A DNA stretch of 64,000 nt, from NCBI GenBank assembly GCA_036012755.1, contig DASCPX010000043.1, positions 32,001-96,000 of the forward strand, written 5' to 3'. This document shows, piece after piece, positions 1 through 64,000 of the stretch. How positions within the stretch are numbered: position 1 is the first letter of the stretch; the number at the start of each line of letters is the position of its first letter. The translations under genes and the position numbers were made by a program. The notes beneath the pieces were generated by a model. That model saw only the letters and a list, made by a program, of their open reading frames with translations, was not told the origin of the DNA and did no database searches. The stretch comes from Myxococcota bacterium. Its GTDB lineage: Bacteria > Myxococcota_A > UBA796 > CAJQPC01.

Positions 1-1
1 G

Positions 2-796
2 GACGAGTCCGAGGAGGAGGAGGACCCCATCGTGCCCGGCGAGCCAGTCGCCGACGCGGGGCCCGACCAGACCGTGGCGCCGCTCGACCTCGTCTTCCTG
101 GACGGCACCGCCTCCTACGACCCCGACGGCGGGGACATCACCAAGTACGAGTGGACGCTGGTGGAGGTCCCCAGCGGCTCGACCGCGAGCATCCTCGGCA
201 CGAGCAAGGACGCGCCGAGCATCTGGATGGACCTGGCCGGTGACTACGTCATCGAGTTGACCGTGCAGAACGACCAGGGAGAGTGGGACTCGACCCCCGA
301 CGAGGTCGTGATCTCCGCCGTGCCCAGCGACGGCTTCTACGTCCAGTTGTCCTGGGACACGGTGACCGACCTGGACCTCCACCTGCTCGACGGCAGCTCG
401 AGGATCTGGGACAACCCCGGGGACTGCAACTTCTGCAACATGTCGCCGGAGTGGGGCAGCGGCGGCCCCGATGACAACCCCTCGCTGGACTGGGACACGA
501 TCTTCGAGGGCTACGGGCCCGAGACCATCACGATCGACAAGCCGCGCTCGGGCAGCACCTACACGGCGCTGGTCCACTACTACGGCGAGTCCGGCTCCCC
601 CACCTGCTGGGGCCAGTGCCCGCCAGCCACGGCGACGATCGACATCTACCTCAGCGGCTCCGTCGTGGCCTCGTTCACCGAGACCCTGGACGACGCAGGC
701 GCCACCTGGACCGCCGCGTCGATCGAGTTCCCGTCACAGACGGTCACCGAGATCGGGACCCTGGGCAAGACGAACGACATCACCTGCGACTGGTAG
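2..796 (+). CDS. PKD/REJ-domain protein with YfaP/DUF2135-like C-terminal domain (5' partial)
   Basis: The frame is open from base 2. PKD-like 'PVADAGPDQ...LDGTASYDPDG...YEWTL' is followed by 'LSWD...DLDLHL...NPSLDWD...GPETITI'. Confidence 0.75.
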   Translation, partial: DESEEEEDPIVPGEPVADAGPDQTVAPLDLVFLDGTASYDPDGGDITKYEWTLVEVPSGSTASILGTSKDAPSIWMDLAGDYVIELTVQNDQGEWDSTPDEVVISAVPSDGFYVQLSWDTVTDLDLHLLDGSSRIWDNPGDCNFCNMSPEWGSGGPDDNPSLDWDTIFEGYGPETITIDKPRSGSTYTALVHYYGESGSPTCWGQCPPATATIDIYLSGSVVASFTETLDDAGATWTAASIEFPSQTVTEIGTLGKTNDITCDW

Positions 797-797
797 C

Positions 798-1319
798 TCA
801 GTCCCCCGAGGGGTTCTTGAGCACGCGGAAGTCGGTGACCTCGAACTCGACGGTCTGGTCATTGATCTCGATGGGATCGCCCTCGTACTCGAGGGGCTCG
901 ACGACCACTCCCCACCAGGACACCCGGAAGGTGCCGTTGCCGATGTAGTGAATCGAGTTGTCGTTCGTCTCCCAGGTGGCCTCGGAGCCGTCGATCTCGA
1001 CGATCCCCTCCAACTCCTCGAACGAGTGCCAGTCCAGAACCACATCTTCTGCCAGGTCGTCCGGGTCATCGACGCAGCGCTTGTCGACGCGTCGTGCGGT
1101 CTCGACGGATAGCGCCCAGATCATCGGAACGGCTTCGACGTCGAGTGTCCGCACCGGCGACTCGACCGTCACCAAAAGCGGGACGCTCACCACGGTGTCA
1201 CCCGTCCCACTCACAAGGCCGATCCAGCCGTCAAGTTCGGTCCCGCGATGACAGTACACCGGGCCGATCGGCCTGGTCATCTGCGGTGTGGGGCTGCACG
1301 CCAACAGGACGATCAACAC
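798..1319 (-). CDS. hypothetical lipoprotein
   Basis: GTG start gives MLIVLLAC (lipobox-like), followed by an acidic globular sequence. The upstream extension in the ORF track runs into the IS remnant. Confidence 0.55.
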   Translation of the reverse strand: MLIVLLACSPTPQMTRPIGPVYCHRGTELDGWIGLVSGTGDTVVSVPLLVTVESPVRTLDVEAVPMIWALSVETARRVDKRCVDDPDDLAEDVVLDWHSFEELEGIVEIDGSEATWETNDNSIHYIGNGTFRVSWWGVVVEPLEYEGDPIEINDQTVEFEVTDFRVLKNPSGD

Positions 1320-1320
1320 C

Positions 1321-1521
1321 CCCGACGCCCTTCGTCGAGATCGGACTGCCTGCCCACGTGCGGATCGTCTTGGGCTCGAACTCCCTGGAGAGCTCCTCTG
1401 GAGACCGGCCGGAGCGGACGAGCTACCAGTCGCTGACGGTATGCAAGGAGCGGTCGGACTCGGGGCATGGGACATGCTCCTACGGACATTCGGGGATGTC
1501 CACGAAGCCCGGGTCACTCCA
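1321..1521 (-). mobile_element. degenerate IS3-family left end (terminal IR plus frameshifted OrfA fragment)
   Basis: The minus strand begins TGGAGTGACCCGGGCTTCGTGGACA (TG-initiated, IS3-type IR). An ATG at 1468 gives MPRVRPLLAYRQRLV / LVRSGRSPEELSREFEPKTIRTW / RQSDLDEGRR across two frameshifts, resembling IS3 OrfA HTH N-termini. Confidence 0.7.
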
Positions 1522-1637
1522 TCGAGCGCCAACACCACCTCCACCACGGGTAAGGTCCAAGTCGTGATGCAGGACTTCATCTCGTTCCTGAAGATCGGCG
1601 TCGAGGCGAGTGGAGTCCCGGCCCAAGTGCATGCTCG

Positions 1638-2429
1638 ATGAGCTGGATGATCCTCGCCGCATGCACCCCCGAGCCCGGGGACTCGGGGGTGAACGATGAC
1701 CCCTGCGCTGACTACGACTGGATCTACGACGCGGACCTCTGGGAGGACTCACCGCGGGAGAACACGGAGGTAGAGGCCATCGCGCTCTGCCTGAGCGAGC
1801 CCGGGTCCGTCGCGGCTGATCCGACGACCTACGATCGCGTCGCGACCGACTTCGAGGGCATCGAAGCCGCTTTCGTGTGGGATGAGTACGACTCGAAGTT
1901 CAGCGGGCTCCACACCTGGACGGGATCGGATCTATGGATGTGGAACGCCGGGCGCACCGTGGAAGCCGACCTGGTCGCCGTCGTCGAGTCCGAGCCCTTT
2001 CAGTGCCTGGCGCAGCGCTTTCGCGGCACCCCGGAGATCTGGACTCCGTTTCTCGAAGTCTCATACGGACCATTGTTCGACTCGGAACTGGTCCTGGAAG
2101 AGTGGCAACACATCCTGGGTGACACCTTTTCGAGGTAGGAAGCCTCCCTCGTGAACAGCCTCACGCTGAGGTCCGACTTCGTCTTCGGCGGACACCAGGA
2201 AGGCGACACCTGGCACTACGTCATCGTCAGCAAGCCATCCGTGCCCGACCGGGACGAGTACTGCTGCTCCGACTACTGGGACACCACCGCGGGCTTCGAC
2301 GGCCGCACCCACGTCTACCTGCGCTCGGACGCACCAGGGGACGTCACCCTCATCGAGGAGTGGGTCAAGGACGGAACCGCCGAGCGTCCAGACTGGATGG
2401 ACTACATGACCTGCCCGCGCTGGGAATAG
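1638..2429 (+). pseudogene. hypothetical lipoprotein interrupted by in-frame TAG at 2136-2138 (or two small CDS, 1638-2138 and 2151-2429)
   Basis: Both ORFs are in the same frame and separated only by TAG plus four sense codons. N-terminus MSWMILAAC. Confidence 0.5.
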
Positions 2430-2631
2430 GGCCAATCGATGAGCACTCCCCACCGGGCCAGCATCGGCGCACGCTCAAGAGCAAACCCCGCTCTGCCTCG
2501 ATGTAGACCCCGCACGACTCGTCCCACGCCTCCGTCTGGGGGGCGGCGGCGAGGGATCCGCGAGAGGCACATGCCAACAGCGCGAGCGCCAAGAGCAGGC
2601 TCAAAGGCCGCGCTCGTCCGTCGTCGCGAGC

Positions 2632-3795
2632 TTAGTCTTCACCCAACCCAACCGCCGCCGATGCCAGGCCGTCCCGAGACTCGATCGCGAGGATCGCGCC
2701 CGCGGCCTCGATCGACATGCCGCGGTCGTCCTGGCTCATGAAGCCGGCCAGCAGGGCGCGGTCGTCCATCATGCCGGCGCGGCCCAGGGCCTGGATCGAC
2801 TCCATCACGACCACCGGCTCCGGGTCGCCGAGCATGGCGACGATGGCCCTGTGGGCCTGCTTCTTGTTGCGCCCGGCGCCCTCTGTCGCGAGCACCCAGT
2901 GCGACAGCGACCACACGGCCTGCTGGCGCAGCTCGCGGTCCGTCGAGACCAGGGCGGCGAAGGCGGGATCGGGAGGGTGCTCGCCCCGGGCGATCAGGGC
3001 CAGGGTCGCCCAGTCCTCGACGGGCTCCGGGCCGATGTTCTTCGCCCTCTTCAGGAGAACGAGCGCGATCTCGTCGTCCCGCTGGGCGAGGTAGTCGACG
3101 GCCTCCAGCCGCCGCTCGAGGTTGTCGGAGTGCAGAGCCTCGCGAAAGCGTGACTCCCCCTCTGCGTGGCCCAGGTCCAACAGCGCGTTGGCGATGGCCA
3201 GCTCGAGCTCCTCCTCGACCAGCTTCGAGCCCTCGATCAGCGAGTCGGCGACTGGCAAACCGCTGGCTCCGACGTGGAGGAAGAAGGCGATCTCGAGGGG
3301 GTAGTCCCCTCGGCTCAGGTCAGCGCCCAGCGCCTCCAGCGCGGTGGTGTCACCCTGCATCGCCGCGGGCAGGGCCAGCGGTGCCCGGCGCCAGTGGAGC
3401 CGCTCGTCGTTCCAGCCGAGATCCGGCACGGAATGCCCGGCGCGGATGAGCGCCACGGCGGCGTGGCTGCGCGTGTAGGGATCTACGTCGCGAGCCGCCA
3501 GGGACGCGATGAGCGCATAGGCGTCGTCTTCGTCGCGCTCGGCCAGGGCCTCTACTCCAGCCCGCTGGACGTAGGGCGAGGGGTCGAAGAGCGCCCTTGG
3601 GCCCCACTCGGCGCCCTCGTACCGAATCAACAGCGACAGGGCGCGAGCACGGACAGCGACGTCCAGCTCCGCGGCGGCGGTCTCGAGGGTCGCGCTGGCG
3701 TCGCCCTCGCCAGGCTCGACCTCGATGACGGCGATCTCGGTGACCGGGACCTTCTTGCAGGCCGACAGAGACAGGAAGCTAGCGAAGAAGAGCAT
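2632..3795 (-). CDS. HEAT-repeat lipoprotein
   Basis: MLFFASFLSLSAC lipobox; HEAT-like repeats (DPSPYVQRAGVEAL, SDNLERRLEAVDYL, DRELRQQAVWSL, DPEPVVVMESIQAL). Overlaps the end of the upstream gene. Confidence 0.8.
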   Translation of the reverse strand: MLFFASFLSLSACKKVPVTEIAVIEVEPGEGDASATLETAAAELDVAVRARALSLLIRYEGAEWGPRALFDPSPYVQRAGVEALAERDEDDAYALIASLAARDVDPYTRSHAAVALIRAGHSVPDLGWNDERLHWRRAPLALPAAMQGDTTALEALGADLSRGDYPLEIAFFLHVGASGLPVADSLIEGSKLVEEELELAIANALLDLGHAEGESRFREALHSDNLERRLEAVDYLAQRDDEIALVLLKRAKNIGPEPVEDWATLALIARGEHPPDPAFAALVSTDRELRQQAVWSLSHWVLATEGAGRNKKQAHRAIVAMLGDPEPVVVMESIQALGRAGMMDDRALLAGFMSQDDRGMSIEAAGAILAIESRDGLASAAVGLGED

Positions 3796-5884
3796 CGATC
3801 CGCTGTTGAGCCAGCTTGTGGAGCTCGTGGTTCTTGTCACCCACGAGCTTCTGCACCTGGCTGTACAGGGACAACGCGCGCTCCACCTGGTTCGCGCTCT
3901 CGAGCACCCGGGCCTCCTTGTACTTGTCGGAGGCCTCTGACTCGAGGCGGGCCTGGACCTCGCTCAGCTTCTGCTTCGCGGCGGCGTGGTAGGGGTCGAG
4001 GCGGAGGGTCTCCTTGAGCTTGCTGCGCGCGGTCAGGTTGTCACCGCGCGACATCGAGGCCATGGCGTGCTTGTAGGGCTCCGCGGCCGCCCGGCGCATG
4101 CGGGACTTGACGTCGGAGATGCCCTCTTCTGCCTGGTAGTAGTAGGGGGTCGAGCGCTCGGGATCCGCGGACTTCACGCCCTCGAAGCCTGACAACGCGC
4201 TGCTCCAGTCGCCGCGGTCGAGCGCCGCCTTGGCGTCCTCGTACATGGGACCGATGCTCTCGGCGAGCCTTGCATGCTGCCGATCGGTGGCGGCCCTGGC
4301 GACGACGCCGCTGCGGCGCTGGAGCTGCTTGGAGAGGGCCGCGAGATCCTCGTCGTCGGGGTTCAGGCGCAGGGCCTGCCGCACGGCGTCCCTCGCGTCG
4401 CCGAGGTTGGCCTTGCCGTCCAGCGCCGCCTTGCCCATGGCCAGGGCTTCCTGGCGGGCGACCTTCTTGTCGGCCTCGCTGGCCGCGGCCTGCTCGACGA
4501 CGTCCTGCATCGCCTGGATGGCGATGAACTCGCAGGCGACGTAGCCCATGCGCTCGGCGTCCTCGTGACCGGGATCCATCTTCAGGATCTGGAGGAAGCG
4601 CGAGGTCGCCGCGTAGTACTCCTCGTCCATGAACAGCCCGATGCCCTCCTGCATCAGGCCGTCGATCTCTGCGAGGTCGGCGTCGTCCAGGTCCGTCGTC
4701 CTGTGCTCGTACCCGCCCTCGCTCTTGACGACCTTCGCGGTGCGCGGAGTCGCGGCGAAGTCCAGCACCACCTTGCCGACGAACATCGCGGCGACGAGGC
4801 ACAGGATGACCCCGATGGCGAGGCGAATCGGGGTGACCAGCGGCTTCGACGGTCGAGGCGCAGGTCCCCCGCCGAGCTCCGCCCCGCCGAAGCCAGGACC
4901 GCCAGGGCCCGGCTGTCCGAAGCCCGGCTGCTGGGCCGGTGCGCCGAAGCCCGGCTGCTGGGCCGGTGCGCCGAAGCCCGGCTGCTGGGCGGGGGCGGCG
5001 AAGCCCGGCTGCGGGGCTGGAGCGCCGAAGCCTCCAGGCGCGGGGGCCGGCTGGTTGTGGGGCACCTGTGTCGGCTGCGCGGGCCAGGCGCCGTTGCCCG
5101 GAGGGGGAGGCGGGGCGGCGGGGAAGCTCGGCACGCCGGAGTGGGCCCGGGTCGGAGCGTCGAGGATGCCTCCGAAGGCCTCTGTGTGTTCGGGCTCGTC
5201 TGGGGGGAGGATGTCCGTGGAGCGGCCCCCGTCCATCGTCATGAAGCGAAGCTCGGTCGAGCCGATGCGGATGACGTCGCCGTCGATGAGGCGCTTCTCG
5301 CGAATGCGCTGCTCGTTCACGAAGAGCCCGTTGGCGGCGCCGGTGTCCTTCGCGATGAAGTCGCCCGCGATGGAGACGATCTCGCAGTGCAGGCGGCTGG
5401 CGGAGAGATCGGGGATGACGATGTCCCGCTGCTCGGAGCGGCCCATCGTCAGCCCCGCCTCCGTCAGCGGGTAGTTCGGCCGCATTCCATGGACAGAGGT
5501 GATGACCTCCAGCACCGCTGGAGGGGGCCCCTCCGTCAACGCGGGTGGCGCGGCGGAGCTCGGCGCGGTGTTCGTGCCGGTCGACTCCGGCTCGCCGACC
5601 TCGAAGCGCAGCAGGAAGGGGTCGATGCTGACCTCGTCGCCGTGACGGATCGCCGTCGAGCTGATCCGCTGGCCCTCGAGCCAGGAGCCGTTCCCGCTAC
5701 CCAGATCCTCGAAGACGACGCCCACACCGTCCACGACGATGCGCGCGTGGCGCCGCGACACACCGATGTCGGGGAGGCAGATCTCGTTGTCTTCGGCGCG
5801 CCCGAGCCTGGACACGCCCGCCTGAAGCGGGACACGCCGGTCGGGAAAACCCGGTCGCACGACGATGAGGCCGACGGGGTTCAT
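3779..5884 (-). CDS. double-FHA, single-TM, TPR-repeat protein
   Basis: Two FHA motifs (LGR...VSRRHA...DLGSGNG; MGR...ASRLHC...DTGAANG), a Pro/Gly/Gln linker, a TM helix (LAIGVILCLVAAMFVGKVVL) and TPR-like helices. GGAGG lies upstream of ATG 5884. Confidence 0.85.
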   Translation of the reverse strand: MNPVGLIVVRPGFPDRRVPLQAGVSRLGRAEDNEICLPDIGVSRRHARIVVDGVGVVFEDLGSGNGSWLEGQRISSTAIRHGDEVSIDPFLLRFEVGEPESTGTNTAPSSAAPPALTEGPPPAVLEVITSVHGMRPNYPLTEAGLTMGRSEQRDIVIPDLSASRLHCEIVSIAGDFIAKDTGAANGLFVNEQRIREKRLIDGDVIRIGSTELRFMTMDGGRSTDILPPDEPEHTEAFGGILDAPTRAHSGVPSFPAAPPPPPGNGAWPAQPTQVPHNQPAPAPGGFGAPAPQPGFAAPAQQPGFGAPAQQPGFGAPAQQPGFGQPGPGGPGFGGAELGGGPAPRPSKPLVTPIRLAIGVILCLVAAMFVGKVVLDFAATPRTAKVVKSEGGYEHRTTDLDDADLAEIDGLMQEGIGLFMDEEYYAATSRFLQILKMDPGHEDAERMGYVACEFIAIQAMQDVVEQAAASEADKKVARQEALAMGKAALDGKANLGDARDAVRQALRLNPDDEDLAALSKQLQRRSGVVARAATDRQHARLAESIGPMYEDAKAALDRGDWSSALSGFEGVKSADPERSTPYYYQAEEGISDVKSRMRRAAAEPYKHAMASMSRGDNLTARSKLKETLRLDPYHAAAKQKLSEVQARLESEASDKYKEARVLESANQVERALSLYSQVQKLVGDKNHELHKLAQQRIDALLR
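4917..5030. repeat. 27-bp coding tandem repeat (QQPGFGAPA-type units)
   Basis: CCGAAGCCCGGCTGCTGGGC... recurs at 4917, 4944 and 4971, with a degenerate copy after. Confidence 0.85.
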
Positions 5885-5932
5885 GCCGGGAGACACCTCC
5901 AAACTCCGAATAATACTGGAGACGCCACCTCG

Positions 5933-6865
5933 TCAGGGTCGTCCAGTCATCTTCCGTGCTTTCTTGAGGTAGTCGACGGTCTGCTTGTGGATCGCAGAGG
6001 ACTCGTCGGTCTCCAGCTGGAGCACGGTCTCCCAGAGGTTCACGGCCTGGTCGTACTGCATGGCCTCGTAGGCTCGGACGCCTGCGTCGTAGTTCTCGTT
6101 GATCTGCTCGTCGATCTCGATCGTCAGGCGCTCGATGCGAATGCCGCAGATCTCGCACTTCGGGTCGAGCTTCATCGCCATCTGGTAGTGCTCGAGGCCC
6201 TCGCGCAGCCGCCCGGCGTTGTAGTGCTTGTGGCCCATCTCGACGAGCTCGGACGACTTCGCTCCCTTGGGCGGGTCCGGCCACTCGTCCTGCTCTGTCA
6301 GGGGCCTGCCCGAGGTCGTAGCCAGGGCCTCTCCGAGGCTGACGGTCTCCTCTGCCTTGGTCTTGCCGCCCTTGAGCGCCCCACCGAGCACGCTCTTGGG
6401 TTCGTCGTCGACGTCCTGCTCCGATCCGCCGTCGCTCCCGGCGACCGCGATCAACCCCACGAGCGCGAGGAGGATGAGCAGGGCGACCGCGAAGGGCCAG
6501 ACCTTCCACTTCTTCTCCGGCTCGGCGACAGCGTCGAGGTTGACGCTCACGGAGTGCTCCGAGTCCGGATCCTGCATCTCCATGGTGAAGCGGTGGGCTC
6601 CCAGCGCCAGCACGTCCCCGGGTCCGAGCTGCTTGTTCTCGGCGACCCTCGCGTCGTTCACGAAGATGCCGTTTCTGGAGCCGGCGTCCTGAACCCAGAC
6701 CGCGCCGTTGTGCAGGACGACCCTGGCGTGGAAGCGGGAGACGTCGTTGTCCGGCAGGTGGAGCTCGTTTCCGGGATCCCGGCCGATGCGCAGCCCGGCC
6801 TGGGTGATCTCGAAGCTCTTGCCATCGAAGTAGCCCGCGATGCCGACGAGGGTTGGGGTGGTCAC
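5933..6865 (-). CDS. FHA-TM-TPR protein
   Basis: IGRDPGN...VSRFHARV...DAGSRNG; TM (VWPFAVALLILLALVGLIAVA); C-terminal TPR-like helices. Confidence 0.85.
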   Translation of the reverse strand: MTTPTLVGIAGYFDGKSFEITQAGLRIGRDPGNELHLPDNDVSRFHARVVLHNGAVWVQDAGSRNGIFVNDARVAENKQLGPGDVLALGAHRFTMEMQDPDSEHSVSVNLDAVAEPEKKWKVWPFAVALLILLALVGLIAVAGSDGGSEQDVDDEPKSVLGGALKGGKTKAEETVSLGEALATTSGRPLTEQDEWPDPPKGAKSSELVEMGHKHYNAGRLREGLEHYQMAMKLDPKCEICGIRIERLTIEIDEQINENYDAGVRAYEAMQYDQAVNLWETVLQLETDESSAIHKQTVDYLKKARKMTGRP

Positions 6866-8457
6866 AGGACGATCACCACCAGCTCGCGGTCACCGGTGGT
6901 CTTCGCGGCCAGCGTGACCTGCCGCTCGCTGCCACCGATTTCGAAGCGGTCGGCCAACACCGGCGCCGTCTTCACGCCCTGGATCATGGCGCGCAGTCTA
7001 TCGGATGCACCCTTCTCAGAGAACAGTCCGACGAGCGGACGGCCGACGAGATCACCAACTGGGAGGCCAGCGAGGTGGCCACCCCAGTCGTTCGCGCGGA
7101 GCACACGCGCCTCTGCGTCGAGCACGAACACCGGGAATGTCGCAGCCGCCAGCATCGCGTCGAAGAGGCCCTCGTCGTCTGCCTCCGGCTGCCCCCCGGC
7201 GCGCGCCAGCACCCGGTTGATGGAGTGAACGAGATCTCCGGCCTCTGGCCAGCCTGCCGGCGGAGCGACGCGGCCCCCGGTCTTCATGGCCAGCTCGGTC
7301 TCTTCGCGCAGATCCTTCAGTGGCTTCGCCGCGAGGAACCAGACGCCACCGAAGGCGACGGCGAGCGCGATCGCCAGCCAGAAGAGCGAGGCCAGCCCTC
7401 GCAGGACGAAGGAAGCCTGCTGGTCTGCGACGCTGGAGGCGTCGTAGCTGAGCACGGCGTAGCCGATGATGGACCCGAAGGAGGGGGCGCCTCGCGTGGC
7501 GGGGCCCCGAATCGGCGTCACGATGCGCGTCAGCCCGTCCTCGTAGGCGTAGACCGGCGCCTTCTCGGACTGGGACTCGACGAAGAGATCGTCCCGCCTG
7601 AGCGATGAGGTGGTCTTGTTCGGGGGCGCGATGACGTCCCCGTGGGAGTCGAGGAGCAGGGCCTGCTTCACGCCGGGTTCGTCGAGCACGAAGTCCACGT
7701 CGAGGGCCAGCTGGTCGTTGGCGACGATCGAGGTCGCGTTGCGGTGGCCGAGGCCCTCGCAGAGCAGCACGCCCTGCTGGACCGCCATGTTCTCGATGAC
7801 GGAGTCCGCGCTGGTGACGAGCCACGCGAAGCCGCCGACCGGCCCACAGGTCAGGACCATTCCGGCGATGACGAGGACGGCGGCGATCCGCACGAGCCAG
7901 GGCAGACCGCCCAGCGGATCGGCGGCAGGGGCGGGCTGGGGAATGACCGAGGTCGCCGACGCCGGCCTCTGTCCGGGTGGCGGCATCGTCGGCGCGGGGT
8001 CCGGTGCCGGGACATCCCGCGTGATCGTGGACTCGGGCTGGGGCTCCAGCGGCGAGCCTCCGAAGGCCTCACCACCGAAGGGGGGGGGCTCTGGTCCACC
8101 GAAGGCGGGAGGCGGCTCGTCGAAGGCGTGCTCCTCTGTGGGCGCGGCGCGCAAGAGCGGCTCGGACTCGCGGGCCTGGAAGACCATGAGCACGTCGCCG
8201 AACTGGAGCTGGGTTCCGTCGGCGAGTTCGCAGGCCTCCATCCGGTGACCGTTCACCAGGATCCCGTTGGCGCTGGCCATGTCCTGGACCACGCAGCGAT
8301 GCCCATCGGACTGGAAGACCGCGTGCCTGCGGCTCACCCGTCGGCTCGGCAGGTAGACCGGGCACTCCGGCTCGCGACCTGCCACGTGCTCGCCGACGGT
8401 CAGCGTGAAGGTCGAGCCCTTGCCTGGGCCCTCGACGATGACGAGGCGCATCTCCAT
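6862..8457 (-). CDS. FHA-domain membrane protein with periplasmic region, HAMP-like and PAS-like C-terminus
   Basis: AGRE...VSRRHA...DMASANG; two TM segments; 'KPLKDL...EAGDLVHSINRVL' is HAMP-like; 'PVFVLDAEARVLRAN...DLVGRPLVGLF' is PAS-like. TGATG coupling with DUF192. Confidence 0.8.
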   Translation of the reverse strand: MEMRLVIVEGPGKGSTFTLTVGEHVAGREPECPVYLPSRRVSRRHAVFQSDGHRCVVQDMASANGILVNGHRMEACELADGTQLQFGDVLMVFQARESEPLLRAAPTEEHAFDEPPPAFGGPEPPPFGGEAFGGSPLEPQPESTITRDVPAPDPAPTMPPPGQRPASATSVIPQPAPAADPLGGLPWLVRIAAVLVIAGMVLTCGPVGGFAWLVTSADSVIENMAVQQGVLLCEGLGHRNATSIVANDQLALDVDFVLDEPGVKQALLLDSHGDVIAPPNKTTSSLRRDDLFVESQSEKAPVYAYEDGLTRIVTPIRGPATRGAPSFGSIIGYAVLSYDASSVADQQASFVLRGLASLFWLAIALAVAFGGVWFLAAKPLKDLREETELAMKTGGRVAPPAGWPEAGDLVHSINRVLARAGGQPEADDEGLFDAMLAAATFPVFVLDAEARVLRANDWGGHLAGLPVGDLVGRPLVGLFSEKGASDRLRAMIQGVKTAPVLADRFEIGGSERQVTLAAKTTGDRELVVIVL

Positions 8458-8810
8458 CAGCCGATCTCCAGGACGTCGCCTGGCTGGGTCGAGGTCGCAG
8501 CGATCGTACCTACCGGGAGCTCGATGGCGTAGCGACTGCCCCAGTGGACCTTGCTGAGCCGCCACGGACGCAGCTCCTCGACGCAGCCGGTGACGTGGGC
8601 GTCAGCGTCGGCGAAGACCACGTCGAGGGCGTAGCGCATGAAGAACATGTGGACGCTGTTGCATGGCTCGAGCACGAAGCCTTCGCCCGCCGCTGGCTCC
8701 GGCCGACCGAGCAGGCCCCGAGCGCGCTCGAAGAAACCCGTAGCGTGAGCTGCCTGCTCTGCGAGGACGCTTTGACGCGTCCGGTTTCGCACGCAAACCG
8801 TCTTCATCAC
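8457..8810 (-). CDS. DUF192 family protein
   Basis: 'ERARGLLGR...PCNSVHMFFMRYALDVVFAD...YAIELPVG...GDVL' is typical of DUF192. Confidence 0.9.
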   Translation of the reverse strand: MMKTVCVRNRTRQSVLAEQAAHATGFFERARGLLGRPEPAAGEGFVLEPCNSVHMFFMRYALDVVFADADAHVTGCVEELRPWRLSKVHWGSRYAIELPVGTIAATSTQPGDVLEIG

Positions 8811-9727
8811 AAGCCGATCGTCTGGTCCCCGTACATGAAGTTCAGAGCGATGGGACCGAAGATGATGACGAAGACCGCCGGCATGATGCAGAGGATCAAC
8901 GGGAAGAGGATCTTCTGCGAGGCGTACGCGCCCTGGCGCTCGGCCGCCTGGAAGCGGTGGGTGCGGACGAGGTCGCTCTGGGCCCTCAACACCGGGCCGA
9001 TCGAAGCGCCGAGGACGTCCGCCTGGATCAACATCGCGGTGAAGCTCCGGACCTCGCTCATGTCGATCCGGTGGGCCAGGTTCCGCAGGGCCTGCTGGCG
9101 CGTGGCGCCGACCTGCAGCTCGCCGAGGAAGAAGGACAGCTCATCGACCAGCGGGCCCGCCTTGGCCTTCTCGCAGACCTTGTGGATGCCAGCCACGAAG
9201 TCGAGGCCCGCCTCGACCGACAGGGTCAACAGGTCGAGCACGTAGGGGAGCGCTCGCCGGATGCGGCCCTGGCGATCACGCACAAGCCCCGTGATCCAGA
9301 TGTCCGGGAAGCTCGTGCCGATGATGAAGATGAACAGGTCGATCACCAGCGGCTCGTCCCAGCCGACGATGACCCGGGCGAAAAGCACGACGAAGAGCGC
9401 CCAGAAGGCCGTGCCCATCAGGATCTTGTAGGCGAAGAACTCCTCGGCGGTCATCGCGTCGGTCAAGCCGGCGTTCACGAACTTCTTCGCGATCCAGGTC
9501 CGATACCGCGGCAGGCGGATCCAGCGCACCATCGGCACCATCATGCCGAGCAGCGGGCGCAGGGCCTGGACCATCGGAGACAGCGTCTCGCTCTCCACGC
9601 CCTTCAGGCCGAGGCGCTCCTGGGCCGGGTCGTGCTCGTCCGAGGGCCAGGCGCTGACCACGCCGAAGAACACCGCCGCCGCGAAGAGCAGCGTGATCGG
9701 GACGGAGAGGGGCGGAAAAGCCGGCAC
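8807..9727 (-). CDS. tadC: Tad pilus platform protein TadC (T2SS-F family)
   Basis: 'ALPYVLDLLTLSVEAGLDF...GATRQQAL...QADVLGASIGPVLRAQS...KILFPLILCIMPAVFVIIFGP'. Confidence 0.9.
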   Translation of the reverse strand: MPAFPPLSVPITLLFAAAVFFGVVSAWPSDEHDPAQERLGLKGVESETLSPMVQALRPLLGMMVPMVRWIRLPRYRTWIAKKFVNAGLTDAMTAEEFFAYKILMGTAFWALFVVLFARVIVGWDEPLVIDLFIFIIGTSFPDIWITGLVRDRQGRIRRALPYVLDLLTLSVEAGLDFVAGIHKVCEKAKAGPLVDELSFFLGELQVGATRQQALRNLAHRIDMSEVRSFTAMLIQADVLGASIGPVLRAQSDLVRTHRFQAAERQGAYASQKILFPLILCIMPAVFVIIFGPIALNFMYGDQTIGL

Positions 9728-9736
9728 GCGCGAAGA

Positions 9737-10549
9737 CTACCGCGACGTGAGGATCTCTCGAAGCTCAGAGGCCTCGACCGGATGACCTGTGAAGAGCTCG
9801 AAGGACATGGCGCCCTGGTGGATGAGCATGCCCAGCCCGGTGCTCGTGCGAAGTCCCCGCGCCCCGCAGGCCGCGAGTCGTGGGGGCCGGGGGTTCCAGT
9901 AGTTGGCGTCCACCCAGATCGCAGTCTCCGGCAGCTGCTCGATCGGCAAGGCCTCGACGAGGGCCTCTGCCCCTCCTCCGAGGCAGTTCACGACGAGGTC
10001 GAAGGGGGTCCCCGCGAAGGCCTCTGGCGTCAGCGGCGAGGCGACGACACGGAGCTGGTCTGCGGCCTTCTCCGCCCGCGACAGGGTGCGATTGAAGAGG
10101 TGGACCTCGGCGCGCTGGGCGAGGCTCGCGGCGACCGCCCGACCAGCACCGCCGGCTCCGAGGACCGCGCAGACTGCGCCCGTGGGGTCGAAGTCGTGCT
10201 CCTCGGCGAGGCTCGCGACCAACCCGGCGCCGTCGGTGTTGTAGCCGGTGAGGTGCCCGTCGACGTTGATCACCACGTTGACGGCGCCCGCCTCGCGCGC
10301 CGCGATGGTGAGGTGGTCCAGATCCGGCAGCAGCCGCTCCTTGAAGGGCACGGTGAGGTTCACGCCGACGATGTCGAGGGTGACGATGGCGCTCGCGACA
10401 CGGTCCGCGCGGCGGGGATCGACATCGAAGGCGACGTACACGGCGTCCAGACCGAGGCGACGGAACAGGGTCGTGTGCATCTCCGGCGAGAGGCTGTGGC
10501 GGACGGGGTGCCCCACGAGTCCGAAGATCCGGGTGCGGCCGCTGATCAC
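9737..10549 (-). CDS. aroE: shikimate dehydrogenase
   Basis: GHPVRHSLSPEMH, NLTVPFKE, GAVN, GYNTDG, LGAGGAGRA, GLGMLIHQG. Confidence 0.95.
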   Translation of the reverse strand: MISGRTRIFGLVGHPVRHSLSPEMHTTLFRRLGLDAVYVAFDVDPRRADRVASAIVTLDIVGVNLTVPFKERLLPDLDHLTIAAREAGAVNVVINVDGHLTGYNTDGAGLVASLAEEHDFDPTGAVCAVLGAGGAGRAVAASLAQRAEVHLFNRTLSRAEKAADQLRVVASPLTPEAFAGTPFDLVVNCLGGGAEALVEALPIEQLPETAIWVDANYWNPRPPRLAACGARGLRTSTGLGMLIHQGAMSFELFTGHPVEASELREILTSR

Positions 10550-10571
10550 TTCGAGCTCGGAGCTGCGCGCG

Positions 10572-11492
10572 TCACCGCGTCAAGATCGCACGGGCCGCCT
10601 GGATGTCCTTCTCGACCTGCCGCTTCAGGGCCCCGACGTTCTCGAAGCGGCGCTCGCCCCGGAGCCGCTCGCGGAAGAGCACGTCCATGCGCTCCCCGTA
10701 GAGGTCGCCCTCGAAGTCGAGCAGGTGGACCTCGATCGACAGCCGGCTGCCCTCGAAGGTAGGCCGGACCCCGAGGTTCGCGACCGCGGGGCGCAGCTCG
10801 CCGTCGACCACCCGGGCCTCCACCGCGTAGACCCCCGGCGGCGGCAGGAGCTCGCCCTCCCTGGAGATGTTGGCGGTCGGGAAGCCCAGCGCGCGCCCGC
10901 GGGCCTCGCCCTCGATCACGGTGCCGCGGAGGTGAAACGGGCGCCCCAGCAGCTCCGAGGCGCGGTGCAGATCACCGGTGGCGACGGACTCGCGGATCCG
11001 TGAGCTGGAGACGGTGGTTCCATCCTCCAGGACCAGCGCTTCGACGGCATCGATGGGCAGTTCGGGCAGCTGCTGCCTCAGCAGATCGATGTCGCCAGCG
11101 CGCTCGTTGCCGTAGCGGAAGTCGTAGCCGACCACCATCGCGACGGGGTCGAGGCGGGACTCGAGGATCTCGTGAGCGAACCACTGAGGTGGGTTCTGCC
11201 CGAGCTCGACGCTGAAGGCCTCGATGACGACGATGTCCACCCCAGCCTCTCCCAGGAGCCGGAGCTTCTCGCCGAGGGGCAGGATGCGGGGTGGACAGCT
11301 CTCCGGGCGCAGGACCCGCTGAGGCGCTGGCTCGAAGGTGTAGACACAGCTGGGCGCGTCGCGCTGCCCGGCAGTCTCGATGAGCACCTCGAGCAGGCGA
11401 CGGTGGCCAAGGTGCACACCATCGAAATTGCCGATGGTGATCACACCTCGGACCTCGCGACCGAAGCGCTCGGAGCCATGGACGACGCGCAT
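10572..11492 (-). CDS. ribF: bifunctional riboflavin kinase/FAD synthetase
   Basis: TIGNFDGVHLGH, VGYDFRYG, VSSSRIR, GRALGFPTAN, GVRPTF, IEVHLLDF. Confidence 0.95.
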   Translation of the reverse strand: MRVVHGSERFGREVRGVITIGNFDGVHLGHRRLLEVLIETAGQRDAPSCVYTFEPAPQRVLRPESCPPRILPLGEKLRLLGEAGVDIVVIEAFSVELGQNPPQWFAHEILESRLDPVAMVVGYDFRYGNERAGDIDLLRQQLPELPIDAVEALVLEDGTTVSSSRIRESVATGDLHRASELLGRPFHLRGTVIEGEARGRALGFPTANISREGELLPPPGVYAVEARVVDGELRPAVANLGVRPTFEGSRLSIEVHLLDFEGDLYGERMDVLFRERLRGERRFENVGALKRQVEKDIQAARAILTR

Positions 11493-11535
11493 GGCGCCAT
11501 CTATCCGCCTGGCGGAGCGCGCGATAGCAGGCTGC

Positions 11536-13149
11536 ATGCTTCTGTTCGCCCTGGCCTGCAGCTCCGAGCCCACCCCCAGCGCCGAGGTCGATCCGGTGGA
11601 GGATCTCGGGCCCATCGACGGGGACACCCTGGTCGTGGCGGCGAGCTTCGATCCGGGCAACCTGAACTCCATCGTCGCGCCCTACGCGCTCAGTGGGTAC
11701 TACATCGGCGCGACACAGCTGGGGCTGGTCGAGCGGCGCGTCGATACGGACGGCCTGCTCCACGTCCCCGGCGTCGCCGAGTCCTGGTCGTGGTCGGAGG
11801 ACGGACTGACGACGACCTTCATCCTCCGAGACGACATCGTCTTCAGCGACGGCCATCCGCTCTCCGCAGAGGACGTCGCCTTCACCTACGAGCTGATCCT
11901 CGACCCGGAGGTCGCCAGCAACTGGCACGCCCTGGAGAAGAAGCTGGAGTCGGTGGAGGTCATCGACGAGCACACCGTGGCCTTCACCTGGAAGCAGCCG
12001 GGGCTGCACACGAACCTGATGGACGAGTTCCGCCTCGGCGTCCTCCCGAAGCACGTCCTCGCGGAGGCGGACCGTGGCTCCCTGCGAGGGCACGAGTACT
12101 CGCGAAACCCCCTGTCGACGGCCTCCTGGAAGCTCACGGCCTGGGACAAGGAGGCCCGGCTGGTGTTGGAGCCCAACGGCCTCGTCACCGGCCGGCCGCC
12201 CGCTCGGCTCGATCGGGTGATCACCAAGATCATCCCGGAATACGCGACCCAGCTGATCGAGCTGGAGAACGGCAGCGTCGACATGGTCTTCACGGTCGAG
12301 CTGGCGGACATCCCCGGCATCGAGGCCGACCACCCGGAGATCCGCCTGCTGCGGGAGGAGGCCTCCGGAATGGAGTACGTCGGGTGGAACATGAAGGACC
12401 CGATCCTCGAGGACGCGCGCGTTCGTCTGGCGTTGACGCATGCGATCGACGTCGAGCGACTCATCGAAGACGCCTACTCGGTCGACGACAGGGTCTTCGC
12501 CTCCCCCTGCCACGGCACCGTCACCCCCTCGACCGGGGGCTGGTACAACACGGACATCGAGCGACTGGCCTTCGACCAACAACAATCCATGGCGCTGTTC
12601 GACGAGGCCGGCTGGACGGACACCGACGGGGACGCCATCCGCGACCGGGACGGCCAGCCGCTGTCGATCACGCTGGTCATCCAGAACAGCATCCCGCGAA
12701 GCGAGAAGCTGGCCATCCGCATCCAGGCGATGCTGCGCGAGGTCGGGGTCGATCTGCAGATCCAGGCCCTGGAACCAAACCTCTTCAGCAGCCAGGCCAG
12801 GGCCCACGAGTTCCAGGCGATCCTCTGGGGGTTCGGCGCGAACTACAAGGTGGACCCGACCATCCAGTGGCACTCGACGGGCCAGTACAACTGGATGGGC
12901 TTCTCCGATCCAGAGGTCGACCGGCTGCTCGAGGAGGCGATGTCCACCAGCGATCTCTCGGATGCCCAGGCCAAGGTCCGAGAGGTCCAGGCGATCGTCT
13001 ACGAGGCCCAGCCCGCGACCTTCCTGGTCTGGCAGGACACCGTCGGTGCGATCCACACCCGCTTCGAGGGCGTGAAGCAGAACCCATACACGGCCTTCCA
13101 GGAGCTCGAGACCTGGTGGGTGCCGGCCTCGAAGCAGAAGTACCGCTAG
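11536..13149 (+). CDS. ABC transporter substrate-binding lipoprotein, family 5 (peptide/nickel)
   Basis: MLLFALAC; 'PGVAESWSWSEDGLTTTFILRDDIVFSDGHPLSAEDVAFT'; 'DARVRLALTHAID'. Confidence 0.9.
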   Translation: MLLFALACSSEPTPSAEVDPVEDLGPIDGDTLVVAASFDPGNLNSIVAPYALSGYYIGATQLGLVERRVDTDGLLHVPGVAESWSWSEDGLTTTFILRDDIVFSDGHPLSAEDVAFTYELILDPEVASNWHALEKKLESVEVIDEHTVAFTWKQPGLHTNLMDEFRLGVLPKHVLAEADRGSLRGHEYSRNPLSTASWKLTAWDKEARLVLEPNGLVTGRPPARLDRVITKIIPEYATQLIELENGSVDMVFTVELADIPGIEADHPEIRLLREEASGMEYVGWNMKDPILEDARVRLALTHAIDVERLIEDAYSVDDRVFASPCHGTVTPSTGGWYNTDIERLAFDQQQSMALFDEAGWTDTDGDAIRDRDGQPLSITLVIQNSIPRSEKLAIRIQAMLREVGVDLQIQALEPNLFSSQARAHEFQAILWGFGANYKVDPTIQWHSTGQYNWMGFSDPEVDRLLEEAMSTSDLSDAQAKVREVQAIVYEAQPATFLVWQDTVGAIHTRFEGVKQNPYTAFQELETWWVPASKQKYR

Positions 13150-15317
13150 CCGCAGATCATCATCGTAACGACGCGGCCCGAGAGCGTGGTCCCGCCGGTG
13201 AGCGCCGCTCGGAGTTGGGAGGTGGAGAAGAACGGGTCCCTGCGCTTCCAGGTCTCCTGGCGGATGCGGAGTTCGCCGCCGCGACGGGTGCGCTGCCCGA
13301 CGAAGAGCTCGAACTCCCGTGGGAGCACCCCCCAGTAGGGGCCCTCGTCGTGGTCGCTCAGCACGGGCCGAAACGCGCTGAAGCCGTCGACGATGAGATG
13401 GAAGGCCTTGTCGCCGCTGCGTCCAAGGCGCACCGGGCGCCCCTTGGCCCTCTCGGCCAACAGCGCGCCGGTCGAGGTCGCCCAGCCGATGGGCATGTAC
13501 CAGCCCTCCTCGTGGGGCAGCCAGAGGGCCACGAGGTCTACCGCCGCGAACTCGTAGGGCTTGAGCAGCTGCTCCTCCGGCGTCAAGGTCCGCTGGGAGA
13601 TCAGGATGTGGATGTTGTCGACGAGAGTGCTCCGAGCGACCAGCAGCGGGGAACGGTCCACGGCGCGGAAGCCCGGTGGCAGCGCCCAGGGGCCCGCGCC
13701 GTCCAGCTCGAAGACGGCGTAGTTGGTGTCGGCGATGGGCTCGTCCAGAGCAGCCGATTGCAGGCGGCTCAGGTCCAGCTGGTGGCGCCGGATCTCACCG
13801 CAAAGGAGCTCTCCGTAGCGGGAGTCCTCTCCCAGCTTCTTCGCCTCGACGAGAGCGATCTCGGAGTGCTCCTCTGCGTAGAGCAGCACCTCGACCCGCG
13901 GATCTCGGGAGAGCCCGAGCAGCCCCCCCGGTCCTCTGGAGCCGGCGAAGCGACGCCGGCCGTCCTCGACGAGGATCTTGGAGACCCGCCCGGTGATCAC
14001 CTCGCCGACACGATCCGGGGGCACACGGCCGCGGTAGCCGGGCTTCAGCGTGAGCAGCGGCATGCCGTCGCTGTCGACGGGTGCGATCTCCGGGGCATCG
14101 GAGACCGGCATCGTCCGCGCGGGCCAGGAGCGGCTGCCCACGTCCAACAGCCGCATGTCGAGACGAAGACGCCAGCCGCCATGAATCCTGCGCTCCGGGG
14201 TCGAGAAGCACTGCAGCCCCTCCAGCCGCCGGATGGCCCGCGGCAGCCCCAGCTCGAAGCGGGCCTCGCGCCCGTCCGGCAGCTTCGTGACCAGGGGGAC
14301 CTCGTCCACGAGGAGCTCGGTGAGCGTGCTGCCAGGGACCACATCGGCCACGCTCGCGAGCACCCGACCGAGCCGACCGAGGTCCTGCAGAGCAGAGAGC
14401 ACCTCGGCCCCGAAGACATCGAGCTCGACGGCGACCTCGCTGTCCCAGTCGGCCAGGAGGCGAACCGGGTGGTTCACCCAGGCGGCGGTCCTGCCGAGCC
14501 GGGTCCTGCCCAGGTCCTTCGGGAAGCCGAAGGTCTCCCGACCGACGACGACGGCGGCGCTGCTGTTGGGATAGAGCGAGTGGGTGTAGACCGTCGGCGG
14601 CCAGCGCTTCAGCGGAGCGAAGAAGGCCACCTCGTCGTAGCTGGTGCTCAGCTGGAAGGCGCCGAACCTCGGGTAGTGGGTGAAGACGACGAGGCTGCGG
14701 GTCCCGAAGACGTCGTGCCCTCGCGCCTCCGCCTCCGAGACCTCGACGCCCCCGGAGACCACGAGCATGACGAGGTCCACGTCCTCGGCCTCGTAGTCGG
14801 CGGCAGGGATGGAGGCGTCGAGTGGATCCAGGAAGTCCTCGAGGCCCTCTCCGAGCCGTTTGGCTTCGCGGCGCGTGGCCTTCAGCTCGCCGCTGGCGAG
14901 GTCGACCAGATCCACCCCGGCGAAGTGCCCCGCCAGACCCAGCTTCGCGTAGCGCCCGGGACCTACGAACCGCACCGCGGCGAGAGTGACGAGGCTGGGA
15001 GGGAGCGCCGGCAGCCGCTCGCGGATGCCGACCCAGGAGGGACCCTCGACGACCCACCGTCGGGGGTCCGTGTCTGGCTCCGACGGACGGACACCGGTGA
15101 GCTCCTCGATACGCTCGGGGGAGAACAGCGGCCAGAGGGTCGGGAGCAGGAAGCTCTCCGCGACCCCGTCGAGGACGAGGACGACCTCGACGCCCACCGC
15201 GAACTCGACCTGCTGGCCCGGAGCCACCTCGACGACATCGAGCCCATCACCGAAGGCGACGAGTTCGGTCTCCGACAGGGTCCGCAGACCCGGGATCCCT
15301 CGCAACAGCGCGACCAC
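13146..15317 (-). CDS. hypothetical protein with acetoacetate-decarboxylase-like domain and cNMP-like N-terminus
   Basis: 'SYDEVAFFAP...AVVVGRETFGFPK' is an ADC-family-like motif. The N-terminus 'LLRGIPGLRTLSETEL...VAPGQQV...VLVLDG' resembles the start of a cNMP-binding domain. Confidence 0.6.
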   Translation of the reverse strand: MVALLRGIPGLRTLSETELVAFGDGLDVVEVAPGQQVEFAVGVEVVLVLDGVAESFLLPTLWPLFSPERIEELTGVRPSEPDTDPRRWVVEGPSWVGIRERLPALPPSLVTLAAVRFVGPGRYAKLGLAGHFAGVDLVDLASGELKATRREAKRLGEGLEDFLDPLDASIPAADYEAEDVDLVMLVVSGGVEVSEAEARGHDVFGTRSLVVFTHYPRFGAFQLSTSYDEVAFFAPLKRWPPTVYTHSLYPNSSAAVVVGRETFGFPKDLGRTRLGRTAAWVNHPVRLLADWDSEVAVELDVFGAEVLSALQDLGRLGRVLASVADVVPGSTLTELLVDEVPLVTKLPDGREARFELGLPRAIRRLEGLQCFSTPERRIHGGWRLRLDMRLLDVGSRSWPARTMPVSDAPEIAPVDSDGMPLLTLKPGYRGRVPPDRVGEVITGRVSKILVEDGRRRFAGSRGPGGLLGLSRDPRVEVLLYAEEHSEIALVEAKKLGEDSRYGELLCGEIRRHQLDLSRLQSAALDEPIADTNYAVFELDGAGPWALPPGFRAVDRSPLLVARSTLVDNIHILISQRTLTPEEQLLKPYEFAAVDLVALWLPHEEGWYMPIGWATSTGALLAERAKGRPVRLGRSGDKAFHLIVDGFSAFRPVLSDHDEGPYWGVLPREFELFVGQRTRRGGELRIRQETWKRRDPFFSTSQLRAALTGGTTLSGRVVTMMICG

Positions 15318-15371
15318 GCCGCGAGCATATGTCAGGTCGGCCCTTGAAGCTCACCCCAGGGGTCCGAGGAC

Positions 15372-16511
15372 TCAGCTCGCCCAGCGCATCCACTCGCTCG
15401 GGTCGAAGATCTGCGGCCTGCCGAAGTGGTAGCCCTGCACCAGGTGGATGCCACACTCGCGAAGGGTCGCGGCCTCTTCGGCGGTCTCGATGCCTTCGCC
15501 GAGCACCGTGGCGCCGGTGGCGTCACCGAACTTCACGAGCAGATCGACCAGGCGCTGCTTGCGGGGCTCCTTGTCACAGTTCCGCACGATCGACATGTCG
15601 ATCTTGATGAAGGTCGGCTGAAGGTCGGCGAGGACCGAGAGGCTGTTGTAGCCAGCGCCGAGATCGTCCACGGCGATCTGGAAGCCAGCCGTCTGGAGCT
15701 CCTCGACGCTCCTCTCCCAGCCACCGATGCCCTGGAGCCGGCTGCGCTCGGTGATCTCGATCGCCACCCGGTCCGCGTAGGGCAGCACCGGCTGGAGGGT
15801 CGCCATGAGCCCATCCATGTCCCCGAGCTGTTCGGGGTGGAGGTTCATGAAGAGGTGCTCGTCGGCGCCGAGGACCTCCAGGATCTCACCACAGCGGCGG
15901 GAGACCTCTGCGGCCAGCTCCATGATCATGTCGTGGCGCTCGGCCACGCGGAGCACGGGCATCGGCCCGTCGAGGATGCAGTGGCTGGAGCGCAGCAAGG
16001 CCTCGTAGCCGAAGGGCGAGCCGTCAGCGCGCAGGATGGGCTGCAGCGCCATGCGGATGAAGCCCTCTCGAAGGCAGGCCTCGAGCATGCTGCGCTCGCT
16101 GCTCTCGACCGCCAGCTGCTGGGCGTGACGGACGGTGGCCATGCGCCGGACGGAGGCGTAGGCCTCGCCGAGATGACGCAGGAAGGCCCTGGGCTCGAAG
16201 GGCTTCTCGACGACGCGCAGGACCTCGCCGCGGTTGACCGCCTCGACGATCATCGGGAAGTCGGTGCAGCCGGTCATGAGCATGCGGATGCAGCCCGGCT
16301 GGGCCTCGCGGATGGCAGAGAGGACCTTGAGTCCGTCCAGCCCCGGCATGTCGTAGTCCACCAGGGCAACGTCGAAGACATGGTCCTGCAGCCGCCGAAG
16401 CGCCGAAGGTCCGTCTCCGGCCGTGACCACGCGGAGTCCCTCCGACACCAGCACGCGCCTCAGCGAGCGGCAGAGGCTGAGGTCATCGTCGACGATCAAG
16501 ATATGGTTCAT
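15372..16511 (-). CDS. response regulator receiver + EAL c-di-GMP phosphodiesterase
   Basis: ILIVDDD...LVDYDMPGLDG...KPF receiver; 'QPI...YEALLR', 'IEITE', 'AVDDLGAGYNSL', 'IKID', 'EGIET', 'QGYHFGRP'. Confidence 0.95.
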   Translation of the reverse strand: MNHILIVDDDLSLCRSLRRVLVSEGLRVVTAGDGPSALRRLQDHVFDVALVDYDMPGLDGLKVLSAIREAQPGCIRMLMTGCTDFPMIVEAVNRGEVLRVVEKPFEPRAFLRHLGEAYASVRRMATVRHAQQLAVESSERSMLEACLREGFIRMALQPILRADGSPFGYEALLRSSHCILDGPMPVLRVAERHDMIMELAAEVSRRCGEILEVLGADEHLFMNLHPEQLGDMDGLMATLQPVLPYADRVAIEITERSRLQGIGGWERSVEELQTAGFQIAVDDLGAGYNSLSVLADLQPTFIKIDMSIVRNCDKEPRKQRLVDLLVKFGDATGATVLGEGIETAEEAATLRECGIHLVQGYHFGRPQIFDPSEWMRWAS

Positions 16512-16589
16512 TCCCCACTCCGAGTTGTTGCCTTCCCTGGGCACTTGGGCACCATGCATGGCTCCTCGGATCACAGGTAGGGTGGGTTG

Positions 16590-19500
16590 ATGCTCGCCCT
16601 CGGATTCCTCATCTCGGCGCATGCGGCTCGCCTGGTCGTGGACGGCGACGGCGGCGGGGATCACACGACCATCCAGGACGCCGTCGACGCCGCGTCGCGA
16701 GGCGATCACATCGTGGTGCTCGCCGGCACCTACGAGATGGTCAGCCTGAACTCGGTCAGCGTGCCGATCATCGGCCTGGACGGACCCGACGCCGTCTGGA
16801 TCGACACCAGCGACTTCTGGGCCATCTACCACACGGACTCGGAGCGACTGCGCCTGGAGGGCCTGTCGCTGGTGGCAGCCGACTCTGCCGTCTACTCCTC
16901 GGGCGGCGGCGTCCACGCCCGCAGGGTGCGTACCTACGACTCCACCTACGGCTTCTACAGCTACTACAGCGATCCCTGGCTGCTCCAAGCGGTCGTTGCC
17001 GGGGGCCACTCGATGTACGGCATCACGGCCTACCACTGCGACATGGAGATCGAGCACGCCACGTTCGTCGCCAACAGCGCCCACCTCTACAGCCGCAACA
17101 TGACCGTCACGGCAGCGCAGGTCGTGGGCTACGACGGCGTTCCGGTCCACAGCTGCAGCAGCAGCACGATGGACGTCTCCTACGCGCTCTTCGGCGACAT
17201 CAGCGGGACCTGGCCTTCCTGCGCCTCCTCCTCCTCGGTGATGCTCGGCTTCGACGTCGAGTTCAATGACTACGCCGAGGGCGGGGACTGGGAGGACCAG
17301 GACCTCCGCGAGGTGGGCCTGGGGGTCGACGCGGGCCCCTCTGGCTGCGAGGACGTCGACGGCAGCGTCTGCGACCTAGGCGCCTTCGGCGGGCCCTGGG
17401 GGAGCGACACCGATCACGACCGCGACGGGCTGCCCGACGCCTGGGAAGAGGAGCAGGGACTGGATCCAACCGTCGACGACGGCGCGGACGACGAGGACGG
17501 TGACGGGCTCGACAACCTCGCCGAGTACCTCTACGACACGGACCTGGCAGACGCGGACACCGACGGGGACGGGGCTGATGACCTCGACGAGCTCCAAGCT
17601 GGCTTCGACCCCCTCGACCCGGACGACCAGGCTCCCACTGCAGTGCTCGCCGGAGCCTCCTGGGCCTATGTGGATGAGCCGAGCCTGCTCGACGGGCGCG
17701 CCTCCAGCGATCCCCTCGGCGAGGCCCTGAGCCACCGCTGGACGGCCACGCGGCAGCCATCTGCCTCGACCATGGACTCGGAGCTCGGCGACACGGCCAC
17801 CCTCACCTTCGTCCCTGACGCAGCGGGCGCCTGGACGATCCAGCTCGAGGTCGATGACGGCACGACGACCGACACGGCCAGCCTGGAGATCGCGGTCTAC
17901 GAAGGGCGCGAGGTCCGCATCCCAGAGGACTTCGCCAGCTTCGCCGAGATCGACCCGCAGCCCGGCATGGTCGTGGTCTTCGGAGCCGGCGAGCACGTCG
18001 TCGAGGGCCTGACCGTCGAAGACGAGCTCACCCTGCGCGGCGCCGGGGCTGACGAGACGACCCTGGTCGTGGACCGCCTGACGTCCTCCAACGGCGGGCT
18101 GATGCGCCTGCAGGACCTTCGCGTCACCGGCAGCACGAACATCCCGCCGGTCTACACATACGGCGGGCGGCTGGAGCTCAGCGCCGTCACGGTCGACACC
18201 CCGGACTCGCCAAGAGGCATCGCCGTCCTGTACGGCATCCTGACGGCCCATGACCTCACCGTCACCGCCCAGGACGACGGCATCTTCGGCACCGCGGCCC
18301 TCCTGGATGTCCGGCGCGGATCGATCGCCGCGGCCACCGCCGTCAACAACGACAACGGCACGACGCGACTCGAGGGGCTCTTCCTCGAGGCCACGCTCTA
18401 CGGCGTGGAGGGCGTGGGGGGCAGCTTCGAGCTGCACCACCTCACCGTGGCTGGAGCCACCCTCGGCCTGCGCGTCTCGGGCAGCACCGTCACCGGCGAC
18501 CACCTCTACTTCCACGAGGTGGGCAGCGCCCTGGCCTGCTACTCCGGGGCCGAGTCGCTCTACGACTTCGTGCTCACCAGCGACTCCGGGCTCGGCGGCG
18601 CCTGCACGGTCCTGCGCTCGCAGGAAGACACCTCCGGCCCGGACGAGGACGGGGTGCCCTCGCCGGAGAGCCTGGCGTGGGACGGTGGAGACTGGCGACT
18701 GCTCGACCCCGACGGGACCGTCACCGACATCGGAGTCAGCGGCGGCGCCTTCGGTCTCAGGCAGGAGCACGAGCTCGCAGCACCCAACGAGGACCTCGAC
18801 GGCGACGGGCTGACGGCTGTGATCGAGTGGATGCTGGGCAGCTCCGACGAGGAGATCGACAGCGACGGCGACGGCCACACGGACATCGCCGAGCACACGC
18901 TCGGTGGAGATCCTGCCGATCCAGCGAACCACCACCCGGACCTCGACGGTCTCCTGGAGCGGGCCGCGGTCGGCGGCACACTCGAGGTGGCGCCGAGCTG
19001 GAACGACGACCCCGACGGCGACTCCTGCACCTTCACCTGGGAGGACGGCAGCGAGGCCATCCCGCGGACCTTCGACACCAGCGTCGCCGGAGTCCAGACC
19101 CTGGCCTGGACGCTGGTGTGTGGAGCCGGAGCGTCTGCGGGCGAGGCGGTGGTGATCGTCACAGAGGACCTCTTCGTGCCGAGCGACTTCGCGACCGTGA
19201 CGGACGCCCTCGCCGCCGCCGAGGACCACCACCGCATCGTGCTGGAGGTGGGCGAACACGTCGGTGACGCCGATCTCCGCGGACGGTCCACCGCTCTCGT
19301 CGGCGAGGGACGGGACAGCCGGCTCGTGGGAGACGTGCTGGGGGACCAGGCGGCGCTGCAGGTCCAGGACCTCCTCGTCGAAGGGGACGTCCGGGTCGAT
19401 GGAGGCTCCCTGTCCCGGCTCGAGGTCATCGGCGCCCTCTGGACCGGGAGCGCCGGCGGACGCTACGTGCTCGTCCACGACGATCTGCACGTCCTCGAGG

Positions 19501-21266
19501 GTGCGAGCTTCCGCGATCTCACCGTCATGGGAGACCTCGTCGCCGACACCGTCGGCCTGGGTGCAGCCGCCGTCGCAGGCGAACTCAGGACGAACGAAGA
19601 CGCCATCCTCTCGTACACCCACGCCGGCACCGCCCTCGGTCAGCGTCCCTTCATCCTCTACGACACCGACCCCGAGGTAGCCATCTTGGAGCCCTGGCCG
19701 GGCTCGAACCTGTGGGACAACGCCAGCACCGCGGTGGAGGATCCCGACGGCTCCGTCGAGGACATCGGCTACACGGGCGGCCCGGGCGCCTGGGAGACGG
19801 ACGCCGACCTCGACGGCATGAACGACCGCTGGGAGGACCTCTACGACGTCGATGACCCAGCGGCGGACATCGACGGGGACGGGCTCGTCAACGTCGAGGA
19901 GTTCGCCCTGGGCACCGAGCCGAACAACCCGGACACGGACGGAGACCGGGTGCCTGATGGCGAGGACCCCGACCCGCTCATCAGCGACGGCGGCAGCGTG
20001 AGGGTGCGCCTCGACATCGACGACCGCCACCCCTGGCCCGGCCAGATCGTCACCCTGAGCGCCACGGGCAGCTACGACCCCCTGGGCAGCGAGCTGGCCT
20101 TCTCCTGGACGATCGAGGGTCCCCCAGGCAGCGAGCTCATCGAGTTCGAAGGGCCCGTCGCGGTCGTGGCGGCCGAGGGTGCCGGAGCCTGGGACGTGAG
20201 GCTCTCCGTGGAGACGGACGACGGCCTCGAGTTCGAGCTCATCGACGACTTCCACACCCGCCGCGCGGTCCCGGTCCCGAAGGGGGCAGACCTCCAGGCA
20301 GCCATCGACGAGGCCCTCCCCGGGTCGATGCTGGTCCTGCAGGAGGGTGGCTGGTCCACCAACCTCGTCGTCTCGGATGACCTCGTGCTCACTCACGCGG
20401 AGGGGGCTCATGGCGGGGTGATCGAGGGTCTCGTAGACGGCCCCGCCATCATGGTCACCGGCGGCCACCTGCTGCTAGAGGACATCTCGGTTCGCGGGGC
20501 CGGCGGCACGGCGACGCTGCAGGTGACCGGCGGTGACCTGCAGCTCCGTCGCGCCAGGCTCTTCGCGGGGGACATCGCGCTGTTGTTGCAGGACGGTGAC
20601 GTCGACGCCGCCAACAGCGTGATCATCGGCGCCAGCCAGCTCGTGAGCGCCTACCAGTCCCGCGTCTCGTTCCGCCACTGTGTGCTGGGCTACCCAGAGG
20701 ACCTGGAGACCCTGGAGCCGCCGATGTCCCTCGCCGATACCCACCTGCGGGTGGAGAACTCGGTCTTCGTGTGGACCGCCCCCCACATAAACGCGATCTC
20801 CTGCAGCTTCCGGTGCACGGCCGACTTCTACGCGAGCATCGTGCCCGATCCCTCCTTCCTCCAGGTCGGCGGAGTGGTCACGAGCGCCGATCTCATCGAC
20901 GAGGACCCGGGCTTCCTGCTCCGTCCCGACGAGGCAGAACGCCAAGGCCTCGGCGACTACCGGCTGGCCGGCTCGAGCCCAGCCATCGATGCCGGCAAGG
21001 GTGGGGTGGACCCGGACGGCTCGGTCGCCGACATCGGCGTCCACGGGGGCAGGTACGGGGACTGGCCCGACGTCGACGAGGACCGCGACGGCTACACGAA
21101 CCTCGAGAACGACTGCGACGACACCGATCGCACGGTCGTCCCAGATCTGTGGACCGGGACCTGCCCGGCTCCCCAGGGCTGCACCGGCTGCGGCGGTGGC
21201 GCGACGCCGCGCTTGCTCGGGTTGCTCGCAGCCTTGTTGCTGACCCGGAGGAAGCCGTCGGGTTAG
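16590..21266 (+). CDS. large cell-surface protein: repeated beta-helix-like modules, Ca-binding DxDGDG repeats, PKD domains, MYXO-CTERM-like tail
   Basis: 'TIQDAVDAA' start; four modules ending DxDGS/T-x-x-D-I/L-G-x-x-GG; many DxDxDG repeats; PKD-like 'LDGRASSDP' and 'LSATGSYDP'; C-terminus GCTGCGGG...LLGLLAALLLTRRK. Confidence 0.8.
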   Translation: MLALGFLISAHAARLVVDGDGGGDHTTIQDAVDAASRGDHIVVLAGTYEMVSLNSVSVPIIGLDGPDAVWIDTSDFWAIYHTDSERLRLEGLSLVAADSAVYSSGGGVHARRVRTYDSTYGFYSYYSDPWLLQAVVAGGHSMYGITAYHCDMEIEHATFVANSAHLYSRNMTVTAAQVVGYDGVPVHSCSSSTMDVSYALFGDISGTWPSCASSSSVMLGFDVEFNDYAEGGDWEDQDLREVGLGVDAGPSGCEDVDGSVCDLGAFGGPWGSDTDHDRDGLPDAWEEEQGLDPTVDDGADDEDGDGLDNLAEYLYDTDLADADTDGDGADDLDELQAGFDPLDPDDQAPTAVLAGASWAYVDEPSLLDGRASSDPLGEALSHRWTATRQPSASTMDSELGDTATLTFVPDAAGAWTIQLEVDDGTTTDTASLEIAVYEGREVRIPEDFASFAEIDPQPGMVVVFGAGEHVVEGLTVEDELTLRGAGADETTLVVDRLTSSNGGLMRLQDLRVTGSTNIPPVYTYGGRLELSAVTVDTPDSPRGIAVLYGILTAHDLTVTAQDDGIFGTAALLDVRRGSIAAATAVNNDNGTTRLEGLFLEATLYGVEGVGGSFELHHLTVAGATLGLRVSGSTVTGDHLYFHEVGSALACYSGAESLYDFVLTSDSGLGGACTVLRSQEDTSGPDEDGVPSPESLAWDGGDWRLLDPDGTVTDIGVSGGAFGLRQEHELAAPNEDLDGDGLTAVIEWMLGSSDEEIDSDGDGHTDIAEHTLGGDPADPANHHPDLDGLLERAAVGGTLEVAPSWNDDPDGDSCTFTWEDGSEAIPRTFDTSVAGVQTLAWTLVCGAGASAGEAVVIVTEDLFVPSDFATVTDALAAAEDHHRIVLEVGEHVGDADLRGRSTALVGEGRDSRLVGDVLGDQAALQVQDLLVEGDVRVDGGSLSRLEVIGALWTGSAGGRYVLVHDDLHVLEGASFRDLTVMGDLVADTVGLGAAAVAGELRTNEDAILSYTHAGTALGQRPFILYDTDPEVAILEPWPGSNLWDNASTAVEDPDGSVEDIGYTGGPGAWETDADLDGMNDRWEDLYDVDDPAADIDGDGLVNVEEFALGTEPNNPDTDGDRVPDGEDPDPLISDGGSVRVRLDIDDRHPWPGQIVTLSATGSYDPLGSELAFSWTIEGPPGSELIEFEGPVAVVAAEGAGAWDVRLSVETDDGLEFELIDDFHTRRAVPVPKGADLQAAIDEALPGSMLVLQEGGWSTNLVVSDDLVLTHAEGAHGGVIEGLVDGPAIMVTGGHLLLEDISVRGAGGTATLQVTGGDLQLRRARLFAGDIALLLQDGDVDAANSVIIGASQLVSAYQSRVSFRHCVLGYPEDLETLEPPMSLADTHLRVENSVFVWTAPHINAISCSFRCTADFYASIVPDPSFLQVGGVVTSADLIDEDPGFLLRPDEAERQGLGDYRLAGSSPAIDAGKGGVDPDGSVADIGVHGGRYGDWPDVDEDRDGYTNLENDCDDTDRTVVPDLWTGTCPAPQGCTGCGGGATPRLLGLLAALLLTRRKPSG

Positions 21267-21275
21267 GCGCGGGCC

Positions 21276-22484
21276 ATGCTCCGCGTCTTGATCGCCGACA
21301 GTCTCCCCGACTCCGCTCGCACCCACCTCCAGCAAGCAGGGATGGAGGTCGTCTTCGAGCCCTCCTTGAAGGACGACAAGCTGCTCGCCGCGCTGGAGTT
21401 GCACGACCCGGAGGTCCTCGTCGTGCGCTCGACCAAGGTCAGGGCCGAGCACTTCGGCGCCGCTCGAGCGCTTCAGCTCGTCGTGCGCGCTGGCGCCGGC
21501 TTCAACACCATCGACCTCGCCGCGGCCTCTGGACTCGGCGTCTACGTCAGCAACTGCCCGGGCATGAACGCCGTGGCGGTCGCCGAGCTGGCCTTCGCGC
21601 ACATCCTCAACGCCGACAGGCGGATCGCCGACGCTGTGGCCGATCTGCGAGGCGGATCCTGGAAGAAGAAGACCTACGCGCGGGCCCGCGGGCTCAAGGG
21701 CCGCACCCTCGGCGTGATCGGCTTCGGCGGCATCGGCAGCGAGGTCGCGCGCCGGGGTCTCGCCTTCGAGATGGAGGTCCTGGCCTGGTCCCCCTTCCCA
21801 GAAGACAGGGAGAGGGCCGAGGCCATCGGCGTGCGCCACACACCAGAGGTGCTGGAGGTGGCGGCGCAGGCGGACGTGCTCACCGTCCACCTCGCCTTGA
21901 ACCCGGCGACGCGAGGCTTCATCGGACCCGCCATCTTCGACGAGCTCGCCCCGGGGACCATCTTCGTCAACACCAGCCGAGGCGAGGTCGTCGACGAACC
22001 CGCGCTGGCAAAGGCCGTGCGCGACAAGCACATCAAGGCCGGCTTGGACGTCTACTGCGGAGAGCCCTCCAGCGACGGCCAGTGGACGTCGACCCTGACG
22101 GGCCTGGCGGGGGTCTACGGGACGCCTCACGTCGGCGCTTCGACCGAGCAGGCCCAGGAGGCGGTCGCGAACGAGGCGGTGAGGGTCATCCTCGACTGGC
22201 AGACCACCGGATCTGCCCCCAACTGCGTGAACCTGGCGACCAGGACCGCCGCTTCGCACCTGCTCGTCGTGCGTCACGAGGACCGCGTCGGGGTCCTCGC
22301 CCAGGTGCTCGACCTCCTGAGGGAGAACGACATCAACGTGCAGCAGATGGAGAACGTGATCTTCAGCGGCGGCGGCGCGGCCTGCGCGCGCATCCAGCTC
22401 GACCGGACCCCGCCGGCACGAGCGCTGGCGACCCTCCGGGAGGCGGAGCCGATCTTCGACGCCAAGATCGTGGAGCTGGCATGA
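21276..22484 (+). CDS. serA: D-3-phosphoglycerate dehydrogenase with ACT domain
   Basis: RAGAGFNTID, N...AVAELA, GFGGIG, NTSRG, LDV, TPHVGASTEQAQ and a C-terminal ACT (HEDRVGVL). Adjacent to serC. Confidence 0.88.
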   Translation: MLRVLIADSLPDSARTHLQQAGMEVVFEPSLKDDKLLAALELHDPEVLVVRSTKVRAEHFGAARALQLVVRAGAGFNTIDLAAASGLGVYVSNCPGMNAVAVAELAFAHILNADRRIADAVADLRGGSWKKKTYARARGLKGRTLGVIGFGGIGSEVARRGLAFEMEVLAWSPFPEDRERAEAIGVRHTPEVLEVAAQADVLTVHLALNPATRGFIGPAIFDELAPGTIFVNTSRGEVVDEPALAKAVRDKHIKAGLDVYCGEPSSDGQWTSTLTGLAGVYGTPHVGASTEQAQEAVANEAVRVILDWQTTGSAPNCVNLATRTAASHLLVVRHEDRVGVLAQVLDLLRENDINVQQMENVIFSGGGAACARIQLDRTPPARALATLREAEPIFDAKIVELA

Positions 22485-23551
22485 CTCGCAAGCACAACTT
22501 CTCCGCCGGCCCGGCGGTCCTTCCCGTCTCGGTGCTCGATGAGCTTCGGGCACAGATCCTCGACCTCCATGGCTCCGGAGTCGGGCTGATGGAGATCAGC
22601 CACCGCAGCCAGACCTTCGGTGACATCGTGGACAGCGCCATGGCGCGGATCCGGCGGGTCCTGTCCCTGCCCGACACCCACACGGTACTGCTCTTGCAGG
22701 GCGGCGCCAGCACACAGTTCCTGATGATCCCGGCCAACCTGCTCCAGGGTGGCCACGCGGACTACCTGAACACCGGGACGTGGTCGACCAAGGCCATCAA
22801 GGAGGCCCGGCGGTTCGGCTCCGTCTCCGTGCCCTTCGACGGCGCAGAGGTTGGCTACCGCGCCCTGCCGGCGTCATGGGAAGACAGCGACGACGTCGTC
22901 TACTCCCACTACACGAGCAACAACACGATCCACGGCACGCAGTTCCACCACGTGCCAGGGGTCTCGGGCATGCTCGCCTGCGACGCCTCCAGCGACATCG
23001 CGTCTCGGGCCATGGACGGTGGCCGCTTCGACGTGCTCTACGCCGGCGCGCAGAAGAACCTCGGGCCCTCCGGCGTGACGCTGGTCTGCCTGAGCGAGCG
23101 AGCCATGGCCGCCGCGAAGGACGCCGACGTGCCCACGATGCTCGACTACCGGGTGCACGCCGACAAGGGGAGCCTCTTCAACACCCCCAACACCCTCGGG
23201 ATCTTTGTCCTCGAGCGCGTGCTCGCGTGGGTGGAGGAGCAGGGCCTGGATGCCCTCGCAGCCCGGAACGAGCGCAAGGCCAGCTCGCTCTACGAGCTCT
23301 TGGACGGCTCCGACTTCTGGCAGCCGCACGCGGAGACGTCCTGTCGAAGCATGATGAACGTGACCTGGCGGCTCCGAGACCCGGAGCTCGAAGCCCCGCT
23401 GCTCGCAGAGGCAGAAGAGATGGGTTTTTCCGGCATCAGGGGCCACCGCTCCGTCGGCGGTCTCCGCGCCAGCATCTACAACGCCTGCCCCGAGGACAGC
23501 GTCGCAGCGCTCGTGGCATTCCTCAAGGAGTTCGAACGCACCCATGGCTGA
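22481..23551 (+). CDS. serC: phosphoserine aminotransferase
   Basis: NFSAGPAVLP, MEISHRS, QGGAS, NNTIHG, YAGAQKNLGPSG, NTP, GHRSVGGLRASIYNA. ATGA overlap with serA. Confidence 0.95.
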   Translation: MTRKHNFSAGPAVLPVSVLDELRAQILDLHGSGVGLMEISHRSQTFGDIVDSAMARIRRVLSLPDTHTVLLLQGGASTQFLMIPANLLQGGHADYLNTGTWSTKAIKEARRFGSVSVPFDGAEVGYRALPASWEDSDDVVYSHYTSNNTIHGTQFHHVPGVSGMLACDASSDIASRAMDGGRFDVLYAGAQKNLGPSGVTLVCLSERAMAAAKDADVPTMLDYRVHADKGSLFNTPNTLGIFVLERVLAWVEEQGLDALAARNERKASSLYELLDGSDFWQPHAETSCRSMMNVTWRLRDPELEAPLLAEAEEMGFSGIRGHRSVGGLRASIYNACPEDSVAALVAFLKEFERTHG

Positions 23552-23870
23552 TGAACAGGACATCGTCGTCCTCGAGGACGCCGAAGGAAACGTCGCGGAG
23601 TTCGCCGTCCTAGGCATCGTCGAGCTCGAGGAGGAGGGGGCCTTCGCCCTGTTGGCTCCCACCTGGCAGATGGACGCGCCGGAAGACGAGCCGCTGGAGA
23701 TCTACGTCTTCCGCTACGACTACGACGAGGCCGACGAGAGCGAGGCCTTCCTCCCCCTCGACGACGAGGAGCTCGTCCGTCGCGTCGGCGAGCTCGCCCA
23801 GCAGATGATGGAGGCGGACGAAGACGACGGCGAAGACAGGGACGACGGCGAAGACAGGGACGAAGGCTGA
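23544..23870 (+). CDS. DUF1292-like acidic protein
   Basis: 'IVVLEDAEGNVAEFAVLGIVELEEEGAFALLAP...IYVFRY...LDDEE'. A duplicated 18-bp unit near the 3' end gives DDGEDR x2. Confidence 0.75.
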   Translation: MADEQDIVVLEDAEGNVAEFAVLGIVELEEEGAFALLAPTWQMDAPEDEPLEIYVFRYDYDEADESEAFLPLDDEELVRRVGELAQQMMEADEDDGEDRDDGEDRDEG

Positions 23871-25364
23871 CTAGGGCAGCTTCTCGACGTACAGCGACTG
23901 GCTGGGAAAGGCGAAGCTGATCCCCTGCTCTTCGGCGAGGCGCAGGACGGCCAGGAGGATCTCGCTGCGCGCGTCACACTCCTCTGCCCAGCCCGGCACC
24001 GTGAGGTTGAACATCAGCAAGACGTCGAGGCTGGAGGCGCTGAAGTCCCGGAAGGTGGCCGTGCAGGAGTCCGGAACCGCGTGCTCGTGGGCCTCGACGA
24101 TGGCGCGAACTCCCGCGATGAAGCCCTCGATCTTCGCCGGCGGCGTGTCGTAGGTCAGCCCCAGGACCGTCTTCACGCGGCGGTGAGTGCGGTGGCCGAG
24201 GTTGTCGATCTTGGCGTTGGCGACTTTGGAGTTCGGCACCGTGACCACCGAGCTCCCCAGCGTGCGGATGCGGGTGCTCCGGAAGCCGACCTCCTCCACA
24301 GTGCCCTCGACCCCGTCGATGACGACGAAGTCCCCGACCTGGAAGGGCCGGTCCGCGAAGATGGTCAGGCTGCCGAAGAGGTTGGACAGGGTGTCCTGGG
24401 CCCCCAGCGCAAGCGCAAGGCCGCCGATGCCGAGGCCGGCGATGAGCGACTTCACGTCGATGCCGAGGTTCGACAGGACAAAGACGACGCCGAGGCAGAC
24501 CACCGCGACGCGGCCGAGCTTCGAGAGCAGGGGAACGGCCTGGTCGTCCATTCGCGATTCCGTCGCGTGGGCTCGCTTGATCCAGATGGCCGCGAAGACG
24601 TCGATCCAGCGAATGGCGATGATGACGACGCTGACGCTGACGAGCACGCGCGCGATGAACAGCAGCACCAGGCTCTGCTTGACGCCCAGCTGGAGCTCGG
24701 GAGCGCCGGCGAGGAGGACCAGCCCGAAGCACAGGGTGCGCATCGCGCCCCGGGTCTTCTCGAACACGGCAAGGTCGAGGGTCAGGCCCAGGCGCGTCAC
24801 GAGCGCCAGCAGCCGACTGCGCAACAGCGCGTTCATCAGCAGCGATGCCAACCCCGCCGCGAGGAGGAGGCCGACGAACAGCAGCATCTGCCAGGCTTGT
24901 ACGTTCCAGAGCCTGGCTGTCGTGAAGCTCGGCGGGAGCACGTCCTGGAGCCAGCTGGCGACCCCGTGGAAGGTCTCGGCGTGGAGCTCGTCCGTGGCGA
25001 GCACCGTGTCTCGGGACCACAGCCAGCGCCCGTCGTCCTGGAGCTCCAGGTAGACGATGGGGAGCTCCTCGACGACCACGACCTGGTCGCCCTCGTCGGG
25101 CCTCCACGCGGGATCGTCGGAGAACTCGGCCAGGGAGATCCAGTGTCCGCGCGCGTCCAGGACCAGCTTCAGCTGGACCGCGACCTGGGGCCCCTCCCCT
25201 GCCATCTCCGGAGGCAGGTCGAGGCACTGTGCCGCTTGCTTCGGATGGTAGTTCTCCGGCTGGAGCAGCGCGAGCAGCGTGTCGGCCGCGTCGCGGGGGT
25301 TGTCACAGTTTGGGAGGTCGCCAGCGAAGGCAGCGGAAAACCACGACAGCAGCAGGAAGAACAT
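23871..25364 (-). CDS. MscS-family mechanosensitive channel with periplasmic N-terminal domain
   Basis: 'SLIAGLGIGGLALALGAQDTLSNLFGS...DRPFQVGD...GTVEEVGFRSTRIRT...VPNS...FAFPSQSL'. Confidence 0.92.
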   Translation of the reverse strand: MFFLLLSWFSAAFAGDLPNCDNPRDAADTLLALLQPENYHPKQAAQCLDLPPEMAGEGPQVAVQLKLVLDARGHWISLAEFSDDPAWRPDEGDQVVVVEELPIVYLELQDDGRWLWSRDTVLATDELHAETFHGVASWLQDVLPPSFTTARLWNVQAWQMLLFVGLLLAAGLASLLMNALLRSRLLALVTRLGLTLDLAVFEKTRGAMRTLCFGLVLLAGAPELQLGVKQSLVLLFIARVLVSVSVVIIAIRWIDVFAAIWIKRAHATESRMDDQAVPLLSKLGRVAVVCLGVVFVLSNLGIDVKSLIAGLGIGGLALALGAQDTLSNLFGSLTIFADRPFQVGDFVVIDGVEGTVEEVGFRSTRIRTLGSSVVTVPNSKVANAKIDNLGHRTHRRVKTVLGLTYDTPPAKIEGFIAGVRAIVEAHEHAVPDSCTATFRDFSASSLDVLLMFNLTVPGWAEECDARSEILLAVLRLAEEQGISFAFPSQSLYVEKLP

Positions 25365-25388
25365 CCGCGCCCCTAACCGTGTTTGGAC

Positions 25389-25416
25389 TTGACAGTCACC
25401 GGGGTGGAGGTAGAGC
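25389..25416 (+). promoter_or_regulatory. putative sigma70 promoter for the gene at 25451
   Basis: TTGACA (25389-25394), 16-nt spacer, TAGAGC (25411-25416). GGAGA precedes ATG 25451. Confidence 0.45.
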
Positions 25417-25450
25417 GTCATGTGGAGAGCGGGACGCCCTTGGAGATTGC

Positions 25451-26020
25451 ATGACGCAGAAAACCGCCCAGCAGGAAGCCTGGTGGGCTGACTTCGTCTC
25501 CGAGTTCGGCAAGACGCCACTGCGCGAGCTGGCGCGACGCTTCGAGACCAACCCGAGGCGCCTGCGCCGGGCCGCGCAGCGCAGCGGGCTGAGCGACGAG
25601 CCGGACGCGATACGCGACAACGCCGCGCTCCTTGGAATGACGCCGGATGCCTCTGTGGCCACCAAGCTGGGTGTGACGGCAGAAGAGGTCAAGGGAGCCC
25701 GCGCCCGGCGCGGCATCGCGGCGTACAACAAGGCAGCGCCGCCTCCGAAGACCCAGCCCCCCGCGCCCAAGCGGGCCGCGCCCAAGCGGGCCGCGCCCAA
25801 GCGGGCCGCGCCCAAGCGGGCGACGACCAGGTCTGAACCCACGCGCAGCCAGGACGCCGAACCGGATGTCGTGGTCAAGCGAGGCGCCAGCCTCTCGCGC
25901 CGGTCCGAGTCCTCGATGCCAGGCCAGAACCGTCTCGGGCGACTCGGACGCATCGCCCCCATCGAGCCCGAGGTGACGCGCCGCCCCCCCCGGCGCCGGC
26001 GGATCGTCAAGAAGGACTGA
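25451..26020 (+). CDS. basic, probably nucleic-acid-binding hypothetical protein with PKRAA repeats
   Basis: HTH-like 'LRELARRFETNPRRL' and 'LGMTPDASVATKLGVT...ARARRGIAAY'; Arg/Lys-rich tail. Confidence 0.7.
   Translation: MTQKTAQQEAWWADFVSEFGKTPLRELARRFETNPRRLRRAAQRSGLSDEPDAIRDNAALLGMTPDASVATKLGVTAEEVKGARARRGIAAYNKAAPPPKTQPPAPKRAAPKRAAPKRAAPKRATTRSEPTRSQDAEPDVVVKRGASLSRRSESSMPGQNRLGRLGRIAPIEPEVTRRPPRRRRIVKKD
25763..25821 (+). repeat. 15-bp tandem repeat GCGCCCAAGCGGGCC, about 4 copies (APKRA)
   Basis: Directly visible in the sequence. Confidence 0.9.
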
Positions 26021-26026
26021 GCGACA

Positions 26027-27235
26027 TCACTCGAGGCGGTGAACGAGCACGCCGCCGGCAAGCTTGGGCTCGAACCAGGTCGACTTCGGCGGCATCACCC
26101 GGTCCGCGTCCGCGACGGCGAAGAGCTGGTCGAGACCCGTGGGCACCATGTGGAAGGCGACGGCGGCGCGGCGCTCGTCGACTGCGTCCTGGAGGTAGCC
26201 GGGACCCCGGATGCCCCCCACGAAGCTCACGCGCGTGTCGCGCCGGGGGTCCTCGATGCCGAGCAGCGGGGACAGGATTCGGTCCTGGAGCACCGCGACG
26301 TCGAGGCAAGCGACAGGGTCGGACTCGTCGAGCACCCGGGGCTCGAGCAGGTACCAGCGGCCCTCGAGGTACATGGTGAAGGTGCCGCGCTCCGTCGGAA
26401 CGGCGTCGAGAGCCACTGTCACCTCGAAGTCCCCGTCCAGGGTCTTCAACAAGGCGCTCGGAGTGAAGCCTCCGAGGTCTCGGACCATCCGGTTGTAGGC
26501 CATGCAGTTGAGGCTGTCGTCGGGGAAGATGCCGCAGAGGAACCAGGCGGATCCTCGCTGGCCATCGAGCCGGGCAGCCACCCGCGAGGCGGCGGCGGAG
26601 CGGTGGTGTCCATCGGCGATGTAGAGGACATCGACCTCGTCGAAGAGGCGCTGGAGGCGCTCGACGCTGAGGCGGTCCGAGATGCGGGTCAGGCCGTGCT
26701 CGACTCCATCCTCGCTGGTCAAGGTGAACAGGATCTCCCCGCTGGCCTGGGCGACCGCCTCCCGGATGTCATGTCGTTGGCGGTAGGCGAGGAACACCAG
26801 GCCCGTCTGCGCGCCGGTGCCGAGGATGTGATCGACCCGATCCTGCTCCTTGTCCGGCCGAGTGTGCTCGTGCTTCTTGATGAGACCCCGGTCGTACTCC
26901 TCCGTAGAACAGAGGGCCATCAGCGCCGTCTGCCGATGATCGCCCATCTTCTGGAAGTACAGGTAGAAGCTCGGCTCTTCATCCTGGACCAGAGAGCCCT
27001 CGGCCAGGAGCGTCTCCAGAGCGATCCTCCCGGCAGCGTAGGCCTCGCGGGAGTGGGCGTCGACGCCATCGGGGAGGTTGACCTCCGGGCGCGTCACCTG
27101 GAGGAAGGTCTTGGGGTTTTCGGAGTGGATCGCTCGGGCCTCGGCCTCTGAGAGCACGTCGTACGGGGGGGCCACGACGCGCCCCGCGACCTCGGGATCG
27201 GGGCGCACACCACGGAAGGGTCGGATCGTTGCCAT
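26027..27235 (-). CDS. DUF1015 family protein
   Basis: 'IRPFRGVRP...PPYDV...IKKHEHTRPDKEQDR...YIADGHHRSAAA...MPPKSTWFEPKL'. Confidence 0.92.
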   Translation of the reverse strand: MATIRPFRGVRPDPEVAGRVVAPPYDVLSEAEARAIHSENPKTFLQVTRPEVNLPDGVDAHSREAYAAGRIALETLLAEGSLVQDEEPSFYLYFQKMGDHRQTALMALCSTEEYDRGLIKKHEHTRPDKEQDRVDHILGTGAQTGLVFLAYRQRHDIREAVAQASGEILFTLTSEDGVEHGLTRISDRLSVERLQRLFDEVDVLYIADGHHRSAAASRVAARLDGQRGSAWFLCGIFPDDSLNCMAYNRMVRDLGGFTPSALLKTLDGDFEVTVALDAVPTERGTFTMYLEGRWYLLEPRVLDESDPVACLDVAVLQDRILSPLLGIEDPRRDTRVSFVGGIRGPGYLQDAVDERRAAVAFHMVPTGLDQLFAVADADRVMPPKSTWFEPKLAGGVLVHRLE

Positions 27236-27296
27236 GACCCGCGTGATAACGCGAGACATTGGCCTGACCCGAGCCTCCCGTTAGGCTTCCAGAGCC

Positions 27297-30200
27297 ATGG
27301 CATTCGACTGGATCTCCAACCTGTTCTCAGGCGGGTCGGCGAAAGGGCTCTCCGGCCCGGACTCCGAGCCCCTGGATGCGTCCGACTACTACGCATCTCG
27401 ACTCCGCAAGCACAAGTCGCAGGGCGACCTCGTCGATGATCCCTACCTGCTCTGGTCGGACGGGCTGAGGGCCCACCTGAGCGCGCGCGCCGAGGATGGC
27501 TCCACCGACTTCACGGACGTGGTCCTGATCATCAACGAAGAGGACTGGAGTCGCACCTTCCAGCGGGTGTCGGAGCCCTGGACCGACACCGCCGCCAGGC
27601 TGCTCGGCCAGGAGTTCGACTCCTTCTGCCAGGCGGGTGGACTCGAGCTGCCCTACGCGAGCCGCGCCTCGCGCTTCCGCATCGTCCAGGACGGCGGCGC
27701 AAAAATGGAGGGCGAGGACTACGCGCTCGAGGCGGGCGAGTTCATCACGGGGCTCTTGCCCAACATCTACGCGGGCGCCTCCCCGGCCAGCCGCCCCGTC
27801 ATCGCCGTGCACCTCAACCTGCCCGACGTCTGGGACGGCTACCGCGAGGTCGGCCGACTCCACTCGGACCAGGTGAGCTTCACCCTCGGCAACCACTGGC
27901 TCGACAACTTCAGCCACTTCACGCTGCAAGAGCCTGCCCTCTACCGGCTGCAGCAGCACCTCGACGGGAACTTCGTCCACATCATCGATCCCGACCTGCA
28001 GGAGCGGTACAGCGTCGTCAGCAACGACGGCACCGGCGCCAACGTCCTCAGCATCATCGACGCCGACGGCGAGGCGGTCGCGCACCTCGTGCTGGCCCTG
28101 CTCGACTCGATGGTCCCGGACGCCCCGGACATGCCAGCGTCAGAGCCCGACGTCGACGTCGCGGCGTCTCCGGCAATAGACATGCCCCAGCCGCCGGTGG
28201 GGCTGATCGAGCCGATCTCGACCTTGGGCCACGGCTCCAAGACGATCGTCCCGGAGAGCGTGCAGGAGCGCATCTTCTCCCTCCGCGAGCGAGGCGCCCT
28301 GCTCCAGAAGGTCCACTTCCGCAAGTTCATGCAGGGCTACGACGTCTACGTGGGGCCGAACGGCTCCCTGAGCACGGCGCTGATGGACCGCGCGGCCACC
28401 TTCCAGATCCGAAAGGACACGGTCTCCCTGCTGGTCCACAAGCCCGACGTCCTCGTCAACGGAAGAGCCGCGAAGCTGGAGCAGCCGACCCCGCTCTATG
28501 GCTCCACGACCATCAAGGTGGGCGCCCACGAGCTCGTCTACAACGACCTCTCGGATCACCGCCCGGAGCATGGCTGGCCCTACCTGGGCGAGATCCTGCG
28601 CCCGGCCAGCAGCACTCACATGGTCTTTGGCGGCGTCTACAAGGTCGGTCGCGACCGGCGCTGCAAGGTGCAGCTGCCCGACGAGCCCCAGAACGACAAC
28701 ATCGCCTGGCTGCCCGACCTCGCCCACGGCGCGACGATCCGCGCCCGCTCAGGGGAGATCCCGAAGAGCCGCTTCTACACGGACTCGATCATGGTCGCCT
28801 CGGAGCACGCCGAGATCGACCTCACCGCCGACCCGAAGGTCACGTCCATCGCTCGCCACTGCTACAGCTACGTCCGGCGCGGGCGCGAGATCATCGCCCT
28901 GGTTCCCAGCAAGCAGCAGGGCCTGCGCAACACGACGCTGCAGTCCGGGGACGACCTGATGATCGGCAACTGCCTGTTCGAGGTGGGCTACGCGCCAGAG
29001 GATGGCGGATCCGTTGCCCCGGAGGCCCCACCGCCTCCCCCGCCGCCGAAGCTCACCCCGGAGTCCCTCGCCAAGGCCGTCAGCGAGCCAGACGTGGAGC
29101 TCGTCGAGGACCCGCCCCCGGACCAGCCGAACCTCATCGACAAGATCCTCAGCCGCCCCGCGGCCGACCGGCCGGCCCGAGGATCGCTCGACGATCTCCT
29201 CAAGAGCCGCATCAGCGAGGACGACTCGCGCAGCTCGGGGCTCGACGCGCTGCTCAACGAGCGAGGGGTCGACAAGAGCGGCATCTCCTCGAACTTCGAC
29301 GCCCTCCTCGGAGATCGCGCCTCCGACGTCCCTGTCGCCGGCGGGCTCGGCGAGACGGGCAAGGCGCCCCCGGTCCCGGATCTGGGGAAGCCCGCGAGCT
29401 TCGACTCGCTCATCGGAGACACCGCGCCGCCGCAGGTCCTCCAGATCGAGAACGAAGACCCGGTCGGCGACCTCCCAGAGGACAGCACCGACCTGCCGAG
29501 CATCCTCCCGCGCATCGACCAGATCGAGGCCGAAGACCAGCTCGACGAGTCCGGCGAACACTTCGGGCTCCCCTCCCCGGAGAGCCCCCGTCGGGGCGGC
29601 CAGGATGAGTTCGACGTCGCGGACGAAGGCACCGGAGGCCTCGAACGGGTGGTGCCGATCAAGACCTACCCCCAGAAGCAGCTGCCTCCCGACAAGAGCG
29701 AGGAGAAGGCGCCGCTGCCCTCGGCGAAGAGCGTCCCGCTTGGGGCCGGCGGCGAGATCGTCGCCATCGACGACGAAGACGGCGGCGTCGAGCTTGCCCG
29801 TCCAGCGCGGCTCGTGCACATCGGCTGGACGCTGTCAGGAGAGGCGATCCTGGGCAACTACCAGGGATGCACGGGCGTGATCCCGGAGACTCGCTACGAG
29901 GACGACCAGAAGTTCGCGAGGGCGGAGTACGTCCGCTTGAAGGTGCGCGGCCGCCGGGCGAAGGCAGAGGTGCTCAACGAGACCGAAGCGCGGCTCAACA
30001 AGGGCGATACGTCAGTGTCGACCGTCAAGGACCTCGCCGGCGTGCGCATCGAGATCATCCGCCGTGACGAGGAAGGTGACGAGGACTTCAGCGTCTTCCT
30101 CGACCTGGACGCCAGCGTGAAGCTGCCTGATCCACGCGCCAGGCTCCTGGCTGTCGACCACAGCGACGACATCGTCGCCGCGCTCTTCGTACGCGGACTC

Positions 30201-30446
30201 CCCCTGCGCGCCGACCGCCGCATCGCCCTCGGCCCGATCCGGGTGGTGGCCCACTTCGACGGCTCCAACCTCAGGCTCCAGGACTACATCGACACCTACC
30301 GGAAGAGCGACGGCTACGAGCCCTTCTTCCTGAAGAGCGGCGACGACCGCTTCCGCACCGCCCCAGAGGACGGCGGCACCATCTCTTTGTCCCCGGGCGA
30401 CCTGCTCATCGCAGGGAGCGCGGTCTACCGCTTCGAGATGGCCTAG
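27297..30446 (+). CDS. large cytoplasmic protein with FHA-like domain(s)
   Basis: 1049-aa ORF; 'KVGRDRRC...VASEHAEI...LQSGDDLMIGNCLFEV' is FHA-like; C-terminus 'LSPGDLLIAGSAVYRF'; acidic/Pro linkers. Confidence 0.75.
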   Translation: MAFDWISNLFSGGSAKGLSGPDSEPLDASDYYASRLRKHKSQGDLVDDPYLLWSDGLRAHLSARAEDGSTDFTDVVLIINEEDWSRTFQRVSEPWTDTAARLLGQEFDSFCQAGGLELPYASRASRFRIVQDGGAKMEGEDYALEAGEFITGLLPNIYAGASPASRPVIAVHLNLPDVWDGYREVGRLHSDQVSFTLGNHWLDNFSHFTLQEPALYRLQQHLDGNFVHIIDPDLQERYSVVSNDGTGANVLSIIDADGEAVAHLVLALLDSMVPDAPDMPASEPDVDVAASPAIDMPQPPVGLIEPISTLGHGSKTIVPESVQERIFSLRERGALLQKVHFRKFMQGYDVYVGPNGSLSTALMDRAATFQIRKDTVSLLVHKPDVLVNGRAAKLEQPTPLYGSTTIKVGAHELVYNDLSDHRPEHGWPYLGEILRPASSTHMVFGGVYKVGRDRRCKVQLPDEPQNDNIAWLPDLAHGATIRARSGEIPKSRFYTDSIMVASEHAEIDLTADPKVTSIARHCYSYVRRGREIIALVPSKQQGLRNTTLQSGDDLMIGNCLFEVGYAPEDGGSVAPEAPPPPPPPKLTPESLAKAVSEPDVELVEDPPPDQPNLIDKILSRPAADRPARGSLDDLLKSRISEDDSRSSGLDALLNERGVDKSGISSNFDALLGDRASDVPVAGGLGETGKAPPVPDLGKPASFDSLIGDTAPPQVLQIENEDPVGDLPEDSTDLPSILPRIDQIEAEDQLDESGEHFGLPSPESPRRGGQDEFDVADEGTGGLERVVPIKTYPQKQLPPDKSEEKAPLPSAKSVPLGAGGEIVAIDDEDGGVELARPARLVHIGWTLSGEAILGNYQGCTGVIPETRYEDDQKFARAEYVRLKVRGRRAKAEVLNETEARLNKGDTSVSTVKDLAGVRIEIIRRDEEGDEDFSVFLDLDASVKLPDPRARLLAVDHSDDIVAALFVRGLPLRADRRIALGPIRVVAHFDGSNLRLQDYIDTYRKSDGYEPFFLKSGDDRFRTAPEDGGTISLSPGDLLIAGSAVYRFEMA

Positions 30447-30464
30447 GAGCACCAATCAGGTTCT

Positions 30465-31496
30465 CTAGCCCGCAGCCTCCATCCACGCCGGGGGCCGGGC
30501 GATGTCTCGACCACGGCGCCAGTCGGCGAGGACACGGTCGCGGAGCAGCGCGGCGAAGGGATCGAGGACGCGGAGATCATCGAGGTCGACGTGCAGGTCA
30601 CGGATGCCCTGGAACACGGCGACGTCAGCGCCTGCGTGACCGGGAAGGATGCCGCCGAGCACCATGCCGTGGCCCTTCCAGGCCAGCGTAGCCGCTGCCG
30701 TGAAGGGGGTCTCCAGCGGGGAATGCACGGTGACGTGGCGTATGTGTCCGCCCATCAGCCAGCGGAAGCGCTCCAGGACCCGCTCTTCGAGGTCGGGACC
30801 CGCCCGCACGACGTGGATTCGTCCAATCTGGCGACTGGGATCGAAGTGGACGCGCACGTCGGTCGCCGCGGCGAGGCGGTGGGAGCCGCAGTCCTCGACG
30901 AACAGGCGCTTCTCGGCGAGGTTCTCGTAGAGGGCGTCGTAGACGTCCCGATCCTGGCGCGGCAGGTAGACCTTCTGCTCGGGGCTGTCCGCGAGCGCGA
31001 GGTATGCGGTGAGGATCGACAGTGGGCGGCCTTGCCCAGCCCTGGGGATCGCGCCGAGCGACAGCGCGGTGGGCACGGCGCCCATCGCTCGGGCGAGGCG
31101 CTGGACCTCCACCTCGTCGGTCCGACAGCGGAACAGGAGCCCGCAGATGTCCCTGGTCCCAGCCCAGCCATAGAGCGCGGTCGTAAGGCGCTGGCGAACG
31201 CCGCTGCCCTTCACGTCCGGATGGATGATGTCGAGCCCGACGACGCGGTTGTTCCTCTCGATGGGCGTGTCCGCCTCGTCGAAGTGCGGAGCGATTGCCG
31301 CGAGGTGACCCACGCAGCGCGGGCCGACCATGGCGACGAAGCTGCGCACGTGGCCGCCGCGGTTTCGCGCGAGGATCTCCTCGGGTCGGTACAGCCAGCC
31401 CCTGTGATGAGTCAGCCCCTGGGTCTCGTAGACCAGCCGGGCAAGCGCCCTGGCCTGATCTTCCGACTCCAGGAGCACAACGCGCACGTTCAGCAT
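30465..31496 (-). CDS. GNAT-fold-like hypothetical protein
   Basis: 'SFVAMVGPRCVGHL...IIHPDVKGSGVRQRL' resembles GNAT motif A. GGAGG RBS. Confidence 0.6.
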   Translation of the reverse strand: MLNVRVVLLESEDQARALARLVYETQGLTHHRGWLYRPEEILARNRGGHVRSFVAMVGPRCVGHLAAIAPHFDEADTPIERNNRVVGLDIIHPDVKGSGVRQRLTTALYGWAGTRDICGLLFRCRTDEVEVQRLARAMGAVPTALSLGAIPRAGQGRPLSILTAYLALADSPEQKVYLPRQDRDVYDALYENLAEKRLFVEDCGSHRLAAATDVRVHFDPSRQIGRIHVVRAGPDLEERVLERFRWLMGGHIRHVTVHSPLETPFTAAATLAWKGHGMVLGGILPGHAGADVAVFQGIRDLHVDLDDLRVLDPFAALLRDRVLADWRRGRDIARPPAWMEAAG

Positions 31497-31564
31497 CGCT
31501 CCTCCAGGCCCTTGCGGGCTCGCCCCCAGAAACGGATCGGCGGGGGCGCGCCATTAGGGCCCGC

Positions 31565-32491
31565 TCAGAGCCGGATTAGCTCCACCCTGCGGCCCACGGA
31601 GACCTCCAGCCGCTGCACGCCGGCGTGGAAGTCGCCGTCCACCATGAAGCCCAGCGGCTCCTCCGCTTCGATCTCCAGCCGGTGGCCCAGTCCCCCGACG
31701 ATGTCCGGGTGCTTCATCGGCTGGCCCCGGTACATGTTCCAGAGCTCACCGGTGAGCGAAAACGGCGAGCACCCGATGCCGACGGCGTGGAGGTAGCCCG
31801 GGTGATCCGGCGCGAGGTGGAAGGGGCGGAAGCCGAGCCCGATGTCGTCGACCGTCGCCGCCGCGATGGTGAGATAGGGCAGCTCGGGCAACTCCTTGCC
31901 GTCGAGGCGGACCCGCGCACGGACCGGCGCCGCGACCTTCCGGACCAGGCGGCCCTGCACAACCGCAGAGGCGACGGTGCGGGCGAGCAGCCAGGCAGCC
32001 CTCGCAGGGGTGGGGTCGGGATCCTCGTAGTAGATCTCCAGCCAGTTGGCGATCAGCCCGTTTCCGAAGATGAACCCTGCGTATTCGTTCACGCGCAGCA
32101 GGCTCCGCGTCACGATCCTCAGGGGCATCTCGCGGTGATACAGACTGGTCAGGCGCCCGAGGAGCTCCTGGGGGGTGCCGCGAATCCCCAGCCCTGAAGC
32201 CACCGTGTTCATGGTCCCGCCGCGCAACAGCGCGATGCGTGGGAGCGGTCGCTGTCCATAGGCCTTCACCAGGGCCGTCAGCACGGCGTGGTTCGTGCCG
32301 TCTCCGCCGTTGATGGCGACGATCTCGATGCCATGATCCCGGAAGTGCTCGGCGACGCCGTCGAGGGCGTCGAGGTCCGAGGGCGCCGCGAGCGTGCCCT
32401 TCTCGCCGAGCACGTAGGCCAGTCGCTCCGCCAGCTCCGGATTGCGCCGGTTGTGCCGCGACCGGGGGTTCGAGATGACACCGATGCCCAT
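31565..32491 (-). CDS. diacylglycerol/lipid kinase family protein
   Basis: 'ISNPRS', 'NGGDGT', 'LRGGTMNTVA', 'FMVDGD'. Confidence 0.9.
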   Translation of the reverse strand: MGIGVISNPRSRHNRRNPELAERLAYVLGEKGTLAAPSDLDALDGVAEHFRDHGIEIVAINGGDGTNHAVLTALVKAYGQRPLPRIALLRGGTMNTVASGLGIRGTPQELLGRLTSLYHREMPLRIVTRSLLRVNEYAGFIFGNGLIANWLEIYYEDPDPTPARAAWLLARTVASAVVQGRLVRKVAAPVRARVRLDGKELPELPYLTIAAATVDDIGLGFRPFHLAPDHPGYLHAVGIGCSPFSLTGELWNMYRGQPMKHPDIVGGLGHRLEIEAEEPLGFMVDGDFHAGVQRLEVSVGRRVELIRL

Positions 32492-32498
32492 CGGCCCG

Positions 32499-32508
32499 AT
32501 GCTACCGT
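32499..32508. promoter_or_regulatory. overlapping bidirectional -10 elements (TAGCAT minus / TACCGT plus)
   Basis: In ATGCTACCGT both hexamers share the central TA and sit 7 and 8 nt before the divergent ATGs at 32491 and 32517. Confidence 0.55.
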
Positions 32509-32516
32509 CGAGCCCG

Positions 32517-33260
32517 ATGCGGGTCCTCGTCACCACGGATCGCCAGGACGGCGGAGGCTCCCTCGACGAGGCTCGCCGACCTTCGGGTTTGGCAACGCTT
32601 CGCCCCGTCGACGGAGCTCGCGTGCGCCCGCGACAGCCCAGGGCATGGGTGAAGGAGGCCGTCATAGACGCGGTGCGCCAGGCCGGGGGCGTGCCCCTGC
32701 TGTTGCCCCCCGGCGAGACCGACCTGAAGGCCGCCTTGGAGGGCATCCACGCCGTCGTCATCACCGGCGGCGACTTCGACATCCACCCGCGCCACTACGG
32801 AGCCGAACCCCACCCGAAGCTCGGGAACACCGACGACAAGCGCACCGCGACGGAGCTCGCCCTGGCGACCCTGGCGCTGAACGACGACATCCGGGTCCTC
32901 GGCATCTGCGGAGGCATGCAGATCCTGGCGGTGGCCGCCGGCGGCACGCTCGTCCAGGACATCGATGCAGAGGTCCCCGGCGCAGCCGAGCACCAGCAAC
33001 CAACCGACCCCTCGGAGGGCTGGCATCGCCTCGTGGTCCAGCCCGGCATGCTCAGGCGCCTGATCGGTCCCACTCCAGTGGTGAACTCGACCCACCACCA
33101 GGCCGTCGACCATCCCGGCAGGCTCCGCGTCGCCGCGCTGGCCGAAGACGGGATCGTCGAGGCGGTCGAGGCCCCCGACCACCGCTTCTGTCTCGGGGTC
33201 CAGTGGCACCCGGAGTTCCTCGGTACACAGGAGAGGCTCTTCAGGGCGTTGCTGAGTTAG
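32517..33260 (+). CDS. gamma-glutamyl-gamma-aminobutyrate hydrolase-like class I amidotransferase (peptidase C26)
   Basis: 'AGGVPLLLPP', 'TGGDFDIHP', 'LGICGGMQ', 'GGTLVQD', 'VNSTHHQAV', 'GVQWHPE'. Confidence 0.9.
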   Translation: MRVLVTTDRQDGGGSLDEARRPSGLATLRPVDGARVRPRQPRAWVKEAVIDAVRQAGGVPLLLPPGETDLKAALEGIHAVVITGGDFDIHPRHYGAEPHPKLGNTDDKRTATELALATLALNDDIRVLGICGGMQILAVAAGGTLVQDIDAEVPGAAEHQQPTDPSEGWHRLVVQPGMLRRLIGPTPVVNSTHHQAVDHPGRLRVAALAEDGIVEAVEAPDHRFCLGVQWHPEFLGTQERLFRALLS

Positions 33261-33281
33261 GGCCAGGACCCTGGAGGTCCC

Positions 33282-35408
33282 ATGATCCTGTTGCTGCTGT
33301 CCGCTTGCCCCAAGCCCCAGCCCGCCGACGAGGTCCTCGCCCTGACGGCCCCCGCTTCGATCTACCCGGAGACGATGAAAGGCGACGTGGTCGACGACTA
33401 CCACGGCACCCCAGTGCCGGATCCCTACCGCTGGCTCGAGGACAGCGAAGCCGAGGACGTCCGCGCCTGGATCGACGCGGAGAACAGACTCACAAAGGCC
33501 TACCTCGGCCAGATCGACGAGCGGGAGCGCATTCGAGCACGGATGACCGAGCTCTGGGACTACGAGCGGTACTCGATCCCCTACGAGGAAGGAGGGAGGT
33601 ACTTCTGGAGCCACAACGACGGCCTCCAGAACCAGTCCGTTGTCTACGTCGCCGACTCGCCCGAGGCCGAGGGCCGCGTGCTGCTGGACCCCAACACCCT
33701 CTCAGAGGACGGAACCGTAGCGCTCTCGGGCACCTGGGTGAGCGAGGACGGCAGGTACCTCGCCTACGGCGTCTCCGACGCGGGCAGCGACTGGAAGACC
33801 ATCCAGGTCATGGAGATCGAGACCGGGGACGTCCTCGACGACAAGATCGAGTGGGTCAAGTTCTCTGGCGCGTCCTGGACCCACGACGGCAAGGGCTTCT
33901 TCTACAGCCGCTTCGACGAGCCGACCGACGAGGGCCTGGAGTCGATCAACTACTACCAGAAACTGTTCTACCACCGCATCGGAACGGACCAGTCAGAGGA
34001 CGAGCTCGTCTTCCACAACCCCGACGAGAAGCGCTGGGGCTTCTATGCGGGAATCACCGAGGACGGGCGCTACGCGGTGATCTACAACTGGGAAGGGACC
34101 GACCGGAACAACCGCATCTTCTACAAGGACCTCGCCAAGGGCGGCGAGGTGGTCCCATTCCTGATGGACTTCGACGCCAGCTACGCTGTCATCGGGAACG
34201 ACGGCACCCGCTGGTACATCGAGACGGACAAGGACGCCCCGAAGAAGATGGTGGTGGCGTACGACCTCGAGCGACCCGCCAAGAAGCCCGAGATCCTCAT
34301 CCCCGAGAGCGAGGATCCGCTGCGTGGTTGCAGCATGCTCAACGAGCAGTTCGTCTGCAGCTACCTCCACGACGTGAAGACACAGGTCAAGGTCTTCGAC
34401 CTGAAGGGCAAGCCGGTGCGCGACGTGGAGTTGCCCGGCATCGGCTCCGCCTGGGGCTTCGGCGGGGACCGCGAAGACACCGAGACGTTCTACAGCTTCA
34501 CATCGTTCACCACACCCGGCACGATCTATCGCTACGACATGAAGTCCGGAGAGAGCACGCTGTTTCGCGCCCCCGACGTCTCGATGCCAGAGGGCGAGTA
34601 CGTGACGACGCAGGTCTTCTACCCGTCAAAGGACGGAACGAAGATCCCGATGTTCATCACGCACAGAACCGGCGTGGAACTCGACGGAGAAAACCCCGCC
34701 TTTCTCTCCGGCTATGGCGGCTTCGACATCTCGATCACGCCCTACTACTCCACCGTCAACCGGGTCTGGCTCGAGATGGGTGGCGTGCTGGCCATCGCGA
34801 ACCTCCGCGGCGGCGGCGAGTACGGTGCGGACTGGCACGACGCCGGGCGCCTGAAGAACAAGCAGAACGTCTTCGACGACTTCCACGCCGCGGCGGAGTA
34901 CCTCATCGCAGAGGGCTACACGACCACGGACCACCTCGGCATCGGCGGACGCAGCAACGGCGGACTCCTGGTCGGGGCCGCCATCACACAGCGTCCGGAT
35001 CTGTACGGCGCGGCGCTCCCCGGTGTCGGCGTGCTCGACATGCTGCGTTTCCACGAGTTCACGATCGGACACGCCTGGACGTCCGACTACGGCGACCCGG
35101 ACGATCCCGAGATGTTCCCGGTCCTCTTTGCATACAGTCCCTATCACAACGTAGAGGACGGGAAGGAGTACCCACCGACCCTGATCACGACCGGCGACCA
35201 CGACGACCGCGTGGTGCCAGGGCACAGCTTCAAGTTCGCGGCCCGCATGCAGGAGGCCCAGGCCGGCGGTGACCCGGTGCTGATCCGGATCGAGACCCGG
35301 GCTGGTCACGGCGCTGGAAAGCCCACCGAGCTGCAGATCGCGGAGTGGACCGACCAGTGGGCCTTCCTAGTCAAGAACCTGGGGGTCATACTGCCAGAGG
35401 AGTTCTGA
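33282..35408 (+). CDS. prolyl oligopeptidase (S9A), lipoprotein
   Basis: 'DPYRWLE', 'YGGF', 'NLRGGGEYG', 'KQNVFDDF', GRSNGG nucleophile, 'DHDDRVVPGHS', 'AGHGAGKP'. GGAGG RBS. Confidence 0.95.
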   Translation: MILLLLSACPKPQPADEVLALTAPASIYPETMKGDVVDDYHGTPVPDPYRWLEDSEAEDVRAWIDAENRLTKAYLGQIDERERIRARMTELWDYERYSIPYEEGGRYFWSHNDGLQNQSVVYVADSPEAEGRVLLDPNTLSEDGTVALSGTWVSEDGRYLAYGVSDAGSDWKTIQVMEIETGDVLDDKIEWVKFSGASWTHDGKGFFYSRFDEPTDEGLESINYYQKLFYHRIGTDQSEDELVFHNPDEKRWGFYAGITEDGRYAVIYNWEGTDRNNRIFYKDLAKGGEVVPFLMDFDASYAVIGNDGTRWYIETDKDAPKKMVVAYDLERPAKKPEILIPESEDPLRGCSMLNEQFVCSYLHDVKTQVKVFDLKGKPVRDVELPGIGSAWGFGGDREDTETFYSFTSFTTPGTIYRYDMKSGESTLFRAPDVSMPEGEYVTTQVFYPSKDGTKIPMFITHRTGVELDGENPAFLSGYGGFDISITPYYSTVNRVWLEMGGVLAIANLRGGGEYGADWHDAGRLKNKQNVFDDFHAAAEYLIAEGYTTTDHLGIGGRSNGGLLVGAAITQRPDLYGAALPGVGVLDMLRFHEFTIGHAWTSDYGDPDDPEMFPVLFAYSPYHNVEDGKEYPPTLITTGDHDDRVVPGHSFKFAARMQEAQAGGDPVLIRIETRAGHGAGKPTELQIAEWTDQWAFLVKNLGVILPEEF

Positions 35409-36487
35409 TGAACCGCCGCCGCCTCCTGCAAGGACTCAGCGCGCTTCCCATCGTGGGATGCGGCAGCGGGGTCGACACCGGCGCCGACCCCAGTCCCTTC
35501 GACAGCGGCTCGCTTCCCGGCACGCCGCAGGAAGCGGGCTTCCGCATGCCAGCCGAGTGGGAGGCGCACGACAGCTGCATCATGGCCTTCCCCACCGGGT
35601 CGAGCTGGCTCAAGGGCCGCGAGCTCGACAGCGCCCGCACCGAGTGGGCAGACACGGCCAACGCCGTAGCCGAGTTCGAGCCCGTCACCATGGTGGTGAA
35701 CCCAGGGGACGACTCGACGGCGCAGGCGCTGCTCGACTCGCAGATCGAGCGCATCGAGATCGACATCGACGACGCCTGGACCCGGGACACGGCGCCGCTG
35801 GTCCTCGTCGACGACCAGGGCAACCGAAGCTGCGCAGCCTTCGGCTTCAACGGCTGGGGAGAGAAGCAGGACTACGAAAAAGACGCGGCGCTCAAGCACC
35901 ACCTGGCCGAGCACCTGGGCCTGGAGTCCTGGGTCATCGACGCCATCCTCGAGGGGGGCGCCATCACCGTGGACGGCCTCGGAAACTGCATCACCACCGA
36001 GCAGTGTCTCCTGGAGGAGAGCCGCGGCCTCCAGGACAAGGGAGCCTGGGAGCAGCTCCAGTTCGAGAACCTGGCGGTCGACAAGACGATCTGGCTACCT
36101 TCGGGGATCGTGCCGGATCCGATCACGGACGGACACGTCGACGGCATCTGTGTCTTCGTCGAACCAGGAACCGTGATGGTCAGCATGACGGACTACGAAC
36201 CCGACCCGAACTACACGATCTGCCAGGACGCCATCGCGCAGCTGAAGGCGGAGGGGTTGGAGGTCATCGAGCTGTTGATGGGCATGAAGGTGCTTCACAT
36301 CAACTTCTACATCTGCAACGGCGGCGTGGTCGTGCCCATCGCCGGCTCGGACCGCGAGGACGACCAGGCGCTCTCCCAGATTCGCAACTTCTTCAGCGAC
36401 CGCACCGTGAGGACCGTCGAGGCGATCACGATCAACGGTCTCGGCGGGGGCATCCACTGCATCACCCAGCAGGTGCCGTCGGCGTAG
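35408..36487 (+). CDS. agmatine/peptidylarginine deiminase family, Tat lipoprotein
   Basis: N-terminus MNRRRLL...IVGC; 'MPAEWEAH', 'DAWTRD', 'FNGWG', 'LEGG', 'TDGHVD', 'GGGIHCITQQ'. TGATG coupling. Confidence 0.9.
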   Translation: MNRRRLLQGLSALPIVGCGSGVDTGADPSPFDSGSLPGTPQEAGFRMPAEWEAHDSCIMAFPTGSSWLKGRELDSARTEWADTANAVAEFEPVTMVVNPGDDSTAQALLDSQIERIEIDIDDAWTRDTAPLVLVDDQGNRSCAAFGFNGWGEKQDYEKDAALKHHLAEHLGLESWVIDAILEGGAITVDGLGNCITTEQCLLEESRGLQDKGAWEQLQFENLAVDKTIWLPSGIVPDPITDGHVDGICVFVEPGTVMVSMTDYEPDPNYTICQDAIAQLKAEGLEVIELLMGMKVLHINFYICNGGVVVPIAGSDREDDQALSQIRNFFSDRTVRTVEAITINGLGGGIHCITQQVPSA

Positions 36488-36495
36488 TATCCGGC

Positions 36496-37935
36496 ATGCC
36501 TTGGCTCTACACGCTGCTCGGAGCGCTCCTGGCCCTCGGCCTGTCGATCGTGCCGCTGGCTGGTCTGGATACAGACCTGGAGTTCATGCCGAGCATCGTC
36601 GACCAGCTGCAGGTGGGCGGCCTGCTGTCGGCCATCTGGCCGTGGTTCTTCTGCGGGCGCGCCGCCGCTCGCCTGCTCGGATGGAGGAGGTCGGCGCTGG
36701 CGGGCACCTTGCTCGCCAGCGCGCTCGCGACCGTGGGGCTCGGGAGCATCCTCATGGACGTGATGCTCCCGAGGCACGTGATGCTGCTCGCGAGCTCCGG
36801 CGCAGCGAGCTCCGCGCTGCTCTGGTGGGTCTGTGATCGCCTCCGCGAACGAGGTGCCCTCGGCGGCACGATGACCGTCATGGGCGGGGTGCTGCTCCTG
36901 GATCTCCCGAGGCTGGCGATGGGCCACGGGGCATCGCTGGCCACCGACCCGAGCATCCTGCTCTTCGTTCTCGGAGCCGCGGCGCTGCTGAGCCCCGCGG
37001 CCCTCGGCGTAGCGCTCTGGAGGCGACTGCCCGAGCGGCCCCCGCCGTGGCTCCCGGTCAAGCACCCCCTGGAGCTCATGCTGTTGCCGCTGGCAGTCGG
37101 CGAGCTGGTCTCGGGTCTGCGGGCGCCCGGTCTTCCCTACGTCCTGGACAGCCTGGCCATGCTCGGGGCGGTCGCCCTGGTCCTCTGGCTCACCCGCGCC
37201 AGGACCCAGGGCCCACCAATGCTGGCCGGAGCCGGCGTCGTCGAAGGACTCGTCGTGCTCGGGTCCCTCTGCTGGGGAATCCACGCCACCAGCGACATCC
37301 TCGGCGCGCGCTACGTAGAAGGGCCCGTCGACGGCAGCCACTCGGTCCGGGTCCTCTGCACGGCGCCGGGGGCCGACCTCGCCGAGATCGAGCGCATGCG
37401 GGCCCGCATGGACGAGCTGCGCATCGAGGGCAACGTGCAGCTCCTCGACGGTCTCGTCCAGCTCGAGCTGCTCGATGTCGCCGAGCCGACGGAGCTGATG
37501 GACACGCTGACCGCGCCGAGCCGCTTCGAGATCCGTCCGGAGAACGTGGGGGATCCGGTGCTCTCGGTCGCCCAGTGCCCTGGCTGCGAGGTGATCGACC
37601 TGGGCGAGGTCGTGCTCACAAACAGCCACATCGCCAAGGCGACGATGAACATAGGCTACGCCGGTGCGCCGGGGGTGGCCCTGGAGTTCACCCCCGACGG
37701 AGAGGCCACCTTCGCCGCCCTGACGACCCAGACCGTGGGCTCTCGCATAGCGCTGATGGTGGACGGCCAGGTGCTGTCGGCCCCCTACGTGATGGAGCCC
37801 ATCACCGGCGGCAAGGCCTGGCTCACCCTCGACGGGGCCTCTGTCGAGGACGCCCAGGTCATCGCGACGCTCCTGTCCCTGGAGCCACTGGAGGCGACCT
37901 GGATCGCCCGGGACTTCCAGGAGATCACTCCCTGA
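36496..37935 (+). CDS. multi-TM protein (SecY-like N-part) fused to SecD P1-like domain
   Basis: C-terminal 'PGVALEFTPDGEATFAALT...RIALMVDGQVLSAPYVMEPITGG' is the SecD P1 head signature. The N-part has SecY-like segments (see findings). Confidence 0.7.
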   Translation: MPWLYTLLGALLALGLSIVPLAGLDTDLEFMPSIVDQLQVGGLLSAIWPWFFCGRAAARLLGWRRSALAGTLLASALATVGLGSILMDVMLPRHVMLLASSGAASSALLWWVCDRLRERGALGGTMTVMGGVLLLDLPRLAMGHGASLATDPSILLFVLGAAALLSPAALGVALWRRLPERPPPWLPVKHPLELMLLPLAVGELVSGLRAPGLPYVLDSLAMLGAVALVLWLTRARTQGPPMLAGAGVVEGLVVLGSLCWGIHATSDILGARYVEGPVDGSHSVRVLCTAPGADLAEIERMRARMDELRIEGNVQLLDGLVQLELLDVAEPTELMDTLTAPSRFEIRPENVGDPVLSVAQCPGCEVIDLGEVVLTNSHIAKATMNIGYAGAPGVALEFTPDGEATFAALTTQTVGSRIALMVDGQVLSAPYVMEPITGGKAWLTLDGASVEDAQVIATLLSLEPLEATWIARDFQEITP

Positions 37936-38476
37936 TCCGCCCCGCCGTGCAGGTGGCCTCCGTCGCCTTGCAGATGGCGAAGGCCTGGGCACAGCGGACG
38001 ATGACCTCTTCGCCGTCGCGGATGCGGACGAGTCCGGCGAGCTCGGGCTCGCCCTCGACCCACTCGGCCCAGATCTTGTAGGTGCCCACGTCGACGGGGC
38101 CGGCGCCAAAGGCCTTGTCGCCCTCGCCCACGAGCACGGCCTTGAGCGCGTCACCCTCGAAACGCACCAGGCTGTCGCCGGTGGGGCAGACCTGGTTTCC
38201 CTCCCAGGTGGCGCCGGGAGTGCGGACGGGCAGACAGAGGGCGAAGGCGTCGTCGCAACGCAGGGTGACGATCTCGTCGGCGACCAGCGTGACGCGGCCA
38301 GCGACGAAGGGTGGACCCTCCGCCCAGGTCGTCAGCACGAGGTAGCGGCCCGCGGGCACCTCTCCAGGGGGAGTGAAGGTGCCCTCTGCGCCGAGGAGCT
38401 CGACCTTGCGTACGTTGCCCTCGACGAGGACGGTGGCGGGCTCCTGTGCGAGAGCCATGGCGAGTGTCAGAAGCAT
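37925..38476 (-). CDS. secreted hypothetical protein with two ~70-aa internal repeats
   Basis: MLLTLAMALA; repeats end in 'VPAGRY...AGRVTL...LRCDDAFALC' and 'VDVGTY...AGLVRI...VRCAQAFAIC'. Confidence 0.75.
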   Translation of the reverse strand: MLLTLAMALAQEPATVLVEGNVRKVELLGAEGTFTPPGEVPAGRYLVLTTWAEGPPFVAGRVTLVADEIVTLRCDDAFALCLPVRTPGATWEGNQVCPTGDSLVRFEGDALKAVLVGEGDKAFGAGPVDVGTYKIWAEWVEGEPELAGLVRIRDGEEVIVRCAQAFAICKATEATCTAGRIRE

Positions 38477-38787
38477 GCGCTGATCGTCTCCTCGTAGTCG
38501 TCGCCCTGGGCATGGGGGTAGCCCTGGCACTCCTCTGTGAGGATGGGGCAGTCGTCGCTCTCGCCGCCCGAGTCGAAGGTGCAGAGCTCGTGGCACTGCC
38601 GGTCACCGACCGGGGCCTCGCACACCAGCCGTCCCTTCTTCGTGACGCAGGTCCAGGAGTGCCAGCAGAAACCGGAGGAGCAGTCCTCGTCGTAGCAGCA
38701 GGTGGCGGTCCCCTCCTCACGACAGAGAACACCCGGATCGATGTCGTCGTCGCCGGTGCAGGCGAGCGAGAGGACCAGGGCGATCAC
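38467..38787 (-). CDS. small Cys-rich lipoprotein
   Basis: MIALVLSLAC and many Cys. GTGA overlap with the upstream gene. Confidence 0.75.
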   Translation of the reverse strand: MIALVLSLACTGDDDIDPGVLCREEGTATCCYDEDCSSGFCWHSWTCVTKKGRLVCEAPVGDRQCHELCTFDSGGESDDCPILTEECQGYPHAQGDDYEETISACF

Positions 38788-39185
38788 TCGATGTCCTCTA
38801 CGTTCCAGGTGCCAGAGGGGCCGTGCTCCGGGACGAGCACCATGTGGCGGGATGTGCGGGGGGCGATGCAGGCCCCGCCACTCCAGGAAAACGGCGGGAG
38901 GAGACAGCGGGCGATGCCGCCCCGAAAGGGGTGCAACACGTAGCGCCAGATGCGCACGTCAGTGCCCACCGACGTGACGACGGTGCGGTGCCCGGGGAGG
39001 CTGAGGCGCAGCCGATACCGCCGCGCGCCGTTGCCGACGTGCGGGGTCCACACGGTCGTGAACTCGAGTGGAGTGACGCCCTTCTTCTTGCCGCGGAAGA
39101 AGACGGCCGCCCCTGGAGGCTCGGAGGTGACCTTCACCTTGTGGGCGCACCCGAAGAGCGACAGCGACAACAGCAGCGCCAGCAT
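38784..39185 (-). CDS. PEGA-domain lipoprotein
   Basis: 'LFGC', 'VTSEPPGAAVFF...GVTPL...LPGHR'. Confidence 0.8.
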   Translation of the reverse strand: MLALLLSLSLFGCAHKVKVTSEPPGAAVFFRGKKKGVTPLEFTTVWTPHVGNGARRYRLRLSLPGHRTVVTSVGTDVRIWRYVLHPFRGGIARCLLPPFSWSGGACIAPRTSRHMVLVPEHGPSGTWNVEDIE

Positions 39186-39220
39186 GGCAGCGATGGTAGC
39201 CGGCGGCATAGAGTGCTGCC

Positions 39221-39670
39221 ATGTGGTGGCTACTCGCAGCGCTCTCTGGAAACGCCGAAGCAGGCAAGGCCGGTCGCGAGGCCCGCAGGGAGGTGCGCGT
39301 CGTCCGCCGCCACACGACCACCCTGACGACCTACACCGACGAGTACTGGCGCGCCCTGCGATGGAGCGACTTCTCGCGGGCCGGCGGCCACATGGCGGAC
39401 CCCGAGCACCGCGCTCGATGGGTCGTCGCCGAGACCGAAGCGCCAGAGGTGCGGATCCAGTCCGCGGAGATCCTCACCATCACCATCGGGCCAGAGCTCA
39501 CAGAGGGCGAGCACCTCCGCGAAGCCCACGTGCTCGTGCAGATCGAGGGCTACGCGCCGAAGAGCCAGATGCTGGAGAAGGACACTCGCGACCAGGTCTG
39601 GGTGCTCACGGCCACTGGCTGGTTCGTAGAGCCAGGCCAGGAGTACGGGGTCTCAACGAGGGAAAGGTAG
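39221..39670 (+). CDS. secreted hypothetical protein
   Basis: Signal-like MWWLLAALSGNAEA; 'EYWRALRWSDF...WVLTATGWFV' suggests an NTF2-like fold. Confidence 0.7.
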   Translation: MWWLLAALSGNAEAGKAGREARREVRVVRRHTTTLTTYTDEYWRALRWSDFSRAGGHMADPEHRARWVVAETEAPEVRIQSAEILTITIGPELTEGEHLREAHVLVQIEGYAPKSQMLEKDTRDQVWVLTATGWFVEPGQEYGVSTRER

Positions 39671-40135
39671 GCGCGGATCCCTTGGGCCCTCAACGGGCTG
39701 CACCTCGACACCGTGGTCCCGCAGGTAGCTGACCCCGTTGTCGCCAGCGTAGCCACCCTCGACGACCAGCACGCGCCGGATGGCGGCGTGGTGGATGAGC
39801 TTCGCGCAGAGGACACAGGGCTCGCCCGTCACGATGAGCCAGGCGCCACGAGTCGGGACGCCGTTGGCGGCGGCGTTGCAGATGACGTTCATCTCCGCGT
39901 GGTGGCAGCCGACCTCCATGCGCGTCCCAGAGGTCACACCCTGGCTGTCCCGCAGGCAGACCTCGCCACCGCACAGGGCCCCACCGCCGCGGGGCCCACC
40001 GTTGTAGCCATCCATCAGGATGACGTTCCGATCCGGGTCGAGCAGCAGCGCCCCGAACTTTCGCCTGGGACAGTTCGAGGCCTTGGCCAGCGCCAGACAC
40101 TGCTCGATCCGGATGCGGATGTGCTTTTCGTTCAT
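39653..40135 (-). CDS. dCMP deaminase family protein
   Basis: 'SNCPRRKFGA', 'GYNGGP', 'HAEMN', 'PCVLC'. Confidence 0.92.
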   Translation of the reverse strand: MNEKHIRIRIEQCLALAKASNCPRRKFGALLLDPDRNVILMDGYNGGPRGGGALCGGEVCLRDSQGVTSGTRMEVGCHHAEMNVICNAAANGVPTRGAWLIVTGEPCVLCAKLIHHAAIRRVLVVEGGYAGDNGVSYLRDHGVEVQPVEGPRDPRLPFPR

Positions 40136-41487
40136 GCCCTCCGGGCGTAGCGCCTCCGGACCGCCGCGGCCAGCAGCGCGAAGCCCATCAGCGGCGTCAG
40201 GCCGAGAGCAGCGCAACCGGTTCCGGTAGCTGACTCCTCAGAGGTCTCGATGTCGCCAGAGCGGCCCTGGATCTCCGTCGCGCAGGAGCCTGGCTCCTCG
40301 GCCCAGCCCTCTCCGCAGATCGGCCAGTTCGACTCCATGTCGCGGGAGTGCACGATGTAGCGCTGCTGGACGTTGTCCGTGATGCCAGAGGCGTAGAGCG
40401 ACAGGTCCTGATCGATGGCGTCCGGTGTGTACCGCAGGTGGAGACGCGTGAAGTAGGCATCGAGCGCCCCTCCCGTGAAGCCGACACCCTGCACCATGTC
40501 GTCGGAGAGCCCCGTGACGACGTCGTCGGGACAGGGGTCGCACTTGCCGGCGCCCCAGCCGAACTCGACCGTCCAGGTCGCGCCCGTGGGGAACTCGTCG
40601 CCGTACCAGGTGCCAAAGGCCTCGCCCGTGGCGTCGACCAGGCACTCGTCTTCGATCGTGGCCTCGTCGTAGTTGCTGACGTGGACCTGGCCGTCGATGT
40701 AGTTCGTCAGGAAGAACAGGAGCAGGTCCTGCTCACCCTCCGAGCTGGCCGTGCCGAGCCGGATCGGCAAGCTGAAGGCCTGGCTCTCGTAGGTGATCTG
40801 CAGGGCGGACAGCCAGGTCTCCTCGGACTCCGCGGGGACGCCGGTGTCGGCCTCCTCGTCGACATCGGTCGTGACCTGCAGCGCGAGGAACCACGAGTCC
40901 TCCTCGACGTAGTCCGCGAGCACCGAGTCCAGGCCCTGGTCGACGACGAAGCCGTTGCGGTCGAGCCACCAGTCCAGGCCCTCTTCGGACTCCGCGCGCA
41001 GGATGGTCGCGTCGTACTCGCCGACGGTGAAGACCTCCTTGACGTAGACATCGGCGGAGTCCATGCCGAACTGGGTCCCGGTGAGGGTCCGCTGGCTCTC
41101 GTAGCTGACGTCATCAGAGGTGTAGGTGGTGCCGCCGCAGCCCGAGGACGTGGAGCTGGAGGTCGTCGGGGTGGCGACCAGGCCCGTGTCGTAGAGGTTC
41201 TCGCAGGTGTACTCCACGAGGCGAGGAGCCGAGTAGCGGTCTAGATCCGCGAGGATCGCGGCGTCCACCACCGTCACGTCGTCCGCTGAGATGGACTCCG
41301 GGACGGGGATGAGGAGCCCGAAGTCCGTGTCCGCGCCCTGGACGTCGTTCAAGAGCGTCAGCACCGTTCGGTCACCCTGGCGCACAATGGCCATCCGGCT
41401 GGCGCCGTTGCTGAGGTCCGAGTCCGCTCCCCCTACGTATGCTCCACAGAATGCGTGGGCCTGACCCACGAAGAGGGTGATGAGCAT
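40132..41487 (-). CDS. DUF2330 family protein with MYXO-CTERM-like tail
   Basis: 'AFCGAYV', 'FGLLIPVP', 'YSAPRLVEY', 'LPIRLG', 'KCDPC', 'TRLHLRY'; tail GC...LLAAAVRRR. Confidence 0.88.
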   Translation of the reverse strand: MLITLFVGQAHAFCGAYVGGADSDLSNGASRMAIVRQGDRTVLTLLNDVQGADTDFGLLIPVPESISADDVTVVDAAILADLDRYSAPRLVEYTCENLYDTGLVATPTTSSSTSSGCGGTTYTSDDVSYESQRTLTGTQFGMDSADVYVKEVFTVGEYDATILRAESEEGLDWWLDRNGFVVDQGLDSVLADYVEEDSWFLALQVTTDVDEEADTGVPAESEETWLSALQITYESQAFSLPIRLGTASSEGEQDLLLFFLTNYIDGQVHVSNYDEATIEDECLVDATGEAFGTWYGDEFPTGATWTVEFGWGAGKCDPCPDDVVTGLSDDMVQGVGFTGGALDAYFTRLHLRYTPDAIDQDLSLYASGITDNVQQRYIVHSRDMESNWPICGEGWAEEPGSCATEIQGRSGDIETSEESATGTGCAALGLTPLMGFALLAAAVRRRYARRA

Positions 41488-41555
41488 GTCTCCTCCCAAT
41501 CCTGCCCTGACCAGAAGGGAAAACCAGTGTAGGCAGGGCGTGCTAGGGTCCGCAC

Positions 41556-41903
41556 ATGGCCCTGGAAGCCTGGATTCGAGCCCTCGTCTCCCCGAGCGAA
41601 GAGACGGTGGCGGAGGCCTGCGCAGAGGGCGTCAGGGTCTACCGCTACAGGGTCTTCGAGGACCGGGGCGAGCTCGCCGAGACCTTCACGGGCCGGAGCG
41701 AGCTGCTGGCCTGGCCGGGGCGGTCCCCGCCGAAGGTGGCATGGACGATAGAGACCGACGACGGCGCGACGGCCCGGTACAAGCTGTCGATCGAGGACTT
41801 CGAAAACGGCGGGCTCTGGCACTACACCCTCGACGAGGAGGGCAAGGTCCTGGAGCTCCACCACCACGCTGACGCGATCAGCCAGGATCCGCCTGATGTT
41901 TGA
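41556..41903 (+). CDS. hypothetical protein (SnoaL/NTF2-like)
   Basis: Coding-like ORF preceded by an extended -10-like TGcTAGGGT 6 nt before the ATG. Confidence 0.65.
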   Translation: MALEAWIRALVSPSEETVAEACAEGVRVYRYRVFEDRGELAETFTGRSELLAWPGRSPPKVAWTIETDDGATARYKLSIEDFENGGLWHYTLDEEGKVLELHHHADAISQDPPDV

Positions 41904-42024
41904 GCCGTTCAAGACCCGCGCACAACTCGAGCACATCATCCGTGCCAGCGCTTTCATCGCCGAGACGACCGCGGCGTCGCAACTCCTTGCCCGAGCGCGA
42001 CGCTGGTTCACCGCCGGCGACTGA
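41896..42024 (+). CDS. putative 42-aa small protein (below the ORF-track cutoff)
   Basis: ATGTTTGA overlap with the upstream stop; translation MFEPFKTRAQLEHIIRASAFIAETTAASQLLARARRWFTAGD; fills an otherwise empty gap. Confidence 0.45.
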   Translation: MFEPFKTRAQLEHIIRASAFIAETTAASQLLARARRWFTAGD

Positions 42025-43636
42025 GCCTCTCCAGGTACCAGGCGCTGCGCTCGTCGCCGCAGGCAGCGGCGATCTCGAGCTCCTCGGCGGCCGAGGGATG
42101 GTCGATGGCGAAGAAGACCCGGCCCAGGTTGGCGTGGGCGACGCACAGGGTGGGGTCGTCCTCCAGCGCCCTGCGGAAGGCGCGGACGGCGTCAGAGAGA
42201 CAAGGCACCCTGCCCTCGGCGCAGGAGCCATCGAGCACGTGCCATGCGACGACACCCTGCTGGTTCCAGGCGGCGGCGTCCTTCGGGCGCTCTTGTTCGA
42301 GCACCCGGTACCACCCGGGGCGCTCGGTCTCCGGGTCGAGGGGGAACTCGGCCGGGCCCAGCCAGGCATCGACGTGCCCCTCGGCTGCCACCGGGGGCTC
42401 GACGAGGCGGCCGTCGAAGTGCTCGGCGAGGACCTCGCCGATGGCGGACGCCAGCACCGTGTGGGCCTCTGGCGTCGGGTGGCAGTGGTCGTAGATCTGC
42501 CCGAAGTCGACGAGTCCGTCTTCGCTCATGGCGGCGATGGCCGCGGCCCCGTCGACGAGGAGGACTCCGTCGAGGTCCCCTACGACCTCTGAGAGATAGG
42601 GCGCGGCCCTGTTGGGCGAGGCGTCGAGCAGCATGGCGCGCTCCAGCCACTCCCTGGCCAGCTCGACCTCGCCGTGACGACGGAGCGCGGAGCCCCAATG
42701 CCAGGCCTGCATCGGGTCGGGGCAGGCGGAAAAAGCGGCCTCGGCCAGCGCGAAGGCCTCGTCGCGCCGACCCTCCTGGAGCAACCGATCTGCCTGGCCG
42801 GTGGCCTCTGACTGGGCCTCGACGCAGGGATCCTGCGTGTCCGCCGGCTGGTAGGCGAGGTTCAGGGGCACGGTGCTGACCACGACGGGGATGTCTCCGG
42901 CGAGCTCGACGATGCGACGAAGGTTGTGACGGAGCTGGCCCTCGGCGAAGGCCCTGTCGGCGTCGGTGATGGGGGCGCGCTCCACCATCGGGATCGGCTC
43001 GGCCTGGCGGAAGTCGGTCTGGCCCCACACCCCGGGCCTCTCGGAGAGGGCCTCTGCCATCCAGCGGTAGCTGCGCAGGGTTCGAAGGCGCCTGGCCCAG
43101 GTGGTGCTGCGGACCCATCGGCGGAGCTCCGGCTCGGGCAGGTACTGGCGCGCGCCCACCCACTCGAGGAGCTCGTTGTTGCCGCTGTAGACGACGAAGG
43201 CGTCAGGCTGGAGCGCGAGGGCCTCCTTCACCAGCATGACCAGCTGCTGCGAGGACCAGGCGATGGCGCCGAGGTTCAGGACCTCGACGTCAGCCCCATC
43301 GACGACGAGGCGCTCCTCGACCTTGTCGGGCCAGGAGCCGACGCGGGTGAAGCCGTAGCCGTGCACGGCCGAGCCCCCCAGTGCCACGATACGCAAGGTG
43401 TTTGCTGGTTTCTCGCTGGACCAGGGGTGGGGCTGGCTGGGGGTGCGCGCGGCCCGGTAGGGGTGGCCCTCGACCTCCAGTGTGGGGAAGAAGGGCGGAC
43501 TCGGTGGGACGTGCTCGGGGCTCCAGGACACGGTGCGATCGGGCTGTCCCTGGTAGCCGGCGAGGCGCAGGCCACCCTCGACCAGCACGCCGAAGAGCGC
43601 GAACACGAAGAGCGAGAAGAGGACACGACGCCGCAT
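42008..43636 (-). CDS. SGNH/GDSL hydrolase with TPR repeats
   Basis: N-terminal TM, 'RIVALGGSAVHG', 'EVLNLG', 'YSGNNE', 'DHCHPT' and TPR-like helices. Confidence 0.85.
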   Translation of the reverse strand: MRRRVLFSLFVFALFGVLVEGGLRLAGYQGQPDRTVSWSPEHVPPSPPFFPTLEVEGHPYRAARTPSQPHPWSSEKPANTLRIVALGGSAVHGYGFTRVGSWPDKVEERLVVDGADVEVLNLGAIAWSSQQLVMLVKEALALQPDAFVVYSGNNELLEWVGARQYLPEPELRRWVRSTTWARRLRTLRSYRWMAEALSERPGVWGQTDFRQAEPIPMVERAPITDADRAFAEGQLRHNLRRIVELAGDIPVVVSTVPLNLAYQPADTQDPCVEAQSEATGQADRLLQEGRRDEAFALAEAAFSACPDPMQAWHWGSALRRHGEVELAREWLERAMLLDASPNRAAPYLSEVVGDLDGVLLVDGAAAIAAMSEDGLVDFGQIYDHCHPTPEAHTVLASAIGEVLAEHFDGRLVEPPVAAEGHVDAWLGPAEFPLDPETERPGWYRVLEQERPKDAAAWNQQGVVAWHVLDGSCAEGRVPCLSDAVRAFRRALEDDPTLCVAHANLGRVFFAIDHPSAAEELEIAAACGDERSAWYLERLSRRR

Positions 43637-43654
43637 GCGCCGATAGACAAGCAC

Positions 43655-44065
43655 ATGGAGCCGACCGACTTCCCCATCCGGGTCACCATGCCCGTGGCCT
43701 GGGGCCAGCTGGATGCCTTCGGGCACGTCAACAACACCCAGTTCTTCCGCTTCTTCGAGGACGCGCGCATCGCTTGCTTCACGCGCATCGGCGTGGCCGA
43801 GCACATGAAGGCGACGAGCGTGGGCCCGATCCTGGCCAAGACGAGCTGCGTGTTCCGCCGACCCCTCGGCTTCCCCGACACGGTCACCGTCTGCACTCGC
43901 GTCACCGAGCTCGGCGAGGACCGCTTCACGATGGAGTACGCGCTGTTCTCGGAGAAGGCGGGCCTGGCCGGACACGGAGAGGGGCGCATCGTGATGCTGG
44001 ACTACAAGACCGGGCAGAAGACGCCGATCCCCGCCGCGATCCGCGAGGCCATCGAGGCCCTCTGA
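43655..44065 (+). CDS. acyl-CoA thioesterase (4HBT/YbgC family)
   Basis: 'VAWGQLDAFGHVNNTQFFRFFEDAR'. Confidence 0.92.
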   Translation: MEPTDFPIRVTMPVAWGQLDAFGHVNNTQFFRFFEDARIACFTRIGVAEHMKATSVGPILAKTSCVFRRPLGFPDTVTVCTRVTELGEDRFTMEYALFSEKAGLAGHGEGRIVMLDYKTGQKTPIPAAIREAIEAL

Positions 44066-44089
44066 GCGGGCCGCAGGGTTCTCTGCACT

Positions 44090-45352
44090 TCAGTCCTCGA
44101 AAGCCAGCTCCACGCTGGTGTTGGGAAGCCTCTCGACGAGGGCCTCCAGCGCAGGGCGTGAGGCGGAGACGAAGCCGAGCCCCAGCACCTCCAGCTGGGC
44201 CAGCTCGGCGAGGATGACGAGGTCGTCGTCCTCTATGTCGGTCTTGGACAGCCGGAGGCGCCGCAGACCGCGCAGACAGGACAGCCCCATCCGGTCCTCT
44301 GGGGAGATCTGGCAGCGGGTGAGATCGAGGTCCTCGATGGAGCTCTCGGCGAGCTCCTGGACACCGGCGTCCTCCAGGATGCAGCGGTAGAGCGTGAGCT
44401 GCTTGAGCTCCCGCAGCGCCGCCAAGCCGCCGAGCGAGTGCAGGGTGCTCTCCGTGATCGCCAGGCTGCGGAGGTCCGGGAGTCGAGCGATGGCCGCGAT
44501 TTCTCCCTCGCAGAGCCGACCCCCGCCGAGGCGAAGCCCCCACAGTCGAAGCCCGGAGAGTGCGGGCAGCTCGGAGATGTCGAGCCCGCTGACATCGAGC
44601 GCTCGAAGCTCCTGGAGCTCCGCCAATGGAGACAGTGAGCGGACACCGGTGTCGGCGATGTTCAAGAGGCGCAGCCGACCGAGCCGCTCCAGCATCGCGA
44701 TCTCCCAGAACGGAGTGCCCGACAGGTCGAGGACCTCGAGCGTCTCGGGCAGGTTCGCGAGCCCGCTCAGCGGCCCGTGGAGCTCCGTCAGGTCGAGATC
44801 GTAGAGCTGAGCCGCCTCCCGCAGTCGCACCCACTGGGCGGGGTCCTCGAGGGTCTGGGAGACGTGGTCCTCGACGCCGATCGTCTCGATGATCTCGGCG
44901 CTGGGGGGGTCACCCGTGTCCTCGATCCAGAAGTCCCCGTAGCCCTCCTCCCAGGCGAACTCGTAGCGATCCGTCCAGGCCGAGCCGAGCACCATGCGGG
45001 CGACCATGTCCTCTGTGCAGCGCTCCTCCAGGACTCGACGCACCAGGCCGAGCTCGACCAACGACGCGCCAGCGAGCAGCAGCTGGCGCAGCGGAAGCCC
45101 CGCCAGGTGCACCAGCTCACCGTGATCGACGAGGGCGCCCGAGATGTCGAGCTCCACGAGCGTGGAGAGCCGAGCGAGGGGCTCCAGGGACTCCAGCAGA
45201 CCGGAGTCGCGCAAGGCGAGTGCCTCGATCGGCCAGTCGGCGAGTCGTTCGACGAGCTCGGAGAGATCGATCGGACCATCGACCCAGAGCCGAGGCACGG
45301 GCGTCTGCCCGGAGATGTCCTCTGCCCGAACGCGCACCCATGGCCCGCTCAC
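44090..45352 (-). CDS. leucine-rich repeat protein (start uncertain)
   Basis: LxxLxLxxT/C repeats (LEVLDLSGT, LRLLNIADT, LRALDVSG, LRRLRLSKT). GTG 45352 follows GGAGAGG. Confidence 0.8.
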   Translation of the reverse strand: MSGPWVRVRAEDISGQTPVPRLWVDGPIDLSELVERLADWPIEALALRDSGLLESLEPLARLSTLVELDISGALVDHGELVHLAGLPLRQLLLAGASLVELGLVRRVLEERCTEDMVARMVLGSAWTDRYEFAWEEGYGDFWIEDTGDPPSAEIIETIGVEDHVSQTLEDPAQWVRLREAAQLYDLDLTELHGPLSGLANLPETLEVLDLSGTPFWEIAMLERLGRLRLLNIADTGVRSLSPLAELQELRALDVSGLDISELPALSGLRLWGLRLGGGRLCEGEIAAIARLPDLRSLAITESTLHSLGGLAALRELKQLTLYRCILEDAGVQELAESSIEDLDLTRCQISPEDRMGLSCLRGLRRLRLSKTDIEDDDLVILAELAQLEVLGLGFVSASRPALEALVERLPNTSVELAFED

Positions 45353-45370
45353 GACCTCTCCAAGATCGGC

Positions 45371-45412
45371 GTGAAAGCTGGTGAAAGGACGTGAAATGGT
45401 CGAGGGGGGGGG
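45371..45412. promoter_or_regulatory. three phased GTGAAA direct repeats plus a G9 tract in a divergent intergenic region
   Basis: GTGAAA at 45371, 45381 and 45391 (10-bp period); G run at 45404-45412. Confidence 0.5.
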
Positions 45413-45456
45413 TGCGTGCGAAGAAACATACAGGCCCCCTCGAACCAGAGGCAGCA

Positions 45457-46320
45457 ATGAGCAACGAGCTTCACACCACCCAGTCTCACACCGAAGTCTA
45501 CCCGGACGCAGAGACCATCATGGATCGCTTGGAGCGACGCTGGACGCTCGCGAGCCATCGACCGCCGCTGACACCCAACATCGCGCGCCAGGTCGTCCGC
45601 ATGGCTCACCTGCCGGACGTCACCCGGCGAGAGGCGATGGACCTCTTTGGTCAGTCCCCGATCCTGACCGCCGCTCTGTTGCGCGAGGCCCAGCGCTCAG
45701 GCCCAGCGACGAGCCTCCCAGAGGCCATCGAGATGCTAGGACTCGCACGCACCCGGGCGGTCCTCCTGCGCTTCGCCTACGACCTGAAGATGGTCGGACA
45801 GCCCGATGTCATCACGGCGATCACCGCCATCCAGCTCCACGGCTGGCGCTGCGCCAGGGTGGCCGAGGTCATCTGCCGCTACACCTCGCTGAACGCGGAC
45901 CGGGCGCGCGCCTGCGCCCTGCTCCAGGACATCGGACTCATCGCCGGTCTCTGCGCGCTCACCGACAGCGCCCCTGGCGTGGCGCCGCCGCACATCAGCA
46001 AGTGCATGAGGATGCTCGATGCCGGCCACGAGACCCTGTCGTGGTTCGTCGCCGAGTGCTGGGGCCTCCCCCACGAGCTGCAGGACGTGTTGGCCGCTCA
46101 CCACGACGTCCGCGTCGGCGGCTACCGCCACCCCTACTGCGCGGTCCTCGTCATCACGCAGGCGGTCGTCGCAGAGCTGGGCCTCGACATGTCCGTGGAC
46201 GGCATGCCCTGCCGCACGCCGGAGTCCGCGCAGTTCGTCGACGCGCTCGACGCACTCGGTCTCACCGAGATGCAGTTCCTCCTGATCCGCAAGCAATCCC
46301 GGAGTTCACTCACGGGTTAG
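45457..46320 (+). CDS. HDOD-domain protein
   Basis: 'SLPEAIEMLG', 'HGWRCARVA', 'ALLQDIG' (HD replaced by QD), 'H...WGLP...HH'. Confidence 0.8.
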   Translation: MSNELHTTQSHTEVYPDAETIMDRLERRWTLASHRPPLTPNIARQVVRMAHLPDVTRREAMDLFGQSPILTAALLREAQRSGPATSLPEAIEMLGLARTRAVLLRFAYDLKMVGQPDVITAITAIQLHGWRCARVAEVICRYTSLNADRARACALLQDIGLIAGLCALTDSAPGVAPPHISKCMRMLDAGHETLSWFVAECWGLPHELQDVLAAHHDVRVGGYRHPYCAVLVITQAVVAELGLDMSVDGMPCRTPESAQFVDALDALGLTEMQFLLIRKQSRSSLTG

Positions 46321-46369
46321 CGAGGTTCCTCCGGGGCTTTCCTTCCCGTGCCCCGAGCTCGCTTGCCCA

Positions 46370-46420
46370 CGGCCTCCCCGAGGGATACCTACCGTTCGGT
46401 ATACAACCTCGGGGAGGCCG
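46370..46420. promoter_or_regulatory. 14-bp perfect inverted repeat enclosing a TetR-type palindrome TACCG-TT-CGGTA and including the tetR RBS
   Basis: CGGCCTCCCCGAGG (46370-46383) pairs with CCTCGGGGAGGCCG (46407-46420); inner palindrome at 46390-46401. Confidence 0.75.
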
Positions 46421-46421
46421 C

Positions 46422-47006
46422 TTGCGGACCCCAGCCACCGGCACGCGCCAGCGCATCATCGACGAGGGCACCAGGCTCTTCGCCGAGCAGGGCTACGCGG
46501 GCACGAGCGTGCGCCAGATCGTCGAGGCCGCCGGCGTCACGAAGCCGACCCTCTACTACTGGTTCGGAAACAAGGAGGGCCTCTTCGGCGCTCTCGTAGA
46601 CGTCCACATGGGTCACTGGTTCGAGGTGCTGGAGGCCATCGTGAACGGCGAAGGCAGCGCCCTCGAGCGCCTCGACGCCTACCTCCGGGCCTCGCTGCGA
46701 GAGGCCAGGGACAAGCCAGAGGTCCTCTCCTTCCTCGCTCAGGCCTTCCACCAGGCGGGCCAGGGCGCCACGGGGGTCGACTGCACGCGCTTCGTCGCGA
46801 CCGAAGCCCGACTCCTGACCCAGCTCGCAGCAGATGGCATCGAGGCCGGCGAGCTCCGCGCGGGGCTCCGGCCGGACGACGTAGCCCTTGCCGCGATCGG
46901 CCTCGTGCACATCCGTATCGGCGCCTGCCTGCACGGGGGCGTTCCGCTCTCGGAAGAGGCCGCCGCCGCCGCCGCCGACATCCTTCTAAACGGAGTGAGC
47001 CCTTGA
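46422..47006 (+). CDS. TetR/AcrR family regulator
   Basis: TTG start after GGGGAGG; 'LFAEQGYAGTSVRQIVEAAGVTKPTLYYWFGNKEGL'. Confidence 0.92.
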   Translation: MRTPATGTRQRIIDEGTRLFAEQGYAGTSVRQIVEAAGVTKPTLYYWFGNKEGLFGALVDVHMGHWFEVLEAIVNGEGSALERLDAYLRASLREARDKPEVLSFLAQAFHQAGQGATGVDCTRFVATEARLLTQLAADGIEAGELRAGLRPDDVALAAIGLVHIRIGACLHGGVPLSEEAAAAAADILLNGVSP

Positions 47007-48052
47007 TCCTGCTGCTGTCGCTCATGTCCTGCTCCGACTCCAGCGCCGAAGGCGAGACGCGCGAGGCGATGGACCTCCCGGACGCGCCAGGGGTGCGCGT
47101 CGAGACCGCGGTGCTGAAGCCCGCAGAGGCCAAGGTCGAGCTGTCCTTGCCCGCCGAGGTGCTCGCGTCCTCTGACTCCACCCTCGCTGCACCCCTCGGC
47201 GGCTACGTCGAGGGCGTCCTGGTCGAGGCCGGCCAGCGGGTTCGCAAGGGGCAGGTGCTGGCGCGGGTCGATGTGCGGACCCGGGCCGCCCAGACCGAGA
47301 TCGCCACCGCCCAGGCCGAGCAGGCCGAGGCCGAGCTCGAGCGCATCCTCGCCCTGGGCGACGGGGCCTCTGACCAGCAGGTCCTGGCTACCCGGACCCA
47401 GGCTCGCGTCGCCCGCGCCAACGCGGATCTGGCCGAGATCAACCTCCAGCGCGGGGTCGTCGTGGCCCCCTTCTCCGGACGCATCGCAGAGGTCTTCGTC
47501 GAGGTCGGCGAGGTGGCCGGCCCGGGCACACCGGTGGTCCGGGTGGTCCGAACCGACGTCGTCACTGTCGAGGTGAGCGTGAACGACCGGGACGTGAGCC
47601 AGCTGCAGATCGGGCAGGAGGTGGAGTTCCGGACCCAGTCCCTTCCAGATGTCTTCGAGGGGACCATCACGAATGTCGGCGCCGCGGCCTCGACCAAGAC
47701 ACGGACATTCCGCGCTCAGGTCGAGATCCCCAACCCGGACGACGAGCTGTTGCCGGGCATGCTGGGCAGGGTCTCACTCAGGCGGATCCTGGCCGATGAA
47801 GCCATCGTCATCCCCCAGGACTGGATCGTCACCGCGCTGGACTCCAGCGGGGTCTTCGTCGACCACGCCGGCGTCGCCCAGTGGCGCGAGCTGGACATCG
47901 CGAGCTTCGCGGCCGACCAGGCGATCATCGAGGACGGCCTGCAAGTGGGCGAGGCGGTCGTCTCGGTCGGAGGCAGGGACGTCACCGACGGAGACGCGCT
48001 CATAGTCGTCCGAAGCGGCACTTGCTGCGACAACGGCCAGGTCGTCTGGTAG
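47003..48052 (+). CDS. RND efflux membrane fusion protein
   Basis: Lipoyl-like 'GYVEGVLVEAGQRVRKGQVLA', 'VVAPFSGRI...GEV', 'TRTF', 'LLPGM'. Confidence 0.92.
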   Translation: MILLLSLMSCSDSSAEGETREAMDLPDAPGVRVETAVLKPAEAKVELSLPAEVLASSDSTLAAPLGGYVEGVLVEAGQRVRKGQVLARVDVRTRAAQTEIATAQAEQAEAELERILALGDGASDQQVLATRTQARVARANADLAEINLQRGVVVAPFSGRIAEVFVEVGEVAGPGTPVVRVVRTDVVTVEVSVNDRDVSQLQIGQEVEFRTQSLPDVFEGTITNVGAAASTKTRTFRAQVEIPNPDDELLPGMLGRVSLRRILADEAIVIPQDWIVTALDSSGVFVDHAGVAQWRELDIASFAADQAIIEDGLQVGEAVVSVGGRDVTDGDALIVVRSGTCCDNGQVVW

Positions 48053-48058
48053 GTCACG

Positions 48059-51000
48059 ATGAAGTGGGCACGCTGGCTCGTCGAGCACCCGACGACCGTC
48101 CTGGTGGCGGTCCTCGCATCCCTCTACTTCGGCGTCGTCGCGTACAAGACGCTGCCTCGAGAGTCGACCCCCGACATCACGATCCCGGTGGTCGTGGTCA
48201 GCACGCCGTACTTCGGCGTCTCGCCAGAGGACATCGAGTCCCTCGTCACGATCCCGATGGAGCGCAAGCTCAAGGATCTCAAGGACGTGGACAATATGAC
48301 GTCCACCTCCTACGAGGGCGCCTCCGCCGTGGTGCTCGAGTTCGACCCCGACATCGACATCGACGACGCCCTGCAGAAGGTGCGGGAGAAGGTCGACGCG
48401 GCCGAAGCGGATCTGCCAGAAGACGCCGAGGACCCGGTGGTCCAGGAGATCTCGTTCTCGGACATCCCGATCCTCATCGTCTCGATGACCGGGCCCCAGG
48501 ACGAGGAGTTGCTCAAGAACCTCGCAGAAGACCTCGCGGACGAGATCGAGGCAGTCCCGGGCGTGCTCGACGTGAAGGTCTCCGGAGGCCTCACCCGGGA
48601 GTTCAAGATCCTCGTCGATCCCGACCGGCTGGCGCTCTACGAGGTGAGCTTCAACGACATCCTCCGCGGGATGCAGTCGGAGAACGTGAACATCCCGGGG
48701 GGCACGGTCGACGCCGACCGGACGAACTACCTGCTGCGTGTCCCCGGAGAGCTGGGCTCGGCCGAGGACATCCGGGCGGTGCCGCTCAAGAACGTGGGTG
48801 GGCAGACGGTCTTCGTGCGCGACGTCGCGCGGGTGGTCGACGGCTACGCGGAGCGCGCGACCTACGCGCGGATGAACGGCACGCCGAGCATCAGCCTGTC
48901 GATCCAGAAGCGCGTCGGAGAGAACATCATCCAGACCGCCCAGGCCTCGCGCGAGGTCGTAGAGAAGGAAGCCGAGGGCTGGCCGGAGGGTGTCGAGTAC
49001 GCCTTGCTGGCGGACCAGAGTCGCGAGATCGAGGCGATGGTCTCGGAGCTGGAGAACAACATCCTCTCGGGCCTCATCCTCGTCGTCGGCGTCCTGCTGT
49101 TCTTCATGGGCTTCCGCAACAGCTGGTTCGTCGGGCTCGCCATCCCCTTGTCGATGTTCCTCTCCTTCATGGTCATCCAGGCGCTGGGGATGACCCTGAA
49201 CATGGTCGTCTTGTTCAGCCTGATCCTCGCGCTGGGCATGCTCGTCGACAACGCGATCGTCATCGTCGAGAACATCTACCGCCACCTCGAGATGGGCAAG
49301 ACCCACGTCGAAGCGGCGATCGAGGGTGTGTCGGAGGTGGCCCTGCCCGTGGCGACCTCGACCTTGACGACCGTGCTCGCCTTCGCGCCGATGCTCGTCT
49401 GGAAGGGCATCATGGGCGAGTTCATGGTCTTCCTGCCGAAGACCCTGATCATCGTCCTGACCTCTTCGCTGGTGGTGGCGCTGGTCGTCATCCCCGCTGC
49501 GACGTCGCGGTGGATGAAGCAGGTGGCGACCGGCACCGACCTGTCCTCTGGCGTGGTCGCGGAGGGGGGCCTCTACGGCGTCCTGATAAGGCGCTACAAG
49601 CGTCTGCTCGAATGGTCCATCGACCACCGCTACGTCAGCTTCTTCGGCCTGGGGCTGCCGATCCTCGTCGGCACCCTCGTGGTCTACGGCGTCTTCAACC
49701 ACGGCACCGAGTTCTTCCCCCAGACCGAGCCCAACCGCGCCATCGTCCAGATCACCGCTCCGGACGGCACCGGCATGGAGGTCACGGACCGCATCGCCCG
49801 CCAGCTCGAGATGGTGTTGGACACGGAGTCCGACGTCGACACCTACATCACAGAGGTGGGCGTGGCCACGGGCTCGGATGGCTTCGGCTTCGGGAGCTCC
49901 AGCGTTCCCCACTCGGCCCGCATCACGGTCGACTTCAAGCCAACCATCGGCAAGGCCCGCGAGGGCGAAGCGGTACGCGAGGGCAACACCTTCGACGCCA
50001 TCGACAGGGTGCGCACGACCGCCAGCTTCGTCGTGGGAGCAGACGTCATGGTCGACAAGATCCAGGAGGGCCCGCCCGTGGGGCTGCCCATCTCGATCGA
50101 GGTCACCGGCGAGGACGTCCACGAGATCGGTCGCGTCTCTCACGAGGTCCGCCGCAAGCTCGCTGGCATCGCCGGTGTCGTGGACATCACGGACGACTAC
50201 CGCGTGGGCCGCCCGGAGCTGCGCTTCGACGTCGACCGGGCAGCGACGAAGCGGGTGGGCGCCTCGACCGCGACGGTGGCCAACACCTTGCGCACCGCAG
50301 TCGCGGGCACGAAGGCCTCTGTGATTCGGGAGGGCGAGGAGGAGTACGACATCGTCGTGTCCCTCGACGAGCGCTTCACAGAGGACATCCCGTCGATCCT
50401 GGCTCTGCACGTTCCGGGCAAGGACAACCTGATGGTGCCGCTGTCGACGCTGGCGACGGCCCGGACCCGCGGTGGCGCCGGCAGCATCAAGCACAAAGAC
50501 CGTGAGAAGATCGTGCGTATTTCCGCAGACGTGGCGGACGGCTACCGCGTGGACCTCGTCCAGGCCGAGGTCGCCACCCTCATCGCAGAGTACCCGACGC
50601 CCGAGACCGTGCGCCTCGATATGGGCGGCGCCAACGAGGAGGAGGCCAAGGCGCAGGCCTTCTTGAGTCGGGCCTTCCTCATAGCCGTGTGCCTCATGTT
50701 CATGGTGCTCGTGACACAGTTCGACTCGGTCATGCGTCCCTTCATCATCCTCGGCAGCGTCGTGCTGTCGCTCATCGGGGTCCTGTGGGGGCTGCTCATC
50801 ACGGGCACGCCCTTCGGCATCATGATGACGGGTGTCGGGGTCATCTCCCTGGCCGGCGTGGTCGTCAACAACGCAATCGTCCTGCTCGACTACATCGAGC
50901 TCCAACGCAAGCGGGGCCACGACATGCGCTCGGCCCTCGTCAGCGCCGGACTGGTGCGGTTCCGGCCGGTCGTCTTGACCGCGATCACGACCATCCTCGG

Positions 51001-52573
51001 ACTCATTCCGATGGCGACAGGGGTCAGCTTCGACTTCAAGAAGATGACCCTCATCACAGGCGGTGAGTCCGCCGCTTTCTGGGGCCCGATGGCCGTCGCG
51101 GTCATCTTCGGGCTGGCCGTGGCGACTGTGCTCACGCTGGTGATGGTGCCGACCATGTACTCGATCACAGAAGACATCGGCGGCCAGGGCGGCCGGCTCA
51201 TCGCCCTGTTGAAGCGCCTCTTCGCGGGCAAGGAAAAGGCCGCGGTGGCGGCGGTGGTGGTGGTCGGCCTGCTCGTCCCCGGCGCCGCGGATGCAGGCGA
51301 GCGGGTCACGCTGGACCAGGCGCTCTCGGCGGCCCACGCCAACAACCTGGATCTGAAGATCGTGCACGAGAACACGGTCCAGGCCGAGGCGATGATGGGC
51401 CAGGCGTTCTCGACCCTGTCGCCGAGGCTGCAGGCGAACGGCAACTACACCTACAACAAGGACGAGGTGCTGCTGGAGTTCGACCTCGACATGGCGGACT
51501 ACATCAGCGAGGGCGCCCCGGAGCAGTTCACGGAGTACCTGACGACGCCCCCACCCTCGGAGCCGACCGTCATCCAGGCCCAGCAGTACTACGACGCCAA
51601 CGCCTCGGTCGTGCAGCCACTCTTCAACGCCCCCGCCCTCCCCCTGATGAGGGGCGCGAAGGCCCAGAGATCCGCGACCTACCTCGACGAGGACCACACC
51701 CGGGCGATGGTGGACCTGGCGGTGACGCAGTCCTACTACGGCCTCGTCGTGGCCAGGGACGGCCTGGGGCTGGCGACGGACGCGGTGGACAACGGCGAGG
51801 CTCACCTGGCGCTGGCGCAGAGGAGCGTAGAGGCAGGCGCCGCGGCCCCCCTGGCGGCGATGCAGGCCGAGCTGGGCCTCTCTCGGGCCCGCCGGGCGCT
51901 GGCGGACGCCGAGGCGCAGCTGGTCCTCGCGGAGGAGACCTTCGCGCTCATGACCGGCCTGCCGAAGGACTCAGAGGTCGTGATGCCCCCCATGCCGCAG
52001 GCCCCGGTGGCTTCGCTGGAGGCTGCGCTCTCGACCATCGATGGGCGCGCCGATGTCCAGTCCGCCTACTTCTACGCGGACATGGCGCAGTACCAGCTCC
52101 GGGCGGATCAGCTCGGCTGGCTGCCCAGCGTCGACGGCCGCTTCACCTACAGCTGGACCGAGAACACGGGCTTCTCGGGAGATCCCACGTGGTGGATGAT
52201 CGCCGTCACCGCCCAGTGGACCGCCTGGGACGGCGGCTACCGACTCAACACGAACAAGGAGTGGGCATCCAGGGCACGCCAGGCCGACTATGCCGCACAG
52301 AAGGCGCGCCTGGAGGCGAGTCAGGACATCCGCGTCGCCTGGCAGCGCTGGCAGGCGGCGACCACCGGCTACGCGATGGTCGAGCAGGAGCTGGCCCTCG
52401 CGGAGGAGACCCTGGGGCTCGCCACCCGCGGCTTCGAAGCCGGCGCCAACTCCTGGCTCGAGGTCCAGGACGCCCAGCTCTCACTGGACCAGGCGAAGCT
52501 CGGGATGTTGACCGAGCGCATGGCCCGAGATCTCGCGGCGGCGCAGCTCTCTGTCGCGGTCGGCGACTACTGA
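48059..52573 (+). CDS. AcrB-family RND permease fused to TolC-like outer-membrane factor
   Basis: RND motifs 'LVDNAIVIVEN', 'VVNNAIVLLD' and 'RFRPVVLT'. After ~aa 1080: 'VTLDQAL...NNLDL', 'QPLF', 'YYGL', 'GWLPSV', 'FEAG...LEV.DAQ' (OMF). No stop codon between the halves. Confidence 0.9.
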   Translation: MKWARWLVEHPTTVLVAVLASLYFGVVAYKTLPRESTPDITIPVVVVSTPYFGVSPEDIESLVTIPMERKLKDLKDVDNMTSTSYEGASAVVLEFDPDIDIDDALQKVREKVDAAEADLPEDAEDPVVQEISFSDIPILIVSMTGPQDEELLKNLAEDLADEIEAVPGVLDVKVSGGLTREFKILVDPDRLALYEVSFNDILRGMQSENVNIPGGTVDADRTNYLLRVPGELGSAEDIRAVPLKNVGGQTVFVRDVARVVDGYAERATYARMNGTPSISLSIQKRVGENIIQTAQASREVVEKEAEGWPEGVEYALLADQSREIEAMVSELENNILSGLILVVGVLLFFMGFRNSWFVGLAIPLSMFLSFMVIQALGMTLNMVVLFSLILALGMLVDNAIVIVENIYRHLEMGKTHVEAAIEGVSEVALPVATSTLTTVLAFAPMLVWKGIMGEFMVFLPKTLIIVLTSSLVVALVVIPAATSRWMKQVATGTDLSSGVVAEGGLYGVLIRRYKRLLEWSIDHRYVSFFGLGLPILVGTLVVYGVFNHGTEFFPQTEPNRAIVQITAPDGTGMEVTDRIARQLEMVLDTESDVDTYITEVGVATGSDGFGFGSSSVPHSARITVDFKPTIGKAREGEAVREGNTFDAIDRVRTTASFVVGADVMVDKIQEGPPVGLPISIEVTGEDVHEIGRVSHEVRRKLAGIAGVVDITDDYRVGRPELRFDVDRAATKRVGASTATVANTLRTAVAGTKASVIREGEEEYDIVVSLDERFTEDIPSILALHVPGKDNLMVPLSTLATARTRGGAGSIKHKDREKIVRISADVADGYRVDLVQAEVATLIAEYPTPETVRLDMGGANEEEAKAQAFLSRAFLIAVCLMFMVLVTQFDSVMRPFIILGSVVLSLIGVLWGLLITGTPFGIMMTGVGVISLAGVVVNNAIVLLDYIELQRKRGHDMRSALVSAGLVRFRPVVLTAITTILGLIPMATGVSFDFKKMTLITGGESAAFWGPMAVAVIFGLAVATVLTLVMVPTMYSITEDIGGQGGRLIALLKRLFAGKEKAAVAAVVVVGLLVPGAADAGERVTLDQALSAAHANNLDLKIVHENTVQAEAMMGQAFSTLSPRLQANGNYTYNKDEVLLEFDLDMADYISEGAPEQFTEYLTTPPPSEPTVIQAQQYYDANASVVQPLFNAPALPLMRGAKAQRSATYLDEDHTRAMVDLAVTQSYYGLVVARDGLGLATDAVDNGEAHLALAQRSVEAGAAAPLAAMQAELGLSRARRALADAEAQLVLAEETFALMTGLPKDSEVVMPPMPQAPVASLEAALSTIDGRADVQSAYFYADMAQYQLRADQLGWLPSVDGRFTYSWTENTGFSGDPTWWMIAVTAQWTAWDGGYRLNTNKEWASRARQADYAAQKARLEASQDIRVAWQRWQAATTGYAMVEQELALAEETLGLATRGFEAGANSWLEVQDAQLSLDQAKLGMLTERMARDLAAAQLSVAVGDY

Positions 52574-52613
52574 ACCCTGCGGCTTTGGGCTACCGTCTGC
52601 CCGGAGGCTCAAC

Positions 52614-52799
52614 ATGGACCTGAAGTGCCCGAAATGCGACAAGGCGATGGAACAGGCATTCGTGCGCGCCGGCGTCATCGGCTGGTGTCCGGAGAAGGGC
52701 TACCTCGCGCTGAAGGGGCGAGAGCGCCTCAACGTCGAGGGCGCCGCTGAGGCGTGGCGCTGCCGGGACTGCAAGGTCGTGCTGATCCAGCACAGCTGA
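52614..52799 (+). CDS. small zinc-ribbon protein
   Basis: CPKC...CRDC; GGAGG RBS. Confidence 0.75.
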   Translation: MDLKCPKCDKAMEQAFVRAGVIGWCPEKGYLALKGRERLNVEGAAEAWRCRDCKVVLIQHS

Positions 52800-52815
52800 C
52801 GGGGCGATGTCTTCG

Positions 52816-52860
52816 AGGGGGCGACCTCTGCAGGTCGCCCCCTGGCCCGCAAGCGGGCCA
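52816..52860. repeat. two adjacent GC-rich hairpins (REP-like)
   Basis: AGGGGGCGACCT-CTGC-AGGTCGCCCCCT (52816-52843) and TGGCCCGC-AA-GCGGGCCA (52843-52860). Confidence 0.7.
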
Positions 52861-52969
52861 CCCCACCCAGCAGCAGCGCGCCCGACCCCTCTCCTCACGG
52901 GCGTGCAAGCGCCAACCCGCTGGCGCTCCTCTGACCCCCAATGATGACCTCCACGGTTATACTCCCGGT

Positions 52970-53206
52970 ATGAAGACCGCGATCTCCCTCCCCGACGAAC
53001 TCTTCCTCCGGGCAGACACGTTCGCCCGCCGAACCGGGCGGACGCGCAGTCAGCTCTATGCGGACGCTCTCCGTGAGTTCCTCGCCCGCTGGGACGAGGC
53101 CGATGTGACCGCGGCCCTCGACCTCGTCTGTCGCGAGGTCGACTCCAGCCTTCCAGAGGAGTACGCAGCCAACGCGCGGGAGCTGCTCGCAGGCGAAGAC
53201 TGGTGA
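52970..53206 (+). CDS. ribbon-helix-helix antitoxin (MazE/ChpI-like)
   Basis: 'MKTAISLPDELF...TRSQLYADALREFL'; GTGA overlap with the toxin gene. Confidence 0.88.
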   Translation: MKTAISLPDELFLRADTFARRTGRTRSQLYADALREFLARWDEADVTAALDLVCREVDSSLPEEYAANARELLAGEDW

Positions 53207-53565
53207 TCATCAAGCAAGGGGACGTGTGCTGGGCGAACCTCGGCGACCCGACCGGCTCGGGTCCAGACTACAGGCGCCCTGTGATCGTCGTACAAGGGGA
53301 CGCCTTCAACCGCAGCACCATCCGCACCGCCGCCTGCGTTCCCCTGACGAGCAACCTGAAGTGGGCAGGAGCGCCGGGCAACGTCGAGCTCACGGCCAGG
53401 CAGACAGGCCTCCCGAAGCCCTCCGTGGCCAATGTCTCCCAGATCGTGGCGCTCGACCGGACGATCCTCTCGCCCCGCGTCGGCCAGCTCTCCCCAGCGA
53501 AGCTCGCTCTCGTCATCTCTGGCATCGACCAGGTCCTGGGCCGGTCCACGTCTGTGTGGGGCTAG
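53203..53565 (+). CDS. mazF: PemK/MazF-family endoribonuclease toxin
   Basis: 'QGDVCWANL...GS.P...RPVIVVQGDAFN...VPLTSN...GLPKPSVANVSQI'. Confidence 0.9.
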   Translation: MIIKQGDVCWANLGDPTGSGPDYRRPVIVVQGDAFNRSTIRTAACVPLTSNLKWAGAPGNVELTARQTGLPKPSVANVSQIVALDRTILSPRVGQLSPAKLALVISGIDQVLGRSTSVWG

Positions 53566-54191
53566 GCCGAGTACACCGTCTTGCGCAGGGTCGACTTCAC
53601 CGCGCGGATGCTCTCGTCATAGGCCTCGAAGGTGCCCTCCATGTCCATCAGGCCCCGAACCCAGGTCATCTCGCTCGCCTCGAGCGTCTCGTGGAGCGAG
53701 TCGCCTCCTTCGAGCCAGACGACCAGGTCCTCGAGCCCGTCGACGAGCACGTTGTGCTCCTCGAAGAGGTGAGCGGAGACCTTGACGTCCTCTGTGATCT
53801 CCACGACCTCTGCCCTCAGCTCCAGCAACCGACGCATCTGCTCGCCGTAGGTCCGCGCGGATCCGTGAGCGTTCATCAGGTCGCGGGCGCTCATGATGGT
53901 CCCGTGCACGTCCCGGACCCGGCGCAGGAAGTCCTCGCGCTGCCGAGCCCGTGCCGCGGCGCGGTCCCTCGAAGCGAGCACATCGTCCACGAAGGGCTTG
54001 ACCCAGATGCCCACGAGCAGCAGCAGCGCCAGCTCCAGGAGCCCACCGCCGAGCTCGGTCCTGCAGTCCTCTGGACCGAGCAGGCCGAAGGCCGCCCCTG
54101 CCAGCGGCAGACCGATCGCCAGCGAGAGGAGTATGCGCGGCAGCACCCGGCCGATCAGGCGAGACCTGGAGACCTCCTGTGCTCGCAGCAT
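53562..54191 (-). CDS. hypothetical membrane protein
   Basis: Two TM segments followed by a helical domain. Confidence 0.65.
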   Translation of the reverse strand: MLRAQEVSRSRLIGRVLPRILLSLAIGLPLAGAAFGLLGPEDCRTELGGGLLELALLLLVGIWVKPFVDDVLASRDRAAARARQREDFLRRVRDVHGTIMSARDLMNAHGSARTYGEQMRRLLELRAEVVEITEDVKVSAHLFEEHNVLVDGLEDLVVWLEGGDSLHETLEASEMTWVRGLMDMEGTFEAYDESIRAVKSTLRKTVYSA

Positions 54192-54197
54192 GCCCCA

Positions 54198-54653
54198 TCA
54201 GGCCAGCACCTCCGCCCAGATGGCCTCGAGGTCCCTTGGCGCCACGCACCCGGCGCAGACCGCATCAGCCAGGCGGAACACACGCCGCAAGGCGGCACGG
54301 CGCAGCGCAGTGGTCCCCAGCACCTCCATGGCGTCGGGACCGGTGAGGTGCACCAGGGCGGGCACCCCCAGCACTTCGAGCTGCTCCAGGTAGACCAGCT
54401 TCCGATAGAGGCTGCCGACATCGGCGATGTGGACGTGGAAGAGCTGGGGCTTCCAGCCCCCGGACAGGCGTCTCAAGAAGTCGAGCTGGGACCGTCCGAT
54501 CCACCCCACCTGTCGAGCCAGGGTCCCCTCGGAGCACGTCGGCACGTAGTCGACGCGGTGGCCGCGCTCTCGGGCGGCGTCCGCACAGCTGGCGGCGAGG
54601 TGGGCAGCTGCTCCGCGAGCACGGAGGTCAGGACCGAGCATGGCGATGTGCAT
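54198..54653 (-). CDS. stand-alone glycosyltransferase family 4 N-terminal-like domain
   Basis: 'MHIAMLGPDL..RG...RGHRVD...PQLFHVH...GSLYRK...VPALVHL...FRLADAV'; no C-terminal GT-B domain. Confidence 0.55.
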   Translation of the reverse strand: MHIAMLGPDLRARGAAAHLAASCADAARERGHRVDYVPTCSEGTLARQVGWIGRSQLDFLRRLSGGWKPQLFHVHIADVGSLYRKLVYLEQLEVLGVPALVHLTGPDAMEVLGTTALRRAALRRVFRLADAVCAGCVAPRDLEAIWAEVLA

Positions 54654-54723
54654 GGCCCCGATTCGAACCGGCTGGACGCCACAGGGCAAGGTCAGCTGGC
54701 GTTCGCCGTGGTATCTCCGGCCC

Positions 54724-55665
54724 ATGACACTCGCACTTTTCGCAGCATGCTCGCCCTCTTTCGACGACTCGGGGGCTCTGCCCACCTGCGACATCGACGT
54801 CATGGAGACCCTCCCGGCCGACGGCTCGACCCAGGCCTACTACCGGGGGCCCTTCGAGTTCGTCCTCGAGCAGGCCGTGCCCACCGCAGAGGTGATCGCC
54901 GACTTCCCGGGCGAACAAGGTCTCCGGAAGGAGGGCACCGTCATCACCTTCGCGCCGGACCCGCCGCTGGAGCCGCTCACGGACTACACCCTCGGCCTCG
55001 ACTACTGCCACGGCAAGCCCGAGATCACCTTCAAGACGAGCGAGCTGGGCCTGCCGATCGAGGACGAGGACAGCCTCGTCGGTCGCACATACGCGGTCGA
55101 CCTCACCTCCGGCGATTTCCTGGAGAGCGACCTCGTCGGCACCGTGCTGACTGGCTTCTTCGGACGAAACGTGCTCGTGCAGATCGTCGATCGGGCCGAC
55201 GGCGACATCACCTTCCGGGCCGCGATCTCGCAGGCGGGCTCCAGCGGCCGCCTTGAACAGGACACCTGCAGCCGCAGCCAGGATCTGGACCTGGACTCGA
55301 CCGAGTTGCCCTTCGTCCAGCTGGAGCTCGAGGAGTTCTCCTTCGGAGCCTACGAAGGCAGCATGACCTTCTACCACTTCGCCCTCGACGGCACGATCAG
55401 CCCGGGCGCCAGCTGGATTGGCGGCCTGGCCTGGACCATCACCGTCAGCGCCGACGACCTCGTGCCCATCCTGGAGGCCCCGGATGTCGAGACCGTCTGC
55501 GAGACCGCCGCGAACCTCGAGGCCGAGTGCGTGCCCTGCCCCAGCGGCGATGATCTCTGCATCACCGTCAGCGGCCACCGGGTCGTCGCTGACGCCGTCG
55601 AGGGCGACCTCGAGGACATCACAGAGTCGGGCACCCATCCGGAGTGTGACGAGGAAGCCGAGTAG
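54724..55665 (+). CDS. lipoprotein with Ig-like (Big_5/SbsA-type) domain
   Basis: MTLALFAAC; 'ETLPADGS...ITFAPDPPLEPLTDYTL...ITFKT'. Confidence 0.75.
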   Translation: MTLALFAACSPSFDDSGALPTCDIDVMETLPADGSTQAYYRGPFEFVLEQAVPTAEVIADFPGEQGLRKEGTVITFAPDPPLEPLTDYTLGLDYCHGKPEITFKTSELGLPIEDEDSLVGRTYAVDLTSGDFLESDLVGTVLTGFFGRNVLVQIVDRADGDITFRAAISQAGSSGRLEQDTCSRSQDLDLDSTELPFVQLELEEFSFGAYEGSMTFYHFALDGTISPGASWIGGLAWTITVSADDLVPILEAPDVETVCETAANLEAECVPCPSGDDLCITVSGHRVVADAVEGDLEDITESGTHPECDEEAE

Positions 55666-55720
55666 TCCACTGCATTAACGAAGAGGGACCAGGCGGCCTC
55701 CAAGAGAGCGGAGAGCCGAC

Positions 55721-56317
55721 ATGTTCCAGCCACGACAGACCCGCGCCCCCTTCGGCCGCCAGGCCGGCGCAGCACTCATGGCGACGCTGCTGGTGGGCAG
55801 CGCCCTCGGCCTGGCCGTCTTCGGCGGAGGACAGAGCATCGAGGAGCTCGTCGACGACGAGCCGATCTTCCTGATGGAGCTGGTAGAGGACGACGCCCTC
55901 CCCCCGCCGCCCGCTGGCACCGAGGCTGGCGGCGCGCCCCAAATGACAGAGGAGCCCGAGATCACAGAGGAGCCCGAGATCACAGAGGAGCCCGAGATCA
56001 CAGAGGAGCCCGAGACGACCGAGGTCCATGGCGACGCCATCGCCGGCCTCACCGACGACCCCTTCAGCAACGGCCTCTTCGACAACGGCGGCGGAAACTG
56101 CATCCGTGACTGCGGAGAGGGCAGCGGGTCGACCCTGCGCCACGTGGCCATCGATGAGCGGGGGCGCGTCTCGTCCCTGAGCTTCCTGGCCTGCCCCGAG
56201 GTCTTCCAGGACAGCACCCGCCGAGCGCTCATGCGCTGGCGCTTCGAGCCCCTGTCGATCGACGGGGTTGCAGGCCCCACCACGACCACTGCCAACATCA
56301 CGTTCAGGCTCTCGTAG
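55721..56317 (+). CDS. divergent TonB-like protein (paralog of the next gene)
   Basis: TM, Pro run, spacer repeats and a TonB_C-like end 'IDERGRV...ACPEVFQD...ALMRWRFEP...ITFRL'. Confidence 0.75.
   Translation: MFQPRQTRAPFGRQAGAALMATLLVGSALGLAVFGGGQSIEELVDDEPIFLMELVEDDALPPPPAGTEAGGAPQMTEEPEITEEPEITEEPEITEEPETTEVHGDAIAGLTDDPFSNGLFDNGGGNCIRDCGEGSGSTLRHVAIDERGRVSSLSFLACPEVFQDSTRRALMRWRFEPLSIDGVAGPTTTTANITFRLS
55946..56014 (+). repeat. 18-bp tandem repeat ACAGAGGAGCCCGAGATC, about 4 copies (TEEPEI)
   Basis: Directly visible in the sequence. Confidence 0.9.
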
Positions 56318-56390
56318 CCCCACACACCCTTGACGAGGTGCGCGTTATAGTGCGCCGTCCCGCCCCGGGGCGGCATCCGGAGAGCCTCCT

Positions 56391-57110
56391 TTGTTCGACA
56401 CGATCGGCAAGGCCCGCAAGGTCAACCGTCGCCGCCAGGCCGGCTCCTGGCTGATGTCGATCATGATGCTCGCCACCGCCGGCGGCGCGGTCGTCTTCTC
56501 CGGTGGGCAGATCGTCGAGGAAATCGAAGACGACGAGCCCATCGAGGTCACGTTCATCGACGACGCGGCCCCTCCACCTCCACCTCCACCTCCACCTCCA
56601 GCCGGCGCAGAGAAGGAAGAAGAGGAAGAAGAGGAAGAAGAGGAGGAGGAAGAGGAAGAAGAAGAGGAGGAGGTCGAGGAGCTCGAGGAGGAGATCCCGG
56701 AGCCCATCGAGACCACCGACGCCAGCGTGGAAGGTGGCGTCGAGGGAGGCGTCGAGGGAGGCGTCGTCGGTGGCGTCATCGGCGGCGAGATCGGCGGTGT
56801 GCTGGGCGGGCAGCTCGGCGGCACTGGCGTCAAGGCGCTCCACTGGAGCCAGGCCAAGCCCAAGAAGAAGTGCATCCCGAAGATGCCGAAGGCAGCCAAG
56901 GAAGCCGGCATCGAGGGCAACTGCAAGGTCCGGATCTTCATCGGCGAGAGCGGCAAGATCTACGACTACAAGTACGAAGCCTGCCCCAAGATCTTCCAGG
57001 ACACGGTGGCCGAGTGTATGGCAAAGACGACCTTCTACCCGGCCAAGGACGAACACGGAGTGACCTACAAGTTCCAGTTCGTCTTCAACTACCAGTTCGT
57101 GCTGAGGTGA
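56391..57110 (+). CDS. tonB: energy transducer TonB
   Basis: TM anchor, P10, E19, GGVEGGVEGGVVGGVIGG and TonB_C 'PKAAKEAGIEGNCKVRIFIGESGKI'. Confidence 0.85.
   Translation: MFDTIGKARKVNRRRQAGSWLMSIMMLATAGGAVVFSGGQIVEEIEDDEPIEVTFIDDAAPPPPPPPPPPAGAEKEEEEEEEEEEEEEEEEEEEVEELEEEIPEPIETTDASVEGGVEGGVEGGVVGGVIGGEIGGVLGGQLGGTGVKALHWSQAKPKKKCIPKMPKAAKEAGIEGNCKVRIFIGESGKIYDYKYEACPKIFQDTVAECMAKTTFYPAKDEHGVTYKFQFVFNYQFVLR
56571..56672 (+). repeat. (CCTCCA)5 poly-Pro and 19-codon GAA/GAG poly-Glu tracts
   Basis: Located at 56571-56600 and 56616-56672. Confidence 0.9.
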
Positions 57111-57119
57111 GCGGATTCC

Positions 57120-57824
57120 ATGAGTTTTGATCTCCAACACATCTGGGAGGCTTCGACTCCCCAGACCCTCACCATCCTGGTGATGCTGTTCATCATGGGC
57201 ATCATGGCGCTCTACGTCGCCATCGAGCGCTTCGTGTCGCTTCGAAAGGCGACCGAGCAGTCCAGGGAGCTGGCAGCAGCGCTGGCCACCCCCTTCAAGA
57301 GCGGCGACGTCGAAGCCGGCGCGAAGCTCTGCAAGGACGAGCGCTTCAAAGCCAGCTACCTCGGCCACCTGATGCGCCCGGCCCTGGGCGAGCTCGCCAC
57401 GCGCTTCGATCGACCCGGAGTCGACGCCGCAGAGCGAGCCCTGGAGCGCGCCAACACCCAGGAGGGGCTGGATCTGCGCAAGGGCATGAACATCCTCGCC
57501 ACCGTCGGCTCCACGGCGCCCTTCGTCGGCCTCGTCGGCACGATCTTCGGCATCATCAACGCCTTCTCGGCCATGGCCGAAGCAGGCGGAGGTGGCCTGG
57601 GTCAGGTCTCCGCAGGCATCGCAGAGGCCCTGGTCGCGACCGCCGTCGGGATCTTCGTCGCCATCGTCGGTGTGTGGTTCTACAACTACTTCAACGCCCG
57701 CATCGACCGCATCGACAACGACATCAGCGTCGCCAGCCAGGAGTTCAACGACTGGTGCGAGAAGCAGCTCCTGGCTCGGTCGGGCGACGAGCCCCCCACC
57801 GAGCGGGTCCTCGCCACAAAGTAG
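57120..57824 (+). CDS. exbB: MotA/TolQ/ExbB proton channel
   Basis: 'LATVGSTAPFVGLVGTIFGIINAF...GIAEALVATAVG'. Confidence 0.92.
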   Translation: MSFDLQHIWEASTPQTLTILVMLFIMGIMALYVAIERFVSLRKATEQSRELAAALATPFKSGDVEAGAKLCKDERFKASYLGHLMRPALGELATRFDRPGVDAAERALERANTQEGLDLRKGMNILATVGSTAPFVGLVGTIFGIINAFSAMAEAGGGGLGQVSAGIAEALVATAVGIFVAIVGVWFYNYFNARIDRIDNDISVASQEFNDWCEKQLLARSGDEPPTERVLATK

Positions 57825-57833
57825 GGGTAGGCA

Positions 57834-58256
57834 GTGGGCGCCAAGGTCGGAGGAAGCAGCGGAGGTCCCGTCGCGGACATCAACGTCACGCCGTTGATCG
57901 ACGTCGTGCTCGTGCTGCTCATCATCTTCATGGTCGTCACGCCGATGCTGTCCTCGGGCATCGACGTGAAGCTGCCCGACGCCAAGCAGACCGTGCAGGC
58001 CCAGGACAACGGCCAGCACATCGTCATCTCGATCGACAGAGAAGGCGACATCTACATCGGGCGCAACAAGATCGCTCTAGAGGTCCTCATCGACGAGGTC
58101 AACGCCGAGTACCGCAAGGACCCCGCGAAGGCGGTCCTCATCAAGGCCGACTCCAACCTCCACTACGGCGAGGTCCGGGCAGTCATGGACGAGCTCGCCG
58201 AGAACGGCAAGAGCACGCTCCTGCTCGCCGCAGAGAAGAAGAAGGGGGGCGAGTAG
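57834..58256 (+). CDS. exbD: ExbD/TolR
   Basis: 'DINVTPLIDVVLVLLIIFMV...IKAD'. Confidence 0.92.
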   Translation: MGAKVGGSSGGPVADINVTPLIDVVLVLLIIFMVVTPMLSSGIDVKLPDAKQTVQAQDNGQHIVISIDREGDIYIGRNKIALEVLIDEVNAEYRKDPAKAVLIKADSNLHYGEVRAVMDELAENGKSTLLLAAEKKKGGE

Positions 58257-58724
58257 ATGGGCGCGCGGGTCGGCGGCAAGAGAGGCGCCCAGAGCGACAT
58301 CAACGTCACCCCGCTGATCGACGTCGTGCTCGTGCTGCTCATCATCTTCATGGTCCTGACCCCCCGGACCATCGAGGAGATGACGGCGAACCTGCCCTCG
58401 AAGACCGAGACCGTGAAGAAGAAGGACGACAAGAAGGACCAGCTGCTCGTCGCGGTCTACGAGGACGGGAGCGTCGCCCTGAACCTGGTGGCGATGAACG
58501 ACCGAGAGGTCTGGGACCAGCTCCGCAAGCGGCTCCGGGCCAAGGAGAAGAAGGTCGTCTTCGTCGACGCCCACCCGAACCTGCCCTACGGCCGGGTCGT
58601 CCAGATGATGGACCTGGTGAAGGACGCCGGCGCCGACCGGGTCGGGCTCGCGCGGCTCAAGGACGAAGGCCCCGTGAAGCCGCCAGACGGCACCGAAGCC
58701 GCCCCCCCGGCCCCCACCGAGTGA
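58257..58724 (+). CDS. exbD: second ExbD/TolR
   Basis: 'DINVTPLIDVVLVLLIIFMV...YGRVVQMMD...AG'. Confidence 0.92.
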   Translation: MGARVGGKRGAQSDINVTPLIDVVLVLLIIFMVLTPRTIEEMTANLPSKTETVKKKDDKKDQLLVAVYEDGSVALNLVAMNDREVWDQLRKRLRAKEKKVVFVDAHPNLPYGRVVQMMDLVKDAGADRVGLARLKDEGPVKPPDGTEAAPPAPTE

Positions 58725-59545
58725 AGGGAGACTGGGCCGAGCCCCGACGCCGGGAGCTCGAACGACGCCTGAACGCCCTGTTCGCGGACGCCTGGCCGCC
58801 GGCTTTCACCGCGATGGCCCGACATCCGCTGCAGACCGGTGGCAAGCGCATGCGCCCGCTCATGGTCCTCGCCGCCCACGAGGTCGCGAGCGAAGCTGCC
58901 CTGGATACGGCCTGGCTGCCGGCGATGGCGGTGGAGCTCGTGCACACCTACTCGCTGGTCCACGACGACCTCCCTTGCCTCGACGACGACGACGAGCGCC
59001 GGGGGGTGCCCACGACCCACGTGGTCCACGGCGAGGCGATGGCCCTGCTCGTCGGGGACGCCCTGCTCACAGAGGCCTTCCGGCTGCTCGCCAGCTCCGG
59101 AGACATCCGCCTCGTCGCGGAGCTCGCGAACGCCGCCGGCTACCGGGGCATGATCGGCGGACAGGCCGCGGACCTCGGCGCCCACGGTCCGGTGGGGGAC
59201 GTCGACACCCTGACCCGCCTGCACGCCAACAAGACCGGAGAACTCTTCCGCTGCGCCGTGCGCATGGGCGCGATCGCTGGCGGAGCGGACGACGCGCTCC
59301 TCGCTCGCCTGACACGCTTCGCAGAGGCCTTCGGGCTGGCCTTCCAGCTCGCCGACGACGTGCTCGACGAAGAGCAGGACGCTGGCGACGACGGCCCCCC
59401 AAGCTACGTGAAGCTCCTGGGCGTCGACGAGACCCGACGGCGGGCAGCGGCCCTGACCGACGAAGCCCTGAGCGCGCTCCGGGGACTGCCCCGCGCCGAG
59501 CCGCTGAGAGACCTCGCTCGCTACAACCTGTCCCGAGAGCTGTGA
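58721..59545 (+). CDS. ispA: farnesyl/geranylgeranyl diphosphate synthase
   Basis: GGKRMRP, HTYSLVHDDLPCLDDDDERRG, GGQAAD, KTG, FQLADDVLD. GTGA overlap. Confidence 0.9.
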   Translation: MKGDWAEPRRRELERRLNALFADAWPPAFTAMARHPLQTGGKRMRPLMVLAAHEVASEAALDTAWLPAMAVELVHTYSLVHDDLPCLDDDDERRGVPTTHVVHGEAMALLVGDALLTEAFRLLASSGDIRLVAELANAAGYRGMIGGQAADLGAHGPVGDVDTLTRLHANKTGELFRCAVRMGAIAGGADDALLARLTRFAEAFGLAFQLADDVLDEEQDAGDDGPPSYVKLLGVDETRRRAAALTDEALSALRGLPRAEPLRDLARYNLSREL

Positions 59546-60276
59546 AGTCCCGCCTGGATGTCCTGCTCGTCGAGCGGGGAATCGCGCCCAGCCGGGAGAA
59601 GGCCCGGGCCTGGATCATGGCCGGGCTCGTGCTCGTGGACGAGGTCGAGGTCAGCAAGGCCGGCGCGAAGATCGACGGCGAGGCGAGCATCCGCCTGCGC
59701 GAAGGGGCCCTCCGCAAGTACGTCGGCCGCGGCGGGCTGAAGCTCGAAGGCGCCCTGGAAGACTTCGACGTCGAGGTCGAAGGACGCATCTGCGCCGATC
59801 TCGGCGCGTCGACTGGAGGCTTCACCGACTGCCTGCTCCAGCGCGGGGCGGCGAGGGTCTACGCCGTCGACGTCGGCTACGGCCAGCTCGCCTGGAAGCT
59901 CCGCCAGGACGAGCGCGTAGTTGTCATGGAGAGGACGAACGCGCGCCACCTGGAGTCACTACCGGAGCCGATCGGCCTCGTCGTAGGAGATCTCTCCTTC
60001 ATCTCGCTGACCAAGGTGCTCCCCGCCGTCCGGCGCATCGCCGCCCCGGGCGCCGACTGCGTTCTGCTCGTCAAGCCCCAGTTCGAGCTCGGGCCGAAGA
60101 ACGTCGGAAGAGGCGGCCGCGTGAGCGATCCGGCGGCTCGGGCCCGCGCCGTACAGGCCGTCCTCGCCGACGCTGTTGCGCTCGACTTCGAGGCCCTCGG
60201 ACACGCCGAGAGCAGGCTCCCGGGTGCCAAGGCAGGCAACATCGAGCACCTCGTATGGCTGAGAGCGAGCGAATGA
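59542..60276 (+). CDS. tlyA: TlyA rRNA 2'-O-methyltransferase
   Basis: S4 'RLDVLLVERG..SREKA'; 'YVGRGGLKL', 'DLGASTGGFTDCLLQRGA', 'DVGYGQL', 'LVKPQFE', 'GNIE'. Confidence 0.95.
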   Translation: MKSRLDVLLVERGIAPSREKARAWIMAGLVLVDEVEVSKAGAKIDGEASIRLREGALRKYVGRGGLKLEGALEDFDVEVEGRICADLGASTGGFTDCLLQRGAARVYAVDVGYGQLAWKLRQDERVVVMERTNARHLESLPEPIGLVVGDLSFISLTKVLPAVRRIAAPGADCVLLVKPQFELGPKNVGRGGRVSDPAARARAVQAVLADAVALDFEALGHAESRLPGAKAGNIEHLVWLRASE

Positions 60277-60314
60277 GACGATACACTGGGCCTCTGGACT
60301 AGATGGAGGCACCC

Positions 60315-62240
60315 GTGTTCCTGTTGACCCTGGCGTGCACGTGGGTCTCCCAAGAGTCCTACGACGACCGGCTGAAGCAGCTGGACGACGACGGCGACGG
60401 CTTCACCCTCGACGGGGGTGGCGATCCGGCGCTCGTCGACTGCAACGACGACGACGCGGCGATCAATCCGGGCGCCGAAGAGGTCTGGTACGACGGCGTC
60501 GACTCCGACTGCGCCGGTGACGACGACTACGACAAGGACCTCGACGGCTACCAGCACGAGAGCTCCCCGGACGCCACGGCGGTGGACTGCAACGACCAGG
60601 ACCCGGAGATCTTCCCGGGGGCGGATGACTCCTGGTACGACAACATCGACAGCAACTGCGACGGCGCCGATGACTTCGACCAGGACGGCGACGGCGTCCA
60701 GGCGCGTCCTCCGGAGGGCCCCGGGAACGACTGCAACGACCTGGACCCCGACTTCCGCTACGACCCCAACGACCCACCCGTCGACAGCTGGTACGACGGG
60801 ATGGACCACGACTGCGAGGGGAACAACGACTTCGACCAGGACGGGGACGGCTACGTCGCCACCGAGTACCTGGATGTCGACACGTACTGGGACGCGGACC
60901 TCACCATCGACTGCAGCGACTGCCTGACCGGACGCGACTTCGACTGTGACGACGAAGAGGCCACCACCTACCAGGGCGCGACGGACGCCTGGTACGACGG
61001 CGTGGACTCGGACTGCGCGGGGGACAACGACTACGACCAGGACCTCGACGGCTTCTCCGACCCCTCGGACCCCGACGCGACGATCACCGACTGTGACGAC
61101 GAGGACATCGAGGCGAGCCCTGATGGTCTGGAGGACGTCACGGACCCCCGCGACCTCGACTGCGACGGCAGCTACAACTCGGTGAAGGCCCCCGACCAGG
61201 GCCTGGTCTTCGTGAGCCCGCACGACCTCCGCGCGGGCGAAGACTCCAACCGGACCTACTTCTCGGTCGCCGGCAGGGAGATCACCCTGGCTTCGTCCGG
61301 GACGACCTACTACGACACCGCCGTCGGCTTCTGGTACAGCTTCACCGACCCGACCGCCGGCATCCAGGGCGAGGACATCTGGCTCACCAAGCTCACGTCC
61401 AACCCCGCGGGGCTGGATCTGTCCAGCGGGCACGATGTCGTCATCGACGATGGCTACATCTACGGCGCCACGGGACTGCTGACCTCATCTGGTCGCCGCG
61501 TCGACATCTCGCGCTACGACATCAGCGCGACAACGACGCAGCAGGCGGTCAAGCTCGAGAGCGGTCCGACCGTCGACTTCAACGACATCGCGCTGGGCAT
61601 CGAAGACGGCGTCTACCACGCCTTCGCCTGCGCCGACACGGACATCCAGTACGTCCAGGCCAACGACGCCACGATCCTCGCCGAGGCCATCGAGGGCAGC
61701 GCCTACTACACCGCGGGCGGCGCCACCTCTTGCAGCGTCCACTTCTTCGATGGCGCCGACCTGGGCATCCTCGGCGTCACGGAGACCTCCACCGGCGACT
61801 ACGTCACCTACAGCTTCGACCCAGAGGAGTCCGCGCCCACCCTGACCGAAGAGACCAGGGGCAGCGACGTCTCCCCCGCGGACCTCGACTATCCCTGGTT
61901 CACGAACCAGCTGACAGTGGTCCTCGTCGACGACGTCAACAGCCTCGTCATCGTGCGCCAGGGTGGCAGCGAGGCCCAGATCGTGACCCCCGGCCCCCCC
62001 TTGAACGCGGCGCTGGCCGTGCACCCGACCGACGGAACGCTCTACGTGGCCTGGGCCGACGTTGGCGGCACCGCCGGTTTCGCTTACGGCGACGTCACCT
62101 CTGGCTTCACGAAGGCTCGCATCACCACCAGCTTCGTGGCCTACGAGGCGGTGCCGTGGGTGACCGCGACGGGCAACCACCTGATGCTCGGCGTGCTGGG
62201 TTCGAGCGAGGTCGGCGTGGCGGTGCTCTCCGCCCCCTGA
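60315..62240 (+). CDS. lipoprotein with MopE-related (putative metal-binding) DC-D...PGA..WYDG.D.DC repeats
   Basis: About five such repeats, then a beta-rich domain. GGAGG precedes GTG 60315 (MFLLTLAC); ATG 60303 is an alternative start. Confidence 0.85.
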   Translation: MFLLTLACTWVSQESYDDRLKQLDDDGDGFTLDGGGDPALVDCNDDDAAINPGAEEVWYDGVDSDCAGDDDYDKDLDGYQHESSPDATAVDCNDQDPEIFPGADDSWYDNIDSNCDGADDFDQDGDGVQARPPEGPGNDCNDLDPDFRYDPNDPPVDSWYDGMDHDCEGNNDFDQDGDGYVATEYLDVDTYWDADLTIDCSDCLTGRDFDCDDEEATTYQGATDAWYDGVDSDCAGDNDYDQDLDGFSDPSDPDATITDCDDEDIEASPDGLEDVTDPRDLDCDGSYNSVKAPDQGLVFVSPHDLRAGEDSNRTYFSVAGREITLASSGTTYYDTAVGFWYSFTDPTAGIQGEDIWLTKLTSNPAGLDLSSGHDVVIDDGYIYGATGLLTSSGRRVDISRYDISATTTQQAVKLESGPTVDFNDIALGIEDGVYHAFACADTDIQYVQANDATILAEAIEGSAYYTAGGATSCSVHFFDGADLGILGVTETSTGDYVTYSFDPEESAPTLTEETRGSDVSPADLDYPWFTNQLTVVLVDDVNSLVIVRQGGSEAQIVTPGPPLNAALAVHPTDGTLYVAWADVGGTAGFAYGDVTSGFTKARITTSFVAYEAVPWVTATGNHLMLGVLGSSEVGVAVLSAP

Positions 62241-62318
62241 GGACCCGACAGGCGACCCTGCCGGACGAGTCGCGCACGGCATATAGAACCGCGGCACCCG
62301 AGACGAGGTTCTCGCCCA

Positions 62319-62702
62319 ATGAGTGAAGAAGACAGCGATGGCGCAGTGGTCGTCTTCATGACCACCGGCCCAGAGACCCCCCAGCGCTGCGCCACCCCCA
62401 TCTACATGGCCACGATGGCCGCGGTGATGGACTGCGAGGCCCAGGTGGTCTTCCAGATCGACGGCGTGCTGTTGATGAAGAAGGGCGTCGCCGCCGGGCT
62501 CATGGCCAAAGAAGGCGGCAAGCTCATCATCGACTTCATCAACGACGCCAAGGAGGCCGGGGTCGAGTTCTACGTCTGCTCGGCCGCGCTCCAGCTCCAC
62601 GACATGACAGAGGACGATCTCATCGAACAGTGCGATGGGGTGGTCGGGGCGGCGTACATGGTCGAGGCTGGCCTCGAGAGCGACCTCGTCCTTTCGTACT
62701 GA
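62319..62702 (+). CDS. DsrE-family sulfurtransferase
   Basis: 'TTGPETPQRCATP...VFQIDGV.L...EAGVEFYVCS...DLI...VVGAA'. Confidence 0.88.
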   Translation: MSEEDSDGAVVVFMTTGPETPQRCATPIYMATMAAVMDCEAQVVFQIDGVLLMKKGVAAGLMAKEGGKLIIDFINDAKEAGVEFYVCSAALQLHDMTEDDLIEQCDGVVGAAYMVEAGLESDLVLSY

Positions 62703-62722
62703 ACCCACACGGAGCCGTGAGA

Positions 62723-63181
62723 ATGTCCCTGGTCAACAACTGTGTCCTGCCAGACGATCTTCTGTATCACATCGACTACAACGTCTGGCTGCGTGACAAC
62801 GGAGACGGAACCTACGTCATCGGCATGACCGACCTCGCCCAGGCCATGGCGGGCGCGGTGATCCACTGCCGCATCAAGAAGGTCGGCAAGAAGGTGAAGG
62901 CCGGCAAGAGCCTCGGCACCGTAGAGAGCGGGAAGTGGGTGGGGCCCGTCAAGGCACCCTTCGCCTGCTCTGTCATCGCCAAGAACGAGCAGGTGGAGAA
63001 CAACGCCGCCCTCTTGAACACCAACCCCTACGGCGAGGGCTGGATGCTGCGCGTCCAGCCAGAGGATCCCGCGGCAGCCGCCGCCACGCTGACCAGCGGT
63101 GACGCAGTCCGCGCCGGCTTCGAGGCCTACATGGCCGAGCGCGACTTCGAGGGCTGCCCGCCGGCGGACGACGACTCGTGA
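62723..63181 (+). CDS. lbpA: GcvH-like lipoate-binding protein (LbpA-type)
   Basis: 'LPDDLLY...W...IGMTD...TVESGKWVGP...NTNPYGEGW'; lipoyl Lys; lies between dsrE and an hdrC-like gene. Confidence 0.8.
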   Translation: MSLVNNCVLPDDLLYHIDYNVWLRDNGDGTYVIGMTDLAQAMAGAVIHCRIKKVGKKVKAGKSLGTVESGKWVGPVKAPFACSVIAKNEQVENNAALLNTNPYGEGWMLRVQPEDPAAAAATLTSGDAVRAGFEAYMAERDFEGCPPADDDS

Positions 63182-63900
63182 TCCGAGACGCGCTCTACGC
63201 CGACGCCGCCTACGGCGAGGTCCCCGTCGAGGACAAGGAGCGCCTCCTGGCAGAGGTCAAGGGGGACGTGCGCTACCACGAAGCCCTCTACGGCTGCTAC
63301 GAGTGCGGGATCTGCGTCGCCGCCTGCCCCTCTGCCCGTTTCTACGACTTCAGCCCCCGCACCTTCGCCCAGGTCCTGGCCCGCGAGGACGTCCACACCT
63401 TCTACGAGCTGCTCAACGACTCCGTCTGGGACTGCTCCCAGTGCTACTCGTGCACGCGCTGCCCTCGCAACAACAGCCCCGCGGGGCTGATCCTGATGAT
63501 GCGCGAGGTGGCCGTGAACAACGGACTGCAGAGCGCAAAGGACGCCCTCCGCGCCTACAGCCGGGTGATCTACAAGGTGATGTCCACGGGCACGCAGGTG
63601 GCCCCCGACATGCTCCAGCCGGACTTCTTCCCGGACTGGGGACCTGACGTCACGGCGGTCTCGGAGAACCTGGAGGTGTGGCGACGCGCCATCCCGACGG
63701 AGACCCTCCACACCCTGGAGCTGGCCTGGGACATCAGCGAAGAGACCCGGGTCGAGCTCTACCTGATCTGGAAGCTCACGGGGAACCTGGACATCATCGA
63801 GAACATCGACGAAAACAGCTTCCTCATCCTGGAAGAGGTGATGGAGGAGCTGCTCGACGAGCACGGCTACGACATCGACGACATCGACTGCGTGATCTGA
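63178..63900 (+). CDS. hdrC: heterodisulfide reductase-like subunit C (sHdrC1-type, 2x4Fe-4S)
   Basis: CYECGICVAACP...YDFSPR and WDCSQCYSCTRCP.NNSPAGL...MREVA; 'PDFFPDWGP'. Confidence 0.85.
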   Translation: MIRDALYADAAYGEVPVEDKERLLAEVKGDVRYHEALYGCYECGICVAACPSARFYDFSPRTFAQVLAREDVHTFYELLNDSVWDCSQCYSCTRCPRNNSPAGLILMMREVAVNNGLQSAKDALRAYSRVIYKVMSTGTQVAPDMLQPDFFPDWGPDVTAVSENLEVWRRAIPTETLHTLELAWDISEETRVELYLIWKLTGNLDIIENIDENSFLILEEVMEELLDEHGYDIDDIDCVI

Positions 63901-63910
63901 GGGGCCGACG

Positions 63911-64000
63911 GTGATTGACGACAACAACAGCGGCAGACCACCCGCCGCCCGGGACCGCATCTTCGATCGCAAGGGGATGATCCCGGAGAGACACCACACC
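63911..64000 (+). CDS. 5' end of the next gene, truncated by the window edge (possibly sHdrB1 by synteny)
   Basis: GTG after GAGGGG, frame open to the window end. Identity is inferred only from position. Confidence 0.45.
   Translation, partial: MIDDNNSGRPPAARDRIFDRKGMIPERHHT

Follow-up and report, generated by a model that had tools for sequence, protein, structure and literature searches.

A signal peptide built on the n-h-c scheme is what most descriptions of bacterial export assume, and the prokaryotic lipoprotein rule of PROSITE accordingly places the Cys at about residue 15–35 and asks for at least one Lys or Arg within the first seven or so residues. Type IV prepilin leaders (SPase III) comprise 5–10 residues with basic character, and cleavage at G↓F/M separates them from a hydrophobic helix that has Glu at +5. 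Hikita and Mizushima are said to have reported in 1992 that an N-terminal positive charge can be replaced by a longer hydrophobic stretch. A positively charged n-region is ascribed to Sec and lipoprotein signals alike in a review (PMC9360617), and E. coli is reported to have continued export once position 2 no longer held its basic residue (Zalucki et al. 2007, PMC2034453). A core of only 5–7 residues is, to our knowledge, shorter than any that has proved functional in model bacteria. According to a further report, metallo-beta-lactamases of Myxococcus, Pyxidicoccus and Corallococcus have type II leaders considerably shorter than that of NDM-1 and yielded soluble periplasmic enzyme without a lipid anchor in E. 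coli (PMC13616975), from which it follows that short leaders may not function generally. We found no description in the literature of proteome-wide short uncharged leaders such as those analyzed here in an uncultured marine myxobacterium.

These leaders share with canonical SPase II leaders (E. coli Lpp) the N-terminal position, a hydrophobic core, a lipobox L-x-[AGS]↓C and a flexible tether; Lgt and LspA are likewise present, and the proteins belong to the families known as lipoproteins elsewhere. They differ in lacking a basic n-region, in having the Cys at residue 7–11 and in a core of 5–7 residues. A second, SPase I-type group resembles its canonical counterparts (n/h/c, AxA) in a hydrophobic core followed by small residues at -3/-1, but is only 10–15 residues long, devoid of Lys/Arg, with the core starting at residue 2–4. 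A very short cleaved leader is also typical of type IV prepilins; this assignment was rejected, as here the hydrophobic segment is the leader itself, ends at Cys and lacks basic residues, and the predicted cut is placed directly ahead of Cys or behind a small-x-small site, whereas prepilins are cut before the hydrophobic segment. With the engineered E. coli leaders of Zalucki and of Hikita and Mizushima, the present ones would share that charge is dispensable and that hydrophobicity can compensate; the former were reportedly single laboratory constructs with normal or extended cores, whereas the latter are natural, proteome-wide and shortened in the core. The myxobacterial beta-lactamases come from the same phylum and likewise have a shortened type II leader, but the available part of that report makes a remark on one enzyme family and mentions neither missing charges nor 7-residue leaders (PMC13616975).

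N-termini in the window

The window, i.e., the whole stretch of 64,000 nucleotides analyzed, encodes the following proteins (↓, predicted cut; lengths are residues before Cys or before the cut):

798..1319, minus strand, no Pfam family; GTG start, VLIVLLA↓C, 7 residues
1638..2138, plus strand, no Pfam family; MSWMILAA↓C, 8 residues
2632..3795, minus strand, HEAT-repeat lipoprotein; MLFFASFLSLSA↓C, 12 residues
11536..13149, plus strand, ABC solute-binding protein (SBP_bac_5); MLLFALA↓C, 7 residues
16590..21266, plus strand, PKD-domain protein of 1558 aa; SPI-type MLALGFLISAHA↓A, 12 residues
23871..25364, minus strand, MscS-family channel; N-terminus MFFLLLSWFSAAFAG, short and uncharged
33282..35408, plus strand, prolyl oligopeptidase (S9); MILLLLSA↓C, 8 residues
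35408..36487, plus strand, peptidyl-arginine deiminase-type protein; classical twin-arginine lipoprotein leader MNRRRLLQGLSALPIVG↓C
37925..38476, minus strand, no Pfam family; SPI-type MLLTLAMALA↓Q, 10 residues
38467..38787, minus strand, small Cys-rich protein; GTG start, VIALVLSLA↓C, 9 residues
38784..39185, minus strand, PEGA-domain lipoprotein; MLALLLSLSLFG↓C, 12 residues
40132..41487, minus strand, DUF2330 protein; SPI-type MLITLFVGQAHA↓F, 12 residues
47003..48052, plus strand, RND membrane-fusion protein (HlyD family); TTG start, LILLLSLMS↓C, 9 residues
54724..55665, plus strand, no Pfam family; MTLALFAA↓C, 8 residues
60303..62240, plus strand, MopE-type metal-binding-motif protein; MEAPVFLLTLA↓C (ATG 60303) or VFLLTLA↓C (GTG 60315)

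All 13 N-termini quoted in the preliminary description were recovered at their positions, nine of them with ATG, three with GTG (1319-, 38787-, 60315) and one with TTG (47003) as the start codon, so that in the latter four residue 1 is Met by initiation only. The S9 peptidase start at 33282 is the best constrained of the window, with the in-frame TAG (7 codons upstream) and the GGAGG (-9 to -5) both present as had been claimed; the same holds for the overlap with the preceding gene's stop at 38787 (GTGA) and at 47003 (TTGA, the stop of a TetR gene). No upstream in-frame ATG, GTG or TTG occurs at 1638, 38787 and 47003, where 28, 57 and 239 codons, respectively, are open. An in-frame stop lies 3 codons ahead of 16590 and directly before the ATG at 60303; the leader from 60303 reads MEAPVFLLTLAC, and neither 60303 nor 60315 supplies Lys or Arg, the longer form having a Glu.

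Less secure are the starts at 1319-, 3795-, 11536, 38476- and 54724, where upstream in-frame starts would supply Lys/Arg; upstream in-frame canonical starts were seen in 6 of the 13 window cases. For 1319-, they are only found 52–87 codons away, and coding onset falls exactly at 1319. A GTG 15 codons upstream of 3795- would add an Arg, which is why this gene was classed as open to both leader forms in our survey; the alternative ATG at 11491 would put MAPSIRLAERAIAGC ahead of the 11536 leader, and the GTGs at -18 and -40 of 38476- fall within the preceding gene. At 39185-, an alternative ATG 8 codons upstream (39209) adds MPPATIAA, without Lys/Arg, and GGGAGGAG lies upstream of 41487-. The least secure start is 54724, with three ATGs 24–28 codons upstream and public calls split between 313 and 341 aa. 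By our own codon-usage measure, onset lies at or adjoining the short start in most window cases. Ten window genes were looked up in a public protein collection, which holds the exact short-ATG-start protein for nine of them (among them 1638, 3795-, 11536 with 537 aa, 16590, 38476- and 41487-) but not the 60303 form; longer calls exist as well for 54724 and 39185, the latter in both forms. The observation of short uncharged N-termini is thus real and confirmed, and its extent goes far beyond the window.

Two further N-termini of the window are of note. That of the MscS-family channel is short and uncharged and was absent from the preliminary list. The gene at 35408, with its classical twin-arginine leader, demonstrates that long charged leaders are still encoded within the same window.

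Scale, form and carriers of the leaders

Our home-made gene finder called 5988 genes in the genome (G000), and a home-made filter that requires a relaxed lipobox and bars charged residues at -7 to -1 identified a lipobox-like Cys near coding onset in 880 of them. Sorted by feasible start, 613 allow uncharged leaders only, without any start that supplies Lys/Arg, 155 allow both forms, 82 only a classical leader and 30 none. Every usable start of the 613 genes gives an uncharged leader of 6–10 residues, most commonly 7. Leader lengths (n = 872) peak at 7 (228 genes), followed by 8 (153), 9 (95) and 6 (93), with 650 leaders in the range of 6–11 residues and a minor second mode at 15–18; the short ones hence fall outside the Cys range of the PROSITE rule. 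Their consensus, M-L-L-L-L-L-A↓C, leads into a tether rich in P/D/E, and the logo of the 613 shows Leu at -3 in 399 and at -2 in 345, Ala (424), Gly (113) or Ser (76) at -1, and Cys at +1. The short leaders conform to the lipobox [LVI]-[ASTVI]-[GAS]-C, bearing in mind that a relaxed lipobox was already required by the filter.

As a test against chance, genes of at least 260 codons (n = 3444) were scanned at coding onset and, as control, in a mid-gene window of equal length. A lipobox-like match with a start in the uncharged run occurred 491 times at coding onset and 17 times mid-gene, and the filter's mid-gene false-match rate was about 1.3% (45/3444); the short-leader pattern at coding onset is far above chance. 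The mature parts of the 613 genes fall into 397 clusters, 345 of them singletons, and in codon usage these genes match the classical set, which argues against both paralogy and recent transfer as the source of the pattern.

Eight exported families (84 ORFs) were surveyed in addition. Lys/Arg before the core is missing in 49 and present in 25, with 10 not assessable, and in 47 of the 49 the core begins no later than residue 4. All six Omp85/BamA-family ORFs and 14 of 20 MYXO-CTERM proteins belong to the uncharged group, as do CXXCH cytochromes; other carriers are OmpA-domain proteins, TonB-dependent receptors, TolC-like, solute-binding and membrane-fusion proteins, all of which work outside the cytoplasm. 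SPase I-type leaders, found on BamA, OmpA-domain proteins, TonB-dependent receptors and cytochromes c, have small residues at -3/-1 (...AHA↓A, ...ALA↓Q, ...AEA↓A), and h- and c-regions can be made out by eye (MLLLSALSLAHA↓E, MILPVLLALGTAEA↓A). Classical leaders are retained in 82 and up to a further 155 lipobox genes and in the 25 charged exported-family ORFs, a sizeable minority, so the short form is not obligatory. A Tat signal was considered for the short leaders and rejected: they lack Arg, with no RRx## before the core, a motif present in 8 of the 82 classical leaders (e.g., 35408).

The short cores are composed of 42% Leu, with a mean Kyte-Doolittle value of 2.62, compared with 29% and 2.10 for classical cores of the same genome. 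Summed core hydrophobicity is lower in the short leaders (median 18.4 versus 27.4), the classical cores having a median length of 13 residues.

Export route, machinery and start sites

We consider it probable, judging from the features above, that these N-termini are real and work as Sec signal peptides of minimal size, some being of the lipoprotein (SPase II) type and others of the SPase I type. Each leader would be reduced to the initiator Met, a Leu-rich core of about 5–7 residues and a cleavage motif, either the lipobox or a small-x-small site. Targeting to the sole SecYEG/SecA system may then be achieved by hydrophobicity alone, a notion based on the per-residue hydrophobicity of the short cores, which exceeds that of classical leaders in the same genome and might compensate for the missing charge. 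Lgt would subsequently place a diacylglyceryl moiety on the Cys, and LspA would remove the leader of 6–10 residues.

The preliminary description had postulated an adapted SecA/SecY/Lgt/LspA machinery. In gene-content form, this amounts to a dedicated paralogous branch, one of two LspA and some of five Lgt proteins, that handles the short leaders, and G000 indeed gave five Lgt (PF01790) and two LspA (PF01252) matches, all above the curated cut-off, including a tandem lspA-lspA-lgt-lgt cluster (C59:100000-102591). Such a branch is nonetheless quite improbable: across 80 genomes from family, order and class, copy numbers (LspA 1–3, Lgt 2–7) vary irrespective of the trait, only one LspA is encoded in four high-trait genomes (G219, G367, G387, G392), as many as three LspA and seven Lgt are found in class members that lack the trait, and some low-trait genomes (e.g., G273, G020, G200) likewise have lspA in tandem. 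SecY and SecA are each encoded once in G000, where we found no second copy of either, and no column of the SecY alignment separates high-trait from low-trait genomes. The postulate of an adapted machinery hence gained no support from gene numbers or SecY columns, in which we detected no signature that would explain the tolerance.

The N-termini could also be genuine yet act as cytoplasmic-face membrane tags or signals for a non-Sec route rather than as cleaved Sec signals. A core of 5–7 residues is too short to span the bilayer, and in E. coli, lipidation of short type II leaders from myxobacteria reportedly can fail (PMC13616975). We regard this as a quite improbable scenario, given that the carriers, including all six Omp85/BamA-family ORFs, work outside the cytoplasm, that the usual lipoprotein tether follows the Cys, that homologues elsewhere have ordinary Sec leaders in the same place, and that no additional SecY or SecA is encoded in G000.

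The minimal Sec signal reading further presupposes that the starts are correct. An in-frame stop lies at most 20 codons before the Cys in 239 genes, 211 of which obtain Lys/Arg from no canonical start, while 25 allow it and 3 have no start. In 115 of the 239, a Lys/Arg codon is wholly absent between stop and Cys, whatever start is used; of the 116 genes whose stop lies within 12 codons, 84 have no such codon. The stops that bound short starts are TAG (101), TGA (85) and TAA (28), and each of the three also serves as an ordinary gene terminator (TGA 4062, TAG 1644, TAA 163), so recoding of one stop offers no explanation. Shine-Dalgarno-like motifs are found ahead of 48% of the short starts, 39% of other well-bounded starts and 18% of random internal sites; start-codon usage is the same as in other genes, and in 284 of the 613 genes the onset of coding potential is 0 to 2 codons ahead of the short start. 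The DNA at 32958-33403 showed no differences from contigs of three further runs from other studies; among RNA runs, none with the locus was found. Start miscalls and stop recoding are therefore unlikely, and the idea that the short starts are annotation artefacts masking real upstream starts (non-canonical, or beyond a recoded stop) with ordinary basic leaders, although nourished by the six window cases with upstream starts, the 155 genes open to both forms and the divided calls for 54724, deserves very little credence.

Distribution and implications

Among 19 relatives inspected by eye, S9 peptidase orthologues lack Lys/Arg in 12 cases and have it in 5, with one lacking a signal and one lacking an N-terminal match. 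Homologues in other phyla have leaders of 18–25 residues with Lys/Arg; of 19 examined, 13 were classical and charged and none was short and uncharged. Comparison of Cys position and n-region charge with other Myxococcota, as suggested at the outset, yielded short uncharged leaders within one order, where the trait is graded (pattern counts and 200-kb samples agree), and near-absence from 18 genomes of the same class and from most other genomes of the phylum sampled. The sequences support the lineage-wide minimal export code originally proposed, in that short uncharged leaders are genome-wide, in many cases stop-bounded, placed on exported families and common to relatives; its breadth has to be narrowed, since the trait, as far as sequence patterns tell, is that of one order of Myxococcota rather than of the phylum. 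A relaxed n-region requirement appears to be ancestral in the order, within which the extreme form of 7 residues rose to dominance on several occasions.

A bolder and, in our view, doubtful proposition is that the order exports a large share of its envelope, including BamA, by means of Met plus a patch of 5–6 Leu-rich residues, with a mode of recognition unlike the n-h-c code. In one candidate mechanism the very N-terminus would be captured co-translationally, formyl-Met or the free amino group taking the place of the n-region; in another, Lgt and LspA would work on a leader that at no point crosses the membrane. That the extreme form was reached independently in at least four clades would, on this view, point to selection in favour of short leaders as soon as the constraint is gone.

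The n-h-c model underlies every signal-peptide predictor, the rules of lipoprotein annotation and much of secretion engineering. If essential outer-membrane assembly factors are indeed exported on about 7–13 uncharged residues, then a basic n-region and a core of at least 10 residues would be dispensable in vivo, a new lower bound would apply to substrates of Sec, Lgt and LspA, and very short secretion tags could become available for engineering. Rule-based annotation (Cys at position 15 or later plus Lys/Arg) would in that case probably overlook the majority of the order's lipoproteins. With its graded states and repeated intensification of the trait, the order offers a comparative system for finding out which feature, be it of the machinery or of the membrane, determines the requirement.

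N-termini and start codons in the window

The assembly to which the window belongs (G000; 6.73 Mb in 250 contigs, 68.4% G+C) matches the MYXO-CTERM sorting tag (TIGR03901) at 21 places, whereas 14 control genomes have no match, in agreement with a placement in the Myxococcota, as the preliminary description had assumed; the window stretch is also present in marine metagenome runs from several studies. All 13 short N-termini quoted in that description were found at their coordinates (genes are named here by start coordinate, with a trailing minus sign for the minus strand), initiated by ATG in nine cases, by GTG in three (1319-, 38787- and 60315) and by TTG in one (47003). The start of 33282, an S9 prolyl oligopeptidase gene, is pinned, as had been noted, by an in-frame TAG 7 codons upstream together with GGAGG at -9 to -5, and that of 16590 by an in-frame stop 3 codons upstream. 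A stop lies immediately 5' of ATG 60303, and neither this start nor 60315 yields a Lys or Arg, the longer form adding a Glu. No upstream in-frame ATG, GTG or TTG exists for 1638 (28 open codons), 38787 (57) or 47003 (239), and the latter two starts indeed overlap the preceding stop codon (GTGA and TTGA, respectively). Upstream in-frame alternatives would add basic residues at 1319-, 3795-, 11536, 38476- and 54724; the one at 39185- contributes none.

A log-odds model of codon usage, with G000 as its training set, placed coding onset at or adjacent to the short start in most window cases and revealed one further case, an MscS gene ending at 25364. For nine of ten genes looked up in a public protein collection, the protein from the short ATG start was matched residue for residue; among these ten, the 60303 form had no exact match, and for 54724 and 39185 longer alternative calls are deposited as well. 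No RNA runs holding window positions 32800-36800 were listed. Several carriers have Pfam matches to families acting outside the cytoplasm:

11536 (+), SBP_bac_5
47003 (+), RND membrane-fusion protein
39185 (-), PEGA
41487 (-), DUF2330
16590 (+), PKD
60303 (+), MopE-motif

The same window encodes a classical twin-arginine lipoprotein leader, MNRRRLLQGLSALPIVGC, at 35408; long leaders are therefore still encoded in this genome.

As to the neighborhood, a single 1506-aa ORF (48053-52573, +) directly 3' of the membrane-fusion protein gene 47003 combines an AcrB-type RND pump (ACR_tran, residues 9-1038) with two C-terminal OEP (TolC-like) repeats; such joining of an inner-membrane pump to an outer-membrane channel in one ORF is unusual. 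Three consecutive genes at 3779-8460 (-) encode proteins with FHA domains at the N-terminus, which give matches to Yop-YscD_cpl as well; one of the three has a PAS domain, and the genes adjoin that of a T2SS-F-like membrane protein at 8807-9709.

Genome-wide extent and reality of the short starts

We called 5988 genes in G000, covering 94% of the genome, with a home-made gene finder and home-made lipobox filters, several classifications being done by eye. The lipobox search spanned 75 codons, 30 before and 45 after coding onset, leaving out genes that run off a contig end. A lipobox-like Cys near coding onset was found in 880 genes, about 15% of those called, with about 1.3% false hits expected; the predicted lipoproteome is thus very large.

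Starts feasible in the 880 lipobox genes of G000
Uncharged leaders only: 613
Short uncharged and classical starts both: 155
Classical only: 82
No usable start: 30

When the start closest to coding onset is taken for each gene (n = 872), leader length before the Cys has its mode at 7 residues (228 genes; 93, 153, 95 and 52 genes for 6, 8, 9 and 10 residues, respectively) and a minor second mode at 15-18. The leader consensus reads M-L-L-L-L-L-A|C-[TGSA], and the residues beyond it are rich in Pro, Asp and Glu.

Uncharged leaders also occur on proteins that have to leave the cytoplasm. Eight families acting outside it were located in G000 (84 ORFs), and the N-terminus from the start nearest coding onset was scored for Lys/Arg before the first hydrophobic 7-mer.

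N-termini of the 84 exported-family ORFs
No Lys/Arg before the core: 49 (core start at or before residue 4 in 47)
Lys/Arg before the core: 25
N-terminus not hydrophobic under the rule: 8
Lying at a contig edge: 1
Without a start: 1

In several of the 25 ORFs with Lys/Arg the rule chose a start upstream of a short leader, as in MAPSIRLAERAIAGC-MLLFALAC, and two of the eight ORFs scored as lacking a hydrophobic N-terminus carry evident short leaders just under threshold (e.g., MLWLSMTLALA). Short uncharged leaders are found on all six Omp85-family ORFs, where the best match to BamA starts (V)IHLLLAFWIALA|QSG; among periplasmic CXXCH cytochromes the N-termini are MILPVLLALGTAEA|AD... and (L)FLFALLSTALA|ED..., and 14 of 20 MYXO-CTERM proteins lack Lys/Arg.

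Evidence that these starts are real comes in part from genes whose reading frame leaves little room. An in-frame stop lies at most 20 codons 5' of the Cys in 239 genes, where the longest leader that could be encoded is mostly 7-9 residues; Lys/Arg from any canonical start is impossible in 211 of them and possible in 25, with no start in 3. No Lys or Arg codon at all occurs between stop and Cys in 115 of the 239, whichever codon initiates, and in 84 of the 116 genes with the stop within 12 codons. A Shine-Dalgarno-like motif precedes 48% of short starts; the share is 39% for other starts that are well bounded and 18% for internal positions picked at random. Start-codon usage is equal between short-leader genes and other genes. 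Applied to the 3444 genes with 260 codons or more, the filter gave 550 hits at onset, of which 491 have a start codon within the uncharged run; in a mid-gene window of equal length the corresponding numbers were 45 and 17.

Paralogue inflation is ruled out, the 613 mature parts falling into 397 single-linkage clusters with 345 singletons, and so is recent transfer, since the 613 genes and the classical set cannot be told apart by codon usage; neither the expansion of one family nor foreign origin accounts for the pattern. A recoded stop codon fails as well: short starts are bounded by TAG (101), TGA (85) and TAA (28), and all three also end genes (1644, 4062 and 163, respectively), so that no single reassigned stop explains the pattern. 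An assembly error at the 33282 start is dismissed, since three other studies have runs with contigs that show zero differences over window positions 32958-33403, and a fourth covers 33261-33601.

Spread across relatives

N-termini of S9 peptidase orthologues from 19 related genomes, read by eye, lacked Lys/Arg in 12 (e.g., MHMLLLSLIAC, MTPLMLLSLAC, MTHLLLLALAC, MLVALLSC) and carried it in five (e.g., MSRPPLIALLIAAC, MHINPRLSISLYTLVLLLSC); one had no signal and one no N-terminal hit. By comparison, 13 of 19 homologues inspected from other phyla (80 loci retrieved) had classical 18-25-residue leaders with Lys/Arg, four cyanobacterial ones had no leader, two (loci L065 and L099) were ambiguous, and none of the 19 had a short uncharged leader. 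The relatives' leaders (loci L002-L019) often begin MH... or MTH..., as in MHMLLLSLIAC, MHLIPALLLAGAC and MTHLLLLALAC; this His, found in only 9 of the 613 short leaders of G000, may represent a weakly basic vestige of the n-region.

The DNA pattern RTG-(NTN)5-GCN-TGY (Met/Val, five of F/L/I/M/V, Ala, Cys), which detects only the extreme form of the trait, occurs 74 times in G000, as against 6-7 times with unrelated first codons, and was counted across 401 genomes of the phylum.

Pattern counts per genome (g, f: genera and families of one order)
Own genus g1 (G000): 74
Genus g4: 106 and 69
Genus g6: 25
Family f7, all 12 genomes: 5-53
G387 (family f6): 20
Some f5 and f3 members: 7-16
18 same-class genomes in other orders: 0-2
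Remaining phylum: 0-5, a single genome at 8
Reversed-pattern control: 0-3

The full pipeline was rerun on 180-220-kb samples of G000 and other genomes; the samples are small, and related genomes do not count as independent observations.

Lipobox genes with uncharged leaders only, per lipobox genes in the sample
G000 (own): 14/20
G012 (same family): 16/21
G308 (f7): 21/31
G219 (f7): 7/19
G003 (same family): 10/23
G158 (f3): 10/27
G273 (f3): 5/15
G004 (same family): 5/16
G143 (same class, other order): 2/18
G375 (other class of phylum): 0/16
G247 (other class of phylum): 2/42

The trait is order-wide yet graded. The minimal export code ascribed to the lineage has the support of sequence evidence, genome-wide in G000 and in relatives, but for one order and to a varying degree within it; the trait is almost missing from the 18 same-class genomes in other orders and from most of the other phylum genomes sampled. 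In a SecY tree built with FastTree from 70 genomes, as a single gene a weak guide to the species tree, the extreme state, present in the g1+g4 clade, G007, all f7 and G387, requires at least five changes on well-supported branches.

Export machinery and the proposed route

The adapted SecA/SecY/Lgt/LspA machinery that had been suggested found no support in gene copy numbers or in the SecY alignment. G000 has one SecY, one SecA (a search for a second of either found none) and three SPase I matches. Its Lgt matches number five and its LspA matches two, and among them is an lspA-lspA-lgt-lgt tandem cluster outside the window (contig C59, 100000-102591, +); lspA tandem pairs adjoining lgt recur in trait-bearing and trait-free relatives. 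Dedicated LspA/Lgt paralogues are unlikely, as copy number is unrelated to the trait in the 80 genomes surveyed from the family, order and class (LspA 1-3 copies, 0 matches in 2; Lgt 2-7): LspA is single in the high-trait genomes G219, G367, G387 and G392, and trait-free class members have up to three LspA and up to seven Lgt. In the SecY alignment no column separates high-trait from low-trait genomes, which speaks against convergent SecY substitutions; two candidate columns show conservative changes (I/L, V/I), and the sole non-conservative one, G to A in the conserved ER-G-QRR cytoplasmic loop, is also found in the low-trait family f2 and is absent in high-trait G392 and G372.

Leu makes up 42% of short cores, compared with 29% of classical cores of G000; the short cores are also more hydrophobic per residue (2.62 versus 2.10), with a lower summed hydrophobicity (median 18.4 versus 27.4). 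Judging by a title of Hikita and Mizushima from 1992, listed among the references of PMC5427057, hydrophobicity can reportedly compensate for the basic residue. Parts of PMC2034453 state that in E. coli a basic residue in the signal is not strictly required, and excerpts of PMC9360617 describe Sec and lipoprotein signals alike with a positively charged n-region. A caution against reading short leaders as working lipoprotein signals comes from sections of PMC13616975: beta-lactamases of myxobacteria whose type II leaders are "considerably shorter" were exported in E. coli without becoming lipid-anchored. Full-text literature searches found no account of a proteome whose Sec leaders are, as a general trait, ultra-short and uncharged.

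A TonB-TonB-ExbB-ExbD-ExbD cluster lies at 55715-58724 (+) in the window, and its two TonB_C proteins have ordinary basic N-termini before the membrane anchor; signal-anchor proteins thus retain the positive-inside pattern, whereas the presumably cleaved leaders do not. The short-leader proteins would be exported through Sec, lipidated by Lgt and cleaved by LspA, their leaders acting as Sec signal peptides that lack two of the features by which textbooks and annotation rules define these. The most economical reading of the sequence data is that they would be ordinary Sec substrates with reduced leaders, from which the n-region and most of the core may have been lost.

Follow-up and report, generated by a model that had tools for sequence, protein, structure and literature searches.

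The open reading frame and its genomic setting

The window analysed here, i.e. the whole stretch of 64,000 nucleotides, carries on its forward strand an open reading frame (ORF) that is translated into 479 amino acids without an internal stop (Table 1). The product, hereafter the window protein, begins with about nine predicted transmembrane (TM) helices (aa 1-263), after which comes a complete P1 domain of the SecD type. Start and architecture are common to orthologues at 99, 68, 62 and 47% identity, and the GC3 value of the ORF, 0.90, is typical for coding frames of this DNA. The ATG is located 9 nt past the stop codon of a gene for a PAD_porph / agmatine deiminase-type enzyme. The homologue in locus L075 likewise has a PAD_porph gene one gene upstream; the homologues in genomes G002, G184 and G155 do not. 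No conserved neighbourhood or shared partner gene was seen in the five genomic contexts compared.

As proposed in the initial annotation, the gene lies outside the canonical sec loci. secY, secE, secD and secF are present in one copy each elsewhere in the same genome (G000), with the canonical secY on a different contig (C80) and secD and secF on a third. The gene on C80 was the sole match when the genome was searched with the SecY family model PF00344. SecE likewise gave a single match, with no second SecE found, and the P1 head model PF22599 matched two proteins, namely SecD and the product of the present ORF. The sequencing runs in which this DNA is found are labelled marine or seawater metagenomes; none of the runs listed is an RNA run, a fact that carries no weight for or against a functional gene.

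Table 1. Positions of the ORF, its parts and the upstream gene within the window
Feature	Residues	Position	Strand	Basis
PAD_porph / agmatine deiminase-type enzyme, upstream gene		35345..36487	+	Pfam PF04371, E 9e-84
Whole ORF	479 aa + stop	36496..37935	+	Open translation, orthologue architecture, GC3 0.90
TM1-TM5, judged homologous to the N-terminal half of SecY, plug segment deleted	1-153	36496..36954	+	Family versus SecY, hhalign
SecY-similar core, made up of TM4, the cytoplasmic loop 'DRLRERGALGG', TM5 and TM6	96-184	36781..37047	+	HMMER in both directions
TM6-TM9 with family-specific cytoplasmic motif 'LWRRLP..PP.WLPVKHP.EL.LLPL'	151-263	36946..37284	+	Motif in all family members
Complete SecD-type P1 (base and head), predicted periplasmic	282-477	37339..37926	+	VIA-align, Foldseek
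P1 head subdomain	371-466	37606..37893	+	Pfam PF22599 (SecDF_P1_head)

A complete SecD-type P1 domain without the SecDF motor

The P1 head subdomain was identified by Pfam with an E-value of 1e-14 (54.8 bits, cut-off 27), and a phmmer search of the PDB found the P1 of Thermus thermophilus SecDF (3aqo/3aqp) at E ~1e-14. The AlphaFold model of aa 282-477, a region in which pLDDT is 76-87, was aligned by VIA-align to 3aqo_C with a Z-score of 20.2 and an rmsd of 2.5 Å over 195 residues at 26% identity. This alignment covers residues 41-262 of 3aqo_C, that is, the entire P1 with both base and head. A pair of conserved cysteines, candidates for a disulfide, is located in the head. Foldseek gave an E-value of 2.7e-12 and a TMt of 0.77 for the same domain. 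The ORF ends 13 residues beyond the P1 head without the six-TM SecD/SecF bundle, and Pfam found no match to the SecD/SecF TM domain (PF02355) in it. The NCBIfam SecD/SecDF models matched the P1 head stretch only, with scores far below their cut-offs (e.g. 42 versus 244). These data agree with the earlier description of the C-terminal ~200 residues as a SecD P1 that lacks the TM bundle.

In SecD and SecDF (TIGR01129; PF22599 plus PF02355; 3aqo/3aqp/5yhf), a TM helix leads immediately into a complete P1 on the periplasmic side, an arrangement also predicted for the window protein. The latter, however, contains neither the RND-like TM bundle (PF02355) nor a SecF/P4 partner within the protein, and consequently the 12-TM proton-driven motor of SecDF is absent. 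The closest relatives of its P1 are free-standing P1 lipoproteins from sister lineages (L082-L086; E 1e-20 and 5e-18), for which PF22599 is the only Pfam match; they scored 67 and 58 bits, compared to 36.9 bits for the genome's own SecD. The lipoproteins share with the window protein a P1 without the SecDF motor, but they are ~230 aa long and start with a signal peptide and a lipobox cysteine (L-A-C / L-A-G-C), whereas in the window protein a nine-TM domain precedes the P1. No free-standing P1 lipoprotein was found in G000.

Distribution of the family

Close relatives were few: a word-indexed homologue search returned only three, its region and 'shorter' variants contributing nothing of use, and when 1.84 billion proteins were searched exhaustively by HMMER with a two-sequence N-terminal profile, only two family representatives emerged. 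A related-locus search of genome contigs gave one SecDF fragment, which was discarded as irrelevant. Distant members were obtained by iterated profile searches of genomes, and these either have the TM domain together with P1 (G184, G183 and G468) or the TM domain only (G155, G213, G214 and G215). The TM-only members (~310-350 aa) have the nine-TM domain and the conserved motifs of the window protein, but they lack P1 and have a longer loop after TM1, which aligns with the plug region of SecY. Co-occurrence of TM-only members and P1 lipoproteins in one genome was not seen among the genomes examined. Intact TM + P1 ORFs occur in at least three lineages, namely genus g1, genus g135 (G184 and G183) and, in another family, G468, at 24-68% identity. 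The cytoplasmic motif of TM6-TM9 (Table 1) is kept in every family member. The family is rare, being present in four of the 401 genomes of the phylum.

Relationship of the membrane domain to SecY

A hydropathy scan of the N-terminal part gave six hydrophobic peaks at threshold, and nine helices were assigned by eye; both AlphaFold models have nine helices within aa 1-272. The positive-inside rule indicates an N-in/C-out topology, and P1 is therefore predicted to be periplasmic.

Few membrane proteins are as strongly conserved as SecY, and its known paralogues, such as SecY2 of the accessory Sec systems and the eukaryotic Ssh1, are not numerous; those of the SecY2 type are generally still recognised by the family model of SecY. 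Neither the window protein nor P0003, P0005 and P0009 matched PF00344 at E ≤ 10. As a single sequence, the window protein ranked about 11th of 141 against a SecY profile, and its clade alone reached an hhalign probability of 29.9% (P 5.5e-4) against a profile of 30 SecY sequences. With a 10-sequence family profile the probability was 92.7% (P 4.2e-7), and with an 11-sequence profile against the 30-sequence SecY profile it was 96.2% (P 2.1e-9) over 175 columns in TM1-TM5. This alignment pairs family positions 1-177 with SecY 17-217, a span that includes aa 1-153 of the window protein. Reversed-sequence controls gave P-values of 0.98 (reversed SecY) and 0.78 (reversed family). At the level of the family, the N-terminal half thus has a significant profile match to SecY over TM1-TM5.

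Rankings against other membrane proteins point in the same direction. Scored as a single sequence with the family profile, the genome's own SecY came first among 292 multi-TM ORFs (P 0.0012; best other 0.0049), and with a four-sequence family HMM each of the 30 SecY sequences ranked higher than any of 352 other multi-TM ORFs from this genome (best SecY P 2e-9; best other ORF 2.7e-4). HMMER alignments between the family and SecY fell in both directions within aa 96-184, where the sole PDB match of the family profile was located as well (SecY 3dl8_G, E 0.45). The more distant members appear increasingly SecY-like: the G184 member has SecY as its second Pfam family (E 0.027; 14.3 bits, cut-off 32.2), and the family and SecY HMMs gave the G468 member 27.8 and 30.4 bits, respectively. 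A six-frame search of 182 genomes of the class with a five-sequence profile hit 13 places outside the family, 12 of them canonical SecY and the thirteenth, in G182, unassigned. Among 401 genomes of the phylum there were 34 such places, of which 18 were verified as SecY and three lie at known SecY positions. No family other than SecY was found among the outside matches identified in these 182 and 401 genomes (12 of the 13 being assigned at class level and 18 + 3 of the 34 at phylum level).

The signal was fainter in other searches. Among the 10,466 ORFs of the genome's own proteome, SecY was detected with the family HMM only at E 0.022, and with the HMM of the core a Ser/Thr kinase scored equal to SecY (E 0.013). 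For TM6-TM9, hhalign gave no SecY similarity, either to the C-terminal half of SecY (P 0.35) or to the whole protein (P 0.38-0.48), and in the stretches of the domain that flank aa 96-184 HMMER did not find a colinear SecY signal. Global alignment of the family to SecY (hhalign -glob) gave no result of use. A divergent second SecY paralogue in G053 was considered as a link to the family and rejected (hhalign P 0.24).

The initial annotation had singled out three strings as SecY hallmarks, all of which are present in the sequence. 'AASSALLWWVCDRLRERGALGG...LLLDLP' lies at the core of all the alignments with SecY, and 'SIVPLAGLD' lies within the significant family-level alignment. The third, 'LPVKHPLE', had been equated with the IPLK ('LPLK') of SecY, a proposal that finds no support in the comparisons of TM6-TM9 with SecY. 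As judged by these profile comparisons, TM1-TM5 of the membrane domain is a very divergent relative of SecY, with homology shown only for these helices. The notion of a degenerate SecY paralogue fused to a SecD P1 is accordingly supported for the first five helices and not for TM6-TM9.

Over the part homologous by profile-profile comparison, the window family and SecY/Sec61alpha (PF00344) have an identical topology, with a 'P-G-x-D' turn after TM1 and a cytoplasmic 'W-L-x-x-x-I/L-x-E/R-x-G-x-x-x-G' loop between TM4 and TM5 at equivalent places. The differences are nevertheless considerable. The window protein has about nine predicted TM helices in ~263 residues, compared to ten in ~440 residues for SecY, and all loops of its membrane domain are shortened. 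Its TM1-TM2 loop is only 17 residues long, and the alignment to SecY has gaps of ~10 and ~23 columns at the plug region, so that the plug helix (TM2a), located between TM1 and TM2b, is absent. In place of the long C4 and C5 loops of SecY, it has TM6-TM7 and TM8-TM9 loops of only ~15 and ~7 residues (the C4 region shows as a gap of ~20 residues), and TM10 is missing according to the alignment and the count of about nine helices. Further differences from SecY are the failure of the Pfam model, the position outside the canonical secY locus and the fusion to a periplasmic domain.

The structure models of the membrane domain are of low confidence, with TM-domain pLDDT values of 30-60 in the first AlphaFold model and mostly below 50 for aa 1-130 in the second. 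In unbiased VIA searches, SecY was not in the top 50 for the low-pLDDT model of the N-terminal part alone (best match MmpL5, Z 8.1), and it reached Z 7.5 (3bo0_A, 190 aa) for the full-length model, tied with short generic helical matches. SecY/Sec61 chains were the longest TM matches of the full-length model, likewise of low TM pLDDT (Z 7.5-8.6 over 170-205 aa), and SecY gave the top Foldseek matches of the N-terminal model, albeit at E about 0.1 and an rmsd of 14-20 Å. The neighbours found in the ESM Atlas (CdsA, SecY, LNT and Rce1) were set aside as noise (TM ≤ 0.42), and no usable feature match was found there.

Discussion

Taken together, the family-level match to SecY and the SecD P1 point to a protein that, by sequence comparison, derives in reduced form from the N-terminal half of SecY and is fused to the P1 of SecD. 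From this composition and homology we infer that it probably acts as a periplasmic capture module associated with Sec, perhaps in contact with SecYEG, and not as a stand-alone channel. The arrangement that we favour, and regard as reasonably likely, is an inner-membrane protein in which a nine-TM scaffold derived from half a SecY carries a tethered periplasmic P1 catcher. P1 would then serve as a passive, membrane-tethered catcher or holder for unfolded polypeptide at the periplasmic face. The SecY-derived helices would provide a scaffold in or beside the Sec machinery, or a partial groove, rather than a channel that receives its substrates from SecA or ribosomes.

The initial annotation had suggested a possible component of an alternative translocon, perhaps for special substrates; on this reading, an autonomous SecY-like domain would conduct the substrates and the fused P1 would pull them out. 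Both modules do stem from the Sec machinery, and TM2, which in SecY makes up half of the lateral gate, is inside the homologous part. TM-only relatives exist, which speaks for an independent role of the membrane domain. However, the C4 and C5 loops of SecY are the sites where SecA and the ribosome dock, and since the window protein lacks the plug, these long loops and TM10, the proposed role is unsupported. No likeness to SecY is detected in the second half of the domain, only one SecE is encoded in the genome, partner genes are not conserved and the family is rare, and we therefore consider such a translocon unlikely. A bolder variant would be a natural half-SecY machine, in which the N-terminal half, either by homodimerisation or with the help of the four unrelated helices, builds a groove or mini-channel that operates without SecA or ribosome and is coupled in cis to the SecD head, i.e. 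a minimal translocon or insertase in a single polypeptide; we rate this as rather improbable.

Alternatively, the N-terminal part could be a generic membrane anchor for an orphan P1, its likeness to SecY being due to chance or to convergence of a short loop motif. The window protein alone is indeed within the noise of the SecY ranking, and unrelated soluble proteins match the motif 'L.DRLRE.GAL.G' equally well. Yet the family match extends over TM1-TM5, far outside the motif, the reversed controls fail to match, the distant members are increasingly SecY-like, and SecY is the only outside family identified in the class- and phylum-level searches, which together make a mere anchor quite unlikely. 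A decaying or neutral chimera, i.e. a lineage-specific fusion of little or no function that drifts fast, would fit the narrow, patchy distribution, the lack of a conserved neighbourhood and the weak constraint indicated by dN/dS values of 0.39-0.75 in both halves, but seems improbable given that these values are below 1, that GC3 is 0.90-0.94, that both halves of the family alignment contain invariant motifs and that intact ORFs of the same architecture persist in the separate lineages described above.

The reading as a scaffold with a tethered P1 thus concerns a small bacterial family in which only the N-terminal half of SecY is still recognisable, and from which the plug, the docking loops and TM10 have been shed. 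In several lineages this half-SecY has been joined to the SecD P1, a domain driven elsewhere by a proton-powered motor. As far as the literature listings on SecY/SecD fusions, SecY-like Myxococcota proteins and SecDF P1 paralogs show, a SecY-SecD P1 fusion has no earlier description. The relationship to SecY was missed by Pfam, by HMMER on 1.84 billion proteins and by AlphaFold, and surfaced only via iterated profile searches at the genome level.

According to one proposal, SecY originated when a simpler half-channel was duplicated. Should the improbable half-SecY machine prove true, one half of SecY would work without the other, which would bear on this proposal. More generally, if the protein is functional, the family may help to address which parts of SecY suffice for a role in the membrane, whether P1 works without its motor, and how new factors for envelope biogenesis arise from recombined parts of the Sec machinery.

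A two-part gene retained among orthologues

The 479-codon open frame joins an N-terminal membrane domain to a C-terminal SecD-type P1 domain, and we consider it very probable that this composition holds, with the membrane domain homologous to SecY over TM1-TM5. A PAD_porph (agmatine-deiminase-type) gene, itself preceded by a prolyl oligopeptidase gene, has its stop 9 nt before the ATG, and GC3 of the open frame is 0.90. The orthologues P0002, P0003 and P0004 (99%, 68% and 62% identity; the last near-identical to metagenome locus L075) keep the start ('MPW...') and the length, as does the orthologue of the same-genus genome G002 at 47% identity, indicating a genuine ORF of two parts and no assembly artefact. 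Values of dN/dS for orthologue pairs (0.39-0.75, both halves) are high, though still less than 1, indicating weak-to-moderate constraint. A drifting chimera would agree with such ratios; we regard it as improbable.

The gene neighbours of family members differ in every lineage compared: prolyl oligopeptidase and PAD in the protein's own genome (G000); PAD, a Cu-monooxygenase-like gene and PLD in L075; a beta-helix lipoprotein and ADH in G002; short-chain dehydrogenases in G155; and alpha-2-macroglobulin and PbpC in G184, directly upstream on the same strand. As judged from their N-termini, the PAD_porph enzyme and the prolyl oligopeptidase may both be exported lipoproteins. Their ORFs, as listed, share 64 nt, so one of the two starts is probably further downstream. 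The convergent ORF contains two similar segments of ~65 aa, each closed by 'RC..AFA(L/I)C', a pattern that points to duplication within the ORF.

Coordinates of the gene, its parts and other features (window positions unless a locus is named)
Feature	Position	Strand	Length or residues	Remarks
Gene under study	36496-37935	+	479 aa	
Membrane domain			aa 1-263	
P1 domain			aa 282-477	
SecDF_P1_head match			aa 371-466	Pfam
'CPGC' insertion in P1 head	37576-37587		aa 361-364	
PAD_porph gene	35345-36487	+		N-terminus twin-arginine-like, then lipobox-like 'IVGC'
Prolyl oligopeptidase gene	33282-35408	+		N-terminus 'MILLLLSAC'
Convergent ORF	37925-38596	-	223 aa	Overlaps last 11 nt of the gene; no Pfam match
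Alpha-2-macroglobulin and PbpC-type penicillin-binding protein genes (G184)	L114:10381-18278	-	1898 aa; 734 aa	
Second SecY paralogue (G053)	L087:2713-4062; C1, near 4.593 Mb	-	449 aa	

The C-terminus is a P1 domain without the SecDF bundle

The initial annotation had proposed a SecD P1 domain lacking the downstream TM bundle, and this was borne out. Pfam placed SecDF_P1_head with E 1e-14 and found no PF02355 bundle after it, the ORF ending 13 residues past the head; the match of the NCBIfam SecD/SecDF models was confined to the P1-head stretch, with scores far under the cut-offs. A PDB sequence search recovered the T. thermophilus SecDF P1 domain. The P1 part of the AlphaFold model has a pLDDT of 76-87, and residues 282-477 superpose on the isolated P1 domain (3aqo_C, chain 41-262) with Z 20.2 and rmsd 2.5 Å over 195 residues (Foldseek with the P1 part: E 2.7e-12, TMt 0.77); as modelled, P1 is complete, with both base and head. 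The Cys pair of the 'CPGC' insertion, a possible periplasmic disulfide loop, is kept in P0003, P0004 and the G184 and G183 members and absent from G002.

The canonical SecD and SecF of G000 are on contig C27, and the gene studied here encodes the only other P1 of that genome. By alignment score this P1 is nearer to short P1 proteins of sister lineages (67 and 58 bits), which bear a signal peptide and a lipobox cysteine, than to G000's own SecD (36.9 bits). Free-standing SecD-P1-like proteins of ~230-260 aa with a lipobox (L-A-C or L-A-G-C) were seen at five loci (L082-L086, in genomes G070, G023, G174 and G040) and appear to be an undescribed periplasmic family. At least two PF22599 matches were present in 26 of the 151 genomes of a phylum sample, G000 among them.

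The membrane domain and SecY

The membrane domain gave six hydropathy peaks at threshold, and nine helices both by eye and in two AlphaFold models. Its positively charged residues gather in every second loop, predicting an N-in/C-out topology with P1 in the periplasm. Neither Pfam nor NCBIfam matched this part; a 2-sequence HMMER profile, searched exhaustively against 1.84 billion representatives, brought up two family members and nothing else, and among 41 related genomes the domain occurred only in G000 and one of the same genus.

Against a SecY profile of 30 sequences from the same phylum, a 4-sequence family profile reached an hhalign probability of 29.9% (P 5.5e-4), pairing family 96-175 with SecY 157-235, the region indicated by the initial annotation. 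As a single sequence the protein ranked only ~11th among 141 multi-TM ORFs scored with the SecY profile. The family HMM placed all 30 SecY sequences over 352 other multi-TM ORFs of G000; in the whole proteome, G000's SecY reached just E 0.022, and a kinase and a methyltransferase matched a short 'L.DRLRE.GAL.G' motif as well as SecY did. Both AlphaFold models have low confidence in this domain: the full-length model had its longest TM matches in SecY/Sec61 chains (Z 7.5-8.6, 170-205 residues), SecY was not among the top 50 in an unbiased fold search with the N-terminal-only model, and Foldseek put SecY first at E about 0.1 and rmsd 14-20 Å. On these searches and models of the window clade (the protein and its close orthologues), before distant members were added, SecY ancestry was no better than an even bet.

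Six-frame whole-genome profile searches, more sensitive than the library search owing to per-genome E-values, recovered members in G184 (TM + P1) and G155 (TM domain only); the 5-sequence profile A4 added G183 (TM + P1) and G213, G214 and G215 (TM only), and G468, from a different family of the phylum, has TM + P1. By sequence, these are more SecY-like than the window clade: SecY is Pfam's second-best family for the G184 protein (E 0.027, aa 77-200 on model positions 34-141), and for the G468 protein the SecY HMM gives 30.4 bits, the family HMM 27.8. The TM-only members L096 (G155:C58) and L097-L099, ~310-350 aa, have a longer post-TM1 loop ('...PPAFSPLS.GLLGLV...') aligned with the SecY plug region, and their 'GIA(N/S)GAL.LFG' loop is closer to the SecY 'GIGNG' motif than that of the window clade.

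With 10 sequences the family matched SecY at an hhalign probability of 92.7% (P 4.2e-7, 173 columns), and with 11 at 96.2% (P 2.1e-9, 175 columns), pairing SecY 17-217 with family positions 1-177 (window protein aa 1-153), that is TM1 through TM5 including the 'PGxD' turn after TM1. Reversed controls gave P 0.98 (SecY) and 0.78 (family), and G000's SecY as a single sequence came top of 292 multi-TM ORFs (P 0.0012 versus 0.0049 for the next best). The genome-wide searches double as an unbiased test: at E ≤ 1e-3, 12 of 13 out-of-family places in 182 class genomes were canonical SecY (580-729 bits with the SecY HMM), the remaining one, in G182, having been assigned to no family; in 401 phylum genomes, 18 of 34 were verified SecY and 3 lay at SecY coordinates. 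No family besides SecY was identified outside the family itself in either search (21 of the 34 phylum places looked up). A PDB-wide search returned a SecY chain as sole match (E 0.45).

The proposal of a divergent SecY therefore stands for TM1-TM5 and not for TM6-TM9, for which no part of SecY gave a significant match (P 0.38 with 10 sequences, 0.35 and 0.48 with 11) and HMMER no colinear signal, so that equating 'LPVK' with SecY 'IPLK' is unsupported. Strongly conserved within TM6-TM9 is a motif of the family, 'LWR..P......L.V(K/R).P.(E/D)L..LPL'. A generic anchor that resembles SecY by chance is quite unlikely in view of the TM1-TM5 match.

A second, divergent SecY paralogue occurs in G053, another genome of the phylum, with Pfam SecY restricted to model positions 1-144 (E 2e-11), a weak DUF2007-like C-terminus, and flhB-like and response-regulator genes adjoining. 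As a relative of the family beyond SecY itself it was ruled out (hhalign P 0.24).

Origin and possible function

The family is rare and patchy: of 182 class genomes 8 or perhaps 9 have it, and of 401 phylum genomes 4. Since TM-only, TM + P1 and P1-alone lipoprotein forms all exist, the gene seems to have arisen when genes of two already existing kinds fused. No genome examined was seen to have both a TM-only gene and a P1 lipoprotein, which leaves a 'Rosetta-stone' argument for joint function unsupported.

One polypeptide combines a membrane domain derived from the SecY N-half with a complete P1, predicted to be periplasmic, and lacks the SecDF motor. Without an RND-type bundle, proton flow could not swing P1 the way it does in SecDF. 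Compared with SecY, the window clade has no plug (TM1-TM2 loop of just 17 residues), most of loop C4 missing (15 residues there), no C5 (7 residues) and no TM10. C4 and C5 of SecY are docking sites for ribosome and SecA. These losses, with that of a recognisable C-half, make a SecA- or ribosome-fed channel unlikely. An autonomous mini-translocon could build on the SecY ancestry of TM1-TM5; given the missing parts, and with no extra SecE in G000, we hold it to be a poor prospect. Our tentative preference is for a P1 that, tethered to the membrane, passively binds unfolded chains, and for a SecY-derived membrane domain that may dock on SecYEG or, alternatively, shape a partial groove in which TM6-TM9 take part.

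No Pfam model recognises the family's membrane domain, and among the literature matches listed none describes a SecY-SecD-P1 fusion or a SecY-half family. We regard the family as a new branch of the SecY superfamily, one that is highly reduced and whose domain architecture is likewise new.
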